Shown here one piece after another: positions 1 through 64,000 of a stretch of 64,000 nucleotides of DNA. Position 1 is the first letter of the stretch. Each line of letters begins with the position of its first letter. The notes beneath the pieces were generated by a model. That model had not been told where the DNA came from. It saw nothing but the letters and a program-made list of their open reading frames with translations, and did not search any database. The stretch lies in IMG/VR virus record IMGVR_UViG_3300032782_000001, positions 310,001 through 374,000 of that record; one strand, written 5' to 3'. The position numbers were made by a program, and so were the translations under genes.

Positions 1-778
1 CAGTTGCACCTCGAGGACCTGGAGTCCCCTGAATGCCCTGATCGCCTTGGGGACCTGTTGTACCCGTTGCGCCGGTAACGCCAGGACTCCCTTGAACCCC
101 TTGAATACCTTGAAGACCAGTCGCGCCCTGCGGACCCGTTGCGCCAGCAGGACCTGTGGGACCAGTCGCTCCAGTTGATCCTTGAAGACCAGTCGCGCCC
201 TGCGGACCCGTTGCGCCCTGCGGTCCAGTCGCACCAGTTATTCCCGGTGAACCTTGCGGTCCAGTTGGACCCGTTGCGCCTTGCGGACCCGTTGCGCCTT
301 GCGGACCCGTTGCGCCGGTAAAGCCAGGTGAACCTTGATCACCTTTCGGACCCGTGGGACCAGTTGCCCCCGTTGATCCTTGTGGACCTGTTGATCCTTG
401 TGGACCCGTTGGACCTGTTGAACCCTGGATTCCAGTCGCGCCTTGCGGACCGGTCGGTCCCGTCGCCCCATCTGGACCGGTGTTACCCTGGGGACCTATT
501 GGTCCCGTAGAACCCGGTACACCATCAGCTCCTGTTGTGCCTTGAGGCCCCGTAGGCCCTGTGGGACCAACAGGTCCGATCGAACCGGTAATGCCTTGAA
601 GACCCGTTGCACCTTGCGGACCCGTAACTCCAGCAGGACCCGTTGCTCCGGTAACACCGTCTATTCCGGTCGGACCTTGGACACCAGTTACCCCCGGCGA
701 CCCTTGCGGACCTTGGGGGCCCGTAGCTCCAGTCGCCCCAGGATGCCGCGGCGCTCCTCGGGGGTTGTCGATCGACAT
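1..778 (-). CDS. Collagen-like (Gly-X-Y) protein, probably a fibre; runs off the window edge
   Basis: Not in the ORF track. ATG at 778 reads [38 protein letters not shown]..., with Gly-X-Y continuing toward position 1. Confidence 0.9.
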
Positions 779-782
779 AGGT

Positions 783-2060
783 TCAGCTGGAGGCAGTCAA
801 GGTGATACCGATAGTTCCCGGCGCTCCAGGGACTCCTTTCTCAGCCGCAATTAACCGAACGGTTGTAGTACCTCCGGGGATAGTCACGTAAAGAATGAAA
901 TTGATCGGATTCCCGTCCAGAGGAGCAGGGCCATCCAAACTCTGAAGAAACATGTCTTGAGAAGAATTCGCCGAGTTGACGATAAGAATGTCATGGTCAA
1001 CTAGAGTTTCCTGGGTTTCTTCCACGCCGTTTCCCCAGAACAGTTTAAAAGTGGCGAACCCATTCGGAGCACCGCGAGTATATGTGATATAGAAAGTAAT
1101 GTGACGAACTCCCCGCGGAATTGCAAAAGGAGGTTGGCTCGTGGTATTCCCGGAAGGAGGAAGAGGCCCCGTTACAAGATGAATTACCCGTGGAATTTCA
1201 AATTGGCAACAAGTGGGATTACTCATCACGACAGGCACCACCGGGATAGTGACACCACAAGGTGCTGAAGGAGCTGAACAAGGCCTATCGCATGCACACG
1301 GGTCGCATGGTGTAGAGCAATCCATGAGTAGTCGAGGAGCAAGAATGACGGGACAATTGGAACAGGGGTCAAAAAAGAACCCGTCACAGAGAATAGGAAC
1401 AAGTGGAGTAAAGGGATTTATTGGATTGATGACAGAGAATCGCATGGACTTCGATTCTAACGGGGAATCTGCGAATGCCATCCATTCCCACGTAACGAGA
1501 TAGTCACCACTGCATACGCATACGTTCCATTGGACAAAATACTCACCCATAGCAGCACGCGTAGCTATGGTCCTTGGAGAAACAGATCTCCCGACCGCAT
1601 CGTAGATAGTCCAGAAAACTGCAAAAGCATCAGCAGGGAGGCCTTCAGGACTCTTCAAGAAAAGAGGCAAGTCCCCGCGACCAAGGAAAGTTCCAGAGAG
1701 GTAAGTAAAACCTCCCCTTTCCGGAATGTCGTTCGGGTTTAAAGGTTCACACGGACCATAACTAGATGGATCTACTACGAAGAATTGTTCAGTGAACTTC
1801 CTCGGTAATTGGCCCGATTCAGGAATTACAGACCACTCGATTCGATAATTCCCATTTTTGACATCGGAATACCAGGGAGCATAATACTCACCTGTCTTGG
1901 CTCGAATGGCAGGCAAATCTTTGCCACTCACTTTGGATCCATCAAAGCCAAACACCGTCCAACGGACGTCAAAGGCATCCTGAGCTTGACCGAGATCGTT
2001 ACTCAGATAAATCCTGAGATCGCCTCGTGAGAGTCGGCTTCGAACGAGGAATGAAGGCAT
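783..2060 (-). CDS. Putative virion structural protein with two tandem beta-rich repeats and a Cys/Pro-rich linker
   Basis: 425-aa ORF; the pattern RGDL..L....G...DAF.V.WT....GEY...W...G.Y...W occurs twice; directly upstream of the collagen gene. Confidence 0.6.
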
Positions 2061-2072
2061 TCCATTAGAGAG

Positions 2073-2870
2073 TCAGATTAGTGGCTTATTGCCATGAGTT
2101 TGTGCGTACCTGTCTTTAGCTTTCTTCGATTTACATTGTTTGCAAGTCAGTTGAATGATTCCACGGCGAACGCGTGCATAGCACTCGGAGATTGGAATCC
2201 GACCGTGTTGCTTGCAAGCGAAATACTGCTTGGGCTGCATAGCCTTGAAACGCCGACTGGCGATGCTATTGCTGATCGCTAGCCGGCTTGGCGCATTACC
2301 ATTCGCCTTGTAAGTATCACTAATTTTGCGAAGAACGTCGGGACTTCGATTCTAGTTAGAAGCTACAATCTTGGCTCGGCATTCAGAAGTCATTGAGGCC
2401 GTATTTCTGGCTGCGATCACCACGGGATCTTGAGCTAGTGCTTTGAGCCTTGATTCAATAAGAGCCCGATATTCCGGATTTTGGAACGCCAGGTTTAAAC
2501 TGGCCTGCCGCTTTTCACGGTAACCAGGGCGATTCCATGGATTTTTTACCAGGTGTGGGGTATGAGCTCCACCCTTCGCGAGGTTGAATCCCTTCTCTGG
2601 ATTGCGCGTGTCGTAGCGCCTGACGAAGAACTTTTCAAGTGCGTTGGCTAGCCTAACGTCGTTACACGTCATCAAAACGTCGTGCGTGAACGCTTCGGGT
2701 CCATACTTACGAATTGCGTTCCAAAAATACGCGCATCCTTTACCGTGTTTAGCCATCGCGTCATACATATGGCGGTTCCATCGCTTCATCATCGTGAGCT
2801 TCGTAAGCCCGATGTAGCGACGGCCAGTTGCAACGTGCGTATGGCAGTAAACCGTCCAGAGGAGCCCCAT
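2073..2870 (-). pseudogene. GIY-YIG homing endonuclease interrupted by an in-frame TAG at 2352-2354
   Basis: N-terminal VYCHTHVATGRRYIGLT and GFNLAKGG. The frame continues after the TAG (NRSPDVLRKIS...CKQHG...CKQCK) to TGA at 2073. Confidence 0.75.
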
Positions 2871-2903
2871 GAAGGACTCTACTGGATCAATAGCATTCGT
2901 AAA

Positions 2904-3311
2904 CTAAGAAGACTTCACAAAAGAAGCGTTGAGACCACCCACAGGACCAGTCGGAGCAAAAGACCCGGCGGGAACCACGTCGAATTCATGAATGAATTCC
3001 ACTCCGAAATCAACACTCCTCAAAATGAGACGCCAGAAACCAATCCTGTCTGGAAAAAATCGGAGAGAATAAAATGTGGAGTTCACGGCCGTCTCATTAA
3101 AGAAAATCTGACCAGCACAAACTGATGAATCCGGTACAAAGCTGCCATCCACCAGAGGCCAAGGTGATTCCACATTATTGACGAATAATTTTAAAGTTAT
3201 GCTCGATACGAGCACTCCAGGAACGCGATTGATGCTTCCAACAGGATTATAGAAATCCAGTTGATCGTAGATGATCGAGCCCGCAGCAACGAGGCGCTCC
3301 ATACGGAGCAT
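2904..3311 (-). CDS. Hypothetical beta-rich (structural?) protein
   Basis: 135-aa ORF, co-oriented with the structural genes. Confidence 0.5.
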   Translation of the reverse strand: MLRMERLVAAGSIIYDQLDFYNPVGSINRVPGVLVSSITLKLFVNNVESPWPLVDGSFVPDSSVCAGQIFFNETAVNSTFYSLRFFPDRIGFWRLILRSVDFGVEFIHEFDVVPAGSFAPTGPVGGLNASFVKSS

Positions 3312-3358
3312 GATGGATTAGCGTCCTATCGACATCTCGATGGTACTGGTCCGGAAAC

Positions 3359-4855
3359 ATGAATAGTGGATATTTCGGCTCGGGACGAGGAAATGGAACC
3401 AACTTCAAGGACGAAGAACTGGATGAAGCCCGTTCTATCATCAGACAATATGAAGAACAGCTGAACAGGATTCAAAAGATGCCTTCACCCCGAGCAATTG
3501 TGGTGAACGTATCCGAAGCCCAGAAGTCTGTTCTTCTAGCTGCAGGCTCAGGGTCTATCCTGGAAGTTCCGCTCCCCGCAGAGCACGCGTCACGGCTAAA
3601 GACGGGGACTGTCGTCAAATGCATTTCTGAGACGATGGGAATTATTGGAATCGTGGACGTTCCGGAACCCATTGGTGAAATTGCTACAGTCCGAACTGAT
3701 GGGAAAGACGGCCTGTGCGAGATCGATTATGGTGGCAAGGTTCGGATGATCCGTTATGGCTTCCAGAAAGCTCCGGAAGCCGGAGATAGAATCATCGTAG
3801 ATAGTACGTGTTCCGTAGCGGTCGTTTCGTTGGGGAAAGATGATACAAAATTCTCTTTCACGGGCGAAACGGGAGTGCTTTGGGATGATATTGGAGGCCT
3901 TGAAAAGGCAAAAGAAGATTTGAAAGAAGCCGTTGAAATGCCTTTCCGGCATGCAGATCTCTATAAAGCCTATGGTAAGAAGCCTGCACGAGGAGTATTG
4001 CTCTACGGACCGCCGGGGTGTGGAAAAACCATGCTCGGTAAGGCCGTAGCCACTTCCATGAGCCAAATTCATGGAAAGGAAGCTTCAGCCACAGGATTCG
4101 TATACGTCAAAGGCCCTGAGCTTTTGGATAAGTTTGTGGGTACTACTGAAGCCAATATTCGAGCACTCTTCGCCAGGACTCGCAGTCATTTTAAAAAGAA
4201 TGGGTATCTTGCAGTCCTCTTGATTGATGAAGCCGATGCGCTTCTCGGCAAACGCGGGGCTAGACTCAACATGGGAATGGAAACTACGGTAGTCCCACAG
4301 TTCCTTTCAGAGATGGATGGTCTCTATGAATCAGGATGCATCATCATCTTAGCCACCAATCGTCCTGATACGTTGGATCCAGCCATTACGAGAGAAGGTC
4401 GAGTGGACATCAAAGTTCAGGTGACTCGACCTGATCGGAGAGGAATTGAAGATATCCTCAGATTGAATCTCGCAAATAGACCCGTACATGACCTGGAACG
4501 AACGGTGAAAGCTGGAGCGGATTCATTGCTTTCACCAGCTAACGTTCTCTATGAAGTTGTTCTGAAAGATAAAAAGGTAGAAAAATTTACCCTAGAATCG
4601 CTCCTATCCGGGTCTATGGTAACCACTGTAGTGGAAAGAGCTGCCACACTAGCACTTCGTGAAGATGTCAAAAATGGAGGAAGAGCTGGTGGAATCCAAG
4701 TGAGGCACTTAGAGGCTGCGGCACAACTTGTATTCATGCAAAACCTTCACACAAATCACGACGAAGCTTTAGAGGATTTCTGTGAACGCTTTTCAGATCA
4801 AGTCAAAGAGATCAGGCGACCCAAAGAAGAGTCAAGCCTGATTAGACTCAGTTGA
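3359..4855 (+). CDS. ARC/Mpa-type (proteasome-associated family) AAA+ ATPase
   Basis: N-terminal coiled coil plus OB-like region; Walker A GPPGCGKT; Walker B LLIDEAD; VVPQFLSEMDG; ATNRPDTLDPAITREGRVD; SGSMVTTVVERA. Confidence 0.85.
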   Translation: MNSGYFGSGRGNGTNFKDEELDEARSIIRQYEEQLNRIQKMPSPRAIVVNVSEAQKSVLLAAGSGSILEVPLPAEHASRLKTGTVVKCISETMGIIGIVDVPEPIGEIATVRTDGKDGLCEIDYGGKVRMIRYGFQKAPEAGDRIIVDSTCSVAVVSLGKDDTKFSFTGETGVLWDDIGGLEKAKEDLKEAVEMPFRHADLYKAYGKKPARGVLLYGPPGCGKTMLGKAVATSMSQIHGKEASATGFVYVKGPELLDKFVGTTEANIRALFARTRSHFKKNGYLAVLLIDEADALLGKRGARLNMGMETTVVPQFLSEMDGLYESGCIIILATNRPDTLDPAITREGRVDIKVQVTRPDRRGIEDILRLNLANRPVHDLERTVKAGADSLLSPANVLYEVVLKDKKVEKFTLESLLSGSMVTTVVERAATLALREDVKNGGRAGGIQVRHLEAAAQLVFMQNLHTNHDEALEDFCERFSDQVKEIRRPKEESSLIRLS

Positions 4856-4856
4856 G

Positions 4857-5108
4857 TCAAAAACACATCTGTTTATAATCTTTGATCTTTTGAGCGTACT
4901 CCGAGAACCGCCCCTGGCCTGAGTGATAAGCGTCTCGGAGTTCCTTAATGGATCCAGCTTTGTTCGTGAAAACGAAATATACTCGTTTCCTGTCACTATT
5001 GTGAATTCGTTCTTCTCGTTTCCGAACGAAGTCACAACCTGCTATTGCAAAATAGGCCGCCAAGTAGATGTCGGTGGTCTCGTACTCTTCGTCTTCAGTT
5101 ACCGGCAT
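4857..5108 (-). CDS. Small hypothetical phage protein (DUF5659-like)
   Basis: 83 aa; TTDIYLAAYF...RVYFVF pattern. Confidence 0.55.
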   Translation of the reverse strand: MPVTEDEEYETTDIYLAAYFAIAGCDFVRKREERIHNSDRKRVYFVFTNKAGSIKELRDAYHSGQGRFSEYAQKIKDYKQMCF

Positions 5109-5204
5109 AGTATATATATCCGTATCTCAGCAATACCCTACCAATGGATACGGAATACGATTAGATCGCTTTCCTTCGGGCCCTGTATACTCTCATACCA
5201 AGCG

Positions 5205-5309
5205 CTATTGACGCGAGTGCACGTCCGACATACTCGGCTTCCCTTCCGTCAGTCCGATATAGCGGCGTCCAGATTCAATATGCGTATGACAGTATATCGT
5301 AAAAACGAT
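5205..5309 (-). pseudogene. Relic N-terminus of a second GIY-YIG endonuclease
   Basis: Translates IVFTIYCHTHIESGRRYIGLTEGKPSMSDVHSRQ*, matching TVYCHTHVATGRRYIGLT of the gene starting at 2870; no intact start. Confidence 0.75.
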
Positions 5310-5310
5310 T

Positions 5311-5342
5311 GGAGCCCCAAGAACTTTCGTTCGAGGGGCTCC
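5311..5342. terminator. GC-rich hairpin downstream of the 5402-6211 gene
   Basis: GGAGCCCC...GGGGCTCC; a second hairpin AAAGTTCC/GGAACTTT lies just to its right. Confidence 0.5.
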
Positions 5343-5401
5343 TTTCAGGTTCTTGAAAGTTCCCATTAAGGAACTTTACCAACCAATAGCATTAACCCGG
5401 A

Positions 5402-6211
5402 TCAAACTACGAAGGGTGTAGAACCATCATTGGCTACGATGGCAGCCGCTACTCCAGCCGGCAATCCAATACGAGTTCCACCAGGCTGGAAAGCCGAAGA
5501 AGCCCACTTCGAGAGGTTGCCGTAGACGAAACTCATCAATACCATTCCAGTTTCAACGAGGCTCGGAGCAACAGCATCTGCGATGGCATTGTCAAGAGCC
5601 GTCTGAGCAGTCGTGGAAAGGAGTGAAAAGGTCGAGAGAGCGTTGATGGTGGCCGCCGCAACGTTGATCGTCGTAGCAGACGGGTAGACTGCCGTCTTCA
5701 GTGCAGAAACGGCGAGAGGAGAAGTCGCCGCTGCCGTGATACCGACCACCGTGTGGAATGCGCCAGCCGAAGGCAGAGTCGCACTGACCTCAATGTACGC
5801 ATTGGCACCGGCGACCGTCGTGTCGATCGTGATCTGATTGGTACCACTGATGCGAGCAACCAGCGGCAGGCCCGCCGCCGAGAAGCCAGCATTCAGATCA
5901 GAAACCAGTTGGGTCTTGGCTGCAGTCGCACTGGACGTAACCACGATCTGAGTGAAAGAAGCTGACGCGCTGGCTCTGACGTTGAACTTGGTTCCGTTGG
6001 CAACAGTCGTGTCAACTGTTGCCGCCGTGTTGGAGCCACGAATGGTCAGGAACGCATAGGTATTGAGTACGGCCTGTAGCTCTGCGTCCGTCGGCTTGTG
6101 GAAGTAACGGGACTGACCAGCAGGCTGGCTCGAGAAATTCCGCTGAGAGCGGTTCTCGACATCCTGAAGGTACATGTGAGCGATGTCCGATCGAACGATT
6201 CCAACGCGCAT
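5402..6211 (-). CDS. Putative virion structural protein (Ala/Thr/Ser-rich)
   Basis: 269-aa ORF with a GAGGAG RBS; composition typical of virion proteins. Confidence 0.65.
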   Translation of the reverse strand: MRVGIVRSDIAHMYLQDVENRSQRNFSSQPAGQSRYFHKPTDAELQAVLNTYAFLTIRGSNTAATVDTTVANGTKFNVRASASASFTQIVVTSSATAAKTQLVSDLNAGFSAAGLPLVARISGTNQITIDTTVAGANAYIEVSATLPSAGAFHTVVGITAAATSPLAVSALKTAVYPSATTINVAAATINALSTFSLLSTTAQTALDNAIADAVAPSLVETGMVLMSFVYGNLSKWASSAFQPGGTRIGLPAGVAAAIVANDGSTPFVV

Positions 6212-6264
6212 TGTGGTCTCCTCAATTCCTTACGCCATCAAAGCGTGAAAAAAGTTCCCGAACA

Positions 6265-6819
6265 TCACGTGAGCGTGAACTGGTTGCTGAACTTGGAGTT
6301 TGCCTGGATGACAACCTTCCATCCAGTGGCGGGAGTTCCGATGGTAACAACCCCATCGAGAATCGTGATCGAAGTGGCACCAATCGTGTTGAAGGCCGAT
6401 TGGGGGATCTTCTGACTTGCACCCAGAAGATTCGTCAAAGTGGCATAGGTGATATCCGGTGCCACCGAAAGGAACGTCGTGCCCGTAATGGTCGTCGTAC
6501 CGGCAGAATTCGAAGCCGCAGTAACAACAGGAGTTGCCACAAGACTGGATGCGATGACTGAATAAGTCACTTGACCAGCTGCAGAAAGCCCCGCAATTAC
6601 GCCCTTCGGTGCCATCGCCAATAAAACTTCGTCAGACTCAACCATGTCAAGATAACCCTTGACGCTGGGATCCACCGGGTTGGCGTAGGGAACGTAGACC
6701 TTGCGTTTCGGATGCTGAGCGTAGCCTTCGAAATTGCCTTGGCTCGTATCGATCTTGTCCAAAAGGATCGAACGAACTTGCAACTGCTGATTTACGACCC
6801 TGACAAGATTGATGGACAT
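6265..6819 (-). CDS. Putative virion structural protein
   Basis: 184 aa; AGGAG RBS; Ig-like Thr-rich C-terminal half. Confidence 0.65.
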   Translation of the reverse strand: MSINLVRVVNQQLQVRSILLDKIDTSQGNFEGYAQHPKRKVYVPYANPVDPSVKGYLDMVESDEVLLAMAPKGVIAGLSAAGQVTYSVIASSLVATPVVTAASNSAGTTTITGTTFLSVAPDITYATLTNLLGASQKIPQSAFNTIGATSITILDGVVTIGTPATGWKVVIQANSKFSNQFTLT

Positions 6820-6857
6820 TTCGAGTCTCCTGGGATGGTCTCAGGATAAAAGATGCA

Positions 6858-7517
6858 TCAGAAATGTTCGCTGTTCCGGAGTGTGAACACAGCGTAGATC
6901 TCCGTGGGTGCACCATTACCCCGAATGAAGAGTTGAGATATAGAAGTAAACACATGCCGATAATTCGTGAACTCCGATGATAGTGGGTTCACGGCGAATT
7001 CTGGACCATTTGGTTCAAATGCTACGAAGCAAATAGCAGCTCCTTGATTTTGAAATTCCCAGTCATTGCATTGCATCGGCAATTGGATTTCCAATGCATG
7101 AGCAAGATCCGCTTCGGTTGGTGCATTCCCGTGCAACACACAAGACCTGTTGGGAGTGGAATCATACGGCAGAATGAGGTGCATAGCCTCAGCCGGACCT
7201 ACAGTCCCGTCCGTCCCAACTTGTTTGATCTGAACGTAGAAAGGCTTGGTGTCGTCTACCGCCGGAGTACCAGTAGTGTAATCCGAAGGGTCGAACAAAA
7301 ACCTCGTCAGCCCCTTGAATTCGCCATCAGAAGATGTGCCAAAAAAAGGCACTGATACTGATTTTAGTCCAGCTGCAGGCACAGTTTCGAACTGTGTAAA
7401 GGCTGAATCAAAATTGGCTGCGGCGAAAAATTGATATGCCGCCACGTTCGGACGCGCACGCAGGTTCAGGTCAACCAGGTGGTTCCGGCGCCGAGTGACG
7501 GATAGAGATCTCGCCAT
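6858..7517 (-). CDS. Putative structural protein
   Basis: 219-aa beta-rich ORF in the same cluster. Confidence 0.55.
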   Translation of the reverse strand: MARSLSVTRRRNHLVDLNLRARPNVAAYQFFAAANFDSAFTQFETVPAAGLKSVSVPFFGTSSDGEFKGLTRFLFDPSDYTTGTPAVDDTKPFYVQIKQVGTDGTVGPAEAMHLILPYDSTPNRSCVLHGNAPTEADLAHALEIQLPMQCNDWEFQNQGAAICFVAFEPNGPEFAVNPLSSEFTNYRHVFTSISQLFIRGNGAPTEIYAVFTLRNSEHF

Positions 7518-7550
7518 TTCGGCAGAAGTCAGGAATAAAAGGCTTGACCC

Positions 7551-8138
7551 TTAACGAGTATATCTGGAATCATACTGAACTTCTTGAGATTTACGTTCGT
7601 TTTTCGGGACCCACCATCCGATTGCATGGAAGCCACCCAATTCCCGAGCATGAATTTGAGGGTCTTTACCCATCGGGACAGCATGGATTGCAGCGTTCTT
7701 TGGAACTGGAGCATTCCAAAGAGGCATGTTTATGGAGTCCACTCCCGTCACTACGAAACTACGAACAGGTTTATCCCCATCCCAAGTCGTCAAGAAGGCT
7801 TTACCTGATTCGTCATACCAGCCCAAAAGATAGACGTGATCCCAAGACGGTGAAAGCGTCATAAAGGGAGCAATGGCATCCCAAAAAGTGTTCCCATCAA
7901 CGGTAAAAGTGAAGGGAGGCCCATCTTGGAATTTGGCGTGAATCAAAACAACGGAGTTGATAGTCGGCACCAAATTTGCCGTCTTCAGTCCAGTTCGTGG
8001 ATCAGGAGACTTCTTAGACTCGAATCCGCGAGTTTCGTCCCAACTCAAAACTTTCAAACTCATCATGTCCATGATGGACACCATACGCTCACTTAGACTT
8101 CGCTTTTTCTTTACTAATCTTTTCGTTGTAAGTAGCAC
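7551..8138 (-). CDS. Hypothetical protein
   Basis: 195-aa ORF that tiles with its neighbours; start uncertain. Confidence 0.55.
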   Translation of the reverse strand: MLLTTKRLVKKKRSLSERMVSIMDMMSLKVLSWDETRGFESKKSPDPRTGLKTANLVPTINSVVLIHAKFQDGPPFTFTVDGNTFWDAIAPFMTLSPSWDHVYLLGWYDESGKAFLTTWDGDKPVRSFVVTGVDSINMPLWNAPVPKNAAIHAVPMGKDPQIHARELGGFHAIGWWVPKNERKSQEVQYDSRYTR

Positions 8139-8529
8139 CTACAGAGATAGAATCAGCACCAATTGCAGCTTGCCGGTCTTTGTCTGCCATAGCAAGTGAT
8201 TGGGCTTCTCGCCAACTCTCAGTAATGTGGCCTTGGTAATTGGGAGTAGCATCCCGATTAATATGGCCGTACCTGTCTTTCTGACGGCGTTCCATTTCCT
8301 GGGATTTCTTATTCCGATAATCTTTGAAACGATTACCCTTGGAAGGCCATGATCCTGACGGCCCGTCCTTCAGGGCGAATTGGACTACACTAGGAGTGAA
8401 GCGGTACTCACATTCTGAACCACACGCTTCACATTTAGGTCGATACTCTTTGAAACCGTTCATCGAATGATCTTCTTCCTGAGAATGGAAGCAAGCATCA
8501 TTGGTGCAAAAATACTCATACGTAGGCAT
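8089..8529 (-). CDS. FmdB-family zinc-ribbon protein
   Basis: MPTYEYFCTNDAC...CEACG signature. Confidence 0.8.
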   Translation of the reverse strand: MPTYEYFCTNDACFHSQEEDHSMNGFKEYRPKCEACGSECEYRFTPSVVQFALKDGPSGSWPSKGNRFKDYRNKKSQEMERRQKDRYGHINRDATPNYQGHITESWREAQSLAMADKDRQAAIGADSISVGATYNEKISKEKAKSK

Positions 8530-8537
8530 CAGGAACT

Positions 8538-9773
8538 CTACTTCTTGGAATTCGTAGGAAGATCTTCCTCAACTTCTTCTTCGTCTTCGGATTCTTCCGA
8601 TTCTGGTTCTTCCTCTTCTTCGGGCGATACTTGTTCCTCTTCCTCCTCGGATTCTAGATCCAGAGTTTCATCCTTTGAAGCTTCGGAATCTTCCACCGGG
8701 GGTTCAATTTCAGTAATTTCGACCTCTTCGGGTTCAGTTTCCGTCTCTGGTGCCTCTTCCCAATCAATTTCAACATCCGCATCTTCAGATTCGACATCTT
8801 CAAGAGGAACTTCGGCGGCCCCTTCCAGACGATCCCACTCGGAATCTATAACATCAAGTAATTCTTTCTCATCAAGCCCCCAGTTTTCATCAGTGACTTC
8901 TTGGACGAATCCATCTAGGCGCTTGAGGACTGCATAAGCATGCTTGCAAAGCCAGTATTTCCTGTCAGGATCGCGTTCATTAGGCGGACCGGCAGTACCT
9001 TCAGGATTTCCCAGCAGAAAGTTATTCTCTTTAGCATGGAACTCAGGACCATTCCATCGCCAGAAAGGGCAAGTACAAGACATTGCGACTTGATTGACGT
9101 CAGATAAGGACGCCCGCACAGTTTTGGCGCCGTTCCCGCAATTAACGGAAAAAGTGAAAACTCTGCTACGTTTATCGTATGAAACGAGTTTAACGTCGCA
9201 AGATTTGGCATTGGATCGAATTTTCTCCGGAGCTCGCGGCTCTAGAGCCTCCGGTTTCAACGCGAGTCGAACCAAAAGTATGGACGAATGGCGTACAGGC
9301 TTTTCTTTGGATCTGTATGGATAATCCCAATACTGCGTCATGTCTACGTCTGACATATACGAAGTATCGGTCGGATCCTGGACATTTTCATCGAAATCAT
9401 ACTCTTGATGATGCGTCATGTCGTCCGCATCATCAATTTCGAAAATTGAACCGGGTTCCGAACTCGGAACAGTTGGTTCGTTGTCATCATAAACAAACGT
9501 TTTGGTGCCGAAATAATCGGCTTCTTCCGTTTCACCAGTAGGACTCGTACCATCCGCTGTCCTAATTGAAGCAATGCGGCTTGCAATTCTAGCAATCCTA
9601 CTAGCCGCCACTCGCTCTACTTTGATCGGAATCAAAAAGAGGGGTTTGAGATGATCAGGAATAGCTACTGCGAAACTCAAAATATCAGGAAATACCTCCT
9701 GACATTTGAAAGCGTAGATCGCGGCCTCACTGAGGACGAACCCATGGGGGAAGTCGTCATTGTTCATATTCAC
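8538..9773 (-). CDS. SWIM-type Zn-finger protein with acidic tail
   Basis: CTCPFW...CKH motif; Glu-rich C-terminus; RIASRIARIASRIASIRTA repeat. Confidence 0.7.
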   Translation of the reverse strand: MNMNNDDFPHGFVLSEAAIYAFKCQEVFPDILSFAVAIPDHLKPLFLIPIKVERVAASRIARIASRIASIRTADGTSPTGETEEADYFGTKTFVYDDNEPTVPSSEPGSIFEIDDADDMTHHQEYDFDENVQDPTDTSYMSDVDMTQYWDYPYRSKEKPVRHSSILLVRLALKPEALEPRAPEKIRSNAKSCDVKLVSYDKRSRVFTFSVNCGNGAKTVRASLSDVNQVAMSCTCPFWRWNGPEFHAKENNFLLGNPEGTAGPPNERDPDRKYWLCKHAYAVLKRLDGFVQEVTDENWGLDEKELLDVIDSEWDRLEGAAEVPLEDVESEDADVEIDWEEAPETETEPEEVEITEIEPPVEDSEASKDETLDLESEEEEEQVSPEEEEEPESEESEDEEEVEEDLPTNSKK

Positions 9774-10123
9774 TCATCGACTACAGGAAGGCCCGTCCTG
9801 CGCGGCATACGGATCCTGACTTCTTCAAGAACTCTCTCTAATTCATCAACCTTTTCCGGTCGAAGAGTTTGACGGAGTTCCTCGTAGTCGATCTTATTAA
9901 CGGCCATAGCCGCAGCTTCCAAAGCTCTCTCGAGCTTCAGAAGAGTCTGTGGGACAGCGTAAATAGTGTCGCCGGCTACAGCGTAGAAGTGATCCCGTTT
10001 GGTGCTTGCGTTAACGAGATCTAGAGCATGAGCAATGTGCCCCTTAAGCTCGTCGCAACGAAGTCGGGCATCAGAGATCTCTTCTTGGATGCAAACCATC
10101 GCGCCGGCAGTCCTGATCCTCAT
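9770..10123 (-). CDS. Hypothetical helical protein
   Basis: 117 aa; 4-bp overlap with the downstream gene. Confidence 0.6.
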   Translation of the reverse strand: MRIRTAGAMVCIQEEISDARLRCDELKGHIAHALDLVNASTKRDHFYAVAGDTIYAVPQTLLKLERALEAAAMAVNKIDYEELRQTLRPEKVDELERVLEEVRIRMPRRTGLPVVDE

Positions 10124-10160
10124 AGGGCTACCGGCGCCCGATCACAAAAGTCTTGAAGAC

Positions 10161-11408
10161 TCAGCCGCCAAATTGCTGCGGAAATTCCCTCTCGAGGGTG
10201 CGACGCATCTGGTCCCCTTCAGCCGCGTAGAGCGCCTCGAGGAAAGTAGGAGTAGCTCCGTGCTTCTTAACACGCTCCATGCGCTCCGCGAGCTTGCCTT
10301 CAAACGACCAATCCTTGGGGAACTTCGGATCAATCCGACGTGCCATCCGGATCTTGGGCGGAAGATTAGTATCTACTTCCACGGGTGTAGCTACGGCCGG
10401 TTTGGCTGCCGGTTTGGCTGCCGGTTTGGCTGCCATTTTAGTAGCCTTCGAGGTCACCTTGGGCTGCGCCACGGGTTTGGCGGCAACCTTCTTTGCCGGA
10501 GCATGCTTCTTTGCCGGAGGATCCTTGGTAGCCACACGAGCATGGCCGTTAACATGTCCATTCTGACGATTCCGGATATTGCTCGTATCTTGAACGTCAA
10601 TACCTTCTGCAGAATGATTGCGGCTACTGTGACGGACTTGTCCGATGTATTGACCGCCGTCCTCGTCCCCATCATAGACCTGTTCGCGATCCACGTTTCC
10701 GACATTCATTCGAATGTCGATGCCTTCCTGATGGACATTACGACCAGCTCGATGGACCCTGCCAGCACCGAAATCCACGTGTTGGGAACGCTCAATATCC
10801 TTGGCTTTTCCGGGTTCCTTTAGGATGTCCACCTTGCCAATGTTAGCAGGAGTCATGACACGGCCGATGGTCCGGCCATCCTGCTGGTCAATGTCGCTCA
10901 TGCTCGGGTTAAGAACCCGCTGACCGGCATTCGGATTGATGGGAGCACGGAAATTGACCTGACGGTCGTCATCCTGAACCACTCCCCGACGGTTATTGGT
11001 GTGATTGAGATGACCAGCAATTCGGCCACGGTCATCCCGGGGAAGTTTCTGTCGATCGGTCACAGTCAAAACCGTTTCCTCGTCCAGGCTTTCTGTGGCC
11101 ATGCTCTGAGGCTGAGTCCTCTGAACTCGACTCAGATCGGTAGTCTTGCTTTGAGACTTCGCAACAGCCCGAGAAGTATTGAAAGCGGGCGGTACATAGT
11201 CGTGATCCGGGTTGATTCGAGCCCAGTCGCTACGGATGGCCCCTCGAAGGGTCGGGGTTGGGAATTCAGTCCCAGAATAACGACAGACGCTTCCATCGTA
11301 TTCGAATTCATCACCCTTCTGAATAGTAATTTCATCTTTGCCACCAATACGAATCTTCATATTGGCAAAGAACTTCAGATACTCGCCACGCTTCCATTGG
11401 ACGTCCAT
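10161..11408 (-). CDS. Hypothetical protein with histone-H1-like Lys/Ala/Pro tract
   Basis: 415 aa; AAGGAG RBS; AAKP repeats. Confidence 0.7.
   Translation of the reverse strand: MDVQWKRGEYLKFFANMKIRIGGKDEITIQKGDEFEYDGSVCRYSGTEFPTPTLRGAIRSDWARINPDHDYVPPAFNTSRAVAKSQSKTTDLSRVQRTQPQSMATESLDEETVLTVTDRQKLPRDDRGRIAGHLNHTNNRRGVVQDDDRQVNFRAPINPNAGQRVLNPSMSDIDQQDGRTIGRVMTPANIGKVDILKEPGKAKDIERSQHVDFGAGRVHRAGRNVHQEGIDIRMNVGNVDREQVYDGDEDGGQYIGQVRHSSRNHSAEGIDVQDTSNIRNRQNGHVNGHARVATKDPPAKKHAPAKKVAAKPVAQPKVTSKATKMAAKPAAKPAAKPAVATPVEVDTNLPPKIRMARRIDPKFPKDWSFEGKLAERMERVKKHGATPTFLEALYAAEGDQMRRTLEREFPQQFGG
10396..10434. repeat. 12-bp coding tandem repeat (GCCGGTTTGGCT x3; encodes AAKP)
   Basis: Read directly from the sequence. 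Confidence 0.9.
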
Positions 11409-11517
11409 ATTTGACTCCTTGTGTCTCGGACCATTCTACGAAGCGGTTGAGTCGCTTGTTATTAAAATTTTAAAATGAGTCATATTAATCATTCAAGAAT
11501 GACATCACGAGTGTCCT

Positions 11518-13551
11518 TTGGAGAAAATGAAATTCAGTAAAAAGATCAAGGGTACGGCAATCGTTCTGACGTCTTTAGTGATTCTGACGTCTACGGCAGT
11601 AGCTCTGACTCCTCATTTCATTCGGCAGAAAGCAGAAACTTGGGGAGTCAACCATGGGATGAAGATCACTTTCAAAGAAGCTCATTTAAGACCCTGGGGA
11701 GTAATGCTCGAGGATGTCCGCGCTGAAATGTCTAATCCCCAAAAGTTCCAAGCATTCGCACTTGAAGTTCGACTGATTGGGTTTACTTCTTTGGATAGGA
11801 TCGAAGTCCATAACGGGACGGTGGACATGGAAGGACCCATGGAGTCTTTCCGGAAGCATTCAGAATACGGAGATCAGAAGGATAGTCATAAATCGCCAGA
11901 AATTGCAGCCGATGGTTTGACGATCAGATGGAAAAAATGGTCTGGAGACAACAGCTTGATTTATGCAGATTGGGTTGGGATTCGAATGGGCAAGAAAACG
12001 GAAGCAAATTCGAAAACTGTAAGAATTGAAAATCAGAATTTTGAAGTATTAGCAGAAGGAATGCAAGCTGAAAAAACGGATTGTGGAGGCCGATTCCGAT
12101 TCCACAGTCTAAACGTTACGGTGAAAGAAGGAGCCAGCGGTTCATTACTACAGTCTCCAATTCCAGGAGTACCCGGAGCCACGGGATCCCATGGGGCTGT
12201 GTGCGTAGCTTTGAACACGGATTCCATGACACTGGACCTCCCTTCCAGGAAAGTAGATATTGCGGAATTCGGATTTACAGGTGGACGAGGAGAAAATAAA
12301 AACATTGATCTAGGTTGGGGTGCAAAGAAAATTTCTACAAAAGGTATTGAAGTAGAAGATTCAGGCGGAAGCATCCATGGAATCATGTCAAATTCAGAAA
12401 TGAATTTATTTGCATCAAGTATGACGATTGAACACCCATCCATAGCTGAAGATCCAGTGCAATTCAAACATATCAGTACAAAATCCACAATCAAAAGGAA
12501 TGAAGGAATTCAAGCCAATGGATGGCTACAAGTAGAACATGTCATCATCCCATTTGATATTGATTGGAATGAAGACGAGTATAAAATCCGATCCGTACTT
12601 CAACCATCGATTCCTGATCGTGAAACTATCACGACCGAAATCATTCCCGTTAAGTGTGAAAACTTAGTGGAATCAGTGCCAAGTCTCTTGAAAGATGTAG
12701 GTCAAGTGGAGCTTGACGGAGACATTGCTCTAGCATTCGGAGTGGAGAAAATCCGAAACGCAGATCCAATCGTGACTTTCAAGATGGATGAGCACTGCAA
12801 GATTGTAAGAATCCCGGATGAATTCTCAGTAAAGAAATTTGGGAAGAAATTCCACCGGAAAATTTTGAATGCATACGGAGGGGAAGAAGAAGTTGAAACT
12901 GGACCCGGAACAGATGGGTGGACTTACTTGGGTTTCATATCCCCGTACATGCCTTTAGCAGTCATGATGACTGAAGACCCGGGATTCAAAAATCATCATG
13001 GTTTTGATGTCGGAGCTATTGCCAATGCTGTAAGGGATGATATTAAGACTCATAAATTCCTAAGGGGTGCTAGCACTATATCAATGCAATTGGCAAAGAA
13101 TTTATGGTTGGATAGAGGCAAAACGGCTCAGCGAAAAGTCATGGAAGCCATCCTGACAAAGTATTTGGAGCAAACTCTAGGTAAAGACGCGATCATGGAG
13201 CTCTATCTGAATGTGGTTGAATTCGCTCCTGGTCTATATGGAATCGGAAAGGCCTCCAGGCATTATTTCAAGACCACACCGGAAAATTTGAGTCTGAGTC
13301 AGTGCCTATTTTTGTCTCTCATGCTTCCAAGGCCGAAGGCCAATCCATTCGAAAAAGATGGAAGATTATCTAAAAAGAGGATGGAACTCATCTATGTATT
13401 AATGAGGGGTCTCAAGGATAAAAATTGGATCTCTGAAGATGAATACAAAGACGGACTCGGGGAATGGGTGATTCGTGGAGAACCGCGCCCAGACCGAGTA
13501 GCAGTTGGATCGTCCCCTTCTGGGGAAATCGATACATCCGATTGGGAATGA
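11518..13551 (+). CDS. Membrane-anchored GT51 peptidoglycan transglycosylase-domain protein
   Basis: N-terminal TM segment; GT51 motifs EDPGFKNHHGFD, GASTISMQLAKNL, RKVMEA, IMELYLN; no transpeptidase domain. Confidence 0.88.
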   Translation: MEKMKFSKKIKGTAIVLTSLVILTSTAVALTPHFIRQKAETWGVNHGMKITFKEAHLRPWGVMLEDVRAEMSNPQKFQAFALEVRLIGFTSLDRIEVHNGTVDMEGPMESFRKHSEYGDQKDSHKSPEIAADGLTIRWKKWSGDNSLIYADWVGIRMGKKTEANSKTVRIENQNFEVLAEGMQAEKTDCGGRFRFHSLNVTVKEGASGSLLQSPIPGVPGATGSHGAVCVALNTDSMTLDLPSRKVDIAEFGFTGGRGENKNIDLGWGAKKISTKGIEVEDSGGSIHGIMSNSEMNLFASSMTIEHPSIAEDPVQFKHISTKSTIKRNEGIQANGWLQVEHVIIPFDIDWNEDEYKIRSVLQPSIPDRETITTEIIPVKCENLVESVPSLLKDVGQVELDGDIALAFGVEKIRNADPIVTFKMDEHCKIVRIPDEFSVKKFGKKFHRKILNAYGGEEEVETGPGTDGWTYLGFISPYMPLAVMMTEDPGFKNHHGFDVGAIANAVRDDIKTHKFLRGASTISMQLAKNLWLDRGKTAQRKVMEAILTKYLEQTLGKDAIMELYLNVVEFAPGLYGIGKASRHYFKTTPENLSLSQCLFLSLMLPRPKANPFEKDGRLSKKRMELIYVLMRGLKDKNWISEDEYKDGLGEWVIRGEPRPDRVAVGSSPSGEIDTSDWE

Positions 13552-14007
13552 TCAATCTTCCACGAGTTTGAACCGTTTCTTTTTCTCTGGTTTGTTAGAT
13601 TCCATTTTCAAGAAATTAGAAATTCGTTTAGGATTACTCCACTTCCTGGGTGCGCGAGGACCGTGTAGTTGGGAATCTAAAGTCCGAGCTTCAGACAGAG
13701 TCATGGGTTTGAGATTGGATCTACTACAGTTCAAAGTATTTCCGTCTAAGTATTTGACGGCAAAGCCCTTCTCCATTCTCGTCATCAGAATAACTGTCTT
13801 CATTCTTACCGAAGAATAAGAACCATCCCCGTTGGGATAACGAGTGATGGGCTCTCCTTTGGTATCCAAGGACCACTGGAATGATCGAACGAGTCCGTAG
13901 TCAGATTCGTCTATCGTGGCAAATAAGCCATCACCCACTTCAATGAATATCTTTCCTGGAATAGGCGTAGGCGGAGAATGTCCGTAGGTAACCTTGGTCC
14001 TACTCAT
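13552..14007 (-). CDS. Degenerate HNH-like protein
   Basis: ATIDESDY...YLDGNTLNCSRSNL resembles the HxNGxxLDNRxxNL type of HNH but lacks the catalytic His. Confidence 0.55.
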   Translation of the reverse strand: MSRTKVTYGHSPPTPIPGKIFIEVGDGLFATIDESDYGLVRSFQWSLDTKGEPITRYPNGDGSYSSVRMKTVILMTRMEKGFAVKYLDGNTLNCSRSNLKPMTLSEARTLDSQLHGPRAPRKWSNPKRISNFLKMESNKPEKKKRFKLVED

Positions 14008-14332
14008 ACATGATTATACTGAAGTCTTCTACGATCGCATCAGATTCAAGAAAGGCCATAATTCTTTCGAATCTCTCGTCAGTCACTAGTATGGCCGGAA
14101 CACTACGAACTCGGACCGGAGATAAATACCGATTTTCTGAATAGGCACGAATAACTGGCTCAGCAGAGATTCGATCGGCTACACGGGTAGCTATGACTCC
14201 ACGATCGGAGCTTGCAATCTGTGCAGCAATGGAAGCCATTCCGCAACCGCAATTACATTGATATCCGCAACCACATTCATCACCGCAATTACTGCCGCAC
14301 CCGCATGCACATGCGCATGAATGAACCATCAC
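14000..14332 (-). CDS. Small protein with Cys-rich metallothionein-like N-terminus
   Basis: CACACGCGSNCGDECGCGYQCNCGCG. Confidence 0.55.
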   Translation of the reverse strand: MMVHSCACACGCGSNCGDECGCGYQCNCGCGMASIAAQIASSDRGVIATRVADRISAEPVIRAYSENRYLSPVRVRSVPAILVTDERFERIMAFLESDAIVEDFSIIMYE

Positions 14333-14352
14333 AACAAGAATCCACTGAAGGC

Positions 14353-15048
14353 TTAAGAATCCATGACGTCGCGAACGAGAAGTTCGTCGTATACGAACAT
14401 GAAATCCTCTCTGGAGAGGACATTAGCATTCACGTGACCTTGGGCCCAATTCCTGAATTTCTGGAGTTGGTCCTCATGATGTTCAGCGTGGAATTTGTCG
14501 ACAGCTTTCAATTCATCTTTATCAGCAAGGGCCCGTTGATGTTCTCGTTCCAACGTTGATTCTATTTCTTCTTTCAATTTATCGAGAACTTCACTCCCAA
14601 CAATGCCTTGAATAGTACGCCAAAAGGCTTTCTTATTGGAAATTGCCGATTTCCAAGCAGAATTAACATCGGCAGCAATAGTCATGTGAGCTGACTCCAT
14701 AATATCTTCAATGAATTGGTTCCACCCAATAATTTTGACAATAGTATGGGATTCCGGAACATCGGCTTCAATATGAAAATGATATTGAGTAACAGTCTGC
14801 ATGGAAGTACCAAACCGGACTTCGATCCTGCAATGAACACTCCGAATCCGAATCAGAACGAATCGGGCAGCGGCTCGGACTACAGAAACTCGCACAGAGT
14901 CCGGGACTACGATTCCCGGTGATAGGGAGTCAAATTTGGAATAGAGACCGCTTATGACTCGCCGATTAAGCAAATCGAGAAACTGAATTCGAGATTTTTG
15001 CGTCTCTTCTTCAATTATTTCAACACGGGATGCAGACCGCCATTCCAT
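14353..15048 (-). CDS. Hypothetical protein with C-terminal VRDVMDS tag
   Basis: 231-aa ORF; -10-like TATTTT 6 nt before the ATG. Confidence 0.65.
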   Translation of the reverse strand: MEWRSASRVEIIEEETQKSRIQFLDLLNRRVISGLYSKFDSLSPGIVVPDSVRVSVVRAAARFVLIRIRSVHCRIEVRFGTSMQTVTQYHFHIEADVPESHTIVKIIGWNQFIEDIMESAHMTIAADVNSAWKSAISNKKAFWRTIQGIVGSEVLDKLKEEIESTLEREHQRALADKDELKAVDKFHAEHHEDQLQKFRNWAQGHVNANVLSREDFMFVYDELLVRDVMDS

Positions 15049-15121
15049 TCAATCAAAATACAACAACATCGATGACAAACGAGCCCTAATCACGCCATCA
15101 ACTCAACAATCGGTTAGAAGG

Positions 15122-15400
15122 TCAGGTCATAATTTCAATCAATGTCAATCGAGCCAATGCTTCTTCTTCCGATCTAGCAATGAAACAAGCATGAACGAAA
15201 TCTGAAGAAGTCCGAAGTCGCATTACAAACACATTCATACCTGCTTCTTCAGCCAATCGGAGGACTTGACCCTCGCGACCTTTCTTTCTGAATTCAGGGT
15301 CCTTCTCCGACCAACTCATGTCGCAATATTCAGCAATGTTTTCTTGATCCCGAAAATCATTCATAAGTCCGGGGTAAGCAATGTGTATGATTTTTGCCAT
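15122..15400 (-). CDS. Hypothetical protein (ends LIEIMT)
   Basis: 92-aa ORF immediately downstream of pyrF. Confidence 0.55.
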   Translation of the reverse strand: MAKIIHIAYPGLMNDFRDQENIAEYCDMSWSEKDPEFRKKGREGQVLRLAEEAGMNVFVMRLRTSSDFVHACFIARSEEEALARLTLIEIMT

Positions 15401-15402
15401 GT

Positions 15403-16107
15403 TTAGACCATGGAAAGCAAGGCTGAACCAATCTCTGCGGCTACAGCTCGAGCTGCGGCTACAGGATTGGCCGCGTCACGAATAGGACGACCAACAACGA
15501 TGAGATCAGCGCCAGCTCGGATAGCAGCAGCAGGCGTAGAAATGCGTTTTTGGTCCCCCGAATCAGAACCCGATGGCCGAATGCCAGGGACCACGATAAA
15601 TGCTTCCGGGCCCAACAACTGGCGAAGAACTGATACTTCAAGAGGAGAACACACGAATCCACGAACCCCACAATCCCAAGCCATTTTGGCAAGACCTGAA
15701 ACCTGATCTTTTACAGGGCGACTAATCCCGGTAACACGGAGGTCTTCATCATTCATTGAAGTCAATACCGTGACCGCCAGAATTTTGGCATTCGCTCCAG
15801 TTGCAGACACAGCCCGTCGCAACATCTCGGGACCACCTGAAGCATGAACTGTCAAATACTTCACTCCATGCTTCATGGCTGATTTCACAGCCCTTTCTAC
15901 GGTCTCTGGTATATCGTGAAGCTTCAAATCCAAGAAAACATCCAAATTTAGATCTCGTCCGATTCGGAGAATGCCTGGCCCAGCAGCCACAAAGAGTTCG
16001 AGACCGATCTTCAAGACACCGATTTCATCTGCGAGCTTCTCTGCGAGAGAGCCCGCCTCGTCAATGGTGGAAACGTCGAGCGGGAGGACGATTCGGCTCT
16101 TAGCCAT
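15403..16107 (-). CDS. pyrF: Orotidine-5'-phosphate decarboxylase
   Basis: FLDLKLHDIPETV, LTVHASGG, VTVLTS, PGIRP, DQKR, VVGRPI. Start placed at ATG 16107 (MAKSRIVLPLD), 5 nt after TATCAT. Confidence 0.95.
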   Translation of the reverse strand: MAKSRIVLPLDVSTIDEAGSLAEKLADEIGVLKIGLELFVAAGPGILRIGRDLNLDVFLDLKLHDIPETVERAVKSAMKHGVKYLTVHASGGPEMLRRAVSATGANAKILAVTVLTSMNDEDLRVTGISRPVKDQVSGLAKMAWDCGVRGFVCSPLEVSVLRQLLGPEAFIVVPGIRPSGSDSGDQKRISTPAAAIRAGADLIVVGRPIRDAANPVAAARAVAAEIGSALLSMV

Positions 16108-16142
16108 TTCTGATGATACAACGAAGTTATCCAAGCGTATCT

Positions 16143-16547
16143 ATGATCATGAAAGTTAAAGTTCAGTCCCAAAAGAAAGAACCAGATTTCAGACCTCCTC
16201 GTAATCGAACTCCTTTTTGGAAGAAATCCATCGATAATGGATTTGAGCTAAGGGCATATCTAATTTCCAACATGAATTTAGATATTTTCAATAAAATGCC
16301 CGAATCTGAAATAGTAATTGAATGTTTTGAACTCGCTATTCTAGTAATTGGCGATAAGTGTAGAACGTGGAATGGGATAGTTATTAGCAGAAACAAAGAA
16401 TGGCTAGCTGGTGAAATGAATTCAGATGGAGAATGGACCAAAGATCCTCCCCAGGCATGCCAAAAATTCATGAAAATAGATAAAATCAAAATGGCCGCGC
16501 AAGAATTGCAACGGCTGCTTATCATTCGTCGTGTCATGGAGTCATAG
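16143..16547 (+). CDS. Hypothetical protein with C-terminal IRRVMES tag
   Basis: Track ORF 16113-16547; first ATG that does not overlap pyrF used as start. Confidence 0.6.
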   Translation: MIMKVKVQSQKKEPDFRPPRNRTPFWKKSIDNGFELRAYLISNMNLDIFNKMPESEIVIECFELAILVIGDKCRTWNGIVISRNKEWLAGEMNSDGEWTKDPPQACQKFMKIDKIKMAAQELQRLLIIRRVMES

Positions 16548-16548
16548 T

Positions 16549-17346
16549 TCAGGCATTCGGATTGATAGGCCAACCACGTTTCCTGAAAAACGTTTGAACT
16601 TCTTCTTTCGCCATTTGTGATGATTTCCCAGTCCGGTTGGATATAGCGGTTGCCAATGCATCCAATTCAGATTGACCTACATCACTTCTACCGGTTTGTA
16701 CGAGCCAGTGAAGAAGAGAAGCCGGACTGCCGGTAGGAGACTTATACTTCTTCTTCCGCTTTTCAGACTGAGCATAGTCTGGAGGATTGGAAGAGATTTC
16801 CTGAATGATTTGTTTGATTCCGGATCGGAATTTATCTGGATTTTGGATTTGAACTTCCAAGACTTTTTCTTGTTCGTCAAGGAGAAGAGTGACTTGACCA
16901 AGATCAGCAGTCACACCTTCGGGATCGCACCCACCTTGAAGAGTTTTGTTGTAATAACAAGCACTGAAAGATAGACTAATATCTCCTCCGCCTTTCGAAT
17001 GCTTAAATCCTGGTAGGACCGTGTCGGGAGCCTCGGATTGGAACTGATTGGGATCGTAAGTGCCACGAATCAGACATCCTCCAATAATTCCTTCAGCCTT
17101 CCAAGTAGCAGGTTGAAGAGCAAATGAAACATAACCTTTACGCCAACCCTTGCCAGATTCATGGGTGTCGTAAAACTCTCCGAATTCACCTGGAATAAGT
17201 CTCTCAATTTCAGCTTGAAGAGCATCTCGAATCGCCAATGCAAGAGATTTGTCCGTGGCGATTAGATGAAGGACCGCCACACGACGTCTCATAGCCTCCG
17301 AAAGGCTTCTGGCAATTACTCGGGAAGTAATGGCACTCATGTCCAA
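16549..17346 (-). CDS. Hypothetical protein (possible virion protein)
   Basis: 265-aa ORF; N-terminal SRVIAR...RRVA. Confidence 0.6.
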   Translation of the reverse strand: MDMSAITSRVIARSLSEAMRRRVAVLHLIATDKSLALAIRDALQAEIERLIPGEFGEFYDTHESGKGWRKGYVSFALQPATWKAEGIIGGCLIRGTYDPNQFQSEAPDTVLPGFKHSKGGGDISLSFSACYYNKTLQGGCDPEGVTADLGQVTLLLDEQEKVLEVQIQNPDKFRSGIKQIIQEISSNPPDYAQSEKRKKKYKSPTGSPASLLHWLVQTGRSDVGQSELDALATAISNRTGKSSQMAKEEVQTFFRKRGWPINPNA

Positions 17347-17362
17347 GCGAGGAACAAAAAGG

Positions 17363-17725
17363 TCAGTCGTCCTCTAAATTGGGACCGAGATCCCAAATGT
17401 CAGCTAAATGCTCTTCCGTTACCGAAAGATGCGGATAGATACCGTCATGAATTTCTCGATGGCAATTGGAACAGACAAGAATGCACTTATCTAGCTCACG
17501 ACGGAGAACTTCAGGCGAAGTTCCAAGTCGACTAGACACATCAAAATCTTTCTCACCAGGATCCAAATGATGGAATTCGAGGGCTCTTAAACATTTACCA
17601 TATTGGCAAAGAGAACATTTACCGCCCTTATATCTGACGGCCCAGTCTTTTAGACGCAGGCGTTTAAGCTGAGCGTCTTGCCTATCACCAATACGCTTCA
17701 ACCACTGCTCGGACCCAGAAGGCAC
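17363..17725 (-). CDS. HNH endonuclease
   Basis: CSLC...EFHHLDP...CSNCHREIH. Confidence 0.85.
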   Translation of the reverse strand: MPSGSEQWLKRIGDRQDAQLKRLRLKDWAVRYKGGKCSLCQYGKCLRALEFHHLDPGEKDFDVSSRLGTSPEVLRRELDKCILVCSNCHREIHDGIYPHLSVTEEHLADIWDLGPNLEDD

Positions 17726-17736
17726 CGAAACATTAC

Positions 17737-18045
17737 TCAGTAAGATGTCTGATGGCAGTGAGGGGAGTCCGGGTTCTTATTCTTGCAGTAAATAGACCAA
17801 GCAGTAGCCCAAGCTTGGGCATCCGTATAACCCGGATTCTTATCTTTGACTTCTTTGACGTACCGTTCAACGTCCTTGGGGACGTTGACAGCCACAGTCT
17901 CTTCTTGAGCGCATTCTTCAGAAGAAAGGATAGAAATCAATTGTGAGATATCTGCCGCAACGAGCCTACGGTCAGGACGAGTCGAGTTCTCGATTTTTGA
18001 CGCAATAACTCGAAGGTGTTCAGCAAACGCTCGCGGGCCATTCAT
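17737..18045 (-). CDS. Hypothetical protein
   Basis: Likely start MNGPRAF at 18045; C-terminal AWATAWSIYCK domain. Confidence 0.6.
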   Translation of the reverse strand: MNGPRAFAEHLRVIASKIENSTRPDRRLVAADISQLISILSSEECAQEETVAVNVPKDVERYVKEVKDKNPGYTDAQAWATAWSIYCKNKNPDSPHCHQTSY

Positions 18046-18088
18046 GCAAATTAGAAGACATGAAAGAATTAAGATTGGGAAGCATAAA

Positions 18089-18577
18089 ATGAATGGACCG
18101 AAATCATTTGTTGGAGTTACAGGACCTGTTGGTCCTGGCTTCATGGGATCAGTCGGGTCTAAGAATTTGCAAGGCGCAAATGGCCCTGTAGGCCCGATGG
18201 GACCTGTAGGACCATTTGGTGCGACCGGACCTACAGGTCCAATGGGTCCTTCTAAAGTCTATTGGTTCTTGGAGTCCGGTGAGATGAGAGAAGCCGTCGG
18301 CCCTAAACCCGATGGTATCACCTGGATACTAGAAGAGTATCAGACCAGAAATTTGGCTATTTTATTCCAATTGGATAGTTCTTCGTACGTCCAACGAATT
18401 TGGTTAAATCATCAGGACATGCTTCAAGATGATGATCCGAAGGGGATCTTATTCGAAAAATACACAGAAATGTATAAGCATGCCCCTATCGATGGAAAAA
18501 TGTCGGCGTTTCTCGTTATGGTAGCAAGGGATTTGAAGAATAATGGATGGACCATATGGCCCATTATGATTAGTTAG
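18089..18577 (+). CDS. Protein with short collagen-like tract (ends IWPIMIS)
   Basis: [22 protein letters not shown]. Confidence 0.65.
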   Translation: MNGPKSFVGVTGPVGPGFMGSVGSKNLQGANGPVGPMGPVGPFGATGPTGPMGPSKVYWFLESGEMREAVGPKPDGITWILEEYQTRNLAILFQLDSSSYVQRIWLNHQDMLQDDDPKGILFEKYTEMYKHAPIDGKMSAFLVMVARDLKNNGWTIWPIMIS

Positions 18578-19161
18578 GCTGGTCGGGCCAACATGACGTT
18601 GAATCCTCCGCGTTCTCGGAGAAAATCATTGACGTCCACCCATTCCTCATCAGGAGTGCTTGCTGCAGAACAAGAGACTAAAACTTGATGGTCGATCCTG
18701 AAAGCTCCAGGAACATCCAAAGAAACAGTCACATCTCTGGCGCCGCACAAGAGGACCCAGTGATTCGGCCCGGGTCCAAATGCACCTGATTTTGTAGAAT
18801 CAACATTTGCTATCCCGTAGTGACCAGCATCCAATCCGAGACGGATGTAGTGGAACCACTGAATAGAATGAAGATTACTGTGCGGTCCCCAAGCCGCAAG
18901 ACTGCTCATCCAGGGTTGAAGCCAAATCGGAGCATCCACCAACACACGATCCAGAAGCCCTCGTCCATGGGCTTCCCGAAGTGCTAAATGCATATTATGA
19001 TAATTGATGGACTGAATTTTACCTTCACAAAATTCACTGTAGACCCGAAAGGGATCCCATCCTAAAAGACCACCAAGGACGCACGGACCACAATCCCCTC
19101 CCGAATTCAAATGTGGCTGTGGCTGTGGCACCACTCGTCTGGGAAGAGTGATTTCCATCAT
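18574..19161 (-). CDS. Papain-like/C39-like cysteine peptidase (putative)
   Basis: Q...DCGPCVL nucleophile region and later HWVLL. Confidence 0.55.
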   Translation of the reverse strand: MMEITLPRRVVPQPQPHLNSGGDCGPCVLGGLLGWDPFRVYSEFCEGKIQSINYHNMHLALREAHGRGLLDRVLVDAPIWLQPWMSSLAAWGPHSNLHSIQWFHYIRLGLDAGHYGIANVDSTKSGAFGPGPNHWVLLCGARDVTVSLDVPGAFRIDHQVLVSCSAASTPDEEWVDVNDFLRERGGFNVMLARPA

Positions 19162-19472
19162 TTCCCTGGGCGACGCATGCCGCCACCGACAGATTCACTA
19201 TTCCCGTCGCGGTCCAAAGTCGAAAGTTGATAAATTTGAATCGCCTGGCGAGCAAGGCGCTCATGTTCAGGTTTCAAGACCCCGCTCTTGATGACTCGCA
19301 TCACGAACTGGGGGTTTTTCCTCAGAAAAGGATTCTGTGGGAGTTCTACCGAGTCCCCCGGGAGAGCTACACGGGCCTTCTCTTCGGCCGGAGTCCTACC
19401 CGGATCGATAGGAGGATTTGTGTGAATGAGATCACGAAGACCCTTGTGCTCCATTATCAATATGGAGCACAA
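19158..19472 (-). CDS. Hypothetical protein
   Basis: 104-aa ORF with a 4-bp overlap into the next gene. Confidence 0.5.
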   Translation of the reverse strand: MCSILIMEHKGLRDLIHTNPPIDPGRTPAEEKARVALPGDSVELPQNPFLRKNPQFVMRVIKSGVLKPEHERLARQAIQIYQLSTLDRDGNSESVGGGMRRPGK

Positions 19473-19487
19473 GAGGCCTCGGATGAA

Positions 19488-21803
19488 TCAGATTTCGATC
19501 TTCTTTTCCTTTTGCTCCACCTTGCCTTCAATGGACTGACCATCGTCCATGTCCACGAGCAAAGTGTTCTCGTCCAAACTCTTGAACTCGGTGAACCAGA
19601 CCTGACCGACGATGACGGAGAAGATCTGCTTAGCCTTCTCTGCAATCATTCCACGACGTTGCCTGTCTGCGGCCTTCTGGATGGGACGGAGCCAATCTTC
19701 GAACGCTTTGGTTTGATCTGATGCTTTTTTGTAAGCGTCAGACGCCATGAAATTGTCCACTTCAAGGATGGCGCGCCCCATGAGAACCGTCGGTCCATTC
19801 GGTTTGCCCTTCGCGAGCTTCTCTTTGGCTTCCTTGAGGCTCGGAAGACTTGAGAAGCCCTTGAGGCTCACAGTCATCTGCTTCGCCATATAGAAATCGC
19901 GTGCGTCTGCTTGAACGCTCTTCGGACCGAATCCGGAGTAGTCGGTGAACCCCTGTTCCTTCAGCCAATCAGCAGCCTCTTGTCCGTACTGCTCGATAAA
20001 GCCAGCACTCTTCTTCGTTCCAACCAGATCCTTAAGGACCGAGTTGTAAACCTTCTGCGAAGCTTGAACCTTCGTGAGCTCCCATTCGTTCTGGAATAGG
20101 ACTTTGGCAGAGACCGCTTTGACCATTTGCCGGTTGATGACAGGAAGGGACCTGAAGCTGATCAGGGTCACGTCCCCATCGGACTTGATAACGTCATCCC
20201 CAACCAGCCCTTGTTTGTGGATAGCAAAGAGCTTCTCCAACGTGGCTGCCGCCAATTTCACGGGCACAGTATCTACGTTTACCAGACCATCCTTGATGAC
20301 GGCGTAGTTGCGGTAAACGAAAGTCGGGAATTTCGCCGGGAGTTTGGCTTTGAGACCATCCGGGAGACGGCCGCTGATATCCACAGTTCCAGTCCTCTTG
20401 ACCTGAATACTGACGTTCGGGAACTCCTCGTTAAAGACGAGATTTGAAATAGAATATCCATCCGGTGCAGGTTCTGCTTCGAATTTCAAAGGAGCAGGCT
20501 TGTTTGAGATAGAAGCGATTCGCGCAGAGATATCTGCGACCTTCTTGGCATCCTTCGTCTTCTTCATCTCATCGGCGAGCTTATCTACTTCTGCTTGTTC
20601 TTCAGCAGTCAATACCGTCGAGGAATCTACTCGAGCCCGGGAGATCCGATCGTATTTGAAACTGGGATGATCCAGGAGAACTCGATTCTCTTCGTTCTCC
20701 GAGAGAAGGTTGAGCATGTCAAGAACCGTGAAGGCATCGTCACGCGGAATTTTCTTTGGATCGTATCCCTTAGTCAACCGTTGCTTCTCGTCAAAGACAG
20801 CGGCTTTAGCCAAGTCCATGAATTCTGAGTATTTCTGCTTGCCGAAGAGTCCACCAAATTTCTCGATGAACGCAACATCCCCCGTGAGTTTCAAGAAGGG
20901 GAGAACAACATCCGGCTTCATGCGAATGGAGAAGAGAGAAATGGCTGCATATGCTGCACCCACTTCATAAGCGTCCGTCTTCTTTCCAACGAGAGCAGGA
21001 GAGAGGTAGTAAACCACGTTAGCATTCTCAGGAACAGAAACCTTTCCGTCTGTGAGTCCGAAAGTAATGAGGTCTCCACCGTCTTCCATCCAAGCGAAAC
21101 CACCGATCGGATCACCCGTCACTGAGACTTCAATGCGCTTCCCTCCAAGTTGCTGCTTTTGCATCGCAGCTTCGAACAAGGGCGCATATTTATCAAAATT
21201 TTCAGAGAAGATGAGGGTGCCGCCTGCCTTCTCTGCCATGGAAGTGAGCAAGGGCCTGTCGGCATAGTAGCCGTATTCAACGAAGGTGGCCGAAGAAAGG
21301 CCACCAGCGGCCTTCTCGACTGCTTTGAGAATATCAGGACGTGGCCACTGATTGTCGCAACCATCGGACATGAAGAACAGGGCAAAACAGCTCCCAGGAC
21401 GCTTCTTCGATACTCGTTCTACGAGCTTGGAAGCCTCTTCTAAAGGCTCCTTGAATCCGGTAAGACAAACCGGTTTGAGCCACCTGTCGATTGCAGAATT
21501 GACTTCCTTGAGGTCTGCAAGCGTGGAAACGGGCTCCGCTTCGAGCAAAGTGCCGAATTGACCCTTGCCACTGAACCACACGATAGAGATCGTGTCCTTT
21601 TCCTTCAGGAGCTTAGGAAGCTTTTTCTTGAGCTGTTCCCTGATTTGGGGGAGCTCATACGACATGCTTCCAGAACAATCGATTACAGCAATGTGATTGA
21701 CCGGCACCTCGGCGGGCTTTGCTGGGGTAGCCTTATTGAGCTCCTGCCGAACGAGGTAAAGAGAATCCGAAACTTTGAAAGAAGTCTGCATGCCGGTCTC
21801 CAT
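19488..21803 (-). CDS. Large vWA-domain protein
   Basis: MIDAS DCSGS plus FFMSDG; 771 aa; divergent from the TROVE-like operon. Confidence 0.85.
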   Translation of the reverse strand: METGMQTSFKVSDSLYLVRQELNKATPAKPAEVPVNHIAVIDCSGSMSYELPQIREQLKKKLPKLLKEKDTISIVWFSGKGQFGTLLEAEPVSTLADLKEVNSAIDRWLKPVCLTGFKEPLEEASKLVERVSKKRPGSCFALFFMSDGCDNQWPRPDILKAVEKAAGGLSSATFVEYGYYADRPLLTSMAEKAGGTLIFSENFDKYAPLFEAAMQKQQLGGKRIEVSVTGDPIGGFAWMEDGGDLITFGLTDGKVSVPENANVVYYLSPALVGKKTDAYEVGAAYAAISLFSIRMKPDVVLPFLKLTGDVAFIEKFGGLFGKQKYSEFMDLAKAAVFDEKQRLTKGYDPKKIPRDDAFTVLDMLNLLSENEENRVLLDHPSFKYDRISRARVDSSTVLTAEEQAEVDKLADEMKKTKDAKKVADISARIASISNKPAPLKFEAEPAPDGYSISNLVFNEEFPNVSIQVKRTGTVDISGRLPDGLKAKLPAKFPTFVYRNYAVIKDGLVNVDTVPVKLAAATLEKLFAIHKQGLVGDDVIKSDGDVTLISFRSLPVINRQMVKAVSAKVLFQNEWELTKVQASQKVYNSVLKDLVGTKKSAGFIEQYGQEAADWLKEQGFTDYSGFGPKSVQADARDFYMAKQMTVSLKGFSSLPSLKEAKEKLAKGKPNGPTVLMGRAILEVDNFMASDAYKKASDQTKAFEDWLRPIQKAADRQRRGMIAEKAKQIFSVIVGQVWFTEFKSLDENTLLVDMDDGQSIEGKVEQKEKKIEI

Positions 21804-22083
21804 TGCGGGGGTTCGGCATGAAAATACACCCGTTGCTTACGGGTTGCACGTACAGAATTCAGCGTTGAATACAGTATTACAGGATTAGGTCATGGAAAAT
21901 CCATACGATGGTTAAATAGATATTTAAGGAAATAAGAATGAATTATCTCATAACGATGGAAACAAATCAAGAAGCACGGTGTTCTAAAAGTTGCCGGATT
22001 TCCGATTCCTGGAATATTCAAAATTTGCGCATCATTTCCAAGTGTAACGTTGGATCTCCAGAAGTCCAAATTCTGGATTCGTA

Positions 22084-22126
22084 GTCACCACTCGGCACGC
22101 GCCACTCACGCGTGCCATACGGAGAC
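22084..22126 (+). promoter_or_regulatory. Leader hairpin sequestering the RBS of the TROVE-like gene
   Basis: GTCACC-ACTC-GGCACGCG-loop-CGCGTGCC-ATAC-GGAGAC, ending 5 nt before ATG 22131. Confidence 0.5.
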
Positions 22127-22130
22127 CGAC

Positions 22131-23996
22131 ATGCAGAAGGAAAATCTCGGACCTGCTGAGAGGATCATCAACACCATCCTGGCCTATTCGGATCACATGG
22201 TCCATAACCGGCCTGGAGTCGTTTCCCCGGACCCGACGTCGGCGACTGGTGTGAAGTGGGTGTTCGTGACCCACAAGACGGAAGACGGAAAGAAGGTCGT
22301 CTACGCCTTGGACAAGGTTGGCAAGAAGACCATCCGTCGAAAGCTCGGCGTCATGGGCGAGGACCGAAAGGTTCGTGATGACGCCAATCGCGTCATCGGT
22401 GAATATCGAGATGCCGGCATCTTTCCCGAGGTCGCAACTTGGCTTTACGGCCAAGTTGCGGAGGTGTGGAAGATCGATCATGAGTTCGCGGCTCGATGGG
22501 CCAGCTACCAATACGCCCAGGAGCATCGCGACATGAAGGCCGTTCTGGCTGCGTTCATGCTCGTGCAGTCCCGAAAGGGCGATCCTGTGATCGACGATGG
22601 CAAGGTAGCCTTCTACGACGAAGACTTCCGTGACGTCGGCGAGGCTATGATGCTCAGGTACAAGAAGGGCGACAAGCATGGGCTGCGTCCGAAGGACTTG
22701 CTTCGTATTCGGGACGTTCTCATGGTCCCGGGCGTGGCGGACATCAATCGCAAGCTCGGGTTCGGAAAGTCGGCCCGCAAGCCGTTCCTCGGCCGCTGGG
22801 AGAAGGCGGTCGAGAAGTGGTTGAAATTCCGGGAAGTCAATCCGAAAATGTTGGAAGGGCTCATCAAGGAGGGCTACAAGTCCACCGTCATGCAGCTCGC
22901 CCAGCTCATCGGTTACAAGCCGGAGTCGGATAAATTCTTCCATGCGCTTGGGTGGAAGCAGGTTCAGGCTAAGGATGGCCGTCGGGGTCTCGCGATTGGT
23001 CAGGTCCAGAGCGGCACGGACTCATGGGAAGGTATGTCCGAAGCCGAGGTCTGTGAAAAGATCGTGAAGGAAAAGACCGGCTTCAAGCGTCTCATCGGCC
23101 TCGTTCCGAAGGAGGTCGGCATGACTCGCGCCGTGATTGCGGCGGCGATCGAAGCTGGATCCTTGTCCGACAAGGACTTGGTCATCATGTCCGCCACGCT
23201 CGAAGAGCTTGGATTGCTCCAGGACCCGGATGTCCGTAAGCGTTGGGAGAAGGCTCTCAAGGCTGCTGAAGACATGCGGGCCGCAAACATTGCTTCGAGG
23301 GTCAAGTCTAAGGACGTCCAAGAGAAGCTCCAGGAAGCGGCTGACACGGCTGTTCAAAAGGCTGTCGAAGAGGTCAGCAGGGACATGCGTGTCTACTTCA
23401 TGGTCGACATCTCGGGGTCCATGGAAGGTGCAATCGAGGCGGCCAAGGATCACGTGGCGAAATTCCTTCAGGCATTCCCCGAAGACAAGATCCACGTATC
23501 CGTCTTCAACACTATCGGTCGAGAAGTGAAGGTCAAGCACCGTTCGGCTGCGGGAGTGAAGAACGCCTTTGAGGGTATTAGGGCGGAAGGTGGAACTTCA
23601 TATGCAGCAGGCGTAAGGGCCCTCCAAGGCCATAAGCCGCTTGCAAACGAAGATGTTTTGTTCATTTTCATTGGAGATGAGCAAGATAACACCGAACTCG
23701 CGGGTACCATCAGGGCTTCGGGTCTGAACCCCATGGCTTTCGGACTCGTGCCGGTCTTCGCGAAGCATTACGGACGCGGAAACCGCGTGACGACGGCAGC
23801 GTCAGAGCTCAAGATCCCGTGCTTCGAGATCGATGAAAAGACCTTCGCTGACCCGTACGCTATCCCGCGTGCAATCCGGGCTCTCATCGCGGCCACCCCC
23901 GTGAACCGTAGTCCGGAAAAGATCGTTCAGCGTGTCTCGCTCGTAGAGAACATCCTTAAAACGGATCTGATTACGAAGCCGGAGTGGGCTGCCTGA
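22131..23996 (+). CDS. TROVE/Ro60-like helical-repeat protein with C-terminal vWA domain
   Basis: Helical Lys-rich N-terminal region (EFAARWASY..RDMKAVLAAFML; VMQLAQLIGYKP), then vWA MIDAS DISGS, GGTS and IGDEQ. This is the Ro60 architecture. GGAG RBS before ATG 22131. vWA call strong, TROVE call moderate. Confidence 0.65.
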   Translation: MQKENLGPAERIINTILAYSDHMVHNRPGVVSPDPTSATGVKWVFVTHKTEDGKKVVYALDKVGKKTIRRKLGVMGEDRKVRDDANRVIGEYRDAGIFPEVATWLYGQVAEVWKIDHEFAARWASYQYAQEHRDMKAVLAAFMLVQSRKGDPVIDDGKVAFYDEDFRDVGEAMMLRYKKGDKHGLRPKDLLRIRDVLMVPGVADINRKLGFGKSARKPFLGRWEKAVEKWLKFREVNPKMLEGLIKEGYKSTVMQLAQLIGYKPESDKFFHALGWKQVQAKDGRRGLAIGQVQSGTDSWEGMSEAEVCEKIVKEKTGFKRLIGLVPKEVGMTRAVIAAAIEAGSLSDKDLVIMSATLEELGLLQDPDVRKRWEKALKAAEDMRAANIASRVKSKDVQEKLQEAADTAVQKAVEEVSRDMRVYFMVDISGSMEGAIEAAKDHVAKFLQAFPEDKIHVSVFNTIGREVKVKHRSAAGVKNAFEGIRAEGGTSYAAGVRALQGHKPLANEDVLFIFIGDEQDNTELAGTIRASGLNPMAFGLVPVFAKHYGRGNRVTTAASELKIPCFEIDEKTFADPYAIPRAIRALIAATPVNRSPEKIVQRVSLVENILKTDLITKPEWAA

Positions 23997-24176
23997 GTGG
24001 CGTACAAGACGCTGTACGCCGAGGTCAATAAGATCGAATTTCCGGAAGCTTTGGAAGCAGCCATGGAGTTGGACTCCAGGCTCCGGAAATTCGATCCATT
24101 AGACCCGGAAACTCTAAGATCGGCGTTAGTGACGCTGGCCCGGAGAGTCAAAGAACTCGAACACGAGTGGAGTTGA
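23997..24176 (+). CDS. Small hypothetical protein (59 aa)
   Basis: Below the track cutoff. GTG immediately after the upstream stop; MAYKTLYAEVNKIEF...ELEHEWS*; fills the operon gap exactly. Confidence 0.6.
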   Translation: MAYKTLYAEVNKIEFPEALEAAMELDSRLRKFDPLDPETLRSALVTLARRVKELEHEWS

Positions 24177-24177
24177 G

Positions 24178-24471
24178 ATGGGGTGGGCCTCAGGCCACAT
24201 CCAAAAGCTGATTGCGGGTGAAACCGTGCATTTCCGACCCCACGGCAATTCCATGTTGCCGAGGATCAAGTCGGGTCAACTTTGCACGGTTTCACCCGTA
24301 AGTCTGGATGACGTTAAAGTAGGTGACGTCATCCTTTGCAAGGTGCACGGACGCGAATTTCTTCACCTTGTCTCGGCAATCCGTGGTGGTCAATTGCAAA
24401 TCTCGAACAATCACGGGCACATCAACGGGTGGATTGGGCCAAAGTCGGTCTACGGGAAACTGGTGGAATAA
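24178..24471 (+). CDS. S24/S26 peptidase-like small protein
   Basis: GNSMLPRIKSGQ...GDVILCKV..FLHLV. Confidence 0.7.
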   Translation: MGWASGHIQKLIAGETVHFRPHGNSMLPRIKSGQLCTVSPVSLDDVKVGDVILCKVHGREFLHLVSAIRGGQLQISNNHGHINGWIGPKSVYGKLVE

Positions 24472-25493
24472 TGGGCTGGCGGAACCTTCTGCAAGAAAAG
24501 GAAGAACTCATCGTTCTGCCGTGGCTTGGGGGTCGAACGCTCAGGTCCGGTCCACGTGCGTGGCATTTGGACGGGAAGCTCCCTGCTGAACATGGTTGGT
24601 ACACTTTCAAACTCATGGGACGGAAAGCTATCCTCGGTGATTCCTACGACGAGGAATTGGCGAAGGAGCCGTGCGTACAGCCTCCAGGTTCCTTAATGTG
24701 TGAAGTGACTGGCTATCTTGTCGGTGACCGGCTCATCCTAGATAATGCCAATGTGGATCCGGATCCTTCGAAAATTGCGGAACAGTCGGAGACTGTGCAT
24801 CTCATCGAAGATGGACTGGATAGATTCGCTCGTATCGAAGCTGGGCGAGCGTGTGAAGACGGCCCACTCATCTACAGCGGAATGGTGATGCCGTTAGGGC
24901 CTGAGGAGGAAGTCCTCCAAGCATTTCTCGAACAAAAGTCATCTGTAGCAAACATCAAGGGCGTAGTTCCTGCACTGGACGCTGCCTTCCGTATGGAAGT
25001 TTGGCAGCGAATTGAAGCTGCCAAACGACGTGCAGAACTTGAGAGGATTCGCAAAGAAGAGGAAGAGAAGAGGCGTATTGAGGAGAAACGCCGGGAAATT
25101 GTCGAGAAGCTCGGCGACGGAGCTGGTCGAAGGGCAATGGCTGCCATCGATTTCGATGAAGCTGCCAGGGCTGCATTTGTTGTTGGAAATGCTCAGTTCC
25201 TGGATAGTCGGAAGAGCGCTCAAAAAGGCGAGATGGTCGTCCGCTTCCGTCTCGATAATCGTAGATTCGAATGCACCTGTGACAAGTTGACACTTAGAGT
25301 TATTGATGCGGGCATCTGTCTAGTTGATCACCGGACGCACGAGAAGGGTGATGGTTATTTCACGCTCGAAAGTTTACCTGGGGTTATTAGGCAAGCCCAG
25401 CGTGAGGGTAAACTCGTAGTCTTCCGTCGCGTGGACGGAGAAAACTATCCAAGGGGAGGAAATGATGATGACGATGAAGATTACGACGATTGA
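24471..25493 (+). CDS. Coiled-coil protein with putative divergent E2-like C-terminal domain
   Basis: Start ATG overlaps the upstream TAA. DAGICL recalls the E2 active-site GxICL; lies next to the JAB, Ubl and E1 genes. Confidence 0.45.
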   Translation: MGWRNLLQEKEELIVLPWLGGRTLRSGPRAWHLDGKLPAEHGWYTFKLMGRKAILGDSYDEELAKEPCVQPPGSLMCEVTGYLVGDRLILDNANVDPDPSKIAEQSETVHLIEDGLDRFARIEAGRACEDGPLIYSGMVMPLGPEEEVLQAFLEQKSSVANIKGVVPALDAAFRMEVWQRIEAAKRRAELERIRKEEEEKRRIEEKRREIVEKLGDGAGRRAMAAIDFDEAARAAFVVGNAQFLDSRKSAQKGEMVVRFRLDNRRFECTCDKLTLRVIDAGICLVDHRTHEKGDGYFTLESLPGVIRQAQREGKLVVFRRVDGENYPRGGNDDDDEDYDD

Positions 25494-25502
25494 GGTAACA
25501 TC

Positions 25503-26057
25503 ATGAGCATGGAAGCAGGAGTCGTCGTAGGAAAAGACGGTAAGGCAATTCATTGGCATCTTCCGGAAGAGAGGACCGGCGGATCTCTGCCCGATTCTCA
25601 GGCTCTCTGGGATTTCATCTGGAAGAATCGAAATGAAATTATGGGGATCGCCCACAGTCATCCTGGACGGGGACTTCCGGGGCCATCACACACGGATGTA
25701 ACCACTTTTGCCGCCATTGAGGATGGTCTCGGGAAGAGGCTCCTTTGGTGGATTACAAGCGAAGACAAACTTGTAGTCATCAAATGGGTAGGTCCTGGAA
25801 AGCACACTTATTCATCCAGGGAGATCTCGAGTAATGACCCCGAATGGTTAAAGCCACTCCGAAACGCATCTCACGAACTTTCAGAAGCTCGACTCGAAGA
25901 AGTTTGCCAGTATGTAACGGAGACTCACCGGGAAGCTGCTCGACGGGTGTCTGCAGGAAAAGCGGCGCTCGAGGACATGGTAGTGTCAGTCCTCAACGGG
26001 CTCCCCCATGCCGATCCAGATGAGATTCGGAAGAAGATCCTGGATTCGGTGAAATAA
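25503..26057 (+). CDS. JAB/MPN+ metallopeptidase
   Basis: N-terminal Glu (MEAG) and HSHP...PSHTD JAMM motif. Confidence 0.85.
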   Translation: MSMEAGVVVGKDGKAIHWHLPEERTGGSLPDSQALWDFIWKNRNEIMGIAHSHPGRGLPGPSHTDVTTFAAIEDGLGKRLLWWITSEDKLVVIKWVGPGKHTYSSREISSNDPEWLKPLRNASHELSEARLEEVCQYVTETHREAARRVSAGKAALEDMVVSVLNGLPHADPDEIRKKILDSVK

Positions 26058-26102
26058 ATCCAAAACTTGGGAACGTAAGTTCCTCTTCTAAGGAGAATCG
26101 AA

Positions 26103-26372
26103 ATGAACGAAATGGTAATCGAGGCAGGACAGGCGAGGGTCAACATCACGTGGCAGGGTCAGAACGGGGACATGCCTGGCGCTGTCCATTACGACTCGAC
26201 GGACGGCGACGTCCGACAGTGGGTCACGGAGGCCGTTCGCACGGGTGGGGTGCCTGGTATTCGTGCTGACGCCGCCGCGAATTTCACGGACTTCGTCGTG
26301 GAGAGGTTCCCGTCGACGCAGGATAGGCCCTTCAACCTGATCCAGGTCAGGCCGAAGACGCCGTTCGGTTGA
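26103..26372 (+). CDS. Ubiquitin-like small protein (putative)
   Basis: 89 aa; strong AAGGAG RBS; ends LIQVRPKTPFG with a terminal Gly; between JAB and E1. Confidence 0.65.
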   Translation: MNEMVIEAGQARVNITWQGQNGDMPGAVHYDSTDGDVRQWVTEAVRTGGVPGIRADAAANFTDFVVERFPSTQDRPFNLIQVRPKTPFG

Positions 26373-26800
26373 TGGAGAAGAATTCGGAAGAAGAAGCCTG
26401 GAAACAGGCTGTCGACCTCTGGAAAAAACTCGCCCAGATCCGAGGCGTGGCGTACTCCGCCATGTTCGCAGTCAGGGGTGAGATGATAGAAGAAGAAAAA
26501 GCGGAACTCCTTGAGGACCTCGAAAAAGTCCTCAAGGAGACTGCTGTTGACTTCCCCAATGGGGTGGATTGGAACGCTCACGAAAACGGTGAGTTCAAGC
26601 TTCTTCCTAAGAAGATAGAGGATTACATGGAAGCCAAGATCAAGACAACTGGATTCAAAGTGGAAATTCAGTTGAACGAATATGAGGCAGATTCCATTCG
26701 TCGGGCCGTAATCGGCCGTGATGATCGGGAAGCTCAGAAGCTTATGCAACAACTTTCCGAGACCGTTTGGAAGGCTGTGGTTAACGCTGTAAACAAGTGA
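26372..26800 (+). CDS. Hypothetical helical protein
   Basis: TGATG coupling with the Ubl gene; overlaps the E1 start. Confidence 0.6.
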   Translation: MEKNSEEEAWKQAVDLWKKLAQIRGVAYSAMFAVRGEMIEEEKAELLEDLEKVLKETAVDFPNGVDWNAHENGEFKLLPKKIEDYMEAKIKTTGFKVEIQLNEYEADSIRRAVIGRDDREAQKLMQQLSETVWKAVVNAVNK

Positions 26801-27381
26801 TCTCCATGAAGAACATCACCATCGTGGGAGTAGGAGCACTCGGATCGCATTTCGTGCAATTCGCGCGCGGGTTCCCGGCTGCTCTCAAGATTATTGACTT
26901 TGATCGAGTGGAACAGAAGAACGTCGCGTCACAGTTCCACGCGAAGACCTCGGTCGGCAAAGGAAAGGTCCTCGGTCTCCAACAGACCGTCCAGCTCCTC
27001 TGGGGTATGAAGCTTACCACAGTGCCTCATAAGTTGACTTCCGAAAATGAAGCACAAATTCTCGGTGGGGCCGATCTCATCGTAGATTGCCTCGACAATG
27101 GGGCAGCACGACGCATCGTCCAGGGATTTGTTCGAAAGAATACTATCCCGTGCGTTCACGGGGCCTTGGCCGCAGACGCCGCCTTCGGGCGGGTCGTATG
27201 GGACGAGTCATTCGCAATTGACGATGAGCCGGGAGAAGGTGCGCCTACCTGCGAAGACGGCGTTCATCTCCCTTTCATCGCCCTCGCCTCGTCTTTACTC
27301 GCTCGCGCAGTACAGGTCTTCATCACGGACGGGAAGAAGATCGGATACCAAATCAGACCAAACGGCGTCGTCCAAACGTGA
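26797..27381 (+). CDS. ThiF/E1-like adenylating enzyme
   Basis: VGVGALGS, IDFDRVEQKN, GKV, DLIVDCLDN..ARR; candidate catalytic Cys in APTCEDG. Confidence 0.9.
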   Translation: MISMKNITIVGVGALGSHFVQFARGFPAALKIIDFDRVEQKNVASQFHAKTSVGKGKVLGLQQTVQLLWGMKLTTVPHKLTSENEAQILGGADLIVDCLDNGAARRIVQGFVRKNTIPCVHGALAADAAFGRVVWDESFAIDDEPGEGAPTCEDGVHLPFIALASSLLARAVQVFITDGKKIGYQIRPNGVVQT

Positions 27382-27384
27382 GTC

Positions 27385-27413
27385 TTGACAGAGACACTCG
27401 TCGAGTGTATTCT
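27385..27413 (+). promoter_or_regulatory. Sigma70-type promoter for the ncRNA array, with a palindromic spacer
   Basis: TTGACA-17 nt-TATTCT; ACACTCG-T-CGAGTGT spans the spacer and the -10 edge. Confidence 0.85.
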
Positions 27414-27430
27414 GGTGGAAAGCACAAATC

Positions 27431-27509
27431 CAGAGAGCACGTCCAACAAGCGGAACTCACAAGCTAGGATACAGCCAAAACCAGTTTCGCCACTCGGGCG
27501 CGCTCTCTG
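27431..27509 (+). ncRNA. Y-RNA-like unit 1 (minimal module)
   Basis: Closing stem CAGAGAGCACGTCC/GGGCGCGCTCTCTG; inner stem GCGGAACT/AGTTTCGC; ACAAGC and ACC motifs. Confidence 0.7.
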
Positions 27510-27515
27510 AATTCT

Positions 27516-27644
27516 GCCGGACATGAGGACTGGCGTCCTCGATTCCCCCATACGGAATTTTCCCGGTACCGCTCCTCGGTCCTGAAAGGGACCACCTAAC
27601 GGTTCCTACAAGCAAGGAAGGTTCGATTCCTTCGTCCGGCTCCA
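27516..27644 (+). tRNA. Atypical tRNA(CAT)-like RNA with a 57-nt variable-arm insert (unit 2)
   Basis: Acceptor GCCGGAC/GTCCGGC + T-CCA; D arm GAGGAC-TGGC-GTCCTC; anticodon arm GATTCC-CCCATAC-GGAATT; T arm GAAGG-TTCGATT-CCTTC. Confidence 0.75.
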
Positions 27645-27764
27645 GAGCGTCCAGTTAGCGGTGCTTACAAGCAAGATGCTCCTAGGTGGAGCGTCGGATT
27701 CTGCATCCGAAGGGGCGGCTTCGAAAACCGCTCTTGCACAACCAGCATCGGCCCTCGGACGCTC
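27645..27764 (+). ncRNA. YrlA-like RNA, module plus tRNA-mimic domain (unit 3)
   Basis: GAGCGTCC/GGACGCTC; CGGTGCT/AGCATCG; GCAAGA/TCTTGC closes D-like, anticodon-like and TTCGA-containing T-like hairpins. Confidence 0.75.
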
Positions 27765-27778
27765 GTAGTCTCGTAGTT

Positions 27779-27811
27779 TTTGACCCGACCAAGATTCTTG
27801 GTCGGGTCAAA
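27779..27811. terminator. Perfect 16-bp inverted repeat between convergent units (bidirectional terminator)
   Basis: TTTGACCCGACCAAGA-T-TCTTGGTCGGGTCAAA. Confidence 0.8.
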
Positions 27812-27817
27812 TCGTCT

Positions 27818-28261
27818 TTAGGATTCCATGACATCTCGGATTTCGGTCATGGATTCTTTGGACCAATATTCTTTGAGCTTCTTGGTTGCATAAGCCGCCC
27901 ACCTTCGAATTTTCGGGCGACCTTTTATGCATTGTGTATATTTATATTCAGAAAAACTGTTTTGGTAATTTTCATGATGATAACAGAAATCGAAAGAAAA
28001 AGAACAGCCATTTCCGTTGCCATAAATGGCAACGGAACCATTAATCTTGCCCACTTCCTTTACTCCGAGATGAATATCTGCGGACACAATCGTTCGGAAG
28101 TCGAAATTATCTCGATAAATCCGGCAATTGGAAACTTGGAAACCAGCTCGTTCTAAGGGACGAATGGCAGCTTTAAGGCAATCTTCACCATAAGCGATAG
28201 ATATATCCCTCTTAGGTGAGGGCCTAACGTCTTTCTTGTGCCTGAGTTTCCTGATGGTCAT
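27818..28261 (-). CDS. Hypothetical protein with C-terminal IRDVMES tag
   Basis: 147-aa ORF. Confidence 0.65.
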   Translation of the reverse strand: MTIRKLRHKKDVRPSPKRDISIAYGEDCLKAAIRPLERAGFQVSNCRIYRDNFDFRTIVSADIHLGVKEVGKINGSVAIYGNGNGCSFSFDFCYHHENYQNSFSEYKYTQCIKGRPKIRRWAAYATKKLKEYWSKESMTEIRDVMES

Positions 28262-28367
28262 CAGTGCCGCAATTCCGTACTTTATTTGTGACCACGTTTG
28301 AGCGTCGCCGTCGCGGCTTCACGTTTGCTGCCCGTAGCTGATAAATAGTACGCTGGAGTGATGGAAT

Positions 28368-29342
28368 TTACAGATCTTCGAAATCTGACTCAAACAAAGA
28401 TCGCCAGCGACGCCGGTTTTCTAACCATATCACATATTCATTTGTGATTTCAGCACGATTAGCGATTCTTAGGAATTCCGGTGCGTTAGTTTCAAGCAGG
28501 AGCTTCTGTGCCAACATTTGATCTGGCACAGGGATTTCAATTTTGGACACGATGCAAAATTCATATCCATCACAACGAATGTTGTGGGAACCGAAACTAC
28601 TTATAGTATAGGTTTTACCGTCACTGCCAATGGTTTGGAAACTTTTGGTTGCCAGGTACTGGTCACGCTGAACGGTAGAAAGGTGACTAGTAAGTAAGAT
28701 TTCAGCCCTACGAAGGCATTCTAATTTGGCCTTTCGGAGTGCGGCAGATTCACAAGCCCTGCGCATATCAGGAGACATGGAGACTAGCGCTTCTTGAGTA
28801 ATTCCCTCTTCCACGAGCAATCGCGCTTGTGTCCGCAAAATACGATCCGCCGCCATCTTCCGTTGCATCGCGGCGCGTTTTGCGACCCGAGACAACATCA
28901 TGGCAGTAATAGCAGGATGAATACGGGTGAAGTCTTCCCCATGAGGAGGGAAAGCGGCTTTCCAAGCCACCGGAAGCACCTCATCTAAAGATCCTGAAAA
29001 ATGAAATTCACCAGGACCCGGAATAAACATGAGCCCGATGTTCGCAAAACTGAATTCCCGACTAACAGTCCGGAAGACTAGTGTGAAGACACCATCGCCT
29101 CGAGTCTCATTGAGACGATTTTTCAACCAACGGAGGAATTTCCGACGGTGGAAAGGCTGGAATTCGAAGAGCGGGACTACGGGTCGAGAAGACGCGTACC
29201 CGACAGGGTCGACATTCAAGAAATCGAAGTTGGCAGGATGGACATACCATCCGTCTTCGTTCCATGTCCCGTGGGCCGGGACACGATCATATACTGGAAT
29301 GGAACCTTCTTCTAACCAATCGAAGAAGATGTTGATCGCCAT
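28368..29342 (-). CDS. Hypothetical protein
   Basis: 324-aa ORF. Confidence 0.65.
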   Translation of the reverse strand: MAINIFFDWLEEGSIPVYDRVPAHGTWNEDGWYVHPANFDFLNVDPVGYASSRPVVPLFEFQPFHRRKFLRWLKNRLNETRGDGVFTLVFRTVSREFSFANIGLMFIPGPGEFHFSGSLDEVLPVAWKAAFPPHGEDFTRIHPAITAMMLSRVAKRAAMQRKMAADRILRTQARLLVEEGITQEALVSMSPDMRRACESAALRKAKLECLRRAEILLTSHLSTVQRDQYLATKSFQTIGSDGKTYTISSFGSHNIRCDGYEFCIVSKIEIPVPDQMLAQKLLLETNAPEFLRIANRAEITNEYVIWLENRRRWRSLFESDFEDL

Positions 29343-29347
29343 AAATG

Positions 29348-29561
29348 TGGAGGACGGGAGGGTTTGAGAAGCGAGTCAGGTTAACTCACAGCTGAACTTT
29401 CAGTTCTGAATCCTCACGGCTGAGAGCTGATTGGCCCAAAGGCTTGACAGCTAACCGCTAGGATATCGGTGACGTTCGCTTATGATGCCCTGTTAAGGGG
29501 CGCCATTCCCGTGAGGGAATAGGTATCCCGACTACGCAGCTCTCGCCCTTCCCGTCCCCCA
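29348..29561 (-). ncRNA. Structured RNA downstream of the coiled-coil gene, with a 7-nt periodic tract
   Basis: Minus-strand closing stem TGGGGGACGGGAAGGG/CCCTCCCGTCCTCCA (its G-U pair exists only on the minus strand); internal hairpins; heptamer run at 29384-29432. Confidence 0.65.
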
Positions 29562-29570
29562 GTCCTCACG

Positions 29571-30083
29571 TCACCAGGCAGGTGCCAAAATGGTGGCGTG
29601 GTTTGCCTTCTCGACCGCGTCGTTGCACCGATCGAAATCTGCTTGGAGCTTCTCCACCTGAGAAGCACGCTCAGCTTCCGGCAGATCGCACTTCCAGGGA
29701 ACTTGGACACGACGACGCTTGCCATCGTCATCGTAGTCCCAGTCCTCTTCTTTCGTGTCCTTCTGCGCGCGAACAGGGAGCTCCTTGAGCCAACTGATCC
29801 GGGACTTCAGCTCTTCGAGATGACGAACGGCCCAGGCCAAGACGACCACTTGCCCATCGATCTCGACCTTCGTGAGCGCATTCGTGACGGCCACGCGAGT
29901 CTGAAGGGTGACGAGCTTTTGGCGTAGCGTTTCCGCCTGCTCCGTGCATTGGCCGAAGGCAAACGCAGGCGGATTTTCCGCCTTGTACGTGACGGCAGCC
30001 TTGGAACGATCGAGACGCTCCTTCAGGTCACCCTTGATCTTCTTGACCTGACGAAGCGCTTGGGAAAGAGTCATGTCAGCCAT
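29571..30083 (-). CDS. Coiled-coil protein resembling the DIP1984/'septicolysin'-like family
   Basis: MTLSQAL...LQTRVAVTNALT...DAVEKANHAT; family resemblance from memory. Confidence 0.6.
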   Translation of the reverse strand: MADMTLSQALRQVKKIKGDLKERLDRSKAAVTYKAENPPAFAFGQCTEQAETLRQKLVTLQTRVAVTNALTKVEIDGQVVVLAWAVRHLEELKSRISWLKELPVRAQKDTKEEDWDYDDDGKRRRVQVPWKCDLPEAERASQVEKLQADFDRCNDAVEKANHATILAPAW

Positions 30084-30106
30084 GGAAGCATCCTACAGTT
30101 GAAAAC

Positions 30107-30379
30107 TTAGCTGTTCATCACTTCCTCGACAATGAGTTCATCGAGGGAGATACTATGAATACTATGAAGATATCTGTCGGTCCCGTAGGTATAGCTCTTG
30201 ATGATCTTTTGAAGACCATTAATGGCGTCTTCCGGAGAAATTCCATCGGCCTGAAACTCCCGTACGTACGGGATGGTGAAAGCCGTGTATGGGCGGACAG
30301 TATACGGGACCTTCTTGGAAAGAGCCAACATATCACGACTGACAGTCACGACAACCGTGATAGAAGGTCGATCAGACAT
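30107..30379 (-). CDS. Hypothetical protein with C-terminal VEEVMNS tag
   Basis: 90-aa ORF coupled to the upstream gene. Confidence 0.6.
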   Translation of the reverse strand: MSDRPSITVVVTVSRDMLALSKKVPYTVRPYTAFTIPYVREFQADGISPEDAINGLQKIIKSYTYGTDRYLHSIHSISLDELIVEEVMNS

Positions 30380-30756
30380 TAGTTTGGAAGTCCGCCGACT
30401 TTGGCAACCCCGATAATTTCAGCCGCTTTGATGACACCACGAGCCGTCACAGGGACGATGATGGATTTCCCTTCGTTCTGAAGGGCGGCGCTTACGACGT
30501 TACACACCCACTCGATTTCGGCGTAGTAGCAGCGCTTCCTCCAATAGTCATCAATAGAGGTCCCGTCCACTAGAGCTAAGGCCATATTCCGACGTGCCTC
30601 TTGGAGTAGAATGGCGAGTTCCATGGGTTGCTTCCCACGACAAGCTTCGAAACCGGCAATAGACCCTTCCAGCTTGTTGGGTCGATCTGCGTAACTCTTC
30701 CGACAAGCAACAAGACCGTCTTCGATAATCCTGGTGAGAAAGGCGCCGTATTCCAC
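30379..30756 (-). CDS. Hypothetical protein
   Basis: 125-aa ORF; GTG start 5 nt after TACACT. Confidence 0.65.
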   Translation of the reverse strand: MEYGAFLTRIIEDGLVACRKSYADRPNKLEGSIAGFEACRGKQPMELAILLQEARRNMALALVDGTSIDDYWRKRCYYAEIEWVCNVVSAALQNEGKSIIVPVTARGVIKAAEIIGVAKVGGLPN

Positions 30757-30776
30757 GAAGCAGTGTACAATATAGG
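30757..30776. promoter_or_regulatory. Overlapping divergent -10 elements (leaderless promoters)
   Basis: Plus: TACAAT-5 nt-ATG. Minus: TACACT-5 nt-GTG. Both share the TGTACA core. Confidence 0.6.
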
Positions 30777-31400
30777 ATGCACGATTTGCGAGACGTCTTC
30801 ATCCATGATCCGATTCGACATGCTGGGATTTATGATGCAAATCCCGGAGACAACTGGTGGATCATGATGGATAAAGGAGAACCAAAAAGGGTAACCATCG
30901 GTTCTCAACCAAAGCCCGCGACCACAGAAGACGGTGAAATGACACTCGCGTTCCACGCTAACATTCGGATTCCATATTTCGAAATCGTGGACGAGGTTGA
31001 AATTCAAAAGAAGTTAGCAGAACTTCTGGTGCACGCGGCAGAAAAGCGTGGATGTTCAAAAGCCGTCAGTATCTTCCAAGTCCTGGAGAAACTTAGGGAA
31101 GGACTTGGAAACAAGCCTCTTCGGCATGTCTTGGCATCCAGGAAAACCTTCTTGGCAAAAATCCGAGATCCTTACGAGGAGGCACTTGGACCCAACATTA
31201 GAGCGCCTAAGAAATGGGCACAATTCTTCTACGAACTGAAAGGAACCAAGCCAGTTTGGAATGAATCACTGCCCGAAGGGATGTTTATTGGCACCACCAA
31301 TCAAGAAGAAGTGGGATGGGTGACGTGCTCGGGCGGCTGGTTTACCCCTGTAGGAGCTGCTGTGAATGAATCAGGAGTCTTTGGAGTCCACCTGAGTTAG
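30777..31400 (+). CDS. Hypothetical protein, possible truncated capsid-protein paralog
   Basis: C-terminal half aligns by eye with the C-terminal half of the capsid protein. Confidence 0.5.
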   Translation: MHDLRDVFIHDPIRHAGIYDANPGDNWWIMMDKGEPKRVTIGSQPKPATTEDGEMTLAFHANIRIPYFEIVDEVEIQKKLAELLVHAAEKRGCSKAVSIFQVLEKLREGLGNKPLRHVLASRKTFLAKIRDPYEEALGPNIRAPKKWAQFFYELKGTKPVWNESLPEGMFIGTTNQEEVGWVTCSGGWFTPVGAAVNESGVFGVHLS

Positions 31401-32086
31401 ACTCGGCCCATTTTGGCAGCGTAGGCCTGAATCAAGGTCAGGTAATCTCGATTCGGAGCCCCTGCGGGAGTCTGGCTGCTGGTGAACGAAATTGCTTCGT
31501 TCACATTCATGCCGTGGGCTCGTATCATGTAGCAAGCCACGACTGCTCCAGTCCTGTCTGCCCCAAGAGAACAATGGACATAAATAGCTCGAGCAGGGTC
31601 ATGAAGAAGTTCCGTAATCCGGTCCACCAAACCACACAGGTCCCAACCGGGAGACGTGAGAAAGACATGAGGATCTTGACCTTGACCTACCCCTTCAATA
31701 GGCCACCACATGAAATTGGCAGTCCTAGAAGAAGAAGAGGTACGGATTACACAAGGATGTAATTCCTCGGCATCGTAATCTGGTTGTAGGTATGGAGGCC
31801 AATACGATGGTCCCCATAAATCTGGAAGTCCAAGAGAAGACAATTCCGCCTTTAGCATAGGATGTTCACCCGTGCTGTCAATAAGGGACACTATAGTCAT
31901 AGTTGTCCCTGCGAGCTTAGAATCAATCCTATCCGCGATACCGGAATAGGCGAAAGTCCCATCTCCGAGCATCGGGAATGGTCCGCGAATGAACAAACTA
32001 CTGTTAAAACTATCCACTAGTGCTACACGAGATGGATCAAAAACTCTCACATTCAAATTGTTGGAAAAAACTTTTACGAATGACAC
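31397..32086 (-). CDS. Dual-specificity/tyrosine phosphatase
   Basis: HCSLGADRTG (CX5R motif). Confidence 0.85.
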   Translation of the reverse strand: MSFVKVFSNNLNVRVFDPSRVALVDSFNSSLFIRGPFPMLGDGTFAYSGIADRIDSKLAGTTMTIVSLIDSTGEHPMLKAELSSLGLPDLWGPSYWPPYLQPDYDAEELHPCVIRTSSSSRTANFMWWPIEGVGQGQDPHVFLTSPGWDLCGLVDRITELLHDPARAIYVHCSLGADRTGAVVACYMIRAHGMNVNEAISFTSSQTPAGAPNRDYLTLIQAYAAKMGRV

Positions 32087-32114
32087 CCGGGGAGATTATC
32101 GGTATTGTTAATGA

Positions 32115-32309
32115 ATGCCGACGTATGATTATGCCTGCGAAGCCTGTTCTCATGAATGGGAACAAGATCAGGGAATCAACGAAGAACCCATCAAAAAGTG
32201 TCCGAAATGCGGTGAAGAAAAAGCGAAGAGACTTATTGGAGCCCCTCACTTCATTCTGAAAGGTAATGGTTGGTCATCTGATGGATATGGTGGTAATTCA
32301 TCCGTATAA
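32115..32309 (+). CDS. FmdB-family zinc-ribbon protein
   Basis: MPTYDYACEAC...CPKCG...FILKGNGW. Confidence 0.9.
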   Translation: MPTYDYACEACSHEWEQDQGINEEPIKKCPKCGEEKAKRLIGAPHFILKGNGWSSDGYGGNSSV

Positions 32310-32313
32310 TAAA

Positions 32314-32553
32314 ATGAGTAGATTCCAAGATTATCTCCTTGAATTCAAGCAACGATTTGCGTCTCGACCAGGGACCTTGTTAGTATTTGAAGTGAAGTTA
32401 GAATCGCTAGTAAAACAATCGACAGCTAAAGTCCCCACTGTTCACGGGGAATGGACTGCTGTACTGATAATGCCAGATGAATCCGAAGTGGAATGTGAAG
32501 GCATGACAGGGGAAGATGCATTAGAAGGTCTTCTCATGAAGATTCGCGGGTAG
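32314..32553 (+). CDS. Hypothetical protein
   Basis: ATG 32314 is in frame with track ORF 32266-32553. Confidence 0.55.
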   Translation: MSRFQDYLLEFKQRFASRPGTLLVFEVKLESLVKQSTAKVPTVHGEWTAVLIMPDESEVECEGMTGEDALEGLLMKIRG

Positions 32554-33357
32554 TCATATTAAAATGTGTTCTTCTGACGTCGGACTGCCATAGTATTTAG
32601 CTTTATTAACTCGACATTCAATGTTTCTGGACACGCGAATCCAGCATCGAGTGTGAGTGTGGCCGGCAAGAACGACGACGTGTCGTTTATTCCTACCGTT
32701 CATGACTCGTTCGATCATGCGACCCATTGTCACATTCGTGTTGTATGGAAGCCAGAATTTCTCCATTAAAGTCCCCACTGCCCTAGTAGCCTCTACCCAA
32801 GGTGGGAAATGGGTAAGAACGTATATTGTTTTGAAATTCTCTAGTGCGGAAGTAAGTGAGGCTTCGAGAAGGTCCGCGGACGCCTGAGCGAGGGATCGGA
32901 AAGCATCAACTCTGGCTTCCATACCGGATAAAGTTAGAAAATCATAGGTTTGGAACCAGTCAGTCGTATATCGGAGCCAAGATGGATCTCCCCGCCGGGC
33001 GTCGTACCAACCCTCAGTACCTATGAGAGCTACTTCTTCGTTCAGAGAAACAACGCCAGACTCCGTCATCCAATGCAAATTAGGATATGTAGCCGAAAGC
33101 CTTCGTATATCTCCGTGGACGCTCGCGAGCGTCCTTCCGTGATAATCATGATTCCCCAAAACGAAATAAATCGGGCACGACAAGGAAGCCGCGAACTTAC
33201 CAAGACAATTCTCTAAATGAGAACCGTTACTTATATCCCCCGTCAAGAAAATTCCAGAGGGGCTTTCCACTCGTAAGTGACGCACGAGATTTCGAGTCGC
33301 CCACGGAAGAGCGAAATTTAAATGCGTATCCGTGAGCCACACGTACTTCTGGCGCAC
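32554..33357 (-). CDS. Calcineurin-like metallophosphoesterase
   Basis: DTH, GDIS, GNHD, THFPP, GHTH. Confidence 0.9.
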   Translation of the reverse strand: MRQKYVWLTDTHLNFALPWATRNLVRHLRVESPSGIFLTGDISNGSHLENCLGKFAASLSCPIYFVLGNHDYHGRTLASVHGDIRRLSATYPNLHWMTESGVVSLNEEVALIGTEGWYDARRGDPSWLRYTTDWFQTYDFLTLSGMEARVDAFRSLAQASADLLEASLTSALENFKTIYVLTHFPPWVEATRAVGTLMEKFWLPYNTNVTMGRMIERVMNGRNKRHVVVLAGHTHTRCWIRVSRNIECRVNKAKYYGSPTSEEHILI

Positions 33358-33381
33358 AGGCGTTCTGTCTTAGACGAAGTA

Positions 33382-33615
33382 TCAAGATTTCATAGGTCGC
33401 CGCTTAGGTAAAGGAGGGCGAATAAGATGCTCCGCCTCAAGCGTCAACGACCGGATCTTCATAAGTCTATCGGTAATCTCTTGGACATCTTTCGGTCCAG
33501 AAATTTTAGAATCGTCCTGAATGAATGATTCAGCTTCTTCAGCGACTTTCACAATGTTGTCCAGCAAGAGCATAAGCTCTGATTCGAGCGGCCTCTTGGT
33601 GGCATCGTCCTTCAT
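33382..33615 (-). CDS. Hypothetical protein
   Basis: 77-aa helical ORF. Confidence 0.5.
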   Translation of the reverse strand: MKDDATKRPLESELMLLLDNIVKVAEEAESFIQDDSKISGPKDVQEITDRLMKIRSLTLEAEHLIRPPLPKRRPMKS

Positions 33616-33644
33616 GACAGGACGACATACAAAGATGATAAAAT

Positions 33645-34037
33645 TTAAGCTACAATTCTATACTTCCTAGGGTGCCGGGAACGACAAGCACGACAAATCC
33701 ACACGTTTTTGAAATTGGCTTCAGCGTACGGATTGGGATCCTTACATTCAAAACAATAATACCCGCCGTCGGGCATGGCTGAAGCCACTCTCAAGAGTTC
33801 ATGCTCGAAAAGCTCCACCGCTTTCTTCATTCGGTGGATAAGGTCTACATCGTAAGACCTAATAAAATCATCGGTGACCCACCTGAATCCAGGGATGTCG
33901 CTAAGAACTAGACGATTCCGATATCCGGGCTCGACGACGACTGCGCCGATGAGTAGACCAATATACTCTCGGTTGTCGTGTCGAAGTGATTTGAAGACGA
34001 CTTCGTCACCAACGTCGAATCTGGAGGAAGGGTCCAC
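33645..34037 (-). CDS. Hypothetical protein with C-terminal CxxC...CxxC
   Basis: CFEC...CRAC. Confidence 0.55.
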   Translation of the reverse strand: MDPSSRFDVGDEVVFKSLRHDNREYIGLLIGAVVVEPGYRNRLVLSDIPGFRWVTDDFIRSYDVDLIHRMKKAVELFEHELLRVASAMPDGGYYCFECKDPNPYAEANFKNVWICRACRSRHPRKYRIVA

Positions 34038-34043
34038 ATTGGA

Positions 34044-34709
34044 TCATACGTTCGGAATAGCCCAGTCAATAGGCTTAGACCCCATACGAATAAGTGCTTC
34101 GTTTGCTTTCGAAAAAGGTTTGGATCCAAAAAAGCCGGCTGCCGCCGACATAGGACTCGGATGAGCCGCCGACACGATTGCATGCCTCCCAACATCAATG
34201 AGGAAACATTTGGATTTAGCAGGCTTCCCCCAAAGGAGGAATACAATAGGCTCTTCCCGCGCGGAAAGCTTTCGAATAACCTCGTCCGTAAATTCTTCCC
34301 AACCTTGTCCCTGATGAGATCCCGGATTCCCAGCCCGAACCGTGAGGGTCGTGTTGAGTAAAAAAACTCCTTGCTTCACCCAAGAATCAAGACAGCCATG
34401 ATTCGGCGGCTTGATACCGAGGTCTGATTCAAGCTCCTTGTAAATGTTCCTGAGGCTCGGAGGAATGGGGACACCCGAACGCACTGAAAAACATAGTCCA
34501 TGAGCTTGGCCGGGCCCATGGTAAGGATCCTGACCCAGGATGACCACCTTCACGTCGTCAAAGGGAGTTCCAAACGCATTGAAGACGTCCTCGTGAGGTG
34601 GATAAACCGTCTCCTTCTCTCGTTCCTTCTGGGTGAAAGCTTCTAGTCTCTTGAAATAATGCTTGGAGAACTCCGAGCGAAGGAACGGCTTCCAGGACTC
34701 ATGGATCAT
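34044..34709 (-). CDS. ung: Uracil-DNA glycosylase, family 1
   Basis: GQDPYH, GLCFS, PPSLRNI, LLNTTLTV, HPSPMS. Confidence 0.96.
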   Translation of the reverse strand: MIHESWKPFLRSEFSKHYFKRLEAFTQKEREKETVYPPHEDVFNAFGTPFDDVKVVILGQDPYHGPGQAHGLCFSVRSGVPIPPSLRNIYKELESDLGIKPPNHGCLDSWVKQGVFLLNTTLTVRAGNPGSHQGQGWEEFTDEVIRKLSAREEPIVFLLWGKPAKSKCFLIDVGRHAIVSAAHPSPMSAAAGFFGSKPFSKANEALIRMGSKPIDWAIPNV

Positions 34710-34733
34710 AGGCCAGAATACAATTCACGCAGA

Positions 34734-34952
34734 TTACCAGTCCCCATATTTCCTCAGGCCGTAAACGTCTTGAATCCAATAACGGCCAGGGAAAAGCTTT
34801 ATTATTGCCGTAATGAATTTGTCTGAACCGGAAGCCACGACACGGCCCATGTCGTGGGAGAAATTGACGATTTGGCCGGAGGGTTCCGTGCGGCCGTCTT
34901 CCTTCTCGATGAGATCTGCACGGCCGCGATGAATCCGGAAGATGTATTCCAT
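34734..34952 (-). CDS. Hypothetical protein
   Basis: 72-aa ORF that tiles the gap. Confidence 0.5.
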   Translation of the reverse strand: MEYIFRIHRGRADLIEKEDGRTEPSGQIVNFSHDMGRVVASGSDKFITAIIKLFPGRYWIQDVYGLRKYGDW

Positions 34953-34957
34953 GGGGT

Positions 34958-36175
34958 CTAAGAATTCACGAAGGTTGATTCATCAAGATCGATCTCGTCG
35001 AAATCTTCAAAGTCAAGGTCGTTGAATTCGTCGACGGACTCGATTTCAGACTCGGGCTCGGACTCGTTTTCACTACCAAGAATTGCTCCGATTTCGTCCG
35101 GCTTGAGTTTTGACAAGAGGTGATTGTAAGTACCTCGAGTACAATGAGCTTTCCATGCCGCTCCAGAGCTCTTCGGCACGTTGAGGAACATGCAGGCCGT
35201 ATCCGTCCCGAATTGACGTTGCATTTTCAGGTAATCTAAAATCAACTGATCTTCATCCACCTTGACGATGCCCATCAAGGGAGCTGGCATTTCCCGGATA
35301 AATTCATGGAGACGTCGATTCAGTTTGGATGACTGGCCAGGATTCCGAAAGACATGGCCCATGTAAATCACCATAGGAACACCTTTACTCCAGGAAGTGG
35401 AGCTGACGTAGTAAAGGTATTTAATAGCCAGAGGGACACAGTTAATGGACTGGCCACGACTGACAAATTGACCGCCAAGAACGTTAGCCCGGGTCCGAAG
35501 TACAAGAGTGTCTTCGAGGTAGTCAACGGCATCGGAGACAAACTGGGAAGGATCCGTGAGATATTTGTCGGGAACTTGGACTTCCGAAGAGATGAGCACG
35601 TGCGATTCAGCGAGAACCGAATTCTGTTTAATGAATTCCTTCACCGAATCTGGAGACTGGTCGGTCAGTTTATTGATGGAAGTTTCAGTAACTTTATCAA
35701 TCTCTGAACGCCAGTATTTGACATCTTCACAATAAGTCCCCTGCTCCCTTCCGGCCAGGAAACCGCATCCAAGGATAGCCCCGTCTTTAAGACCATGGGC
35801 CATAACCCCAATTACTTTCTGAATGAGAGCATCGCTTGCGGGTGAACAGAAATCCAAGAACGCAGAAACAAGTTCGCGATGAAATTTCTTCGCGATAACA
35901 AAGACGTCGTTACAGTGAATCTTGACGTCCGGGAACTTGGTCTGAGCTTGCGCCGCAGCTTCAACATTCATCTCAACGGCTACAATATTTTTGGGGTTTA
36001 CTTTCATCCCAAGAAGGACTGAAATATCACCACCCTCGCGACTGGAAAGTACGAGATGCTTTCCAGAGTAGAATTTGTCCCTACCAAGGTACTGAAGAAC
36101 GGTGATCCAATAACGGAACCTGGCGAGTTTTTTGGATGGAGACTCGCCTTTATAGGTATCAACAGAGCTGCTCAT
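34958..36175 (-). CDS. Hypothetical protein with possible SAM-methyltransferase-like N-terminal fold
   Basis: LVLSSREGGD...VAVEMN...AFLDFC Rossmann-like pattern; acidic tail. Confidence 0.5.
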   Translation of the reverse strand: MSSSVDTYKGESPSKKLARFRYWITVLQYLGRDKFYSGKHLVLSSREGGDISVLLGMKVNPKNIVAVEMNVEAAAQAQTKFPDVKIHCNDVFVIAKKFHRELVSAFLDFCSPASDALIQKVIGVMAHGLKDGAILGCGFLAGREQGTYCEDVKYWRSEIDKVTETSINKLTDQSPDSVKEFIKQNSVLAESHVLISSEVQVPDKYLTDPSQFVSDAVDYLEDTLVLRTRANVLGGQFVSRGQSINCVPLAIKYLYYVSSTSWSKGVPMVIYMGHVFRNPGQSSKLNRRLHEFIREMPAPLMGIVKVDEDQLILDYLKMQRQFGTDTACMFLNVPKSSGAAWKAHCTRGTYNHLLSKLKPDEIGAILGSENESEPESEIESVDEFNDLDFEDFDEIDLDESTFVNS

Positions 36176-36194
36176 GGGTTAGATGCAACAAATA

Positions 36195-36234
36195 CAGCGG
36201 AGCCCCGTCAACTTCCGTCGGCAGGGCTCCGCTG
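36195..36234 (-). terminator. Hairpin terminator
   Basis: CAGCGGAGCCC/GGGCTCCGCTG, followed on the minus strand by TATTTGTT. Confidence 0.6.
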
Positions 36235-36261
36235 GAGACCTTTCGGTCTAGCTTCGGCGCG

Positions 36262-36672
36262 TCACGTCTTGCAAATAACGTTTCCCCATTTCGTGGTTTG
36301 GGGGAGCCTTTCCGAGTCCACCGGGATTCCCGTGAGGATGGCGCCGGCCGCAGCACTCGGGTGTTTTGCCCTCCGCCCAACAGCTTCCTTGAAAATTGGG
36401 AAGTGGAAAGTCCTGGTCCCTGAGACCACGGGAGTCATGTGAACATGGTGAGTGATGTTCTGGTGGCATTCGAACACCCCGGCGATGAGGTCCCAAAGAG
36501 ACCTGTTCGTTCCAACGCCGCGTCGCTTCCAGGATTCCCAAAGCCTTTCCCACTCCTCAAACGCGAACATGGCCATACTACGGGCATTCGGGTCCGGAGA
36601 GTGTGAATGGACGACAAGAAGCCACCAGCGAGCAGTCGTGTGTCCGCTCCTGAAGCGAACCACCCTCCTCAC
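36262..36672 (-). CDS. Hypothetical protein
   Basis: 136 aa; GTGA overlap with the upstream gene. Confidence 0.5.
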   Translation of the reverse strand: MRRVVRFRSGHTTARWWLLVVHSHSPDPNARSMAMFAFEEWERLWESWKRRGVGTNRSLWDLIAGVFECHQNITHHVHMTPVVSGTRTFHFPIFKEAVGRRAKHPSAAAGAILTGIPVDSERLPQTTKWGNVICKT

Positions 36673-36965
36673 GGGATCACCTCCTCGACAGCCGTTCCGC
36701 TGACGCGGCGAATGGCTTCATCGATACGGGGGAAGGCCCTCTTGCGACATGAGTCGACCTGTTCCTCGAGCAGCTTCTTGATGGCCGCGCAAGATTTCGG
36801 ACCGGCTTCAATTCCGACTGCCAAAAGCTTCTTCTTGATGACGGACTCCGGATCCGGAGAACCGCCAAAATCCGTTCGGATCAGAGTCTTGGCCTTCTTG
36901 AGAACCTCAGCCGTCGACTCGCCCGAGAGGTCCGTCTTTCGCTGCCCAATCTTGCGCTCAGTCAT
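36669..36965 (-). CDS. Hypothetical protein
   Basis: 98 aa; AAGGAGG RBS. Confidence 0.65.
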   Translation of the reverse strand: MTERKIGQRKTDLSGESTAEVLKKAKTLIRTDFGGSPDPESVIKKKLLAVGIEAGPKSCAAIKKLLEEQVDSCRKRAFPRIDEAIRRVSGTAVEEVIP

Positions 36966-37037
36966 CGTTACCGCCTCCTTTAGGGGTAACGATACCGTAC
37001 AATGAGACTGTCTCGCGTTTATGCGTCGCTCTCGAAT

Positions 37038-37511
37038 TTAGCTCTCCAAGACGTCAGCGCAAACCAAGAAATGATCGAGGTTCAAATTCTCGAGTGTTTC
37101 ACATAGGTTTTCAACATCACGAGTTCCAACGATCACGAACTGCTCTCGGTCGTCAGTGACGCCAGCGAAGTAGAACTGATACTCGTCATCTTCAGAGGCA
37201 AGCGCGTCGAGAGCCTCATCAACGTCCTCTTCGGTGTCGACATAATCGGCAATCCAACGAGCGGAGGAGTCAGTGTATGTGCGCAACCAAGTCACAGCCA
37301 AGTCCACTGACTGACTAGGACAAGGAGAAAACGCGAAAAAATCCACCATCTGCGGACGATCGAAGCACCCGTCCCAAAGCCGAGCGAACGCCTTTTCCAG
37401 ACGTTCCAACCGGAGGACCTCGTAATTTCCGAATGCGTATTGGAGAAGCGAGTCGCAAAATGGCTTGGGGCTTTCGATCTGTGACATGCAGACGGGTACG
37501 GAGTGGATCAT
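37038..37511 (-). CDS. Hypothetical protein with C-terminal CADVLES tag variant
   Basis: 157 aa; GAGGAG RBS. Confidence 0.65.
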   Translation of the reverse strand: MIHSVPVCMSQIESPKPFCDSLLQYAFGNYEVLRLERLEKAFARLWDGCFDRPQMVDFFAFSPCPSQSVDLAVTWLRTYTDSSARWIADYVDTEEDVDEALDALASEDDEYQFYFAGVTDDREQFVIVGTRDVENLCETLENLNLDHFLVCADVLES

Positions 37512-37602
37512 TAGAACTCCTCGGAAAACTCAATAGTTTACAGCTAAGAATCCATATAGCCGTTGGAGTAAAATTAGTGATGACCCGCTTGGCGGACAAA
37601 TA

Positions 37603-37645
37603 CTTTTCGACCCCGGCCACCACGAGGGCAACCGGGGTCGAAAAG
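37603..37645 (-). terminator. Terminator after the major capsid gene
   Basis: 14-bp inverted repeat CTTTTCGACCCCGG/CCGGGGTCGAAAAG just past the stop. Confidence 0.75.
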
Positions 37646-37662
37646 AAAGCCGTATTCGGGCT

Positions 37663-38556
37663 TCAGCGAGTGACGATCAGGCGCACCAACCCGCGCGGGT
37701 TGTAGGCTCCAATGCCGAGGTTCTCGAACATGCTAAAACCAATGGTCCTCTCTTCCGGGTTGTCTGCGCTGAGGACCGTGAGCTCCGTGCGCACCGGAAT
37801 GCGACCGAAGTGCTCAGGCTCGCAGCAGCAGTAGACCACGCCCTTGGGGACGAGACGCGAGACGATGAACTGGGCATTCCAGCCCGTGCTCATCATGCCG
37901 GTCTTCCAGAGCGTCGCCTGCGACTCGATGTCGAGGACGTCGCGACCGAACTTGCGGATATCCGCGTAGTCGGTTGCGTTCATGTAGACGCGAGCAACCC
38001 GGAGGTCGTGCGTCTCGATCTCGGCGAACGCGTCCGCGAGGACGGCCGGTGAAATCGGGGCCACCACCGGGATGTCCGGGTTCGTCCCGCCCGGGAGCGA
38101 GTCGAATCCGTTGACCGCGATGGCGTCCAGGATGCTGAAGACGCGATCGTCCTCGGCCGCCTGAATCTGGGCCTTGCCCAAGTCCTGCATACGCTTGAGG
38201 AGGTCGTATCGACGCTCCTTGATCTGCGTGAGAGGCGCCTTGGGGAGCGCCGCGATCTCGAAGAGCGGGAAGATCACGCGACGCGGCTTCATCACCGCCG
38301 TGATCGACTCACCTTCCTCACCAATGACGTACGCGACGACATCGGGATCCTTGTCGTAGATCGGGAGAGCACCATCCGGCAGCTGCTCCACGAGGAACGT
38401 CTTGCGGCCGACTGAAGAATAGTCGCGCCTTTCACGGAGGGGCTGAATCATCGAGGCCGCGAGGCGCTTACGCCCAGCCGACGTCCCGATGAAGCGGTCG
38501 ACGACCTGCTCCTTGACCGTGTTGTCTACTACCTGTACGCCAAATTGACCGTTCAT
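37663..38556 (-). CDS. Major capsid protein (HK97 fold)
   Basis: 297 aa with strongly GC3-biased codons; last gene of the head cluster, followed by a terminator. RLAASM..PL...LFEIA.LP...IQAAED pattern recalls Bxz1-like large-phage capsids (from memory). Confidence 0.85.
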   Translation of the reverse strand: MNGQFGVQVVDNTVKEQVVDRFIGTSAGRKRLAASMIQPLRERRDYSSVGRKTFLVEQLPDGALPIYDKDPDVVAYVIGEEGESITAVMKPRRVIFPLFEIAALPKAPLTQIKERRYDLLKRMQDLGKAQIQAAEDDRVFSILDAIAVNGFDSLPGGTNPDIPVVAPISPAVLADAFAEIETHDLRVARVYMNATDYADIRKFGRDVLDIESQATLWKTGMMSTGWNAQFIVSRLVPKGVVYCCCEPEHFGRIPVRTELTVLSADNPEERTIGFSMFENLGIGAYNPRGLVRLIVTR

Positions 38557-38583
38557 GGTCTTACCCTTTCATGTTCCGGGGGC

Positions 38584-39249
38584 TCAGATGAAGAGCTCGA
38601 GGAACATCTCCGTGGAGGTGGCGTCAGGGGGTGAAAGGACGAGACCCATGCGGGTCAGGTCCGGCTCGATGGCCGCGCCGGCAGTGCCGGAGCCAGTCGC
38701 CGCGACAGTGATCCACTGCGTCTCGTACGAGTCCTGCCACCGGTTGGTGAGCAGCCCGTTGACCGAAGCGTAGAGAAGGTCGCCCTCGCTGTAGACGAGC
38801 GCCGTTCCAACGACACCGCCACCGGTGGTCGTCTGAACCTGCGTCTCGTAGATCTTCACTCCGCATGCACCGCCACGCAGGAAGGGACCTTTGCTCGAAG
38901 CCACCGCAGGGGTGTTTTCGTACGCATTCCCGAGCGCGTCGTTGATGAAGAGCCCGAGAGGACGAGTCTTCGCGACGTAAGCAGCAGATACGAGGACCGC
39001 TCCGCCGCAAGTGTTCGGACCAATGTCCGGCCGGCAGAAAGCCACCGAACCACCAAGAACGCCCTTCTTGACGTTCGAAGGCAGAGTCGTAGACTTGGCC
39101 GAGCCAGTCGTAACCACGTTTGGGTTACTTTGCGTGAACCCGTCCGCAGCCAAGGACGGGATGGTGTCCTTGATCAGCGAGTACAGGATACGCAGAGCAC
39201 CCTGGCTGAGGCGAAAATCGCCTGAAGCCTGACCGCCGATGCTTCCCAT
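38584..39249 (-). CDS. Head decoration/cement protein (putative)
   Basis: Gly-rich; PLGLFINDA...YSEGDLLYAS.NGLLT; directly upstream of the capsid gene. Confidence 0.7.
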   Translation of the reverse strand: MGSIGGQASGDFRLSQGALRILYSLIKDTIPSLAADGFTQSNPNVVTTGSAKSTTLPSNVKKGVLGGSVAFCRPDIGPNTCGGAVLVSAAYVAKTRPLGLFINDALGNAYENTPAVASSKGPFLRGGACGVKIYETQVQTTTGGGVVGTALVYSEGDLLYASVNGLLTNRWQDSYETQWITVAATGSGTAGAAIEPDLTRMGLVLSPPDATSTEMFLELFI

Positions 39250-39475
39250 GAGTGTCTCCAGTTCCCGTCAGCCCAAGGCTGCTACACGTCTTCGAGCGTC
39301 TGCGTCAAAAGGACTTCAGTTCGGTTTCCCGCGAAGCCGTCTTTTGCCGTTTCTTCCTTCAGACTGTCCTGACCTCAAACCTCAGAAGTGCCTGTGCCTG
39401 TCTGCGTATCTCGTATGCGTCTTTAAAAGAGTCCGTTGATTCCGTTGAGGGTAACCGCTAGACTCTTTCCAATCC

Positions 39476-40789
39476 TCACTGAGGACGATCCCAAAGGCTC
39501 TCAAGCGATGCCTCTACCGAGGCAGGCCTTCCACCTTGGACCGCTCCCAATTTCTTGACACCACGGTTCGAAGCCGTCCTGGTGCCGGGAATCGTGTAGC
39601 CCATCTCACGGGCAGTCTGCTCACGCTGTGCAGCCACGATGTCACGCTGCGCGACCACCTCAGGGTGATCAGAGAACAAGTCGTCCAGACCTGCGGCTGC
39701 AACTGCAGCCGCCGTTGCCGGCTCCGCCATCGCCTCGTCCTCATCAAACGAGATGTCCGGGAGAGGACTTCCTTGAGCCGCCATCATCGGGACAGCACCA
39801 GGCATTGGTGCAGCAGGTGCCGGCGCGAAGAGAGCCTGAAGCTCATCACCTGCACCGGGGGCGGGCGCCATCTCTTGATGAAGGAGCTCGTCGAGCATGG
39901 CAGCATCAGCCGGACAAAGAGGTCCATGGCCTTGCTCCTGCTGCTGGCCTTGCTCCTGCTGCTGGGACATGTGTCCAGCTTCTTGCTCTTCCTCCTGCTC
40001 CTGCTCCTGCTGCGAGGTGTGACCGCCCTCCTGCTCCTCGTCCTGCTCCTGCTGCTGCTGACCAGTGACTTGCACCTGCGAGGTGTGGCCGCCCTCCTGC
40101 TCCTCGTCTTGCTCCTGTTGAGCAACACGAGCAGAGGCAACAACCTTGAGAATAGACTTCAAGGTGGGGTCATCCAACCCCGCGAAAATCTGTCCAAGCG
40201 CCGTGACATGCTTCTCCGTGGCGGAATCCCCCAGCGTACGAGCCGCAAGCTTGGCGCACGCGAGAGAACGCTTGAAACGCGCCTGCTCCGGGAGAGCCTC
40301 CGGAAGGGTCGCATCCAAGCTCTTCAGTGTAGTCGCCAAAGAAGGCGTCGGAAGCGCCATCAATGCGAGAGTCGTCTCTTCGACGAGATTTTCGTTGGAG
40401 GTACGAAGAAGATGACGAGCCACTCGTTCCGCAGCTTGCGCCTTGCGCTCTGCTGAAACCTTGGAATTGTCATACTTGCCCGGACCATGCCACTTGTCCG
40501 AGTCCTTGTGCTTCCACGTGTCATCGCGGAACTCGCCGAGACCGATCTCGTTCCGCTTGACGTGATCACCTTCGTACTCGTCCTTGACAGTCATCTTTTC
40601 GCCAGGAACCGGCGTCTCTGCCCACGAATCCGGATCACCGTTCTCGTAGTCAATAGCAGAAGGCTGCGGGTGCTCCTGGTTCATGGTGTAGATGTCCGCG
40701 GTCCGAGAGGTCGCTGCCGAACGGGCCTGCGCGGCCTGTCGCGGGTTCTCGCCGGGCTCCGACCAAGTGGAACGCTTGCGCATCGTCAT
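39476..40789 (-). CDS. Capsid scaffolding protein (putative)
   Basis: Low-complexity Q/E/A/P protein between protease and capsid genes; ends LESLWDRPQ. Confidence 0.6.
   Translation of the reverse strand: MTMRKRSTWSEPGENPRQAAQARSAATSRTADIYTMNQEHPQPSAIDYENGDPDSWAETPVPGEKMTVKDEYEGDHVKRNEIGLGEFRDDTWKHKDSDKWHGPGKYDNSKVSAERKAQAAERVARHLLRTSNENLVEETTLALMALPTPSLATTLKSLDATLPEALPEQARFKRSLACAKLAARTLGDSATEKHVTALGQIFAGLDDPTLKSILKVVASARVAQQEQDEEQEGGHTSQVQVTGQQQQEQDEEQEGGHTSQQEQEQEEEQEAGHMSQQQEQGQQQEQGHGPLCPADAAMLDELLHQEMAPAPGAGDELQALFAPAPAAPMPGAVPMMAAQGSPLPDISFDEDEAMAEPATAAAVAAAGLDDLFSDHPEVVAQRDIVAAQREQTAREMGYTIPGTRTASNRGVKKLGAVQGGRPASVEASLESLWDRPQ
40007..40120. repeat. Two copies of a QQEQDEEQEGGHTSQ-coding unit; the first is identical over 48 bp to 46204-46251
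   Basis: Direct sequence comparison. Confidence 0.9.
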
Positions 40790-40838
40790 GATTCAGGCTC
40801 TCCTACGGGTTCGAATTTTATCAATGTCCTAAAATCCT

Positions 40839-42392
40839 TCAGGCAACCGAAGCAACCCTGCCCTTCATTGAAAGGAAGGTTTTCTCGGCAGCTGAGAGAT
40901 GACGGCCGAGCTTGAGGCTACAAGCCGCGAGAAAGGAGATCTCACTAGGGAAATTCTTCATGGGACCGACGGACATTGCAAGCTTATATAGCATCGGAGG
41001 ATGGCTCCGGGATGCCACTCGATCTTCGATCCATGAAAGGATTATCAAATCTTTTGCGGTCAAACCAGAAGCCCGGATTGCAATTGGACCGCGCCTCACA
41101 ATTTTGCTTACTGCAGTTGCCCAGTTGATAAGATGAGTATTACCAGGGAAACGTGCAGCAACACGCTGATTGAAGGCTTGAGAAGCCCTCATCATATTAT
41201 TGTTGCCGGCATCAACACTAGGTGCCGGAGCTGCAGTCCCAACGTCTTCAGGCTTCGGTGCAAGCTTATCAGAAAGACCCTTTACAATCATCTCCATAAG
41301 CTGCTGCTGAGCTTTATCAACCATTTCATCCAAGCTATTAGGCTTAGATTCTGCAGCATCCGAATTACTTGAGTCTGTATCGCCAGAATCAGATGGACTT
41401 GTACCTGCGTTATCAGGAGGAGCACCGCCGAGATCCACATCATCTTCTGCGGGGGCCTGTTGTCCCCCTTCTTGTTGATCTCCTTGCTGTGCAGTCTTCA
41501 CAGAGGCAGCTTTCATGATGCCGTCAAAGTCAATAATGTCACGACGGAGCTCATAAATTTGATTGGATTCCTGCAATTTTGTAGCAATCGCGGAAGATTC
41601 CGGGTTGAGAATCTGGCGTCGAACAGCCCCCCGGAACGCGGGATTGCGGACCCAAGATGCTTCAATGAATTGATTAGAGTTAGGAACTTGAACGTGTCCG
41701 ATCAATTCAGCAATAGGGAAAGTAACCCCATCAGCATCGGATGCGAGTTGACCCTTTCCAACAAATTGAACACAAGGACACAACTGACTGTCATCAGCAG
41801 CAACATTGCCGCAAGCCGTGCAGATGGTAAATAGGGAGATGCATCCCATTGACATGGCTGAAATTTGACCGCCAAGAATATCCTGAATGAGGATCTTGTG
41901 TTTACGATCGGTTGCAACCAGAATATCGATATAACAAGTTTTCCCAAGATCCCTGGCAATGGCGTCTACAATAAATCCTTTGGAAAGTTCAGGGATTTGA
42001 ATATGCTCGAGATAATTGTGAGCACCAATAAAAGTCCGGTATGTTGAAAGAAGGAGAGACCGCTCCCAGGCATCACCGTTGTTGTTGATGATTTCTTGGC
42101 ATTCCGGCTTGATGCGGAAATCCGGCCATCGAACATCGATTTGACAACCGCGAAGCATTTGTCGGCCGGTCTTGGATCCCTTCGGAGCATAAGCATCGAC
42201 GCTTGCTACGATAGTGGCGTGCGAAAGCAAATACTGTTTCGGGTCACATTTACGAAGAATAGTTTTGGCAATTCTGCCAACATAATCTTTAGGAACCGCA
42301 CCCTCATGTTGGCTGCGCAATTCCTCCATCCACTCGTCAAACGCCACGTTTGAACGAGAAACAATCGCGTTGGCGAAGCGCTTGAATGCCAT
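40839..42392 (-). CDS. Prohead protease-like protein with Zn-ribbon insert (putative)
   Basis: EH...GFIVDA...SMGC...CTACGN...CPC...IEASWVRNPAF; positioned upstream of the scaffold. Confidence 0.65.
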   Translation of the reverse strand: MAFKRFANAIVSRSNVAFDEWMEELRSQHEGAVPKDYVGRIAKTILRKCDPKQYLLSHATIVASVDAYAPKGSKTGRQMLRGCQIDVRWPDFRIKPECQEIINNNGDAWERSLLLSTYRTFIGAHNYLEHIQIPELSKGFIVDAIARDLGKTCYIDILVATDRKHKILIQDILGGQISAMSMGCISLFTICTACGNVAADDSQLCPCVQFVGKGQLASDADGVTFPIAELIGHVQVPNSNQFIEASWVRNPAFRGAVRRQILNPESSAIATKLQESNQIYELRRDIIDFDGIMKAASVKTAQQGDQQEGGQQAPAEDDVDLGGAPPDNAGTSPSDSGDTDSSNSDAAESKPNSLDEMVDKAQQQLMEMIVKGLSDKLAPKPEDVGTAAPAPSVDAGNNNMMRASQAFNQRVAARFPGNTHLINWATAVSKIVRRGPIAIRASGLTAKDLIILSWIEDRVASRSHPPMLYKLAMSVGPMKNFPSEISFLAACSLKLGRHLSAAEKTFLSMKGRVASVA

Positions 42393-42444
42393 GGGTTCCC
42401 ATCAAGGAGACGCGCATAGAAATCCGACGATCCTTGACGTACCT

Positions 42445-43035
42445 ATGAGTATGAAAGCCGCAGAAATGAAAGCGAGGTTCGCTCAGGTATCACTCGTTTC
42501 CGTCAAGGTTGTCTTCACGACCAAGCATTACGGCTCAGTAAAAGGTCTGTCCCCTTCTGATGTCCAGAAGTGGCAACGAATTGGCGCCAAAGAAGTTCGT
42601 CAATTCGTATGGCCTAAAGTGGTTGTTAGAGGCCCGGACGGGGATAAAAGTTATTCCCTCACGTGGATGAACCCTCACGCTCCACCGTTCCAGACCAAAC
42701 TCAGCGCAGGTGCAATGTCAGAACCTGAAAAGTTTTTCGTGAAATGTGCGCTCGGGAAAGCGCAAAAACTCCCCGAAGGGATTCGGGGATATGCTCGACA
42801 ATTCGGTCAAGCACTTCAAAACAACATCGAATCTCGAGTCATGAATGCGTGTCGAGCGAGAGGTTTAACCGAAAAAGTCACATCCATCTGGCGGAAAGCC
42901 CGACGTGGACATGCATCCAAGGAACTCCAAGCAACCTTGGAGAAACATTTCAAAGATCTGACGGATTATGACGTCAAAGAGACGTGGAAAACCGTCAAAA
43001 GGCTGCACGCCGTGCGGGACGTGATGGAATCTTAG
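42445..43035 (+). CDS. Hypothetical protein with C-terminal VRDVMES tag, inverted inside the head operon
   Basis: Track ORF 42370-43035; first non-overlapping ATG used as start. Confidence 0.65.
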   Translation: MSMKAAEMKARFAQVSLVSVKVVFTTKHYGSVKGLSPSDVQKWQRIGAKEVRQFVWPKVVVRGPDGDKSYSLTWMNPHAPPFQTKLSAGAMSEPEKFFVKCALGKAQKLPEGIRGYARQFGQALQNNIESRVMNACRARGLTEKVTSIWRKARRGHASKELQATLEKHFKDLTDYDVKETWKTVKRLHAVRDVMES

Positions 43036-44270
43036 CTGGCGTGAGCGACAATGTCGCCAACGGCTTCAATTGAAACCGGGACTCCTGCAACCGAAGAAGG
43101 AATTGTCTTTCGAATTTCTGGCGTGATAGTTGATACATTCACTTTCACGCAGTATTGGCCAGACTGACATGCCACTCCTACACCACGGAGCCAAGATGGC
43201 CGCCCGATCATAGTTCGAAGAACTTTCTTCGCATCCATGGCAGCTTGCATTGTATTCATTCGAGTGGCCTTCCGAATAAGTGGCATTAGTCCCGGACGAA
43301 GACCCGGATTAGCGTAAGCCACTCGGATCAACACTGAGGCCATTCGGCTGGATGCAAATGAGGCTTGCTCACTTTCGAGCGCCGGACCTACGGCTTTGAA
43401 GAGTTCTTTGAGAAGAGAAACAATTTTCTTCTCATCTCCAGCACTCTCTTTGAGCATGTCGGCATAGTGCTCGACAGTACCTTCAAGATTGAAAACCTTC
43501 TTTTTCCCGGGCTTCGGAGGCGCCTTCTTAGGCTCATCGCCGAGATCCACCTTCGGAGCCGGCTCTTCAAGATGTTTGTAAATCCCCTTCAGGATATTAC
43601 CGCCAGCACGGATGAGTTGATCTACTTTCCCAAGTAATTTCTGGACAGTAGACTTATCGGGCTTCTTCTTGACGGTCCGGATCTGTTTGATGAGATCCTT
43701 AGCATCATCGAAGAATGCCTTGTTCTCTTTGAACTCTTGCTCGATGTAATGGCCGGGATCAGCCCACTCTCGCTTGCCTTCGACAAATTCATCCATCATG
43801 GAGTCTTCCATTCGATAAGATGGAGACATTCCATGTTCTTCCGGATCCCGTTCTGGTGTAGATGGGGATTCCGGTGCCTTCTTGGTCTTCTTCTTACCGC
43901 GAAGCTTATCGAGCCAGTCCATCGGGCCAGCCACAGCCGCAGCGCGCCCTGGAATAGGTGGCATCTTCGAGGCACGTTCAAGAAGCTTTTGAAGCTGATT
44001 TAGTTCTTCCTCGAAAGCACCCTCTTGGAAGAATTTAGCGAATTCTTCCGCTGTCTCAAAATCGTTGAGCGCTTTCTTGAGATCACTCTTCACGCTCTTG
44101 AGCATCCCAAGCATGCTCTCAACGTGTTCTTCAAATTTCTTGACCCCAGGATTGATGACGGCCGATCGAATCCCGACTAAAGCTCTGACACTACTCTCGA
44201 GATCATAGGCGAGAAGAGGGTCCTTGGACTGAATCGCGGAAGCAATTCGCAAAAGATTGGAGGCACTCAT
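43032..44270 (-). CDS. Probable internal head protein
   Basis: Charged helical ORF; shares the LLRIAS and LIRVAYANP motifs with 45631-48000. Confidence 0.6.
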   Translation of the reverse strand: MSASNLLRIASAIQSKDPLLAYDLESSVRALVGIRSAVINPGVKKFEEHVESMLGMLKSVKSDLKKALNDFETAEEFAKFFQEGAFEEELNQLQKLLERASKMPPIPGRAAAVAGPMDWLDKLRGKKKTKKAPESPSTPERDPEEHGMSPSYRMEDSMMDEFVEGKREWADPGHYIEQEFKENKAFFDDAKDLIKQIRTVKKKPDKSTVQKLLGKVDQLIRAGGNILKGIYKHLEEPAPKVDLGDEPKKAPPKPGKKKVFNLEGTVEHYADMLKESAGDEKKIVSLLKELFKAVGPALESEQASFASSRMASVLIRVAYANPGLRPGLMPLIRKATRMNTMQAAMDAKKVLRTMIGRPSWLRGVGVACQSGQYCVKVNVSTITPEIRKTIPSSVAGVPVSIEAVGDIVAHAS

Positions 44271-45007
44271 ACAATTAAGTCCTCCGGGTGAATAGTGAAT
44301 CCGCAAGTCCTGCAAGCAAGAACCCTTTGCCCCTGTCGGTAAACACGGGGCTTAAGAGGATTCTTGCACCTCGGACAAGCCACTTTCCCACTGGTCTTCT
44401 CTTTTTGAGTAACTTTGTACCGGCGTTTTGTATCTTTCCAATAGAGCGCCAGTCGACGACCTAGTTCGTATAGATTCGCCACAGTCAAGCTAACTGCGTC
44501 GAATCCAAACTCATCGGAATGAGTACGAGCTACATGGCGGAAAGCCTGAAATTCATTCAGTCCATCATGCCACGCTTTACACGCCGTTCGCCAAATGGGC
44601 TTCGTGCGTTCTTCGTATTCTGCAGCAACCCGTTGAGCCAGAGTCTTCTGAAGCCATCGTTGCGCGACCCTAGAGGATAGGGATTTGCGCCATTTGGCAT
44701 CAGACTTCTCTACTTCTTTTCCAGCGGTCCAACGCGACTTCTCCCAAGTCGCATAACCCTGGTCCACGTGTTCCGGGGGAACTAAGTCCTCAGAAATATC
44801 CTTAACGAGTTCAACAGGAGATTCTTGTTGTTCACCCCAGGGCCACTGAACTGAAACTTTGCCAGTAGCAAGATCGGAATAAAGAACCCGACCTACATAC
44901 GGCGAAAGAAGGAGGTCACGCAAACCAGTCTTGCGCACAACATCGCCCGTGGTGAAACCACGAGCCATTGCTACCTCATCTACGAACGCCGTAGCTCTCC
45001 GCATCAT
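44267..45007 (-). CDS. Hypothetical head-cluster protein with C-terminal Zn ribbon
   Basis: CPRC...CRTCG; RVAQR and RVAAE motifs. Confidence 0.65.
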   Translation of the reverse strand: MMRRATAFVDEVAMARGFTTGDVVRKTGLRDLLLSPYVGRVLYSDLATGKVSVQWPWGEQQESPVELVKDISEDLVPPEHVDQGYATWEKSRWTAGKEVEKSDAKWRKSLSSRVAQRWLQKTLAQRVAAEYEERTKPIWRTACKAWHDGLNEFQAFRHVARTHSDEFGFDAVSLTVANLYELGRRLALYWKDTKRRYKVTQKEKTSGKVACPRCKNPLKPRVYRQGQRVLACRTCGFTIHPEDLIV

Positions 45008-45051
45008 CCCACTCCGTCAGCCATGGCCGGGGAAGCCCGCCCGGAGCGATT

Positions 45052-45585
45052 TCAGTCGGCCCAGTTCTTGATGGGAGCGGGCGTAGGAGCCGCCTGGCGA
45101 GCCTGAACTGCGCCTTGCTTGGTGCTCTTGCCAGCCGGACCCTTGGACCACGAAGGCTGCTTTTTCGTGCCGCCAGCGTACTCATTCAGGTCACGAACCT
45201 GGTATTCATCACGATCGGTTACCGTTACAGTCCGATCTTGATCGTAATTGTCGATCCCCTTCGCGTTGAAGGATTGATCGGTCTTGTGCATGTACGGCTC
45301 GTCCGGATCGGACTGGACGACCTTATTCGGGTTGTCGAAAGTATCCATGTAACCCTCATCAGGGTCCTTTTGGATCACCTTCGCCACCTTCGCTTGGAAG
45401 GCCCTGAAAGCTTCCTCGCCGTATGCAGCAATCTGCATTTTATCGGCAAAGGAATCGATGCTGTGGAGAAGATCCGCCGCGACCTTCGGGCTGATCTTCC
45501 CATCAGCCTTCAGCTTCTCGACGCGAGTGGCGATACCGTCGAGGCGGGCGAGGGTCTTGTTGGCAATTTGCTTCTCGATGGACAT
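45052..45585 (-). CDS. Probable virion protein
   Basis: GGAG RBS before MSIEKQ; duplicated KV(I/V)Q.DPDE.YM. Confidence 0.65.
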   Translation of the reverse strand: MSIEKQIANKTLARLDGIATRVEKLKADGKISPKVAADLLHSIDSFADKMQIAAYGEEAFRAFQAKVAKVIQKDPDEGYMDTFDNPNKVVQSDPDEPYMHKTDQSFNAKGIDNYDQDRTVTVTDRDEYQVRDLNEYAGGTKKQPSWSKGPAGKSTKQGAVQARQAAPTPAPIKNWAD

Positions 45586-45630
45586 GTAGTTCTCCGGGCT
45601 TCCAAGGGGTGACACGACAAAAAAGGTGCA

Positions 45631-48000
45631 TCACCAGTTGATGTCGGACGAATCGATTTCCACCGAGGCCTTGCGACCCTTGGCGGGGCCTTTCTTGCCG
45701 AAAGGAGGGGCCTTCTTACCACCAAAAGGTGGCTTCTTGCCCTTTCCCTTGGCAGCCTTTTCCTGCGCAGCCTTTTCCTGCGCAGCCTTTTCCTGCGCAG
45801 CCTTTTCCTGCTGCGAAGTCTTCTTACCCTTCTTCTTGTCGTCCTTCTTCTTCGCAGCGGCAAGGATAGGAGTGAGAATCTTGCGAGTGGAAGGAATCGC
45901 ATACGCGATTCGCACGAGTAGGGACAGAGGAACGCGAGCACTCGCGGTCTTGTGTCCCAATTCATCAGTGATGGAATCGAAGCCTTTCATGAACTCTTCG
46001 ATATCCTTCGCATCGAAAAGCTTCTTGGCTTCATCTTTGAGCTTCTTGAAGTCCTCATCACTCATGGACTTCATTGAGATTTCTTCGCCGGGCGCAACAG
46101 CCTGTTGTTCTTGTTGGCCTTGCTGTTGTTGCTGCTGGCCCTGCTGGCCCTGCTGCTGTTGCTGCTGGCCCTGTTGTTCTTGCTGTTGGCCTTGCTGCTG
46201 TTGCTGCTGCGAGGTGTGACCGCCCTCCTGCTCCTCGTCCTGCTCCTGCTGGCCAACGTGCATCCGGATGTTTTGCGCAGGCTCCGCCTCCGAAGAGACC
46301 AGCGCGCGCAGGTTCTTGACGATCTCAAGCGAAGCCTGCGGATCCGATTGACGGAGGTCGGAGGCAACGCGAAGGATCCTCTGGACGTGCGGGTTCTTGG
46401 AATTCTGGTTCATGTTTGAGGCGCTCCTGCTTGCTTTGCTCCGGGTGGGAAGAACGGTCTCCGAAAACGTATCCCAGTCCCATCCGGCGAGCCGGTTGAG
46501 GAGCATGTCATACGTCTCGGTATCGATTTTGGATTGGTAGAGATTATCGTCAGCAAGATGGATAGAGAGGTCCAGTGCGGCTCGGAAGCGTGCATCGGGT
46601 GCACCACCTTCCCAATCGTACTTGAGCCAATCCTCCTCCATGAGCTGCTTAGCAAACTTCAGAATGGAGTCGAAATTCTCCTTACTGAAGTATCGCTTAT
46701 CATATGAACGGTATCCAGTGACAGTCGGGCCAGACGGATGCCCCTGTTCTTTCACACCGTGATAAGCAGCTTCCCTGACAGCCATAGTCCTATGGGGTGA
46801 ATTTTCATTAGAAGCTGCTGCACGGAAGAGAGTTTGGACCTCCTCCGGGACTTCCCCATATTTCTTCTTCAGGTCAGATTCCAGTTCCTTCATGTAAACC
46901 CGGGGGTCCACAACGGGTTTCTTTGTCCGAAAGAAACTGTCTAGACTATTGAGGACTCGGTCGAAATCCTTACCGGGAGTATGCCCGCTGTCAGAACCCG
47001 GGCCCAAAGTTTCCATGGCATGATGCCACTCTTCCATTATAGTCCCGAGTTCCAAGAGCTTGGAAGCCTGGGCTTGGACTACTTTGGAAAGTCTGTCCAT
47101 ACCCGCCGATAGACGTCCGGCGTCAATAGAATCAGGATTATCAAGTAATATATTTAAAGCTGCGGCAAGTTGTGCAAATCGTAGGATTACCCCCGATTTA
47201 ATATCTTTAGAAGAAGGACCACCAGCGGTACTTTCAATTATTCGTTTAATGAGCTTCCGATCGCTAATTACATCCCCCGGCTTCCCACGTTCGAAGGGGG
47301 CCTTAAAAGCATCAGGTATGGGAATGGCATCGACAGATCGTCGAATAGCTCCAATAACTGAAGCTCTGCCAACCCAATCATCTTTAACCCCATTAGGCCA
47401 GGCTTCAGCAATCCTTTGAGCCAAAGCTTTGGGTTCAGATGAAGAGAAGAGTTTACTCAAAGATTTCTCTTTAATAGAGATATCTTTCTCTTGTTTAGCT
47501 AAAGCCTCTGCTGACTTGGCGGGGTCATCCGTACTAAGCTTCCCCGGACCAACACCAGAGGCAGCAAATTCTGAAAACGCTTTACCCAATGCAGGAGAAG
47601 CGCTTTCAAGTTTGCTTTTGAAGCTCTCCAAAGCTTTCTGGAGCTTATTAGCACCTTTAGATTCAGGCAAAGCAGGTTTAGACGGCTTGGGAACTTTTTC
47701 CGGCTTGGGCTTCGGAGTCTTGGGTTCCGTTTTTGGCTTCGGAGGTTTTTTTCCTGGGAATTCGGGCGAACGAAGGGTGTCCGCACCAGTGCGGAACATG
47801 ATATTCAGGGCAACATCAGCCAATGACGAAATCTTGCGTTCATCATCAGGCTTCGTATCATCATCTTTTACACGATGGCGCCTATTATCATATTTAGGGC
47901 CACGACGCTCCGTATATTTCCGACTCGGAGGAGGCTTCTTATTGATGAGGCGCTCCGCCTCTTTATCCTCATGCTCCGCAGGTGTCAGGTCGGTAGCCAT
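45631..48000 (-). CDS. Large probable internal head protein with poly-Q and QEKAA repeats
   Basis: 789-aa ORF directly downstream of the portal. Confidence 0.7.
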   Translation of the reverse strand: MATDLTPAEHEDKEAERLINKKPPPSRKYTERRGPKYDNRRHRVKDDDTKPDDERKISSLADVALNIMFRTGADTLRSPEFPGKKPPKPKTEPKTPKPKPEKVPKPSKPALPESKGANKLQKALESFKSKLESASPALGKAFSEFAASGVGPGKLSTDDPAKSAEALAKQEKDISIKEKSLSKLFSSSEPKALAQRIAEAWPNGVKDDWVGRASVIGAIRRSVDAIPIPDAFKAPFERGKPGDVISDRKLIKRIIESTAGGPSSKDIKSGVILRFAQLAAALNILLDNPDSIDAGRLSAGMDRLSKVVQAQASKLLELGTIMEEWHHAMETLGPGSDSGHTPGKDFDRVLNSLDSFFRTKKPVVDPRVYMKELESDLKKKYGEVPEEVQTLFRAAASNENSPHRTMAVREAAYHGVKEQGHPSGPTVTGYRSYDKRYFSKENFDSILKFAKQLMEEDWLKYDWEGGAPDARFRAALDLSIHLADDNLYQSKIDTETYDMLLNRLAGWDWDTFSETVLPTRSKASRSASNMNQNSKNPHVQRILRVASDLRQSDPQASLEIVKNLRALVSSEAEPAQNIRMHVGQQEQDEEQEGGHTSQQQQQQGQQQEQQGQQQQQQGQQGQQQQQQGQQEQQAVAPGEEISMKSMSDEDFKKLKDEAKKLFDAKDIEEFMKGFDSITDELGHKTASARVPLSLLVRIAYAIPSTRKILTPILAAAKKKDDKKKGKKTSQQEKAAQEKAAQEKAAQEKAAKGKGKKPPFGGKKAPPFGKKGPAKGRKASVEIDSSDINW
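45752..45811. repeat. 15-bp coding tandem repeat (GCAGCCTTTTCCTGC x4; encodes QEKAA)
   Basis: Read directly from the sequence. Confidence 0.9.
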
Positions 48001-48031
48001 GGACGTGCATCTTCACGATCGCACTTAAGGG

Positions 48032-49834
48032 CTAGGACTCTTCCTTACCAAATCGATCGCCCTCCTTCTTGACGGATTTCAGACCGAGATTTTTGGTAAT
48101 CTTCTCTTTCACGTCCGTCTCACCGAGCAAATCTTCACCGGCCTTAGTGAGGAGAGCCCGGAGGAGCTCATTCATATTGGCATCTTTCTGAGTCCAAAGA
48201 TCCTTTGCCAATTGCGAATGTGCGTCTTCCACATCAATATTCAGGAGTTCGTAAATATACGCAATGGGAAGAGAACCCTTCTGATACAAGTTATACATGA
48301 AATCTTGGAGTTCTGTGTTATCACGCAGAGCCAAACGCGTAAACTGAAGCTTCGGGTATAAGAGGACTCGATTCCCGTATTCGTCTTCTTCCCAAAAACC
48401 TTTCTTCTCTGCTACAGGCGCAAATAGCTCTTGCTCGACGAATTCTGCGATTTGCTCACGATAGAGCAAATACATAGTATTCATAACATCGAGATGGATT
48501 CGTTCGCCTGAATACGTACTTTCACCTGTCAACATTGGCTCCGTGATCCGGAGACCGATGAACAGAAGTTTGTTAGTAATGTCATATTCGGTACTAAGAT
48601 CCAGGAGACGATCTCTAGAACCAATTTCATCCCAATGAACTTCAAAGTTAGCGACAACAGTGAAATCCGGATCGATGAGGGCTTGATCGATCTGATCACG
48701 AAGATCTTGAACGTCAGGTTCCGACATCTTCTCGGCCCAAACAATGCGCTTCGGCGTCATAGCACGCGAAGCAATTTGAGTTTGAGCTTGGCGAAGCTTG
48801 TCTTGATAGAGGAGTGTTCTCAAACAGCGTTCAAGAATTGAAATTCCGCGGTCATCATAAGGACTCTTCTTGTGCGACAGATGATGACAGAAAGAAGAAC
48901 ATAGATAGTCATCGTAAGGGCTAGTGTTGAGCGGAATAGGCTGGCCACTGAGAAGATTTTCCCGGATTTGTTCCGGGATATCTTCAGCAATTCGGGTGGA
49001 CTCTTCATCATGTTGTTCTTGAGATTTGAGAACAACTAGACGGTCCTTCTCACTAGGAATCAGCTCCATCTTCACGCGATTAGTGTATTGGAATACTTCC
49101 AATTTCACCTGTTCTGGCGGAAGAATTTGGAGTCGTTGCCACCCTTTGTAATTCTTCTCAACGAACCCATGAATGGCCTGGGCCCGTTCACTCTCAGGCT
49201 TAAGCTTCTTACGACGTTCTATCTTCTTGACAGCACGCCCTTCATAATCAACATCCCCGACTTCTTCTTCTTCAACATCAAGAGTTATGGACTCGGGAAT
49301 TTCCGGTCCAATATCGTGATCTTCACAGAAGATGAAAACATTTCCGTGAAGCCAATACTCATGAGTAGCATCGTAAAGTGTCTGGAAAAGACGGACACGT
49401 CTGCACATGACTTCATAAAAATGAAGAATTTGTTTGCACCTGTCCATGTCTTTCCCTTTGGGAAGACTTAGACGAATCTTGGACATAGGAACGTCGGTAT
49501 GGAAGTCTATGGCCGCTCCGACAATAGGATGCGTCGTGTACCAGAATCGGAAAAGTTCCCGTTTCTCACGTTCTGACTGCGGTAACTCGAGGAAATCTGT
49601 GGATAGCTGAGGACTATAGAATGCCGAATCGGCATTCATGATGGAACCGCCTCCAGCGTTCCCGAAATTCCCTCCAAAAGCAGCTACTCGAATAGACTGA
49701 GAGGACTCCCGGCGCGCCTGGCGTTCTAACTTCGTCAGTCGATTTTTCGGGGTGGGAATATTATCCGCGCGAACCACAGGCATGGCTCCGCCCGAGTTCG
49801 ACGGCGGCTTAACCCCTGTCCTTTTGTTCGACAT
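48032..49834 (-). CDS. Portal protein
   Basis: 600 aa downstream of the terminase; HPIVGAAIDFH, YWLHGNVF, RGISILERC portal-like pattern. Confidence 0.8.
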   Translation of the reverse strand: MSNKRTGVKPPSNSGGAMPVVRADNIPTPKNRLTKLERQARRESSQSIRVAAFGGNFGNAGGGSIMNADSAFYSPQLSTDFLELPQSEREKRELFRFWYTTHPIVGAAIDFHTDVPMSKIRLSLPKGKDMDRCKQILHFYEVMCRRVRLFQTLYDATHEYWLHGNVFIFCEDHDIGPEIPESITLDVEEEEVGDVDYEGRAVKKIERRKKLKPESERAQAIHGFVEKNYKGWQRLQILPPEQVKLEVFQYTNRVKMELIPSEKDRLVVLKSQEQHDEESTRIAEDIPEQIRENLLSGQPIPLNTSPYDDYLCSSFCHHLSHKKSPYDDRGISILERCLRTLLYQDKLRQAQTQIASRAMTPKRIVWAEKMSEPDVQDLRDQIDQALIDPDFTVVANFEVHWDEIGSRDRLLDLSTEYDITNKLLFIGLRITEPMLTGESTYSGERIHLDVMNTMYLLYREQIAEFVEQELFAPVAEKKGFWEEDEYGNRVLLYPKLQFTRLALRDNTELQDFMYNLYQKGSLPIAYIYELLNIDVEDAHSQLAKDLWTQKDANMNELLRALLTKAGEDLLGETDVKEKITKNLGLKSVKKEGDRFGKEES

Positions 49835-49862
49835 CAGACCCCTTCAAGACTCCACGAAAACA

Positions 49863-50318
49863 TTATCGACGTCCAGGCGGAGGTAAACCAATTTCTTGAT
49901 CTATCTCCCTCCGAACAATTCCGGCGACTGTCCGGAGAGTCTGTGATAAAGCCCCCATTCTGCGAAATGCAGTTCCGACGTCTTGAAGAGCCCGGTGTAT
50001 TAGCAAACGGCGCGAAAGACGCAAATCTCGAGATGCCCAGAAGGAATGAAGTTTCCGGTCCAACGAAACGAATGAAGCCAAGGCCTTATTAAGGTCCTCA
50101 GCAGCGGAATCAATTTTATGGAAACAGGATTCCAGCATGTCAAAGGATTTCCCGAGCTCTATTCGGGCTTCCTCATATTCAGATTCTCTCAGTGTACCCA
50201 AACCGTCGCCACGCAACATGCGTAAACGAGCTTTTTCCTCTGTGGCAGATTTTTCTGCACGAGAATCTTTCTCTTCCGCAGGTGGATTCTCTGCTGATTC
50301 CGCCATTACCACAGTCAA
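49863..50318 (-). CDS. Hypothetical protein
   Basis: 151-aa ORF in the operon. Confidence 0.55.
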   Translation of the reverse strand: MTVVMAESAENPPAEEKDSRAEKSATEEKARLRMLRGDGLGTLRESEYEEARIELGKSFDMLESCFHKIDSAAEDLNKALASFVSLDRKLHSFWASRDLRLSRRLLIHRALQDVGTAFRRMGALSQTLRTVAGIVRREIDQEIGLPPPGRR

Positions 50319-50320
50319 CC

Positions 50321-50590
50321 CTACTGGTTCGCACCAGTCCCAGCAATAACAGCGGCAACTTTCATTAAGTCCCTGACCTTCATGAAGTTGTCAATGGAGT
50401 CTTCCAGATATTTTACGCAACCCATGTCGCCACCCATGAGACGCTCCCATGAACCTCCACGACGTTGGAAACCCGTCAAAATTTGAAGAAATTCTTTATC
50501 ATCCAACTTGGCGTCTGGTCCCCAGGTGTGATCGACGATTTGTCGAACAATCCGGTACGCAGCAGTATCCTTCACTCCGACGTCCATCAT
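50321..50590 (-). CDS. Hypothetical protein
   Basis: 89-aa ORF in the operon. Confidence 0.55.
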   Translation of the reverse strand: MMDVGVKDTAAYRIVRQIVDHTWGPDAKLDDKEFLQILTGFQRRGGSWERLMGGDMGCVKYLEDSIDNFMKVRDLMKVAAVIAGTGANQ

Positions 50591-50647
50591 GACGGATTGA
50601 AGATAACAATTCTAGCTCTCGAAGAGAAACTGCGAATAATTCGATAT

Positions 50648-52606
50648 TTATCGACGACGCATAATCGATGGCACGGTCCGATTCTTGTCCAGCCCCCCAT
50701 GCAAACGGGCTCGAGTCCGGTAAAAGTGCCGATAACCGTAATTTTGGGTTACCGGAGGAGCCGAAGTATGAATGACACTGGATTCAAGGACACCAGGATG
50801 TTCTCTAACATATTCTGAGGCCAGATAGATACTCCGAACAACAGCATCAGACATGTCATCGTGTTTGCCAGCGACTTTAGGAGCTTCCACGACAGTAATA
50901 TTTTTGCCACCTGAAGTGGCCTGGAGTTCTAACATTTCAGAAATTAGTGGAGAATGCAGCTTAGTAGCTGTATCCGAAGTAATGGAGTCCGGTACCGGAT
51001 GATCATATAACGCAAATTTATTACTAAACATCAGCATCTTCGCGGTCTGGTAAACCTGTGAAGATTCTGAAGCAGAAAAATTACGCATTTCAAATTGAGT
51101 AAGGCCACGCTTATGGAGCTCTTGCTCGAAAACATGGCCAGCCCATTGATCAAAGATGCCGCCAATGATAAAGAATCGACTAGAAAGAACTTTGAACCAT
51201 TCAGCGAGTTCCGAGAGATCCAACCTCGGAACGTCTTGAAGTTTCATAGCATACTCCGTCATCGGAGCTTCTAATTGTGGATTGGAATCTTTCCACTTCT
51301 TCTTTGCATACCAAACTTCATGATAGGCAAGTTCTATTTTCCCACCACGAATATGGGTTAATGCGATAGCAGTGCCGTCGTTCACGAGAGCAAAGTCAAC
51401 ACCGGCCCAAAAAGGTTCCCGAGGGTTTCCGCGAGTTAGAGGTCGGAGATCCGGAATTACGCAGTCAAGCAAATCGCGATGATCTTCAATCCAGCCACGA
51501 ACACGATCCGAGAATTCGGCACCATGTTCAGTTGCAAAAGATTTTGGGTCCTTATGGAATTCTACCTCATAATAAGACCGGTCCAAAGTGGGATTGACTT
51601 CCCACGTCGGAGCCTGAATCATGAGCATATTTGCTGATTCTGTGCCTTTCGTGAGTGATAATTGATAGAGACGATAGAAAAAGCCTTCTCGAGCGTCCGG
51701 AGATGAAATAGATATGACGCGACCATCAGAAGGACCTAAGGGCCTCCTACGATTCTTCGGATCTTTGGGAGAAAATTGAGAAATAGATGGAACAATAGCT
51801 TTGTAGACGCGCTCCGCAGAAGACTTCCCATCGTCCACAAAGAATGCAAGCTCGTCCAGGATCACTGCCATAATTCCGCGGCCACGGAGACCCTTGGCGA
51901 TGGAACTCTTGAAAGTAGCGACGATTGAAGCTTTTTTATTTTTCTTTTTGTCTTGATCCGTTTGAAATTTTAGGAACGTCTGCGTCTTCCCAGAAATAGC
52001 AGACTTGAAATAGTCGACTTCATCAACGTATCCACTCATGTCGCCGTAAACGATGGAGGCCTGTTCCTTATCGTTGGCAACGCAGAGAATACGAATTTCA
52101 CTACCAGAGGGAATGCCGTAATGGGCCTGGGGATGGCCTCTGGCTAAGAGCTTGTAAATCTCATACGCAGCAATGAGTGCAGAAATCGTACTCTTACCAG
52201 CACGACGTCCTAGAACTAGGACTAATTCCTTCCGAGATTTGGTTAGATCTTGCTCACGAATGTTACAACGGCCTTGATCGAACAAATAACGGAGGTATTG
52301 GACTTCCGTCAATGTATGCAGGATTCTTTCTCCGAATCTATCTGTGACCCGAATTTGATCTTTTTCGTTTTCAGGAAGCTCATCGGAAAGGGGGATACTA
52401 TAGTATAGCTTCAGAATGAATTTTTGAACGGGAAAGAGACCTTCCGGAAGAAGTTTAAACCTCTCAATGAAATCAATAATGTTTAGAAATTCTGTATCGC
52501 CTTCAGCTTTACCATCAATATTGACTCGAGTAGAACGCTTCTTATCAAGGAACGCATCGATCGTCCCAGTCAAGCTACTCTTTTGAGTCTTCTCAGTGCT
52601 AGGCAT
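50648..52606 (-). CDS. Terminase large subunit
   Basis: Walker A GRRAGKST; Walker B VILDE; motif III ISSP; nuclease GVDFA...HDDMSDA. Confidence 0.92.
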   Translation of the reverse strand: MPSTEKTQKSSLTGTIDAFLDKKRSTRVNIDGKAEGDTEFLNIIDFIERFKLLPEGLFPVQKFILKLYYSIPLSDELPENEKDQIRVTDRFGERILHTLTEVQYLRYLFDQGRCNIREQDLTKSRKELVLVLGRRAGKSTISALIAAYEIYKLLARGHPQAHYGIPSGSEIRILCVANDKEQASIVYGDMSGYVDEVDYFKSAISGKTQTFLKFQTDQDKKKNKKASIVATFKSSIAKGLRGRGIMAVILDELAFFVDDGKSSAERVYKAIVPSISQFSPKDPKNRRRPLGPSDGRVISISSPDAREGFFYRLYQLSLTKGTESANMLMIQAPTWEVNPTLDRSYYEVEFHKDPKSFATEHGAEFSDRVRGWIEDHRDLLDCVIPDLRPLTRGNPREPFWAGVDFALVNDGTAIALTHIRGGKIELAYHEVWYAKKKWKDSNPQLEAPMTEYAMKLQDVPRLDLSELAEWFKVLSSRFFIIGGIFDQWAGHVFEQELHKRGLTQFEMRNFSASESSQVYQTAKMLMFSNKFALYDHPVPDSITSDTATKLHSPLISEMLELQATSGGKNITVVEAPKVAGKHDDMSDAVVRSIYLASEYVREHPGVLESSVIHTSAPPVTQNYGYRHFYRTRARLHGGLDKNRTVPSIMRRR

Positions 52607-52607
52607 G

Positions 52608-53189
52608 CTAGTCTACCGAGTCTACTAATTTTTCCCAGTCCAACATATCAGCTTTCATCTGCTGGAATACTAGGTCAATAACTTCAGGAGTAACACCAGA
52701 TTTTTCCATGGATTCATGGAAAAATTCCATCATCAAGTTGAAAATCTTTTGGAAACGAGGAGATTTAAGATCAAGTCGTTCTGCAATGGCAGCTTCTTTA
52801 CGTTTAATGAGTAGTTCAGCAATACTCCGAAGAGAATTGACTCGAGCAACATTGTAGTTCGCCGCGGGCTTTCCAGATTTCGAAATCTGACGCCTTTCCC
52901 ATTTCAGATGGGCAGTCTCCTCGGCCATATCAAGGAGAACGGCGTCTATCAACTCTGAAGTAGAACTGCCATTTTCGAGAGCGAGTATGAGAGCTTGCTT
53001 CCGAACGAAAGCTTCCCGTTCTTTAAACTCTTCTGCAACCAAAGAAGAGTCGATCGGTTCCGGAGTTGGAACCTGACCAGATTGGGTTACAACGTATGGA
53101 GCACCGACATCGTCGGGCGACATCTTTTTGCCGCCCGGGAAGACTAATACCTTGCCGTTCGGAGTGTCATCGCCTTTGTTGTCGTCCAT
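52608..53189 (-). CDS. Hypothetical protein, candidate terminase small subunit
   Basis: Helical 193-aa ORF immediately upstream of the terminase large subunit; positional call only. Confidence 0.4.
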   Translation of the reverse strand: MDDNKGDDTPNGKVLVFPGGKKMSPDDVGAPYVVTQSGQVPTPEPIDSSLVAEEFKEREAFVRKQALILALENGSSTSELIDAVLLDMAEETAHLKWERRQISKSGKPAANYNVARVNSLRSIAELLIKRKEAAIAERLDLKSPRFQKIFNLMMEFFHESMEKSGVTPEVIDLVFQQMKADMLDWEKLVDSVD

Positions 53190-53213
53190 GATCCCTAAAC
53201 AACGCTACCCGTT

Positions 53214-55178
53214 TCAGTCAGTGATGTCGGGCGTGGGAATGGAGACTTCAACGGGACGTGATTTGGACCCCTTGAGGTCAACTTCGAGCTCAGAAGAAGC
53301 GAGTTGATACTTTTCCACAGGGTCTTCCACTTGTGGAACAGGATCGTGAAGAACCCTAAGAGCCTTCCGCTGGTCAGCAGCCGTTCGGACCTCCGTCGGG
53401 ACCTGACGGATAAGCGATTTGGCATACTTAGAACACCATCCCGGTGCCGTTTGAAGAACGCATCCGGTGCACCCAGAAGCGGCTAGAACATACGGAGCAC
53501 CCCGTTTCCGGAACTGTTGGGCTCCTACAACGCAGCCTTTACCGTAATCTAAATATGCAGTGGGATCGATGAAATATTCACCTTGAATCCCATCATCAGC
53601 TGCCAGTCTCCGCCCTACCTCCGGAACTTGACACAAATCAGAACGAGTATAACGGCTAAGAACAGCAGCTTGGAGCTTCTTACCCGATAGACCAGTATTC
53701 ATCATATGGGAAATGGAGCGTCGAACTTCTTCAGCATCCATCTCCCTGGTTTCGAGTTCCGCGATCGGGTCTCCGTAATGAGCAGTTACGAGAACCGGCC
53801 CAGAGAAATCGTTGACTTCTTCCGGAACATCTGGCTGGAACAAATTTGCCTGAGCAACTAATGTAGACCAATTGGCTTCAGTTCCATGAACGCGAGAAAT
53901 AGCCGTATGAACTTGATCAGTAGAAATCCTACCATGAGTAGCCGCCCTATCTAGGGCAGCTTTGAACATATCAAAGGAGGGTTCGGGACGGGACGACACA
54001 ATAGGAGCCTGTTGACAGAGTTCTGCACATGCTCCATCGGAAGTTCCTTTGCACATAGTGCAAAATGATGTCCGACGAAGGAAAAAATCTGGAGTCAGAT
54101 TACGAGACCGAACAAGATCGAGAGTGGGGCGGCAACCACCCATCGCATCCATATCGAGATAAGTATGTCCGATAATGCCATATTCTCGGGCGAGTTTCCG
54201 AACTTCCGAGTTGGACGAAGCTGAAAGAGTAGGAAGATCTGCCGCCCCAAGCATGAGTTGGCGAGCAGCTTTGAGATAGAGAGGCCCGGGCATCTCTTCC
54301 GCATCGGATTTTGCCATCCGGCGTTCCCAGAATGAACGAATGTCCGCTTCCGTCACCGGAACAGGAAGGGGACGAGGATGGTGCTGGATAGTTTGAACAG
54401 CCTCCCCGCGATGAGAAATGGGAGTCCTGAGAAATGCAGTCTGAATGGCCGTTTTTCGGTCACCATCCGTCATGGATGCAGAAATGCGGACATCTCCCAG
54501 TCTCTTCTCATCAGCAAGCTGGACAGCATAATGAGCAAAAGTCCGAGAATCATACGGGACTTCGTCTACAATGCGCTTCTTGAAAGCACCGCAGACGCCG
54601 CCTTGATTGTGCACACAATTCGTGCATTCGTCCTTCGCAAGAACGAACAAAGCTCGTTTGGCTTTGGAAGCTACGAATTTCTTATCGGCCCCCTCTTGGG
54701 CACACTTCGGGAAGTGACTTGCGTCAATGTAAACATTGCCAAGCAGCCCACGGGCTTCCAAAACAGGTTGGACTTCGGCAGAAGCCGCTCGAAGGTCCTC
54801 AGGGCCAAATTCTTTTTGAAGTCTATCTGCTACATCTTTGGAACTAAGGCCGGCCATCATGTAATGAGCAACACGATTGCGGACGATGTGAGAAGCTGCA
54901 CGTAGTGTTGTCCCCGGTTTATCCAGGGGGTTCTCATTAACAATCGTATGAGGACGAAGAGGAATCAAATGGGGAATCCGTTCGTCCCCTTCCTGCATTA
55001 GAGCAGTTTGAAGCTCCGGGATGGTATCGAGATTCTGCTTGGGCAGCGTCTCTGATGCCCGATACATTTCCTCATCTACAGCCAACCAAGATAGGTCGGA
55101 CACACCTTGGTTATGCATCAGCTCAGTTAGGTCTCCGAGCCCGTCATAACTAAGATCCGGAAGTTTCTTGTCAGCCAT
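53214..55178 (-). CDS. Hypothetical protein with three Cys-rich repeats
   Basis: G..G..Y.D....C...CxxC.....C occurs three times; start MADKK overlaps the upstream stop. Confidence 0.7.
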   Translation of the reverse strand: MADKKLPDLSYDGLGDLTELMHNQGVSDLSWLAVDEEMYRASETLPKQNLDTIPELQTALMQEGDERIPHLIPLRPHTIVNENPLDKPGTTLRAASHIVRNRVAHYMMAGLSSKDVADRLQKEFGPEDLRAASAEVQPVLEARGLLGNVYIDASHFPKCAQEGADKKFVASKAKRALFVLAKDECTNCVHNQGGVCGAFKKRIVDEVPYDSRTFAHYAVQLADEKRLGDVRISASMTDGDRKTAIQTAFLRTPISHRGEAVQTIQHHPRPLPVPVTEADIRSFWERRMAKSDAEEMPGPLYLKAARQLMLGAADLPTLSASSNSEVRKLAREYGIIGHTYLDMDAMGGCRPTLDLVRSRNLTPDFFLRRTSFCTMCKGTSDGACAELCQQAPIVSSRPEPSFDMFKAALDRAATHGRISTDQVHTAISRVHGTEANWSTLVAQANLFQPDVPEEVNDFSGPVLVTAHYGDPIAELETREMDAEEVRRSISHMMNTGLSGKKLQAAVLSRYTRSDLCQVPEVGRRLAADDGIQGEYFIDPTAYLDYGKGCVVGAQQFRKRGAPYVLAASGCTGCVLQTAPGWCSKYAKSLIRQVPTEVRTAADQRKALRVLHDPVPQVEDPVEKYQLASSELEVDLKGSKSRPVEVSIPTPDITD

Positions 55179-56358
55179 TTCGATCCTCGGACTTCTCCAG
55201 ATCTGCCACCACATGTGCGAGGTCTGCCGCACTGCGCCTGAAAACTGACGCTACCTCAGGAATGAGGATGTTATCAACTTCCAGTTGGATCAACTTATCC
55301 CGAAGCATCGAAGCCGCCGTTTTGAAACTGACAGATGCCTCTTTAGCTACTGGGAATTGATCCAAAACATCGGCTACCACTACCTTGTGTCGGTGTTTGA
55401 GGCATCGAATGATATCCGATGCCAAAAATTGAGGATGACCCCCATCCTGGAGGAAAGCCATAACATGACGACGGGTAAGACCTTTCTTGCCGTTCTTTTT
55501 CAAGAACTCAGAAGTCAGATCGCCCACAAGGTTGAGGTCCGTAGCCTGCCTATTCATGTCATTCCTCATGCCCGACAACCGAGAGGCCATCAACCTTCCA
55601 CCATCCTGGTTGTCTGACCTATCATAGTCCACATTTTCAGCGAAATCCGTAGCGGGAAATCCTTGAGGACCGGATACGTCTTCGACTTCAAAACCGGACC
55701 AAAAATTTCCGAGAGCACCCAAGAAATCATCCATTGAATTCTCATTCTTGGTAACACCCGGCAGCTCAGTGTCTCCCGTTTTTTCGGTAGCCCAAGCTCC
55801 AGAATCTTCATCAGGCCAAATATCACTCAAAGCTCGACCGTCAATCTGACCCGTCTGCATCCGGTCATAATAGTCAGATCTAGCTGCAGGATTATCTTCA
55901 TCAGTCGGAAGTTTGGAAGTGGCAGTCGGAAGGACGTCGTTCTTGGTGTCGTCCGCAGGCCTGCGACTACGAGGAGGCCTGTCTAAATCTCCCGGTAAAT
56001 CACCAGAGGATTGATGCCAGGTGCAATATTTGTGTTGGAACCAGTCATTATAATCTGCAGCAGTATGACCAGGATGGGCTAGAAACCAGTCTGAACGAGC
56101 CCGATTAGCCCGCTCACGAAGTTCACCTTCAGTTATATAAGATGCATGCTTCCCTTGAGAATCCGCATCTTGTGGATAACTCAAAAGTCTATCCGGACCG
56201 AACGGGTCTAAGGGCCCTCCATCGTCAGGCAAAGCCTTCGGAGTGGACTCCTCATCATCTTCTCCGTGTTCACCATTCAGAGACGAATCGTACGTGCCGA
56301 TCCCGAAATCCTGGACAGCCTTAGAAGTCGTGTCTGTAGTAGGAAGACCAGTCGGCAC
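55171..56358 (-). CDS. Acidic hypothetical protein (probable virion)
   Basis: 395-aa ORF. Confidence 0.65.
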   Translation of the reverse strand: MPTGLPTTDTTSKAVQDFGIGTYDSSLNGEHGEDDEESTPKALPDDGGPLDPFGPDRLLSYPQDADSQGKHASYITEGELRERANRARSDWFLAHPGHTAADYNDWFQHKYCTWHQSSGDLPGDLDRPPRSRRPADDTKNDVLPTATSKLPTDEDNPAARSDYYDRMQTGQIDGRALSDIWPDEDSGAWATEKTGDTELPGVTKNENSMDDFLGALGNFWSGFEVEDVSGPQGFPATDFAENVDYDRSDNQDGGRLMASRLSGMRNDMNRQATDLNLVGDLTSEFLKKNGKKGLTRRHVMAFLQDGGHPQFLASDIIRCLKHRHKVVVADVLDQFPVAKEASVSFKTAASMLRDKLIQLEVDNILIPEVASVFRRSAADLAHVVADLEKSEDRNG

Positions 56359-56359
56359 G

Positions 56360-57655
56360 TCACCTCAGAGTTGTGTCCCAGAGCCAATCGGTGTCGGGTT
56401 CAGACTTTTCCGGACCCATTCCTTTAGGGGGATCTGGATCACTGTGAGCTCGCATCCATTCTATATCCTCAGCAGACAGGCCGAGGGCATAATAGTCTAA
56501 ATTCTTAGAGTTGGAAGATCCAGGAAGCCAAGAGTAATTAGCAACCTTGGTAATCTTCTGAGCTGAAACTTTCAGGACGGTTTCATCACCATCGGTGGCG
56601 TTGTCATCACCTGTGACACCATCGTTATTCCCGTCTTCATAAATAGGATTGAGATGAGAAAAACCTTCACCGAGGAGATCGTCGGAAGGCCAAATTTCAT
56701 CATCATTAAAATGTCCGGCCTCGTTGCCTGCCGCAGGGCCAATATGATCAACACGGGGTCCGGATAAGGTATCTACCGGTAGCGAAGAATCAGCGCGACG
56801 ATTGGAAGCCAGGCGCTTTTCTTGAGATTTGAGAATTTTCCGAACGGCAGAAGCATAATTCCCATGATCCGGAGTAGTTGTATTCATGACCATTTCCGGA
56901 ATGGTCTTAGCCTCACCTTGAAGACTGCCGTCACCGGGCAATCCTGAACGTGGGTCTTTGGTCTTATCTTCCTTCGTGAGTTTCTTGAGAGCTTTAGGAA
57001 GAGCGGAGGAAGTATGCTGAGAAGTCGCAGGCTCTTCTGCCTCTTTCTCTTCCTCATCTTCTCCAAAGAAACTACCAGAACTAGCCCCCTCCACCTTAGG
57101 ATTCATATCATCGGCTGATGGATTTACAACGGGTTGTTCTGCTCCTTCGAAAGAATTCTCTACGAATCCTTCAGGGTTGGATTTGACTTGTTCAGCATCT
57201 TGAACAAGTTCCTGAGTGGCCGGCGCCTTGGGCGCACTACCCCAATGATCGGCATTGATTTCGTCATGAAGCGTATCAGTGAAAGAAGACAGCATTTCAA
57301 CGGCTTGGCCCAAACCGCCGCGCATTTCCTTCACTGGTTGAATATATCCACGACCACCAAGAAGTCCGTCAGGACTAAATTCCGAAGATGGCATCTTAGA
57401 AAAAAGACGAAGTGCCGCCATAGCATAACTATGGGAACGTTCAGCAGCCCAAAGGATTTTGGCCAAGTTCCGAAGAGTATCTGGAGACCAGTTGAAGCCC
57501 TGAACACGGATATCACGCCTTACAGGACCGGTATCCTTAACGAATTCGATCTTGCCGGCAGTCCGGACGCGACTCGAAACGATGCTGGAAATAGGCCTCC
57601 AAGCACGCCCCGGTTGCGAAATGATGCGAGCAACTTTGTTCAGGTCTACGGTCAT
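56360..57655 (-). CDS. Hypothetical protein (probable virion)
   Basis: 431-aa ORF with RTAG and KVAN motifs. Confidence 0.65.
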   Translation of the reverse strand: MTVDLNKVARIISQPGRAWRPISSIVSSRVRTAGKIEFVKDTGPVRRDIRVQGFNWSPDTLRNLAKILWAAERSHSYAMAALRLFSKMPSSEFSPDGLLGGRGYIQPVKEMRGGLGQAVEMLSSFTDTLHDEINADHWGSAPKAPATQELVQDAEQVKSNPEGFVENSFEGAEQPVVNPSADDMNPKVEGASSGSFFGEDEEEKEAEEPATSQHTSSALPKALKKLTKEDKTKDPRSGLPGDGSLQGEAKTIPEMVMNTTTPDHGNYASAVRKILKSQEKRLASNRRADSSLPVDTLSGPRVDHIGPAAGNEAGHFNDDEIWPSDDLLGEGFSHLNPIYEDGNNDGVTGDDNATDGDETVLKVSAQKITKVANYSWLPGSSNSKNLDYYALGLSAEDIEWMRAHSDPDPPKGMGPEKSEPDTDWLWDTTLR

Positions 57656-57660
57656 GGCTT

Positions 57661-57930
57661 TCAGCCCTTCACCGGTCCATTCGCATCATCAACAAGACGC
57701 TCAATATAATGACCCTGATCGTCCTTACCGAGTTGCCAAAAATCCTGTTGGCTCAATCTAACAAGTTTGTCTTCAGCAACGATGGAAAAACCATGATTGA
57801 TGAGATCGCGAAGATTGGCGACACGAATCTTCCCGGTTGAAGCTACACGCGGCGTGGTCTGCACGGGCGAAAAGAAATCGTCCACGGCACTGGACGAAAA
57901 CCGAACATCTTCGATCTCTCGGCTGCGCAT
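57661..57930 (-). CDS. Small hypothetical protein
   Basis: 89-aa ORF in the operon. Confidence 0.6.
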   Translation of the reverse strand: MRSREIEDVRFSSSAVDDFFSPVQTTPRVASTGKIRVANLRDLINHGFSIVAEDKLVRLSQQDFWQLGKDDQGHYIERLVDDANGPVKG

Positions 57931-57980
57931 ATGATTCGGCCCTCTGCACAGCCAGCCAACAACAAGCCTATTGACACCCT

Positions 57981-58895
57981 TCAGGAGACAATGAGGGTGA
58001 CCGGAATATCCACGAAGGAATTGGAAGCGTTCGGAGAAGAAACTCTCAAAACCTCAGAAAACGTTCCAGATTGATATGGAACAGCTGAAGACACCACAGA
58101 AGCTACAAAAGAACTACTTTCACCGGAGGCCAATGGACCACCGCTAACGGGGGAGAATGACAGCCAAGACGAATTATTCTGGACCTTAGACACAGAAAAA
58201 TTGAGAATTGAATCAGAAGGACCGGAATTAGTTACTGAGATCGATTGGCCTCCAGAAGGAGTTCCAGTCAAAAGTGCAAAGGTAAGGGTGATTGCATCCG
58301 GGGTAGTCTCAATTTCAGGCCGAGGGAGAACCCGAACATTGACAGTTACAGGAATAGTCACAGGGGAGTTTCTATTGTCCTGAAAATTCACATGTGCTTG
58401 ATAATTTTGCCCACCAGTCAAGACAGCAGGGTTCAACTGAATCGTAAACTGAGTCGTCTGACCGAATGCGATAGCAGAGGCCGTAGGAGGAGTGCAAGAA
58501 ATAAATGGAGAATCGGGAGTAGCAACTACAGACATGAAGGAGCCGAACGCTCCATTATTTTGGACCGTGACGGTCCCAACCAGGGAACTCGGATCGCCTT
58601 CCGTAATAATAATATTGAATACGGCAGGAACAGGAGCAACAAGCTGAATAAGGGGTGCAAGTTGTTGCTGCACCTTTAGTAATGAAGCTGCCATCTGTGT
58701 CACGACATCCCCCGGAATGGGTATAGCTGCCGTGTAAATGCTTCCGTATGGAGTATTGAAATTAACGAATTGATACGTTTGGCCAGCGCCTTGGATATTA
58801 TTTGCCATGACGGTCCATGACCAAATTCCGCCTACGGATGGAATACTGAAATCGAATCCACCGCCAGAGACGGTCAGAGGCGCAGTGGTAGTCAT
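57981..58895 (-). CDS. Ig-like/BACON-type repeat protein
   Basis: Two repeats of V.N.G...S......W/F.S..P....L..G....F. Confidence 0.65.
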   Translation of the reverse strand: MTTTAPLTVSGGGFDFSIPSVGGIWSWTVMANNIQGAGQTYQFVNFNTPYGSIYTAAIPIPGDVVTQMAASLLKVQQQLAPLIQLVAPVPAVFNIIITEGDPSSLVGTVTVQNNGAFGSFMSVVATPDSPFISCTPPTASAIAFGQTTQFTIQLNPAVLTGGQNYQAHVNFQDNRNSPVTIPVTVNVRVLPRPEIETTPDAITLTFALLTGTPSGGQSISVTNSGPSDSILNFSVSKVQNNSSWLSFSPVSGGPLASGESSSFVASVVSSAVPYQSGTFSEVLRVSSPNASNSFVDIPVTLIVS

Positions 58896-59113
58896 AGCTG
58901 ATCGAGAAAAGGAAAAGAAGTCGATGAAATCACGACCATAAAATTCTTTAATCCGGAACAGCGAATGACGTCCGGGAAATAATGGTCATTTTTGACTATT
59001 GTACTGCTTAGTGATTTTCCGAGCCGATCGGGCAGCTCGCCTACGCAAACGGCGCTTCTGATCTCGTCGTTTCTGAGAATTGGTGGAAGGAGCGGGAGGC
59101 GTCATAAGTGACA

Positions 59114-59332
59114 TTACCGCTCCATAGCCATTACACGGGCCCGAACGAAAGCATCCGAAGCTGCTTCCAGACGAGTCCGATACTCACGAAGACGAGCTGT
59201 TGCTGTAAAAGCAGCTTCAGTCGAATCCATGCTAGCAAAACATAGTTCAATCTCTTGCTCGACTGAGTTTAAGTCGTGGTTGAGATCGGCAAGAGTAGGA
59301 TCGAAATCGTCCAAACCAGAATCTCGAGCCAT
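59114..59332 (-). CDS. Small hypothetical protein
   Basis: 72-aa helical ORF. Confidence 0.5.
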   Translation of the reverse strand: MARDSGLDDFDPTLADLNHDLNSVEQEIELCFASMDSTEAAFTATARLREYRTRLEAASDAFVRARVMAMER

Positions 59333-59396
59333 ATTACCCCTACCATTTTCGCCTTCAATAAAGTGTCATTTACGGGAGTCTCTTATGAACGTTCGT

Positions 59397-60233
59397 TCAT
59401 TCAAGAGTCAAAATTTGCGCATCCCCACGGTCTCGGAATTGTGGTAAGGACACTTCATGGAGAATATTGAAGTGTTTGTCCGATATAGCAAAAAATACGG
59501 TCCAATATTTAGCATACTTGGAATTGTTGATGCACTCGTCGATTTCGTTTCTAACGGATTGTGAATCCATGAATTCAGCAACAAGCATGTCTGATGTTTG
59601 AGAGCTTCCTGACTTCTGGTCTTTGAGGCCTTTGGTCTTGGACTCCGCCATTCGCCGTGCGCGCATTTGAAGCTCTGCGCGCTTTTCCCGGGCCTCATTA
59701 GCGATCAATTCTTTGATTTTCGCCAACGCTCGGAAGAATCGATGACGTACTCGACCTTGAGTTAATTTCATTTGTTTGGCGATTTCCGATTGGCATGTTG
59801 TTTCATACATGCGCCATAGAATTTCACGATCTTGATCTAGGAATTTAGGACCTAATTCCAATTCAAATTGTTCACGATCAAGTTCAGGGATTGTTCGCAA
59901 AAATTGAATGCGACGAATTCCTCGATGGAGACGATAGGAAACGGCAGCTTGTGTAATGCCAAAAAGCTTGGCAATTTGTTCTTGCTTCAGTTTATCCTTA
60001 TGATATAAGGTAATTAGATCAGCCTCCCGAGATGGAATGCGGCGAAGAAAGTGTTCAATCGCCATGAACTCAAGGGGAGTATTCTCACCGATTTCCTCTT
60101 CCGCATCCGGAGCGAGGTTACGATCAATGAGTTCGCTGAGTTCATCTTCCGACCCGTCATACCCGAGTCGGTCCTGATTACTAAATCTTGATGAAAGACT
60201 ATTCGGATCTTGAATTAGGATGTGAGTGGACAT
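59397..60233 (-). CDS. Sigma-70 region-4-like tandem HTH protein (phage transcription factor)
   Basis: QEQIAKLFGITQAAVSYRLHRG and QSEIAKQMKLTQGRVRHRFFRA; start MSTH after GGAG. Confidence 0.7.
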   Translation of the reverse strand: MSTHILIQDPNSLSSRFSNQDRLGYDGSEDELSELIDRNLAPDAEEEIGENTPLEFMAIEHFLRRIPSREADLITLYHKDKLKQEQIAKLFGITQAAVSYRLHRGIRRIQFLRTIPELDREQFELELGPKFLDQDREILWRMYETTCQSEIAKQMKLTQGRVRHRFFRALAKIKELIANEAREKRAELQMRARRMAESKTKGLKDQKSGSSQTSDMLVAEFMDSQSVRNEIDECINNSKYAKYWTVFFAISDKHFNILHEVSLPQFRDRGDAQILTLE

Positions 60234-60425
60234 AGTTTCTCCGGTCGAAGGGGGACTCCGAGAGTCCATAGCAGTGTGGGATATGCGTATAGGTATACTG
60301 GTGCAACGCACGTCTCCGTATGTGTCTGCTTTTCGACCGGAGCGGGTAAACCCGCTTGTCAATTCACATTACCAAGGAACATGCTCAGAAGTTTCTGAGC
60401 ATTTCAAACACCCGCAAGAATATCA

Positions 60426-61427
60426 TTAGATGTCGGCAAGCCAATCCGGAACAGCAGGAGCATGAATCATCCGACCGGTTTCACGGAGTTGGAAAGCATG
60501 AATATCAATGCCTCTGACTTGCAAGTCTTCTCGGAGAATACGTAAGCCCAAGTCAAAATCGTCTAGGGATGGTTTTAAAGATGTACTTAATTCCAAGTGG
60601 GAATTCATTCCGACCAATTGGAAGTTAAGTTCAACTCGATGCCTAAGGGATTCAGCCTTTTCCCGTTCAGCCTTAGAAAATCCAGGGAGCCCAGCAGCAT
60701 AGATAGAAGCCAAATCAGGATGATGGCAAACAGATGCTGCTACTTTCTTCCGGAGGCGCGGAATCCCAGGAATATTATCGGAAGGATCACCTACCAAACT
60801 TTTGAACATTCGCATGTGAGATGGAGGTAGAGGAAACTTTATCATTCTCTCCATATCTTCTGTAGCTCGTTCTACATCAAAGAACCTTTTTCCTTCCACT
60901 CCTGGCCTATACAAAATGACGTTGTCGGCCAAGATTTGATAGAAATCTCTATCAGAAGAAATAATTACGTGCATGTCATCTGGTCGAGAATGTATAAAGC
61001 TCGCAATTAGATCATCAGCTTCTTCTTCTGCATCATGATAGACGTCTACACCCATGAGTCTCATGATGTGAGCCAAAACATCCAGGTCATGAGGGGATTC
61101 ATGACCATCCAGAAGAGTTAACGGCAGGTCCGGCCCTCGCAATTTGGATGGGGAACCATCATCCCGGAGCTTATACTCCGGATCCATCGCAAGTCGCCGT
61201 TTAGGAATCCCATCAAGAAATAGAACGACTTTAGTGGGCCGTGAAATTGCCCCAATCCAGTCTGAGAGCATGGACAAGGACCCGTAAATCAATCCAGTCG
61301 GGTATCCTTTGTCGGAAGTTAAAGGCGGTTCACCGTTCTTCTCTCGAAGAGAGACAAAAACGTAATAAGCTCTGTACAACAGATTGTTCCCATCAACGAG
61401 AACATATCGTGACGGAGTCTTAGACAT
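60426..61427 (-). CDS. 5'-3' exonuclease (Pol I N-terminal/FEN-like)
   Basis: LVDGNNLLYRAY, EADDLIA, SSDRDFYQ, GDPSDNIPGI. Confidence 0.92.
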   Translation of the reverse strand: MSKTPSRYVLVDGNNLLYRAYYVFVSLREKNGEPPLTSDKGYPTGLIYGSLSMLSDWIGAISRPTKVVLFLDGIPKRRLAMDPEYKLRDDGSPSKLRGPDLPLTLLDGHESPHDLDVLAHIMRLMGVDVYHDAEEEADDLIASFIHSRPDDMHVIISSDRDFYQILADNVILYRPGVEGKRFFDVERATEDMERMIKFPLPPSHMRMFKSLVGDPSDNIPGIPRLRKKVAASVCHHPDLASIYAAGLPGFSKAEREKAESLRHRVELNFQLVGMNSHLELSTSLKPSLDDFDLGLRILREDLQVRGIDIHAFQLRETGRMIHAPAVPDWLADI

Positions 61428-62047
61428 TATAATATCCTAGACAGGAAAGAAACTGGGAAGTCAATCAAAACCAGTTTGGAACGAAGTTGTATGGAAACTT
61501 GAACCGTTTCCCCGTCGTACACTTCGGAAATCTCACCAGGGAGGTTTTTGTAATCGCCTTTAATCACCTTCACTCGATGACCAACAGAGTATTCTTCTTG
61601 TCCGAGCCGGAGACTCTTTACACCATCTCGCATCGGATCAAGATCTTTGTCTTCAAGAAGAGAGTATTTGTACTTCCTCTGCCCGTTAACAACAATAGTT
61701 GTGCATAGGACAGATTTAAAGAAAGTCGTGTCTTGCAACTTCATGTAAGGAATGCCATCATCAAATTTGACAAAGACATATCCATCCATGTATACCATGG
61801 TCTGGGATTCTCCACGAACCCGCTCAGAAACGGCAGGTACGAATACCTCGATCCCAGGCTTACCAAGTAGCTGACGAACTGACCGAATAATTACAGGAAT
61901 ATTTTTCTCTTTCTCTCCATTTGAAGAGAGTTCGACGCAAACCCATTTGGAAACAGGTTTAGAAGCTAGCGAAGAGGCCTTAGCTAGGTCCTTTGATCCT
62001 CCCGATGAGACCACGGGCCCACTCCTTGTCGGTAATCGGAACATCAT
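61427..62047 (-). CDS. NusG-family (NGN + KOW) transcription factor
   Basis: EVFVP...GYVFV; KOW motif VGHRVKVIKGDYKNLPGEI. Confidence 0.8.
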   Translation of the reverse strand: MMFRLPTRSGPVVSSGGSKDLAKASSLASKPVSKWVCVELSSNGEKEKNIPVIIRSVRQLLGKPGIEVFVPAVSERVRGESQTMVYMDGYVFVKFDDGIPYMKLQDTTFFKSVLCTTIVVNGQRKYKYSLLEDKDLDPMRDGVKSLRLGQEEYSVGHRVKVIKGDYKNLPGEISEVYDGETVQVSIQLRSKLVLIDFPVSFLSRIL

Positions 62048-63359
62048 CCGTACCGGACTTTACGGAGGGGAGATTTCCAGTGGCAACAGCGGGAACAGGT
62101 GGAGTAGAAGATCCGAAATTAATCTTTTTATCCAAGGACGTAAGATTCTCGTCAGAACTGAATTTGACTCCGTCAATTTCAAGAACTTTGGACTTGATTT
62201 GAGGAATAGGTTTAGTCGCATCTTTCTGTTTAGCAGGAGGGGTAACAGGAAGAGGAAGAGCAGGAAGAGCAGGAGCAGGAGCAGGAGGAGCAGCTGTTAA
62301 AGGTTCTGCAACAATAGAACTCGGTTCACGATTCTGAGTAGGCCGAAATGTCGGTCCGGTAGTTAACAGGGCTGCTTCGATATCAAATGCAGTTGGTTTA
62401 TCAAGCTGGATCAGGACACGGACCAATTCAGACCAACCATGTAGTCGGTATTGGAAAAATCGAGTGGCTACAGGATACGTAGGTTTTGCTCCAATGTCAA
62501 ATCGCATAGCACTAGAAATAGCGGAAACCATCTGATCCCGAATCCAAGATGGACTCTGCACTGCCACCAAAGAATCCAAAGATTCGAAGGCCTTCCTCGG
62601 ATTTTGATCGATAAGAGATAAAATCCTGTCTATAGCCGAATAGTCATCGAATCGAAAAAACTCATTGGCGGAAGCTATGGTAATTGGGCCGCGCACGGAC
62701 ATAGTGCTGAGAGCCCTAATGCAAGTCCGTGGGCATGAGTCCAACATGCGAACAACAATTTTCAAAGCTTCCGGATCAGCTTCCAGAGATTCTTGAGTAC
62801 AAACTTGATGCAAACGTGCGAGAATTTCTTCGGGAAGAGGTGGGTGTACTGGATATTCCTCTACTCGAGATCGAATAGGAGCTTTGATTTTATGAGGCTC
62901 TGTAGTACAGAGAATGACAGTAAGAAGCCTGTCTTCCATTGCTTTCAATAAAGCGTCTTGAGCTTGCGAAGTGAGCCGCTGCGCCTCATCAATTAAATAA
63001 ATGCGCCGACTTCCTTCATATTCAGTATCTCGGATCATCTCACGGATTTTATCTACTGTTCCTTGAGAAGCCGCATCAAGTTCCTCAACATCTTGAGATG
63101 TCTCTTGTAAGACGGATATACACGCATCACACTCCCCGCATGGTTCCCCGTCTGAAAGATCAGTACAAAGAATGGCTCTCGCAACAACGCGAGCCAATGA
63201 TGTTTTTCCGCAGCCTTTTGGGCCGCCAAACATCATAGATTGATCCGTTAGGGTCCCGTCTCGACTTCGAGTAAGAAGAAGTTGTACGATTCCCTGATTT
63301 CCGAGGACCTGGCTGAATTTCCTTGGCCTATATTTGAGGTCCAGAGGTGTTCCGCTCAC
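61980..63359 (-). CDS. dnaX: DNA polymerase III gamma/tau-like clamp-loader subunit
   Basis: KYRP..F..VLG, GPKGCGKTS, PCGECDAC, ELDAAS, IDEAQRL, TTEPHKI..IRSR. Confidence 0.88.
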   Translation of the reverse strand: MSGTPLDLKYRPRKFSQVLGNQGIVQLLLTRSRDGTLTDQSMMFGGPKGCGKTSLARVVARAILCTDLSDGEPCGECDACISVLQETSQDVEELDAASQGTVDKIREMIRDTEYEGSRRIYLIDEAQRLTSQAQDALLKAMEDRLLTVILCTTEPHKIKAPIRSRVEEYPVHPPLPEEILARLHQVCTQESLEADPEALKIVVRMLDSCPRTCIRALSTMSVRGPITIASANEFFRFDDYSAIDRILSLIDQNPRKAFESLDSLVAVQSPSWIRDQMVSAISSAMRFDIGAKPTYPVATRFFQYRLHGWSELVRVLIQLDKPTAFDIEAALLTTGPTFRPTQNREPSSIVAEPLTAAPPAPAPALPALPLPVTPPAKQKDATKPIPQIKSKVLEIDGVKFSSDENLTSLDKKINFGSSTPPVPAVATGNLPSVKSGTDDVPITDKEWARGLIGRIKGPS

Positions 63360-63379
63360 GAAGAATATTACACTAGGAA

Positions 63380-64000
63380 TCAGAGAAGTCGGAATTTGTC
63401 TTTAATATCAGATACGAGAGTTGTGAACTTAGACGTTGCTGTAATACCAGGATGCCATGCTAAGTCCATTGCTGCAAGGTCATACTGAAAACGGATCTTG
63501 GATCCCGGGATAGGGGTTCCTGACCCATCTCGATCACGACCAATCAACCATAACGTATCTGCGATCGCAGATACAGCAGTGATGTCATGAGCCACGACAA
63601 AAATCGTGTTGCGTTCGTCCATTAACGCAACTTGAGAAATGAGATCGCAAGTCTTGTCCTTCATGAGAGGATCGAGACCCGTGAATGGCTCATCCATCAC
63701 AATGAAATGTTCACTACACAATAATTGTTGGATAATAGCGACGCGCTGCCGTTGACCACCTGAGAGTTGAGAAGGATACTCCGAAGCCTTCTCTGTGAGT
63801 CCAAACCGTTCCAGCATTTCCAAAGACCGATCTCGGGCCTTCCCATCCTGATCATGTTGTGAAGCTGCAACCAAAAGATTCCCTAGAACAGTTCGATGAC
63901 GGAGAAGCGGATAATTTTGAGCTACTACCCCAACCAACCCAGCTTCGACAAGAATACTTTTTCCATCACCATTATTGATGGTTACGCTTCCCGATGTGGG
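63380..64000 (-). CDS. ABC transporter ATP-binding protein (5' end outside the window)
   Basis: Q-loop VAQN, signature LSGGQRQR, MDEPF, AHD. Confidence 0.9.
   Translation of the reverse strand, partial: PTSGSVTINNGDGKSILVEAGLVGVVAQNYPLLRHRTVLGNLLVAASQHDQDGKARDRSLEMLERFGLTEKASEYPSQLSGGQRQRVAIIQQLLCSEHFIVMDEPFTGLDPLMKDKTCDLISQVALMDERNTIFVVAHDITAVSAIADTLWLIGRDRDGSGTPIPGSKIRFQYDLAAMDLAWHPGITATSKFTTLVSDIKDKFRLL

What the first reader, a model, noticed from the sequence alone, without database searches (positions are those of the whole stretch)
14353..43035. Shared C-terminal tag [VI]x[DE]VM[EDN]S-stop on unrelated orphan proteins
C-termini: LLVRDVMDS (14353-15048), IIRRVMES (to 16547), EIRDVMES (27818-28261), LIVEEVMNS (30107-30379), LVCADVLES (37038-37511), AVRDVMES (to 43035). 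Weaker: LIEIMT (15122-15400) and IWPIMIS (to 18577). The protein bodies show no visible similarity, the genes lie on both strands, and codons differ (terminal Ser TCT/TCA/TCC/AGC; stops TAA/TAG), so conservation is at the protein level. No recognisable enzyme or head gene carries it. Inference: a phage-wide address label, such as a docking signal for a hub protein, a degron or substrate signal for the ARC-like ATPase or Ubl system, or a localisation or packaging signal.
Basis: partly seen in the sequence, partly recalled or inferred. Interest (0 to 1): 0.87.

Follow-up and report, generated by a model that had tools for sequence, protein, structure and literature searches.

The report
Megaphage-wide shared C-terminal protein tail
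About one in ten proteins of this 436-kb wetland megaphage, mostly tiny orphans with unrelated bodies, end in the same short tail (…[IV]-V-R-x-[VI]-M-[ED]-S-stop), which behaves like an address label read by one still unknown receptor, most plausibly for loading them into the phage head.

Summary
Five window ORFs end in [VI]M[EDN]S (0.005 expected) and a sixth in VLES. Their bodies show no detectable similarity and the tail codons differ. The two weaker cases (LIEIMT, PIMIS) are not members.

The tail is longer than four residues: [C/x]-[DE]-E-x-[VIL]-V-[RK]-x-[VI]-[M>H]-[ED]-[S>x]-COOH. It is predicted helical, and the chain always stops one residue after the acidic residue.

I read 150 kb of the source contig (a phage G-like megaphage of 436 kb). 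About 20 to 22 of roughly 190 genes carry the tail. Eleven of them form a tandem array of new mini zinc-finger proteins fused directly to it.

Relatives carry the tail on non-homologous small ORFs. It recurs on a fast-evolving gene next to the prohead protease, partly as a genome-specific M or H variant. It is absent from a 485-kb relative, from bacterial genomes and from cultured phages.

Function is untested. I favour a common docking tail (about 0.7), with the procapsid interior as the likeliest destination (about 0.35). The rivals are an unfoldase or degron signal, docking on a host hub, and a purely structural zinc-finger helix.

Coupling to the phage's Ubl/E1 operon is disfavoured. Only one of the 19 other E1-bearing contigs carries tails.

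The parts
14353..15048 (-). TAG1, a 231-aa orphan ending ...YDELLVRDVMDS. Residues 112-119 (about 14692-14715) are a second, internal copy of the tail (FIEDIMES).
   Evidence: matrix score 26.7
16113..16547 (+). TAG2, a 144-aa orphan ending ...LLIIRRVMES. It is a lone plus-strand gene between minus-strand genes.
   Evidence: score 24.9
27818..28261 (-). TAG3, a 147-aa basic orphan ending ...MTEIRDVMES. It is convergent with the Ubl/E1 operon and followed by a hairpin.
   Evidence: score 24.0
30107..30379 (-). TAG4, a 90-aa orphan ending ...LDELIVEEVMNS.
   Evidence: score 23.2
37038..37511 (-). TAG5, a 157-aa acidic orphan about 150 nt downstream of the major capsid gene, ending ...DHFLVCADVLES (L instead of M).
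   Evidence: score 19.2. Small tail-bearing genes sit downstream of the capsid gene in relatives L005, L013, L016, L021, L024 and L047.
42370..43035 (+). TAG6, ending ...LHAVRDVMES. The likely start is 42445 (196 aa, as in the public gene call P0019). It is divergent from the prohead protease gene and belongs to a fast-evolving family that keeps the tail in about 20 relatives.
   Evidence: AlphaFold2 gives pLDDT 78, and the C-terminal helix 174-195 carries the tail.
40839..42392 (-). Prohead protease-like protein (517 aa). This is context: it is the conserved neighbour of the TAG6 family and a candidate reader.
37663..38556 (-). Major capsid protein, phage G gp27-like. This is context and a candidate reader.
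15122..15400 (-). It is not a member (out of register, negative score).
   Evidence: score -16.6
18044..18577 (+). It is not a member.
   Evidence: score -4.3

Best explanation
The tail is a modular C-terminal docking element. It is a short helix whose last turn and free chain end ([VIL]-V-[RK]-x-[VI]-[M/H]-[ED]-x-COOH) fit one common receptor. It has been spread onto at least 20 small, fast-turning-over accessory proteins of this megaphage lineage. These include a new family of mini C2HC zinc fingers and several unrelated larger orphans.

Shown: the motif, its strict terminal position, its presence on unrelated bodies, its phage-wide spread, its lineage restriction and its predicted helical state.

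Inferred: that it is read by a single partner.

Favoured but unproven destination: the inside of the procapsid (scaffold/protease core or capsid inner face). The carriers would then be loaded into the very large head and delivered with the DNA. This would work like the shared C-terminal helix-and-hook of the 80alpha scaffold and SaPI1 CpmB, or the T4 capsid targeting sequence.

My odds are about 0.7 for 'common docking tail' and about 0.35 for 'head loading'.
For: 1. Statistics and terminal strictness.

2. Unrelated bodies and differing codons.

3. Positions that were not used to select the tails are also conserved in relatives. Position -7 is V or I in 31 of 43, -8 is V, L or I in 29 of 43, and -10 is E in 21 of 43.

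4. A fast-evolving gene family placed head-to-head with the prohead protease keeps the tail in about 20 relatives, while the rest of the protein drifts to about 20% identity. Small tail-bearing genes also recur downstream of the capsid gene. In relatives, tail density is about 4 per 100 kb in protease-centred loci. It is about 0.8 per 100 kb in the vWA-centred loci other than L071, which lies beside the head module, and 0 in 18 of 19 E1-centred loci.

5. Carriers are small (median about 100 aa against 195 aa for other genes, P = 0.003), are orphans, and are replaced by non-homologous small ORFs in the other tail-rich phage. This is the pattern expected of a variable cargo or effector set with a conserved signal.

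6. The M and H variants at position -3 are partly genome-specific. This phage has about 20 M and no credible H (the single H-type ORF lies antisense inside the vWA gene). L008 and L021 have H,H. L013, L016, L036, L071 and L101 are all M. That is what co-evolution with one reader predicts.

7. AlphaFold2 puts the tail in a terminal helix in both a large carrier and a zinc-finger carrier.

8. Precedent: a 16-residue C-terminal helix plus hook is shared by two otherwise different proteins and docks into the capsid protein (PMC5644958).
Against: - No binding, proteomic or localisation data exist, and the phage is uncultured.
- Most carriers in this phage are not next to head genes. The largest cluster lies 80 kb away.
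- The association with the head module in relatives is partly an ascertainment effect, because most fetched loci were centred on the protease.
- The capsid protein is 90-96% identical in relatives with and without tails, so the capsid protein alone does not explain who has tails.
- TAG6 is transcribed opposite to the head operon.
- In zinc-finger carriers the helix follows the last cysteine directly and might simply be part of that fold.
- M/H co-variation is imperfect: L005, L034, the contig of L008/L077, and that of L011/L115 are mixed.
- Hydrophobic moment is not significantly above that of other C-termini.
Confidence: 0.35

Rival explanations
1. Degron or unfoldase-recognition tag. The tail is recognised, like ssrA or the SspB tail, by a protease or AAA+ unfoldase. 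The reader would be the phage's own Cdc48/Mpa-class ATPases or a host machine. Small accessory proteins would then be removed or remodelled at a set time.
For: - Recognition strictly at the chain end is typical of degrons, and the motif is never internal.
- The phage encodes a Cdc48/Mpa-class AAA+ protein in the window and a second AAA protein at about contig position 262 kb.
- Carriers look like short-lived accessory proteins.
Against: - The window AAA protein has no close relative in any other IMG/VR contig, including tail-bearing ones. That search finds only close relatives.
- No protease partner was identified.
- The polar acidic ending is unlike known bacterial C-degrons (from my own knowledge of ssrA and MuA).
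- A degron does not explain the conserved tail gene next to the prohead protease.
Confidence: 0.2
2. Docking onto a host hub such as RNA polymerase, ClpX, a chaperone or the ribosome. Many different phage effectors would be brought to, or would block, one host machine.
For: - Many unrelated small proteins share one short terminal helix, and the carriers turn over quickly.
- The lineage-specific M and H variants could track different hosts.
Against: - No bacterial genome among 185,579 species encodes the zinc-finger-plus-tail module. That scan covered only this module, not the bare tail on other bodies, so it is at most weak evidence on whether host proteins use this signal.
- The host is unknown.
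- This reading does not explain the link with the protease gene.
Confidence: 0.15
3. No address function. The tail is just the last helix of a small zinc-finger or helical domain that has been duplicated and shuffled, so the similarity reflects common descent of a roughly 35-residue C-terminal domain.
For: - Eleven carriers form one tandem paralogous family with the pattern CxxC-x11-13-H-x4-C fused to the tail.
- In the model the helix starts at the last cysteine.
- In the TAG6 family the conserved stretch extends about 20 residues upstream, to an invariant Trp.
Against: - Five window carriers lack the Cys/His ligands altogether.
- Their bodies are unrelated.
- An ordinary domain does not require the chain to end exactly one residue after the acidic residue in about 60 proteins.
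- Codons have diverged fully, so any shuffling is ancient and the end has been kept by selection.
Confidence: 0.12
4. Adaptor dock for the phage's ubiquitin-like conjugation system. Like an F-box or RING, the tail would tie variable target-binding modules to the E2/E1 machinery encoded at 24.3-27.4 kb.
For: - The window encodes a JAB peptidase, a beta-grasp-like protein ending in Gly, a ThiF-type E1 and two vWA proteins in the middle of the window's tail genes.
- The only other tail-rich contig also has 5-6 tails within 10 kb of its E1.
Against: - Eighteen other huge-phage contigs with the same E1 operon have no tail in 350 kb around it.
- Many tail-bearing contigs were not found with the vWA protein as query.
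Confidence: 0.06
5. Chance, or a DNA-level feature such as a repeat, a terminator or a ribosome-binding site for the next gene.
For: ATG-GAG contains a GGAG that could act as a Shine-Dalgarno sequence in the tandem array.
Against: - Synonymous codons differ.
- Three of the six window tails have no downstream gene in the same direction.
- The H-type and N-type tails lack GGA.
- P is about 1e-14.
Confidence: 0.01

Closest known systems
C-terminal helix-and-hook (RIIK motif) shared by the phage 80alpha scaffolding protein and SaPI1 CpmB
   Same: A short terminal amphipathic helix plus a few-residue hook at or next to the chain end is shared by otherwise different proteins. It docks them into a cleft of the HK97-fold capsid protein inside the procapsid (PMC5644958).
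   Different: - That motif is basic (RIIK) rather than acidic.
- It is carried by two proteins, not 20 or more.
- There is no zinc finger.
- Binding is demonstrated there and only inferred here.
T4 capsid targeting sequence of the internal proteins (my own knowledge; reviews listed)
   Same: A roughly 10-residue peptide on several unrelated small proteins directs them into the prohead core. The cargo is ejected with the DNA and includes anti-defence proteins.
   Different: The T4 signal is N-terminal and is cut off by the prohead protease after a Leu/Ile-x-Glu site. Here the tail is C-terminal and nothing shows cleavage.
Encapsulin cargo-loading peptides (my own knowledge)
   Same: A short C-terminal peptide on unrelated cargo proteins binds the inner face of an HK97-fold shell.
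   Different: The consensus is different (Gly/Ser-rich with Leu/Ile), the peptide is extended rather than helical, and the system is not a virus.
C-terminal degrons and tethering tails (ssrA LAA, the SspB tail that binds ClpX; my own knowledge)
   Same: The free chain end is recognised and the tag is transferable.
   Different: Those sequences are non-polar or basic, and they are read by host proteases. No protease link was found here.
SEC-C metal-binding motif at the extreme C-terminus of SecA and unrelated proteins (my own knowledge)
   Same: A tiny zinc-binding module at the very end of unrelated proteins serves as a docking element.
   Different: The ligand pattern is different (CxCx8C[HC]), and there is no helix ending in [VI]M[ED]S. 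Pfam finds no such match here.
Poxvirus ankyrin/PRANC (F-box-like) gene families (my own knowledge)
   Same: A large viral family of variable proteins shares a short C-terminal helical dock for one cellular machine.
   Different: Those are eukaryotic viruses, the dock is about 40 residues long, and the partner (Skp1) is known.

Membership tests
Capsid-interior targeting tails (80alpha SP/CpmB type) | A short terminal helix plus a hook at the chain end, shared by non-homologous proteins of one phage system | tested here: met
   Predicted terminal helices, unrelated bodies and strict chain end.
Capsid-interior targeting tails (80alpha SP/CpmB type) | The carrier is found inside procapsids and the tail contacts the capsid or scaffold protein | not testable with these tools
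   The phage is uncultured, there is no virion proteome, and no complex prediction tool was available.
Capsid-interior targeting tails (80alpha SP/CpmB type) | The scaffolding protein itself carries the motif | tested here: inconclusive
   The 437-aa protein between the protease and capsid genes ends ...LWDRPQ and has no tail. The tail-bearing TAG6 family is largely helical in its C-terminal half and lies beside the protease gene, but on the opposite strand, and some relatives lack it.
T4-type capsid targeting sequence | N-terminal position followed by a prohead-protease site | tested here: not met
   The motif is exclusively C-terminal.
ssrA-like C-degron | A non-polar last two or three residues read by ClpX, ClpA or Tsp | tested here: not met
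   The last three residues are M-[ED]-S.
Pup / ubiquitin-like modifiers | A C-terminal Gly-Gly(-Gln/Glu) or Gly used for conjugation | tested here: not met
   The tails end in [ED]-S. The window's separate Ubl candidate ends ...PFG.
Known zinc-ribbon or zinc-finger Pfam families | A significant profile match | tested here: not met
   Only sub-threshold knuckle hits with E of at least 0.013. A profile search of 1.84 billion representatives returns 11 small proteins, all of them this new type.
   For the six window carriers there is none. Outside the window, 11 carriers are paralogues over a roughly 35-residue C-terminal zinc-finger module.

The most novel reading that the evidence does not exclude
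The tail is the dock of a phage-encoded adaptor system. Dozens of variable mini-domains (zinc fingers and others) would bind different host targets and, through the common tail, hand them to one phage machine. That machine would be the Cdc48/Mpa-class unfoldase and/or the Ubl-conjugation operon. This would be a bacteriophage counterpart of F-box, RING or PRANC families.
Probability: 0.08. Interest if true: 0.9.

Novelty: new variant of a known kind. Interest (0 to 1): 0.72.

Why it matters
Short transferable address peptides are known for a few phage proteins (T4 internal proteins, 80alpha/SaPI1 scaffolds). I know of no phage in which about a tenth of the proteome shares one strictly terminal signal.

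If the tail is a loading or docking code, four things follow:
1. It gives a handle on roughly 40 or more orphan proteins of an uncultured megaphage at once, because they would share a destination.
2. It defines a testable receptor-peptide pair that co-varies (M against H) between lineages.
4. It adds a new mini zinc-finger family.

If it is only a domain remnant, it is still a clear case of extreme selection on a chain end.

Tried and rejected
- **DNA repeat or ribosome-binding-site explanations.** Rejected on codon differences and context.
- **Link with TAA/TAG stops.** Rejected, because tails outside the window mostly end with TGA.
- **Narrow DNA pattern scan of IMG/VR** (R-D-V-M-[DE]-S with a TAR stop). 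It found only the three window copies and wrongly suggested that the tails are confined to the window. Walking the contig corrected this.
- **Paralogy of the window carriers.** None found.
- **Internal duplication in TAG1.** The two halves are not similar.
- **Homologues of TAG1 and of the TAG6 family in 5.8 billion proteins.** One (itself) and five respectively.
- **Fold and feature searches.** PDB and BFVD fold search of the TAG6 model gave nothing at E below 0.1. ESM Atlas gave no lead.
- **Promoter k-mer search in 84 intergenic regions.** No recurrent motif, so no temporal class could be assigned.
- **Public reads.** Only fragmentary contigs; the source sequence is confirmed, with no information on the tails.
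- **Relatives in annotated collections.** LR745208 (the whole 485 kb) has no tail. The Tunturi_5 structural region has none. No cultured phage has the zinc-finger module.
- **Co-occurrence with vWA, AAA and E1 genes.** Not supported.
- **Conservation of the protease N-terminal domain against tail status.** Only a small difference (about 80% against 74% identity), not separable from phylogeny.
- **Phage G literature.** Nothing on such a motif.


Full report
**What the window is.** The window is positions 310,004-374,003 of a 436,316-bp contig (IMG/VR UViG_3300032782_000001, also JGI Ga0335082_10000001). It comes from a wetland metagenome. It is a tailed phage. The genes identified are:
- terminase 50648-52606, portal 48032-49834 and prohead protease-like 40839-42392;
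- major capsid protein 37663-38556, which matches phage G gp27 (PDB 6wkk, E = 4e-59);
- a clamp loader and a Cdc48/Mpa-class AAA+ ATPase;
- two vWA proteins;
- an operon with a JAB peptidase, a small protein ending in Gly and a ThiF-type E1.

No close DNA relative exists among deposited phages.

**Checking the observation.** All six strong C-termini are at the stated coordinates. Serine, valine and stop codons differ, so the conservation is in the protein. In a curated set of 89 window genes, [VI]M[EDN]S ends five proteins. It occurs once in 19,471 internal positions, which gives 0.005 expected at C-termini (P about 2e-14). None of 403 non-gene ORFs ends that way.

BLASTP among the carriers finds nothing except the tail, and Pfam and PHROGs give nothing significant. 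TAG1 is alone among 5.8 billion proteins. The only internal copy of the motif lies inside TAG1 itself (FIEDIMES, residues 112-119). This suggests an old fusion of two carriers, although the two halves are not similar.

**The tail is longer than four residues and is phage-wide.** Right-aligned tails show conservation back to about position -12. The pattern is [C/x]-[DE]-E-x-[VIL]-V-[RK]-x-[VI]-[M>H]-[ED]-[S>x], then the chain end.

I walked along the contig with exact-protein look-ups and assembled 150.5 kb. A scoring matrix made from the six window tails alone then found ten more C-termini outside the window, where about 0.2 were expected over the whole gene set. Scanning all ORFs gives 20-22 carriers among about 190 genes:
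- six in the window;
- eleven in a tandem array 38-44 kb to the left of the window;
- singles elsewhere.

The 7-residue core occurs nine times in 46,923 residues, always followed by exactly one residue and never internally. A 485-kb relative has six internal copies by chance and none terminal. An earlier narrow DNA scan had suggested confinement to the window. That was an artefact of requiring TAA or TAG stops.

**Two kinds of carrier.** The array genes encode 54-130-aa proteins in which a CxxC-x11-13-H-x4-C pattern runs straight into the tail, for example ...GCPHC-IVRDVMES.

A profile of this module searched against 1.84 billion representative proteins returns only eleven small proteins. All of them match at the extreme C-terminus, and several come from this phage. 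No bacterial species genome, no other JGI metagenome contig and no cultured phage has the module.

AlphaFold2 predicts short strands followed by a terminal helix that is the tail (pLDDT 63 overall and about 80 in the helix). The window carriers lack the ligand pattern, and they are larger and unrelated. In the TAG6 family model (pLDDT 78) the tail is the end of a 22-residue terminal helix. Neither PDB nor BFVD has a similar fold.

**Relatives.** Fifty-six IMG/VR loci share the protease. Their capsid proteins are mostly 90-96% identical to the window's.

In about twenty of them a gene placed head-to-head with the protease ends in the tail (VMES, VMDS, IMES; variants VHES, VFES, VHDF), while the rest of that protein has drifted to about 20% identity. 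Small cysteine-containing tail genes also recur several kb downstream of the capsid gene. Positions not used for picking these tails (-7, -8, -10, -1) are conserved as well.

Position -3 is either M or H, and the choice is partly genome-specific. This fits co-evolution with one reader, but some genomes are mixed.

The tail is absent from the whole 485-kb LR745208 genome (capsid protein 76% identical) and from the Tunturi_5 structural region.

**Candidate readers.** The E1 operon is conserved in 19 other huge-phage contigs, but only one of them has tails nearby. That contig (3300012980_000004) has five or six tails in 20 kb, on small ORFs that are not homologous to the window's carriers. The AAA ATPase has no close relative elsewhere, and the vWA protein's relatives mostly lack tails nearby. 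These machines are therefore not obligatory partners, although a lineage-specific link cannot be excluded.

The repeated placement beside the prohead protease and the capsid gene points to the head. This is partly a sampling effect, and most carriers in this phage lie elsewhere.

**Interpretation.** The data establish a modular element that depends on the chain end, is kept by strong selection on many unrelated small orphans, and is restricted to one megaphage lineage. The simplest reading is a docking tail for a single reader (about 0.7).

The best-documented analogue is the 16-residue helix-and-hook shared by the 80alpha scaffold and SaPI1 CpmB, which docks into the capsid protein (PMC5644958). 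The T4 capsid targeting sequence and encapsulin loading peptides work on the same principle (my own knowledge).

I therefore favour loading of a variable set of small proteins into the very large head (about 0.35). After that come an unfoldase or degron signal (0.2), docking on a host hub (0.15), a purely structural zinc-finger helix (0.12) and an adaptor dock for the Ubl system (0.06). None of these was tested directly. The decisive experiments and computations are listed separately.

Noticed in passing
22050-27381 (+): Ubiquitin-like conjugation operon: vWA protein, 59-aa and 385-aa unknowns, JAB peptidase (25503-26057), an 89-aa protein ending ...KTPFG (26103-26372), a 143-aa unknown and a ThiF-type E1 (26797-27381). 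The E1 is 44-66% identical in 19 other IMG/VR contigs of 16-536 kb.
   Followed up: partly
3359-4855 (+): Single-module AAA+ ATPase of the Cdc48/p97/Mpa class (E = 5e-87 to Cdc48; full-length match to the mycobacterial proteasomal ATPase). A second AAA gene lies about 48 kb to the left of the window.
   Followed up: partly
37663-38556 (-): The major capsid protein is 90-96% identical in about 50 IMG/VR contigs whose neighbouring head genes are only 40-65% identical. The capsid protein is unusually frozen.
   Followed up: partly
14692-14715 (-), inside TAG1: An internal second copy of the tail (FIEDIMES) in the middle of a 231-aa carrier. This is possibly a fusion of two former carriers, but the two halves show no similarity.
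   Followed up: yes
11518-13551 (+): A phage-encoded protein with a PBP-type peptidoglycan glycosyltransferase domain (Pfam Transgly, E = 3e-44).
   Followed up: no
15403-16134 (-), 34044-34709 (-), 31397-32086 (-), 32554-33357 (-): Orotidine-5'-phosphate decarboxylase, a uracil-DNA-glycosylase-family protein, a dual-specificity phosphatase and a metallophosphoesterase lie among the tail genes.
   Followed up: no
about 27775-27812: A perfect G+C-rich hairpin followed by an A-run directly after the TAG3 stop, where TAG3 converges with the E1 operon. It looks like a two-way terminator.
   Followed up: no
18044-18577 (+): A small protein with a collagen-like Gly-X-Y repeat (PHROG tail-fibre hits to the repeat only).
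   Followed up: no
whole window and flanks: Many genes have no recognisable Shine-Dalgarno sequence upstream of their start. No recurrent promoter-like k-mer was found in 84 intergenic regions.
   Followed up: partly
L101 (ENA scaffold GROS21-1...4825), 3401-3616, 6141-6362 and 6663-6839: A 6.9-kb contig from a different metagenome carries two tail-bearing small genes among its ten called genes, plus a third tail-ending ORF outside the calls. The tail system therefore exists in phages beyond the protease-defined clade sampled here.
   Followed up: partly

What the first reader, a model, noticed from the sequence alone, without database searches (positions are those of the whole stretch)
22131..27811. 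Phage locus coupling a Ro60/TROVE-like protein, a ubiquitin-like conjugation set and a Y-RNA-like array
Seen: a tightly packed plus-strand operon of TROVE-like-vWA, a 59-aa ORF, S24-like, a coiled-coil protein with DAGICL, JAB (HSHP..S..D), an 89-aa protein ending in Gly, a helical ORF and ThiF/E1. It is followed by a consensus promoter and three structured RNAs. Known: E1+E2+Ubl+JAB form bacterial Ub-like systems, and Ro60 binds Y RNAs usually encoded nearby. Inference: one machine in which a Ro60-RNA particle scaffolds or selects targets for Ubl conjugation, for example in tRNA/ribosome damage response or counter-defence. I do not know this combination as a characterised phage system.
Basis: partly seen in the sequence, partly recalled or inferred. 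Interest (0 to 1): 0.92.

Follow-up and report, generated by a model that had tools for sequence, protein, structure and literature searches.

The report
Phage Ro-like, ubiquitin-like, tRNA-like RNA module
Huge phages that probably infect Myxococcota carry a deeply conserved cassette joining a Ro60-like vWA protein, a minimal ubiquitin-like activation set and an array of new tRNA-like RNAs, a combination with no characterised counterpart.

Summary
All eight plus-strand genes, the promoter and three structured RNAs are at the stated coordinates.

- **Conserved core:** five genes keep one order and strand in about 140 loci: helical-repeat+vWA protein, Cys protein, JAMM protease, Ubl ending in Gly, and a 190-aa ThiF-type E1. 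The 59-aa, S24-like and 143-aa ORFs are variable inserts.
- **RNAs:** these are new covarying families. They share a two-helix "handle" with invariant CUCG and ACA(A/C)GC, joined to a tRNA-like body in three topologies. One topology, found in relatives, is YrlA-like (permuted). The arrays lie just after E1 or just before the vWA gene, even at 29-42% protein identity.
- **Ro60 likeness:** it rests on Foldseek top hits, language-model features and the RNA neighbours. Pfam, HMMER and hhalign do not detect TROVE.
- **E2:** no UBC fold was found. The evidence is an invariant Cys (GxCL) in an alpha-beta4-Cys-alpha domain.

Best reading (about 0.42): a Ro-type RNP coupled to Ubl conjugation. Rivals are sulfur-carrier chemistry, plain neighbourhood, and tRNA maturation. 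Function is untested.

The parts
22131..23996 (+). Ro60-like protein, 621 aa: N-terminal beta domain (about residues 29-93), helical repeats (about 99-416) and a C-terminal vWA domain with an intact MIDAS site
   Evidence: VWA_2 E 3e-9. AF2 model pLDDT 82. Foldseek top hits are 9kop, 9l5y, 1yvr, 1yvp and 2i91, all Ro60/TROVE. Atlas features point to TROVE/DUF2828 at 0.87. MIDAS residues are invariant. More than 1,700 homologues, mostly on 100-600 kb contigs. No sequence-level TROVE signal.
23997..24176 (+). 59-aa ORF, accessory insert
   Evidence: No family hit. Absent from all other loci.
24178..24471 (+). 97-aa mini S24/S26-like ORF with a GNSMLP Ser motif, accessory insert
   Evidence: Peptidase_S24 E 1e-3, below cut-off. 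Signal peptidase I E 2.5e-5. Found elsewhere only in L057, at another position.
24471..25493 (+). It has an N-terminal beta-rich region, a long charged helix and a C-terminal alpha-beta4-Cys283-alpha domain. An acidic tail is present in some members.
   Evidence: Invariant G281, C283 and L284 and near-invariant C268 in 54 homologues. AF2 model pLDDT 88. No UBC or any other significant fold or sequence match. Acidic tail in 13 of 54.
25503..26057 (+). JAMM/MPN+ metalloprotease, 184 aa (about 125-135 aa in relatives)
   Evidence: Prok-JAB E 2e-5. E4, H51xH53, S62 and D65 are at least 95% conserved in 54 sequences.
26103..26372 (+). Ubl candidate, 89 aa, with C-terminal RPKTPFG. The Gly is terminal here and is followed by 1-7 variable residues in relatives.
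   Evidence: Alignment of 46 homologues with G89 invariant. The atlas gives leads only, to Prok_Ub and TmoB beta-grasp families. No Pfam or PDB sequence hit.
26369..26800 (+). 143-aa helical ORF, accessory insert
   Evidence: No significant family. Not found in other loci.
26797..27381 (+). Minimal E1/ThiF-type adenylating enzyme, 191-194 aa
   Evidence: ThiF E 2e-22. ThiF, MoeB and UbaA models and Cap2 E1-E2 models match the adenylation domain. GxGxxG, DxD, N39, Q43, K54, DCxDN, R102 and C149 are conserved.
27385..27413 (+). Sigma-70-type promoter for the RNA array (TTGACA-17-TATTCT)
   Evidence: 10 of 12 consensus matches. A like site lies within -30..+400 of the E1 stop in 14 of 50 loci, against about 1.8 expected.
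27432..27509 (+). RNA element 1: 'handle only', helices S1 and S2 with the CUCG and ACAAGC motifs and no tRNA-like body
   Evidence: Fold. Matches model R1 end to end in 78 nt, 46 bits, E 3e-8.
27512..27646 (+). RNA element 2 (type T2). It has a 7-bp acceptor stem, a D-like hairpin, an anticodon-like hairpin, the handle as a long arm in the variable position, a canonical T arm (GGTTCGATTCC) and a U-CCA end.
   Evidence: Alignment and covariation. R2 gives 117.8 bits. In 100 distinct copies 95.9% of cells are paired, and the covariation score is 0.889 against 0.08-0.13 for slid controls.
27640..27770 (+). RNA element 3 (type T3): the handle (S1 9 bp, S2) enclosing a degenerate tRNA-like cloverleaf (27671-27738)
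   Evidence: Rfam tRNA 30.8 bits in a local scan, while ARAGORN calls nothing. R1 gives 111.6 bits. In the 53-sequence alignment 26 of 27 pairs show compensatory changes.
27779..27811 (+). Terminator-like hairpin, 15-bp perfect stem
   Evidence: sequence.

Best explanation
The locus is one conserved functional cassette of huge phages whose host is probably Myxococcota. It has two coupled halves.

**(1) A Ro-type ribonucleoprotein.**
- The 621-aa helical-repeat plus vWA(MIDAS) protein is inferred to bind a shared RNA 'handle'. The handle is helix S1, an internal loop with invariant CUCG, helix S2 and invariant ACA(A/C)GC.
- The handle is carried by an adjacent, separately promoted array of 80-150-nt RNAs.
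- Each RNA presents a tRNA-like body (T arm, D-type loop, acceptor stem, often NCCA). The body could tether the particle to tRNA-recognising factors, as Y RNAs tether Ro60 to PNPase.

**(2) A minimal ubiquitin-like pathway.**
- The JAMM protease exposes or recycles the invariant C-terminal Gly of the 89-aa Ubl.
- The 190-aa ThiF-type E1 adenylates that Gly.
- The activated Ubl passes to a cysteine, either E1 C149 or C283 of the 340-aa Cys protein acting as an E2 analogue, and then to a lysine.
- The target lysine would be on the RNP itself or on a protein captured by the RNP or by the vWA MIDAS site.

**Shown:** gene identities for E1, JAMM and vWA; the Ubl C-terminal signature; the RNA structures; the linkage of all parts.

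**Inferred:** RNA binding by the vWA protein, thioester transfer, the identity of targets, and the biological role (tRNA or translation quality control, or counter-defence during infection).
For: **Linkage**
- The order TROVE-like, Cys protein, JAMM, Ubl, E1 holds in essentially every IMG/VR locus with enough sequence.
- It holds in 75 of 77 loci anchored on the Cys protein and in MAG contigs.
- It holds in the distant phage contig L067 with the Ubl moved upstream.
- Meanwhile the intervening ORFs come and go.

**RNAs**
- Three covariance-model families (R1, R2, R3) give about 58, 100 and 50 full-length hits.
- They start 36-800 nt after the E1 stop in about 37 loci, or 72-1345 nt upstream of the vWA gene in 7.
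- The linkage is kept at 29-42% protein identity in L142, L144 and L172.
- Only 8 of 922 ordinary array tRNAs carry both flank motifs.
- Covariation is strong.
- The tRNA-like bodies are not decoding-constrained. There are 22 anticodons among 38 called. A34 occurs in 14 of 38 against 34 of 897 ordinary tRNAs, Fisher 5e-10.
- The permuted type gives a sub-threshold Rfam YrlA match: 25 bits, E 0.0018 in a local scan.

**Protein**
- The six best Foldseek PDB hits are Ro60/TROVE. TROVE/DUF2828 features score 0.87. MIDAS is intact.

**Ubl set**
-, plus the invariant Cys.

**Precedent**
- Phage Ro60 with adjacent Y-like RNAs: PMC4201824, PMC12135203, PMC7824862.
Against: - No sequence method links the helical region to TROVE: Pfam, phmmer, hmmsearch, and hhalign at 0.3%.
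- Foldseek TM-scores to Ro60 are only 0.2-0.3, with model pTM 0.50. The Atlas structure search found no TROVE cluster.
- The Y-RNA motif GNCGAAN0-1G on the 5' strand is absent. The conserved motifs differ, and CUCG lies on the 3' strand.
- No UBC fold, E3 or known Ubl family was detected.
- A few loci lack detectable RNAs: L001 has only T1p, and L013, L015, L020, L053 and L067 have none.
- No RNA-seq run was listed, so expression and RNA ends are unknown.
- Conserved synteny among related phages can persist without mechanistic coupling.
Confidence: 0.42

Rival explanations
1. Sulfur-carrier pathway. The Ubl is thiocarboxylated by the ThiF-type E1, as with ThiS/MoaD, TtuB/TtuC, SAMP/UbaA and Urm1/Uba4. 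It donates sulfur for thiolation of tRNAs or of the tRNA-like RNAs, for example in the invariant T loop. The JAMM only matures the Ubl. The Cys protein relays persulfide. The vWA protein presents the RNA.
For: - The best E1 models are ThiF, MoeB and SAMP-E1, all below their cut-offs.
- The E1 is minimal, about 190 aa, with no E2 or E3 fold detected.
- Ubl+E1+JAMM triads also serve sulfur transfer, and Ubl systems link to tRNA thiolation (PMC3980101, PMC2948915, PMC1779556).
- The cassette lies inside tRNA arrays.
- All RNA types keep a canonical T loop.
Against: - The C-terminus is PFG, not the GG typical of sulfur carriers.
- No rhodanese, cysteine desulfurase or PP-loop thiouridine synthetase is in the conserved module.
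- The vWA MIDAS protein and the Cys protein have no counterpart in known sulfur relays.
Confidence: 0.15
2. Two independent neighbours. A Ro-like RNP (vWA protein plus RNAs) and a separate Ubl system sit side by side because this part of the genome is syntenic in one phage lineage. One example of a separate role would be modifying virion or host proteins, as with the lambda-type tail Ubl/JAB pair. There would be no joint mechanism.
For: - All loci come from one broad clade of huge phages.
- Variable genes, up to several kb, are tolerated between the core genes.
- The JAMM weakly matches a PHROG annotated as tail protein, E 2e-4.
Against: - Co-occurrence is near-complete in both directions, 75 of 77.
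- It survives to 29-38% identity and through gene-order change (L067, L142, L144).
- The RNAs bracket the whole five-gene block rather than the vWA gene alone.
- No structural genes are adjacent.
Confidence: 0.17
3. tRNA maturation or regulation device. The T3 and T2 elements are real or conditional tRNA precursors whose handle is a processing or storage signal. The vWA protein would be a pre-tRNA chaperone or gatekeeper, and the Ubl set would regulate it. On this reading the RNAs are substrates, not scaffolds.
For: - 38 of 52 T3 cores are called tRNAs by ARAGORN.
- Some score 52-61 bits with Rfam tRNA.
- Many have a 7-bp acceptor stem and an encoded NCCA, 26 of 102 T2.
- The arrays are embedded in phage tRNA clusters.
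- M. smegmatis YrlA is itself cut by RNase P and receives CCA (PMC4201824).
Against: - Anticodon identity is not conserved at orthologous sites, and A34 is tenfold enriched.
- The window's own T3 core is degenerate: no nucleotides 8-9, an aberrant T loop and no ARAGORN call.
- T1p has a closed acceptor hairpin, and T2 has a 55-nt arm and non-tRNA D and anticodon hairpins.
- Handle-only copies exist.
Confidence: 0.14

Closest known systems
Ro60/Rsr-Y RNA (YrlA) ribonucleoproteins, including phage versions (Mycobacterium phage Bxz1 gp220; Thermus phage phiLo phiRo60 with Yrl1/Yrl2)
   Same: - A helical-repeat plus vWA(MIDAS) protein of about 550-620 aa is encoded next to one or more 80-150-nt RNAs.
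- Those RNAs have a terminal stem, an internal loop and a tRNA-like domain.
- Relatives carry a permuted T-arm, acceptor hairpin, D-arm form like YrlA (PMC4201824, PMC12135203).
   Different: - There is no detectable TROVE sequence signature.
- An extra N-terminal beta domain is present.
- The RNA motifs are CUCG/ACAAGC, not GNCGAA.
- The handle leaves the body at the variable-arm or acceptor position, not the anticodon position.
- The RNAs come as arrays of 2-8 copies in three topologies.
- The unit is always joined to E1, Ubl, JAMM and Cys-protein genes. No RtcB or PNPase context is present.
Bacterial ubiquitin-like conjugation operons (Bil, Bub, type II CBASS Cap2/Cap3; E1-E2-JAB-Ubl operons of Iyer et al. 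2006)
   Same: - A ThiF-type E1, a JAMM protease and a small protein with an invariant C-terminal Gly that is sometimes masked by extra residues.
- A partner protein with an invariant Cys (PMC1779556, PMC10557695, PMC11601596).
   Different: - It is phage-encoded rather than a host defence system.
- The E1 is only about 190 aa.
- The Cys protein shows no UBC fold.
- Apart from weak matches of Cap2 E1-E2 models to the E1 domain, no PADLOC defence model fits.
- It is coupled to a vWA protein and to RNAs.
Ubl sulfur carriers tied to tRNA thiolation (TtuB/TtuC, SAMP2/UbaA/HvJAMM1, Urm1/Uba4)
   Same: A Ubl, a MoeB/ThiF-like E1 and a JAMM protease, with a functional link to tRNA (PMC3980101, PMC2948915).
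   Different: - The Ubl ends in a single Gly (PFG), not GG.
- No sulfurtransferase or PP-loop enzyme is in the module.
- The vWA and Cys proteins are additional.
vWA-MoxR ternary conflict systems that include a Ubl-conjugation set (Kaur et al. 2020)
   Same: A vWA protein is genetically coupled to E1, JAB and Ubl components (PMC7159879).
   Different: There is no MoxR or FtsH ATPase, no RING E3 and no effector domain. The vWA carries a Ro-like helical region, and RNAs are part of the unit.
Circularly permuted tRNA-like genes (two-piece/permuted tmRNA, permuted tRNAs)
   Same: In T1p the order is T arm, acceptor 3' strand with (A)CCA, loop, acceptor 5' strand, D arm. It gives a sub-threshold match to Rfam tmRNA_permuted, 31 bits.
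   Different: There is no mRNA-like part and no pseudoknots. The RNA is 150 nt and has the extra conserved handle. The same lineage holds both permutations (T1p and T2).

Membership tests
Ro60/TROVE (Pfam PF05731 + vWA_Ro60 PF25045) | Sequence match to the TROVE domain model or to TROVE proteins | tested here: not met
   - No PF05731 hit in the window protein, in 42 homologues or in distant members.
- phmmer and hmmsearch against the PDB hit only vWA.
- hhalign against the Bxz1 gp220 family gives 32% for the whole protein and 0.3% for the helical part.
Ro60/TROVE | HEAT-repeat ring followed by a vWA domain with a MIDAS site | tested here: inconclusive
   - AF2 gives helical repeats 99-416 plus vWA 419-590.
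- The six best Foldseek PDB hits are all Ro60/TROVE over 508-556 columns, E 1e-8 to 6e-6, but TM is 0.2-0.3.
- Atlas features of residues 95-418 score TROVE/DUF2828 at 0.87, while the Atlas structure search found no TROVE.
- MIDAS is invariant.
- Ring closure could not be checked.
Ro60/TROVE | Encoded next to Y-type RNAs, and binds them | tested here: inconclusive
   Adjacency is met and conserved. Binding cannot be tested with these tools.
YrlA / bacterial Y RNA (Rfam RF02553) | Covariance-model match at or above the gathering score (69 bits) | tested here: not met
   The window gives no YrlA hit even at E <= 10. The relative L003 element scores 25 bits, E 0.0018, covering model positions 30-81 only.
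YrlA / bacterial Y RNA | Terminal stem from the 5'/3' ends plus a permuted tRNA-like domain (T arm, acceptor-like hairpin, D arm) | tested here: inconclusive
   Met in relatives: type T1p has about 50 copies and 37 pairs, 31 of them with compensatory change. The window itself holds only handle-only, T2 and T3 forms and has no R3 hit.
YrlA / bacterial Y RNA | GNCGAAN0-1G (CGAA) motif near the 5' end | tested here: not met
   The conserved motifs are CUCG, 5' of the S1 3' strand, and ACA(A/C)GC. Only some copies read CUCGAA.
Ubiquitin-like conjugation system (E1-E2-Ubl-DUB) | E1 adenylation domain with nucleotide-binding and catalytic residues | tested here: met
   ThiF E 2e-22. GxGxxG, DxD, DCxDN, R102 and C149 are conserved.
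Ubiquitin-like conjugation system | Beta-grasp Ubl with an exposed or processable C-terminal Gly | tested here: inconclusive
   The Gly is invariant, terminal or followed by 1-7 residues. There are only weak atlas leads to Prok_Ub/TmoB and no Pfam or PDB hit.
Ubiquitin-like conjugation system | JAMM/MPN+ isopeptidase with the E...HxH...S..D motif | tested here: met
Ubiquitin-like conjugation system | E2 with a UBC fold and a catalytic Cys | tested here: not met
   - The AF2 model (pLDDT 88) has no UBC hit in the PDB or BFVD, best E 0.16-0.2.
- There is no Pfam, PADLOC, PDB-profile or atlas hit.
- An invariant Cys283 exists in an alpha-beta4-Cys-alpha domain. An analogous role is therefore not excluded.
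ThiS/MoaD-type sulfur carrier pathway | C-terminal Gly-Gly and a linked sulfurtransferase or PP-loop enzyme | tested here: not met
   The C-terminus is PFG. No such enzyme is among the conserved genes.
tRNA (Rfam RF00005) | Cloverleaf accepted by tRNA finders, with an identity conserved among orthologues | tested here: not met
   The window core 27671-27738 scores 30.8 bits only in a local scan and gets no ARAGORN call. Across loci there are 22 anticodons in 38 called cores, and A34 is enriched.

The most novel reading that the evidence does not exclude
The E1-activated C-terminal Gly of the Ubl is not passed to a lysine. It is esterified to the 3' terminal ribose of the T2-type RNA (7-bp acceptor stem, canonical T arm, N-C-C/U-A/G end). 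This is an aminoacylation-like 'charging' of a tRNA-like RNA with a protein. It would happen on a platform formed by the Ro-like vWA protein bound to the handle. The Cys protein would be the transfer catalyst and the JAMM protease the eraser. That would be a protein-RNA conjugate system encoded by a phage.
Probability: 0.04. Interest if true: 0.97.

Novelty: new variant of a known kind. Interest (0 to 1): 0.8.

Why it matters
- Ro60-Y RNA particles and ubiquitin-like conjugation are each well studied, but they are not known to work as one genetic unit. If they are coupled, this cassette gives a compact, reconstitutable system for asking what a Ro-type RNP does and how RNA scaffolds could direct a protein modifier.
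- The work defines three new, strongly covarying RNA families. They show natural circular permutation of a tRNA-like RNA around one conserved protein-binding-type handle. This bears on how Y RNAs and tRNA mimics evolve.
- It adds a phage-encoded ubiquitin-like pathway to a field where such pathways are so far known as bacterial antiphage defences.
- It points to Myxococcota as hosts of a large clade of huge phages.

Tried and rejected
- **Rfam:** at gathering thresholds the 64-kb window gives nothing. ARAGORN finds no tRNA or tmRNA.
- **Megablast to GenBank phages:** nothing. tblastn finds only Virus Rctr197k and one weak vWA hit.
- **Sequence searches of the Cys protein and Ubl** against Pfam, PHROGs, PADLOC, NCBIfam and PDB sequences, as single sequences and as profiles: nothing meaningful.
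- **Foldseek of the Cys-protein model** against the PDB and BFVD: no hit below E 0.1. The weak DsbC_N, SH2 and dsRBD resemblances were rejected as insignificant.
- **Atlas search of its C-terminal domain:** no useful lead.
- **Profile search of the helical region** against 1.84 billion representatives: an isolated family of 201 hits, with no TROVE among the distant members checked.
- **hhalign against true TROVE proteins:** not significant.
- **Idea that the stems are a general flank of all array tRNAs:** rejected. Only 8 of 922 have both motifs, and leader-trailer duplex energies equal mismatched controls.
- **Idea that the 59-aa, S24-like and 143-aa ORFs belong to the machine:** rejected for lack of conservation.
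- **Expression data:** only two DNA runs hold the sequence, and no RNA run was listed.
- **Neighbouring window genes:** transglycosylase, OMP decarboxylase, DSP phosphatase, metallophosphoesterase and UDG give no RNA-repair context.
- **Supplement of the jumbo-phage survey:** not held.

Full report
**Source and observation.** The window is positions 300001-364000 of IMG/VR contig UViG_3300032782_000001, 436,316 bp, from a wetland metagenome.

The starts at 22131 and 24471 are confirmed by the N-termini of homologues.
- Firm domain assignments:
  - ThiF for 26797-27381, E 2e-22.
  - A vWA domain at residues 421-500 of the first protein, E 3e-9.
  - A JAB domain for 25503-26057, E 2e-5.
  - Sources.
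- The S24 call is weak.
- A TTGACA-17-TATTCT site follows the E1 stop, and a 15-bp hairpin closes the unit.
- The 417 nt between them fold far better than shuffles, z = -8.7.
- Rfam at gathering scores and ARAGORN report nothing in the whole window.

**What is conserved.** The first protein has more than 1,700 relatives, nearly all unnamed and many on contigs of 100-620 kb.
- In 65 IMG/VR loci plus GenBank Virus Rctr197k, five genes keep the same order and strand at 40-69% identity. They are the vWA protein, the Cys protein, JAMM, Ubl and E1. Unrelated ORFs of 0-6 kb are inserted between them.
- The 59-aa, S24-like and 143-aa ORFs of the window are such inserts.
- Anchoring the search on the Cys protein instead returns 77 loci, and 75 have the vWA protein within 8 kb upstream. 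These include variants at 29-38% identity.
- The distant AT-rich contig L067 has the order Ubl (89 aa...TTAGI), vWA protein (557 aa), a 292-aa protein with CREAGFCIS and an acidic tail, JAB, ThiF.
- The five genes are therefore a unit, not a chance neighbourhood.

**The enzymes.**
- JAMM keeps E4, H51xH53, S62 and D65.
- E1 keeps GxGxxG, DxD, N39/Q43, K54, DCxDN, R102 and a conserved C149.
- The 89-aa protein has an invariant C-terminal Gly in RPKTPFG. The Gly is terminal in some phages and followed by 1-7 variable residues in others. This is the pattern of a modifier matured by a protease.
There are only weak leads to Prok_Ub/TmoB beta-grasp families.
- The 340-aa protein has an invariant G281-x-C283-L284 and a near-invariant C268.
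  - A confident model (pLDDT 88) shows a beta-rich N-terminal part, a long charged helix and a C-terminal alpha-beta4-Cys-alpha domain.
  - This topology is compatible with a minimal E2.
  - No UBC or other fold was recovered from the PDB, BFVD, the Atlas or any profile library.
  - It should be called a conserved Cys protein and E2 candidate, not an E2.

**Is the first protein Ro60-like?**
- *For:*
  - The AlphaFold model (pLDDT 82, pTM 0.50) has helical repeats 99-416 followed by a vWA domain.
  - The six best of 350,542 PDB chains are all Ro60/TROVE structures: phiLo 9kop and 9l5y, and Xenopus 1yvr and 1yvp. A further Ro60 entry, 2i91, ranks eighth.
  - They align over 508-556 columns at E 1e-8 to 6e-6 (1.3e-5 for 2i91). 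Plain vWA hits start at E 1.3e-5.
  - Language-model features of residues 95-418 alone point to TROVE and DUF2828 clusters, score 0.87, a lead.
  - The MIDAS residues are invariant.
- *Against:*
  - TM-scores are 0.2-0.3.
  - The Atlas structure search found no TROVE cluster.
  - Pfam, phmmer and hmmsearch see only vWA.
  - A profile of the helical part finds an isolated family of 201 representatives without TROVE.
  - hhalign against a true TROVE alignment built from Bxz1 gp220 relatives gives 32% for the whole protein and 0.3% for the helical part.
- *Verdict:* the protein has a Ro60-like architecture. Homology is unproven.

**The RNAs.** Aligning the window RNAs with regions downstream of E1 in relatives shows one shared handle. 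It consists of helix S1, an asymmetric internal loop with invariant CUCG next to the S1 3' strand, helix S2, and invariant ACA(A/C)GC after the S2 5' strand. The handle is joined to a tRNA-like body in three ways.
- *Type T3* (window 27640-27770).
  - The handle prolongs the acceptor stem of a normal-order cloverleaf.
  - In 53 copies, 26 of 27 pairs have compensatory changes.
- *Type T2* (window 27512-27646).
  - It has a 7-bp acceptor stem, D-like and anticodon-like hairpins and a canonical T arm.
  - The handle is capped by a GNRA-like loop and sits in the variable-arm position.
  - In 100 distinct copies 95.9% of cells pair. The covariation score is 0.889 against 0.08-0.13 for slid controls.
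- *Type T1p* (relatives only).
  - The RNA ends lie in S1. The body runs T arm, closed acceptor hairpin (often with CCA in the loop), D arm, anticodon-like hairpin.
  - This is a circular permutation of T2 and is the YrlA plan.
  - It gives sub-threshold Rfam matches to YrlA (25 bits) and to permuted tmRNA (31 bits).
  - About 50 copies were found.
- *Window element 27432-27509* is the handle alone.

**Linkage of RNAs and genes.**
- Arrays of 2-8 back-to-back elements begin 36-800 nt after the E1 stop in about 37 loci. In 7 loci they lie 72-1345 nt upstream of the vWA gene.
- The linkage persists in MAG contigs and in the most divergent variants: L142, L144, and L172, where an RNA lies inside the gene block.
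- Ordinary tRNAs of the surrounding arrays lack the handle. Only 8 of 922 have both motifs, and they score 45 bits or less with R1, over the core only.
- The embedded cores are not conserved in identity. There are 22 anticodons in 38 called cores, and A34 occurs in 37% against 3.8% of ordinary tRNAs, Fisher 5e-10. The window's core is degenerate.
- A promoter-like site at the E1 stop recurs in 14 of 50 loci against about 1.8 expected.

**Mechanism.** The best-supported reading is a Ro-type RNP genetically coupled to a minimal Ubl pathway, as set out under Best explanation.
- *Shown:* the parts, their active-site conservation, the RNA structures and the linkage.
- *Inferred:* the vWA protein binds the handle, the tRNA-like bodies tether tRNA-recognising factors, the Ubl is passed through Cys to lysines, and the role in infection.
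- *Rivals:* a sulfur-carrier relay for RNA thiolation, mere synteny, and a tRNA-precursor device. None is excluded, and each has a stated refuting result.
- No RNA-seq run was listed, so expression is untested.

**Comparison with what is known.** Each of the following has been described:
- Phage Ro60 homologues with adjacent Y-like RNAs (PMC4201824, PMC12135203, PMC7824862).
- Bacterial Ubl operons (PMC1779556, PMC10557695, PMC11601596).
- vWA systems joined to Ubl sets (PMC7159879).

Three literature searches found no report of a Ro-like protein joined to E1/Ubl/JAMM, or of these RNA families. The locus fails the sequence and covariance-model tests for TROVE, YrlA and UBC. It is best filed as a new variant that works like these systems, not as a member of them.

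**Verdict.** Novelty is high, and the mechanism is open.

Noticed in passing
L146-L173 (genome contigs); L168 = NZ_JAOVZF010000163.1:118551-140368: Cellular-genome hits to the vWA protein are almost all on contigs binned into Myxococcota MAGs (Polyangia, Kofleriaceae, Sandaracinaceae, Sorangium). One is on a 799-kb scaffold of the isolate Paraliomyxa miuraensis SMH-27-4, which holds the full module. This is a host lead and a possible culturable source.
   Followed up: partly
window 1-64000 versus L003-L066: The window has no tRNA or tmRNA gene in 64 kb. In most relatives the module sits inside plus-strand arrays of 15-48 tRNA genes within 10 kb on either side. Some also have tmRNA (L036, L037, L040, L047).
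   Followed up: partly
window 19488-21803 (-): A 771-aa protein with an N-terminal vWA domain (PHROG 2426, E 5e-177) is divergently placed upstream. Homologues recur within 10 kb of the module in L011, L015, L020, L051 and L117 at varying positions and strands.
   Followed up: no
window 24178-24471 (+): A 97-aa ORF keeps the GNSMLP serine motif of S24/S26 peptidases in a much shortened protein. It occurs only in this phage, with a 50% relative elsewhere in L057.
   Followed up: no
E1 stop in L004, L006, L010, L019, L061; window 27385: The -35 box TTGAC overlaps the E1 stop codon (..TTGAC..) in several loci. The RNA promoter is therefore fused to the end of the coding block.
   Followed up: partly
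T3 cores in L003-L063 (list): The embedded tRNA-like cores often carry A at position 34 (anticodons AUC, AAC, AUU, AAA, AUG, AAU). These are rare in the ordinary phage tRNAs of the same loci.
   Followed up: yes
L001 = KX853510.1 (Virus Rctr197k) 184234-186183: In the only GenBank relative the vWA gene is annotated as a misc_feature ('similar to conserved hypothetical protein') rather than a CDS. It directly follows about 35 tRNA genes. The ThiF-like gene is annotated 7 kb downstream, and a T1p RNA lies at locus 19501-19684.
   Followed up: partly
window 25430-25493; A4 C-termini: The Cys protein ends in a run of Asp/Glu (GGNDDDDEDYDD) in 13 of 54 homologues and in the distant L067 version. 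This could be a ligand for the invariant MIDAS site of the vWA protein.
   Followed up: partly
window 15403-16134 (-), 11518-13551 (+), 31397-32086 (-), 32554-33357 (-), 34044-34709 (-): Neighbouring genes encode OMP decarboxylase, a transglycosylase-domain protein, a dual-specificity phosphatase, a calcineurin-like phosphoesterase and a UDG-family protein. None is conserved with the module.
   Followed up: no
L172 6835-6991; L144 5128-5268: In two divergent lineages a T1p RNA lies between the vWA gene and the Cys-protein gene, or immediately upstream of the vWA gene. The RNA position relative to the block is flexible, but it is always adjacent.
   Followed up: partly

What the first reader, a model, noticed from the sequence alone, without database searches (positions are those of the whole stretch)
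27385..27811. Three ncRNAs carry one covarying module in three topologies
The shared module is: outer helix G(T/A)CC-A...CTC-GG, a symmetric internal loop, an inner helix, then YACAAGC opposite CC. The inner helix covaries: GCGGAACT/AGTTTCGC (unit 1), CGGTGCT/AGCATCG (unit 3), CGGTTCC/GGTACCG (unit 2). Unit 1 caps it with a tiny hairpin. Unit 3 caps it with a tRNA-mimic cloverleaf, as in bacterial YrlA. Unit 2 has it circularly permuted and closed by a GAAA tetraloop. The array has its own TTGACA-17-TATTCT promoter and a 16-bp inverted-repeat end. Inference: a constant protein-binding handle with interchangeable cargo domains. RNase P and 3' processing of the central tRNA could release all three units.
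Basis: partly seen in the sequence, partly recalled or inferred. Interest (0 to 1): 0.88.

Follow-up and report, generated by a model that had tools for sequence, protein, structure and literature searches.

The report
Huge-phage tRNA-like RNAs sharing one handle
A 436-kb phage encodes three small structured RNAs that carry the same conserved two-helix module wired in three different ways onto tRNA-like bodies, just downstream of a gene for a Ro60-like protein, which looks like a new phage version of the Ro/Y-RNA system.

Summary
Window 27385-27811 (+) holds a promoter-like site, three separately folding RNA units and a 15-bp terminator-like hairpin. All three units carry one module: outer helix, roughly symmetric internal loop ending in CUC on the 3' strand, inner helix, then YACAAGC opposite CC.

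The window comes from a 436-kb phage contig. Related huge phages carry hundreds of copies. In 55 distinct hairpin-form copies, all 12 base pairs covary (89.8% paired against 59.4% in shuffles). A soil-metagenome relative of this array shows compensatory changes.

The family has four topologies:
- tRNA-shaped with the module as a giant variable arm (unit 2);
- module embracing a normal-order tRNA-like cloverleaf (unit 3);
- module with only a small hairpin (unit 1);
- module embracing a permuted tRNA-like body in YrlA-like arm order (relatives only).

A conserved gene 3.4 kb upstream on the same strand encodes a helical-repeat plus vWA protein. Its predicted structure matches Ro60/TROVE best, but no sequence model detects TROVE. 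The canonical Ro-binding motif is absent and no Rfam family matches.

Best reading: a new Y-RNA-like family whose module is a protein-binding handle. Binding, transcripts and processing are untested.

The parts
22131..23996 (+). Gene for a Ro60-like protein (P0001, 621 aa): N-terminal beta domain, about 315 aa of helical repeats, C-terminal vWA domain
   Evidence: Pfam VWA_2 E = 1.8e-9. AF2 model pLDDT 80.9. The top five Foldseek PDB hits are Ro60/TROVE entries: 9kop E = 2.5e-8, 1yvr, 9l5y (two chains), 1yvp; 2i91 ranks 14th. These Ro60/TROVE hits align over 513-556 columns, but TM is only 0.24-0.41. BFVD hits include a TROVE domain-containing phage protein. In the Atlas, 65 of 100 named neighbours are TROVE clusters. 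No Pfam TROVE hit by sequence.
24471..25493 (+). Conserved gene of unknown function (P0121, 340 aa) that always follows the Ro60-like gene
   Evidence: 1234 homologs. Syntenic in L002-L020. AF2 pLDDT 79.8. No fold match with E < 0.1.
25503..26057 (+). JAB-domain protein gene
   Evidence: Pfam Prok-JAB E = 2.2e-5. Syntenic in relatives.
26797..27381 (+). Short ThiF/E1-like adenylyltransferase gene, ending 4 nt before the RNA promoter
   Evidence: Pfam ThiF E = 2.3e-22. PADLOC E1-E2 models up to E = 5.9e-13.
27385..27413 (+). Sigma-70-like promoter TTGACA-17-TATTCT
   Evidence: A TTGAC(A) element follows the E1 stop in several relatives. The soil relative has TTGACA-17-TACGCT (loose end at 27416).
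27431..27509 (+). Unit 1: open-form module capped by a small hairpin only (short class)
   Evidence: Fold z = -7.25. 11 further short units in relatives.
27516..27644 (+). Unit 2: tRNA-shaped RNA with 7-bp acceptor stem, D-like hairpin, anticodon-like hairpin, T arm and UCCA end; the module sits as a giant variable arm
   Evidence: Model R1 scores 61.2 bits, E = 2.3e-12 at 27558-27615. Of 95 units of this type, 91 have 7/7 acceptor pairing.
27564..27613 (+). Hairpin-form module of unit 2: inner helix, CUC loop, outer helix closed by GAAA, ACCUAA loop, inner helix, UACAAGC
27645..27764 (+). Unit 3: open-form module embracing a normal-order tRNA-like cloverleaf
   Evidence: Fold z = -3.55. The open-form scan finds it, listed as L146 88-203, which is the same contig stretch. 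26 units of this class across the clade loci.
27671..27738 (+). tRNA-like cloverleaf inside unit 3: 6-bp acceptor stem, loop UUCUGCA, imperfect T stem
   Evidence: Rfam tRNA 30.8 bits, E = 2.4e-4. Not called by ARAGORN.
27779..27811 (+). Terminator-like 15-bp hairpin, shared with the convergent minus-strand ORF that ends at 27818
   Evidence: Fold z = -6.89.

Best explanation
Window 27385-27811 is a small non-coding RNA operon of a 436-kb phage.

One transcript is proposed to run from the promoter to the terminator hairpin. It carries three members of a clade-specific RNA family. The family is defined by a portable module of about 45 nt: an outer helix, an internal loop with A-rich 5' side and NCUC 3' side, an inner helix, and a YACA(A/C)GC / CC junction.

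The module is grafted onto tRNA-derived bodies in different circular permutations. I propose that it is the docking site for the Ro60-like (helical-repeat plus vWA) protein encoded 3.4 kb upstream. On this reading the RNAs are functional analogues of bacterial Y RNAs:
- YrlA-like when they carry a tRNA-like body;
- YrlB-like when they do not (unit 1).

The tRNA-shaped unit 2, with its 7-bp acceptor stem and UCCA, would be cut by host RNase P and 3'-end enzymes. That would also release units 1 and 3 (tRNA punctuation). The tRNA-like bodies would then present the particle to tRNA-binding or RNA-decay/repair enzymes.

**Shown:** the structures, their conservation and covariation, the four topologies, the synteny and strand bias, and the Ro60-like predicted fold.

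**Inferred:** transcription, processing, protein binding and biological role.
For: **Structure under selection**
- MAFFT alignment of 31 hairpin-form modules: 12 of 12 pairs show compensatory changes; 84.4% paired against 62.5% in shuffles; covariation score 0.684 against 0.14-0.23 when partners are slid.
- 55 distinct copies found with model R1 around Ro60-like genes: 89.8% paired against 59.4%; 212 against 61 double-change cells; score 0.873 against at most 0.203 slid.
- Frequent U.G pairs with U on the 5' side fit an RNA read from the + strand.
- An 87.5%-identical relative of this array in a soil metagenome keeps pairs through double changes: 27580/27591, 27617/27633, 27618/27632, 27619/27631 and 27718/27728. 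CUC and ACAAGC stay unchanged, while the anticodon-like loops change.

**Module independent of cargo**
- 95 tRNA-shaped units were collected.
- The open-form scan found 67 unique units: 26 normal-order, 22 permuted, 11 short and 8 unclassified. It gave 107 hits on the + strand against 20 on the minus strand.

**Link to the Ro60-like gene**
- The operon Ro60-like / P0121 / JAB / ORF / E1 is conserved.
- 60 of 60 R1 hits in 66 Ro60-like loci lie on the gene's strand, in 31 loci, mostly 2.4-8 kb downstream.
- 12 of 13 module-bearing contigs found by DNA pattern alone also carry the gene.
- Fold evidence.
- RtcB directly follows E1 in L016. This parallels the bacterial operon that encodes Rsr, Y RNAs and RtcB (10.1101/312249).

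**Specificity of the model**
- Among 765 kb of loci fetched by a loose DNA pattern, the only strong R1 hit lay in a contig of this same clade; one other locus gave a weak hit.
- 0 of 80 bacterial or archaeal pattern matches were confirmed.

**Precedents**
- Ro60 and Y RNAs lie within 4 kb on the same strand.
- YrlA mimics a permuted tRNA.
- M. smegmatis YrlA is cut by RNase P and receives CCA.
- Phages encode Ro60 plus Y-like RNAs.
(PMC4201824, 10.1101/312249, PMC12135203, PMC7824862.)
Against: - No experiment or RNA-seq run was available.
- The known Ro-binding motifs (GNCGAAN0-1G, GGUCCGA, CGAA) are absent. No Y RNA model in Rfam matches even at E <= 10.
- The protein is TROVE-like by predicted structure only. 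TM-scores are low (0.24-0.41). No TROVE signal appears in Pfam for 40 family members, for 5 divergent homologs from related loci, or for 10 more distant relatives from the profile search. A profile search of PDB sequences also finds nothing.
- All carriers belong to one phage clade, so co-occurrence may reflect shared descent rather than function.
- The arrays lie in tRNA islands. This genome has six more units 230 kb from the operon.
- L016, L018 and L020 have the operon without modules nearby.
- The JAB/E1 genes of the operon have no known role with Ro60.
Confidence: 0.5

Rival explanations
1. The tRNA-shaped units are working phage tRNAs, or tRNA decoys, with a clade-specific giant variable arm. 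Some other factor would read that arm, such as a phage synthetase, a modification enzyme or a nuclease shield. It would have no functional tie to the Ro60-like protein. The open forms would be by-products or precursors.
For: - 91 of 95 units have perfect 7-bp acceptor stems, G1 occurs in 89, and CCA is encoded in 24.
- After in-silico removal of the arm, ARAGORN of 95 as tRNAs, with more than 20 different anticodons.
- More distant relatives have canonical D arms.
- Units sit inside ordinary tRNA arrays.
Against: - The phage already has a near-complete ordinary tRNA set: 35 in one island.
- Half of the units have non-canonical D or anticodon arms. Window unit 2 has C33 and a 4-nt D-like loop.
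- Anticodon-like loops change between close relatives while the module does not.
- The same module occurs on bodies that cannot be aminoacylated: 22 permuted units with closed acceptor stems and 11 with no tRNA body.
Confidence: 0.2
2. The module is an RNA-processing element. An endonuclease would cut both strands at the internal loop and a ligase such as RtcB would rejoin them. That would convert the permuted and embracing forms into circular or re-ordered tRNA-like products, as in the maturation of permuted tRNA genes.
For: - Permuted and non-permuted versions coexist in the same arrays.
- Conserved unpaired nucleotides lie exactly in the internal loop.
- RtcB is adjacent in L016 and present near two other operons.
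- Permuted tRNA genes are processed this way in algae and archaea (PMC3978253).
Against: - The loop is not a bulge-helix-bulge motif; it is two opposed 4-7-nt strands rather than two 3-nt bulges 4 bp apart.
- No splicing endonuclease was seen.
- RtcB is near only 3 of about 85 loci and is absent from the window.
- Short units have nothing to mature.
- The hairpin form needs no rearrangement yet keeps the loop sequence.
Confidence: 0.1
3. The units are decaying tRNA-derived repeats with no function of their own.
For: Unit 3 has a degenerate cloverleaf with C37 and an imperfect T stem. Unit 1 lacks a body.
Against: Compensatory changes occur in every pair across 55 or more copies and between close relatives. 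Unpaired motifs are invariant. Promoter and terminator are conserved. The short class recurs.
Confidence: 0.03

Closest known systems
Bacterial and phage YrlA-type Y RNAs with Ro60 (Rsr) (PMC4201824; 10.1101/312249; PMC12135203)
   Same: - ncRNAs of 80-135 nt lie within 4 kb of, and on the same strand as, a ring-plus-vWA protein gene.
- The design is modular: a long stem with an internal loop plus a tRNA-like domain with a UUCGA T loop.
- Several copies occur per locus.
- A permuted form with a closed acceptor hairpin exists in relatives.
- RtcB is an occasional neighbour.
- Precedent for opening by RNase P and CCA addition (M. smegmatis YrlA).
   Different: - The conserved handle sequence is different: CUC(G) and YACA(A/C)GC rather than GNCGAAN0-1G or GGUCCGA.
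- The handle sits at the variable-arm position, or outside the acceptor stem, and not at the anticodon-stem position.
- An anticodon-like arm is retained.
- Four topologies exist instead of one.
- Arrays hold up to about 9 units inside tRNA islands.
- The partner protein is not recognisable as TROVE by sequence and has an extra N-terminal beta domain.
- No Rfam or Y RNA model matches.
Salmonella YrlB (short Y RNA without tRNA-like domain)
   Same: Unit 1 and 11 further short units consist of the handle plus a small hairpin. They are encoded next to tRNA-like siblings.
   Different: No sequence similarity; binding untested.
Class II tRNAs and other tRNAs with long variable arms (PMC3333845)
   Same: Unit 2 has a tRNA layout with an extra arm between the anticodon and T arms.
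   Different: - The arm is about 45-50 nt, with a conserved internal loop, against 13-21 nt.
- The D-like loop is too small.
- The flanking junction is 7-12 nt.
- The same arm occurs without a tRNA body.
Circularly permuted tRNA genes and two-piece tmRNA genes (PMC3978253; PMC3985003)
   Same: One RNA architecture is encoded in permuted gene orders.
   Different: No BHB motif. Permuted and unpermuted copies coexist side by side. No mRNA-like part.

Membership tests
Y RNA / YrlA | Encoded within about 4 kb of a Ro60 gene, on the same strand | tested here: met
   Unit 1 starts 3.4 kb after the stop of the Ro60-like gene, on the same strand. 60 of 60 module hits in 66 homologous loci lie on that strand.
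Y RNA / YrlA | Conserved Ro-binding motif in the terminal stem (GNCGAAN0-1G in bacteria, GGUCCGA in animals) | tested here: not met
   None of the three units contains it. Family-conserved positions are C(C), CUCG, ACA and G.
Y RNA / YrlA | Match to a curated Y RNA covariance model | tested here: not met
   No Y RNA family at the gathering score or at E <= 10. Only tRNA hits in a relative's array.
Y RNA / YrlA | tRNA-like domain in permuted order (V-T-closed acceptor-D) joined through the anticodon-stem position | tested here: not met
   Window units are normal-order (unit 3) or open-acceptor (unit 2). Relatives have 22 units with the order T arm, closed acceptor hairpin, D arm. In those the handle sits at the variable-arm position and an anticodon-like arm is kept.
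Y RNA / YrlA | Binds Ro60 in vivo or in vitro | not testable with these tools
   No RNA or RIP data; no RNA run listed.
Ro60 / TROVE protein (for P0001) | TROVE (HEAT-repeat ring) domain detectable by sequence profile | tested here: not met
   No Pfam PF05731 hit in P0001, in 40 family members, in 5 divergent homologs from related loci or in 10 more distant relatives from the profile search. Profile searches of PDB sequences find no Ro60.
Ro60 / TROVE protein (for P0001) | Ro60 fold: helical-repeat domain followed by a vWA domain | tested here: inconclusive
   The top five Foldseek PDB hits are Ro60/TROVE entries, and these (with 2i91 at rank 14) align over 513-556 columns (E = 2.5e-8 to 4.1e-5). 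TM is only 0.24-0.41 and the model pTM is 0.50. BFVD includes a TROVE phage protein, E = 7.5e-6. Atlas feature score 0.88, a lead only. vWA is confirmed by Pfam.
Canonical tRNA | Cloverleaf recognised by tRNA finders, with U33 and purine 37 | tested here: inconclusive
   Unit 3: Rfam tRNA 30.8 bits (gathering score 29) in the local scan only; ARAGORN negative; C37; 6-bp acceptor stem. Unit 2: not recognised; C33. 45 of 95 family members are called only after the arm is removed in silico.
Canonical tRNA | 7-bp acceptor stem, discriminator, CCA end, UUCGA T loop | tested here: met
   Unit 2: GCCGGAC/GUCCGGC, then U, then CCA; T loop UUCGAUU. 91 of 95 family units have 7/7 acceptor pairing.
Permuted or split tRNA genes processed through BHB | Bulge-helix-bulge motif (3-nt bulges separated by 4 bp) at the junction | tested here: not met
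   The internal loop is two opposed strands of 4-7 nt.
tmRNA | tRNA-like domain plus tag reading frame | tested here: not met
   ARAGORN finds no tmRNA in the window. It does find one in L018.

The most novel reading that the evidence does not exclude
Huge phages may have evolved their own Ro-like ribonucleoprotein system. A portable RNA handle, unrelated in sequence to known Ro sites, would be grafted in at least four circular permutations onto tRNA scaffolds. It would be produced from tRNA-punctuated arrays and read by a sequence-divergent Ro60-like protein. That protein is encoded with a JAB/E1 (ubiquitin-like conjugation type) gene set. The particles could recruit or decoy host tRNA-processing, RNA-decay or tRNA-targeting defence enzymes during infection.
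Probability: 0.3. Interest if true: 0.88.

Novelty: new variant of a known kind. Interest (0 to 1): 0.8.

Why it matters
Y RNAs and Ro60 are conserved from bacteria to humans, yet what the tRNA-like part of bacterial Y RNAs does is still open.

This family shows one handle attached to tRNA-like bodies in four wirings, and also to no body at all. It is a natural domain-swap series, so handle and cargo functions can be separated at the bench.

The family also adds hundreds of unannotated structured RNAs to huge-phage genomes. tRNA finders miss them and Rfam has no model for them. A protein family with more than 1,400 members currently labelled only 'VWA' or 'hypothetical' would gain a likely role.

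If the handle proves to bind something other than the Ro60-like protein, the family would be a new class of phage tRNA mimic.

Tried and rejected
**RNA family and tRNA finders**
- Rfam at the gathering score on the whole window: nothing.
- Rfam at E <= 10 on the region: only the unit 3 tRNA hit plus chance miRNA-type hits on the terminator hairpin.
- ARAGORN on the window: no tRNA or tmRNA.

**Sequence similarity**
- blastn of the region against 50,697 phage records: no match.
- tblastn of P0001 against phage records: only Virus Rctr197k (54.8% identity, annotated 'similar to conserved hypothetical protein'). It has no module within 9 kb.

**Operon proteins**
- PADLOC: only the E1 matches.
- NCBIfam gives nothing specific.
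- The 89-aa and 143-aa ORFs could not be shown to be Ubl or E2, so I do not name them.
- P0121 (340 aa): no family, no Atlas neighbour, no fold match.

**Sequence-level bridge from P0001 to TROVE**
- Pfam on 40 family members, 5 divergent homologs from related loci and 10 more distant relatives from the profile search.
- A profile search of 1.84 billion proteins.
- A broadened profile against PDB sequences.
- All negative.

**Pattern scans**
- A loose pattern in IMG/VR was useless. Only one of 80 loci scanned held a strong R1 hit, and that locus belongs to this clade.
- A strict pattern in bacterial and archaeal genomes gave only chance matches; 0 of 80 were confirmed.

**Expression**
- RNA-seq: none was listed.

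**Readings rejected**
- Self-cleaving ribozyme: no Rfam ribozyme hit.
- BHB splicing motif: wrong geometry.
- DNA-level repeat: U.G pairs and the strand bias argue for RNA.
Full report
**1. What is in the window**

The stretch 27385-27822 (+) lies between the stop of a ThiF/E1-like gene (27381) and a convergent minus-strand ORF that ends at 27818. In order it contains:

- TTGACA-17-TATTCT at 27385-27413;
- three RNA units;
- a 15-bp hairpin at 27779-27811.

Folded as one RNA, positions 27414-27822 give three independent domains plus the hairpin. The MFE is -169.4 kcal/mol against -131.9 for shuffles, z = -6.45. Each unit also folds alone, with z of -7.25, -3.32 and -3.55.

**2. Anatomy of the three units**

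| Feature | Unit 1 (27431-27509) | Unit 3 (27645-27764) |
|---|---|---|
| Outer helix | 14 positions with one A/C mismatch | 8 bp, GAGCGUCC/GGACGCUC |
| Internal loop | AACAA / CACUC | AGUUAG / GCCCUC |
| Inner helix | 8 bp, GCGGAACU/AGUUUCGC | CGGUGCU/AGCAUCG |
| Junction | CACAAGC ... CC | UACAAGC ... CC |
| Cap | small hairpin | cloverleaf at 27671-27738 |

The unit 3 cloverleaf scores 30.8 bits on the Rfam tRNA model (E = 2.4e-4). It is degenerate: a 6-bp acceptor stem, C at position 37 and an imperfect T stem. ARAGORN ignores it.

Unit 2 (27516-27644) is tRNA-shaped. Its parts in order are:

- acceptor stem GCCGGAC/GUCCGGC followed by UCCA;
- a D-like hairpin with a GG-containing 4-nt loop;
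- a 5-bp stem with the 7-nt loop CCCAUAC;
- the module, in place of a variable arm, running 3' strand first and closed by GAAA;
- UACAAGC;
- a T arm with loop UUCGAUU.

The hairpin has 15 pairs rather than 16.

**3. Origin**

The window is part of IMG/VR contig UViG_3300032782_000001 (436,316 bp), at contig coordinates 310001-374000. The sample is a wetland metagenome. blastn finds no phage record with this region.

**4. The module is a conserved, covarying RNA structure**

- Relatives fetched through the E1 gene carry arrays of the same units at the same place.
- A MAFFT alignment of 31 hairpin-form modules gives a consensus structure of 12 pairs. All 12 show compensatory changes. 84.4% of cells pair, against 62.5% in shuffles. 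The covariation score is 0.684, against 0.14-0.23 for slid partners.
- Covariance model R1 finds 35 copies with E < 1e-4 in 14 E1 loci.
- In 66 loci fetched independently through the Ro60-like gene, R1 finds 60 copies (55 distinct). There 89.8% of cells pair against 59.4%. 212 cells show double changes against 61 expected. The score is 0.873 against at most 0.203. That alignment is fitted to the model, so it leans towards the structure. The MAFFT result does not have this bias.
- Positions conserved in at least 90% of copies are unpaired: C of CC, CUCG, ACA and G.
- U.G pairs with U on the 5' side are common. They would be A.C mismatches on the other strand, so the + strand is the RNA strand.

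**5. Independent natural variant**

A 729-nt contig from a 2025 soil metagenome covers 27416-27769 at about 87.5% identity.

- Compensatory double changes:
  - 27580 U>C with 27591 A>G (unit 2 outer helix);
  - 27617/27633, 27618/27632 and 27619/27631 (unit 2 T stem);
  - 27718/27728 (unit 3 T stem).
- Pair-compatible single changes: 27453 G>A turns G.U into A-U, and 27569 C>U turns C-G into U.G.
- CUC and ACAAGC are unchanged. 27607 U>C keeps the Y.
- Both anticodon-like loops change, as do the 5'-side internal loops.
- Upstream, the relative has TTGACA-17-TACGCT.

**6. Four topologies**

*(a) tRNA-shaped units with the module as a giant variable arm*
- 95 units were collected, median length 134 nt.
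- 91 have 7/7 acceptor pairing, 89 start with G, and 24 encode CCA.
- ARAGORN of 95 intact units. After the arm is removed in silico it of 95, with more than 20 different anticodons.

*(b-d) Open-form units*
- A scan of 1.65 Mb of clade loci found 107 hits on the + strand against 20 on the minus strand, giving 67 unique units.
- (b) 26 embrace a normal-order tRNA-like body. Their acceptor stems range from 2 to 7 bp.
- (c) 22 embrace a permuted body in the order T arm, closed acceptor hairpin, D arm, anticodon-like arm.
- (d) 11 hold only a short hairpin.
- 8 were unclassified.

The window has classes a, b and d. In arrays, tRNA-shaped and open units alternate with spacers of 10 nt or less (L012, L013, L015 and the window). 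This is the basis of the tRNA-punctuation idea.

**7. Genomic context**

The upstream genes on the same strand are:

| Coordinates | Product | Evidence |
|---|---|---|
| 22131-23996 | 621-aa protein, C-terminal vWA | Pfam E = 1.8e-9 |
| 24471-25493 | 340-aa protein, unknown function | |
| 25503-26057 | JAB-domain protein | Pfam |
| two small ORFs | not assigned | |
| 26797-27381 | ThiF/E1-like protein | Pfam |

The gene order is conserved in L002-L020.

The 621-aa protein has more than 1,482 homologs, many on contigs of 200-620 kb. Evidence on its fold:

- The AF2 model (pLDDT 80.9, pTM 0.50) shows a small beta domain, about 315 residues of helices, and a vWA domain.
- The top five Foldseek PDB matches are Ro60/TROVE structures: 9kop, 1yvr, 9l5y (two chains) and 1yvp; 2i91 ranks 14th. 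E runs from 2.5e-8 to 4.1e-5 over 513-556 aligned columns. vWA-only hits align about 190 columns. TM is only 0.24-0.41.
- BFVD gives full-length matches that include a 'TROVE domain-containing protein' of an uncultured phage.
- In the Atlas, 65 of 100 named feature neighbours are TROVE clusters, at score 0.88, which is a lead only.
- No sequence method sees TROVE.

I therefore call the protein Ro60-like in architecture, with remote homology likely but unproven.

**8. Distribution and specificity**

- A DNA pattern scan of IMG/VR, confirmed with R1, found modules in 13 contigs. 12 of these also carry the Ro60-like gene.
- In 765 kb of loci fetched by a loose pattern, R1 gave one strong hit, in a contig of this same clade, and one weak hit elsewhere.
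- 80 bacterial and archaeal pattern matches gave none.
- The link to the operon is not exclusive:
  - This genome has five more tRNA-shaped units and one embracing unit inside its main tRNA island, which holds 35 ordinary tRNAs, 230 kb away.
  - L016, L018 and L020 have the operon without nearby modules.
- In L016 an RtcB gene (Pfam E = 2.7e-89) follows E1 directly. RtcB lies near two other operons.

**9. Mechanism I commit to (confidence about 0.5)**

- The array is transcribed from its own promoter (inferred).
- Unit 2 is recognised by RNase P and 3'-end enzymes. This separates the three RNAs (inferred from its acceptor stem, G1 and UCCA, and from the RNase P precedent in M. smegmatis YrlA, 10.1101/312249).
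- The module is the binding site of the Ro60-like protein (inferred from synteny, strand bias and the Y-RNA-like architecture).
- The tRNA-like bodies act as the effector-facing part, as proposed for YrlA. Unit 1 is a body-less version comparable to YrlB (PMC4201824).

Structure, conservation and topology are shown. Everything biochemical is inferred.

**10. Rival readings**

- Working or decoy tRNAs with a giant variable arm, read by another factor (0.2).
- A cut-and-rejoin processing element (0.1).
- Decaying repeats (0.03).

The recurrence of the module on closed-acceptor and body-less RNAs argues against the first. The loop geometry and the rarity of RtcB argue against the second. Covariation argues against the third.

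**11. Comparison with known systems**

The closest known system is Ro60 with YrlA/YrlB-type Y RNAs. These are already known in some phages (PMC4201824, PMC12135203, PMC7824862).

The window RNAs work like that system on paper, but they fail three membership tests: the Ro-binding motif, the Rfam model, and the position and order of the tRNA-like domain. The partner protein fails the sequence test for TROVE. I therefore file them as a new variant of a known kind, not as YrlA members.

My full-text literature searches found no description of this RNA family.

Noticed in passing
L141 3108-4011 (same contig as the window, contig coordinates about 99.2-100.1 kb): The window's own genome has a second cluster: five tRNA-shaped module units and one tRNA-embracing unit. 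It sits inside a tRNA island with 35 ARAGORN-called tRNAs, 230 kb from the Ro60-like operon.
   Followed up: partly
L016 6587-7993: An RtcB RNA ligase gene (Pfam E = 2.7e-89) starts 2 nt after the E1 gene, at the place where other phages carry the RNA array. RtcB also lies about 3 kb upstream of the Ro60-like gene in L164 and L224.
   Followed up: partly
window 24471-25493: A 340-aa protein always follows the Ro60-like gene. It has 1234 homologs, a confident AF2 model with two beta-rich domains joined by a long charged helix, and no match in Pfam, PDB or the Atlas. It is a candidate second partner of the RNAs.
   Followed up: partly
window 25503-27381: A JAB-domain protein and a short (194 aa) ThiF/E1-like protein are conserved in the same operon as the Ro60-like gene. 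The two small ORFs between them (26103-26372, 26369-26800) could not be assigned as Ubl or E2. A link between Ro-like proteins and ubiquitin-like conjugation genes is unexplained.
   Followed up: partly
L233 (KX853510.1, Virus Rctr197k) 8989-10938: This is the only GenBank phage record with a close homolog of the Ro60-like gene (54.8% identity over the whole protein). The gene is annotated there as a misc_feature, 'similar to conserved hypothetical protein', directly after an array of about 37 tRNAs. No module was found within 9 kb.
   Followed up: partly
L018 7690-8047: A phage-encoded tmRNA (tag ANDDVEQLVPQLAAA) and two tRNA-Glu genes occupy the position downstream of E1 in this relative.
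   Followed up: no
L208 6274-6410 and other tRNA-shaped units: After in-silico removal of the arm, ARAGORN reads one unit with anticodon UUA (stop-codon reader) and one with UCA (SeC/opal), among more than 20 anticodons. More distant relatives have fully canonical D arms.
   Followed up: no
window 19488-21803 (-): A 771-aa protein with an N-terminal vWA-like region matches phrog_2426 (E = 5e-177). It is encoded divergently from the Ro60-like operon, so two vWA proteins lie back to back.
   Followed up: no
window 24178-24471: A 97-aa ORF just upstream of, and partly overlapping, the long reading of the 340-aa gene has a weak Peptidase_S24 hit (E = 9.6e-4). Gene starts in 23997-24471 are uncertain.
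   Followed up: no
window 27416-27769 in run X3: A soil metagenome from 2025 holds the same three-unit array at about 87.5% identity. The array therefore exists in at least two habitats and studies.
   Followed up: yes
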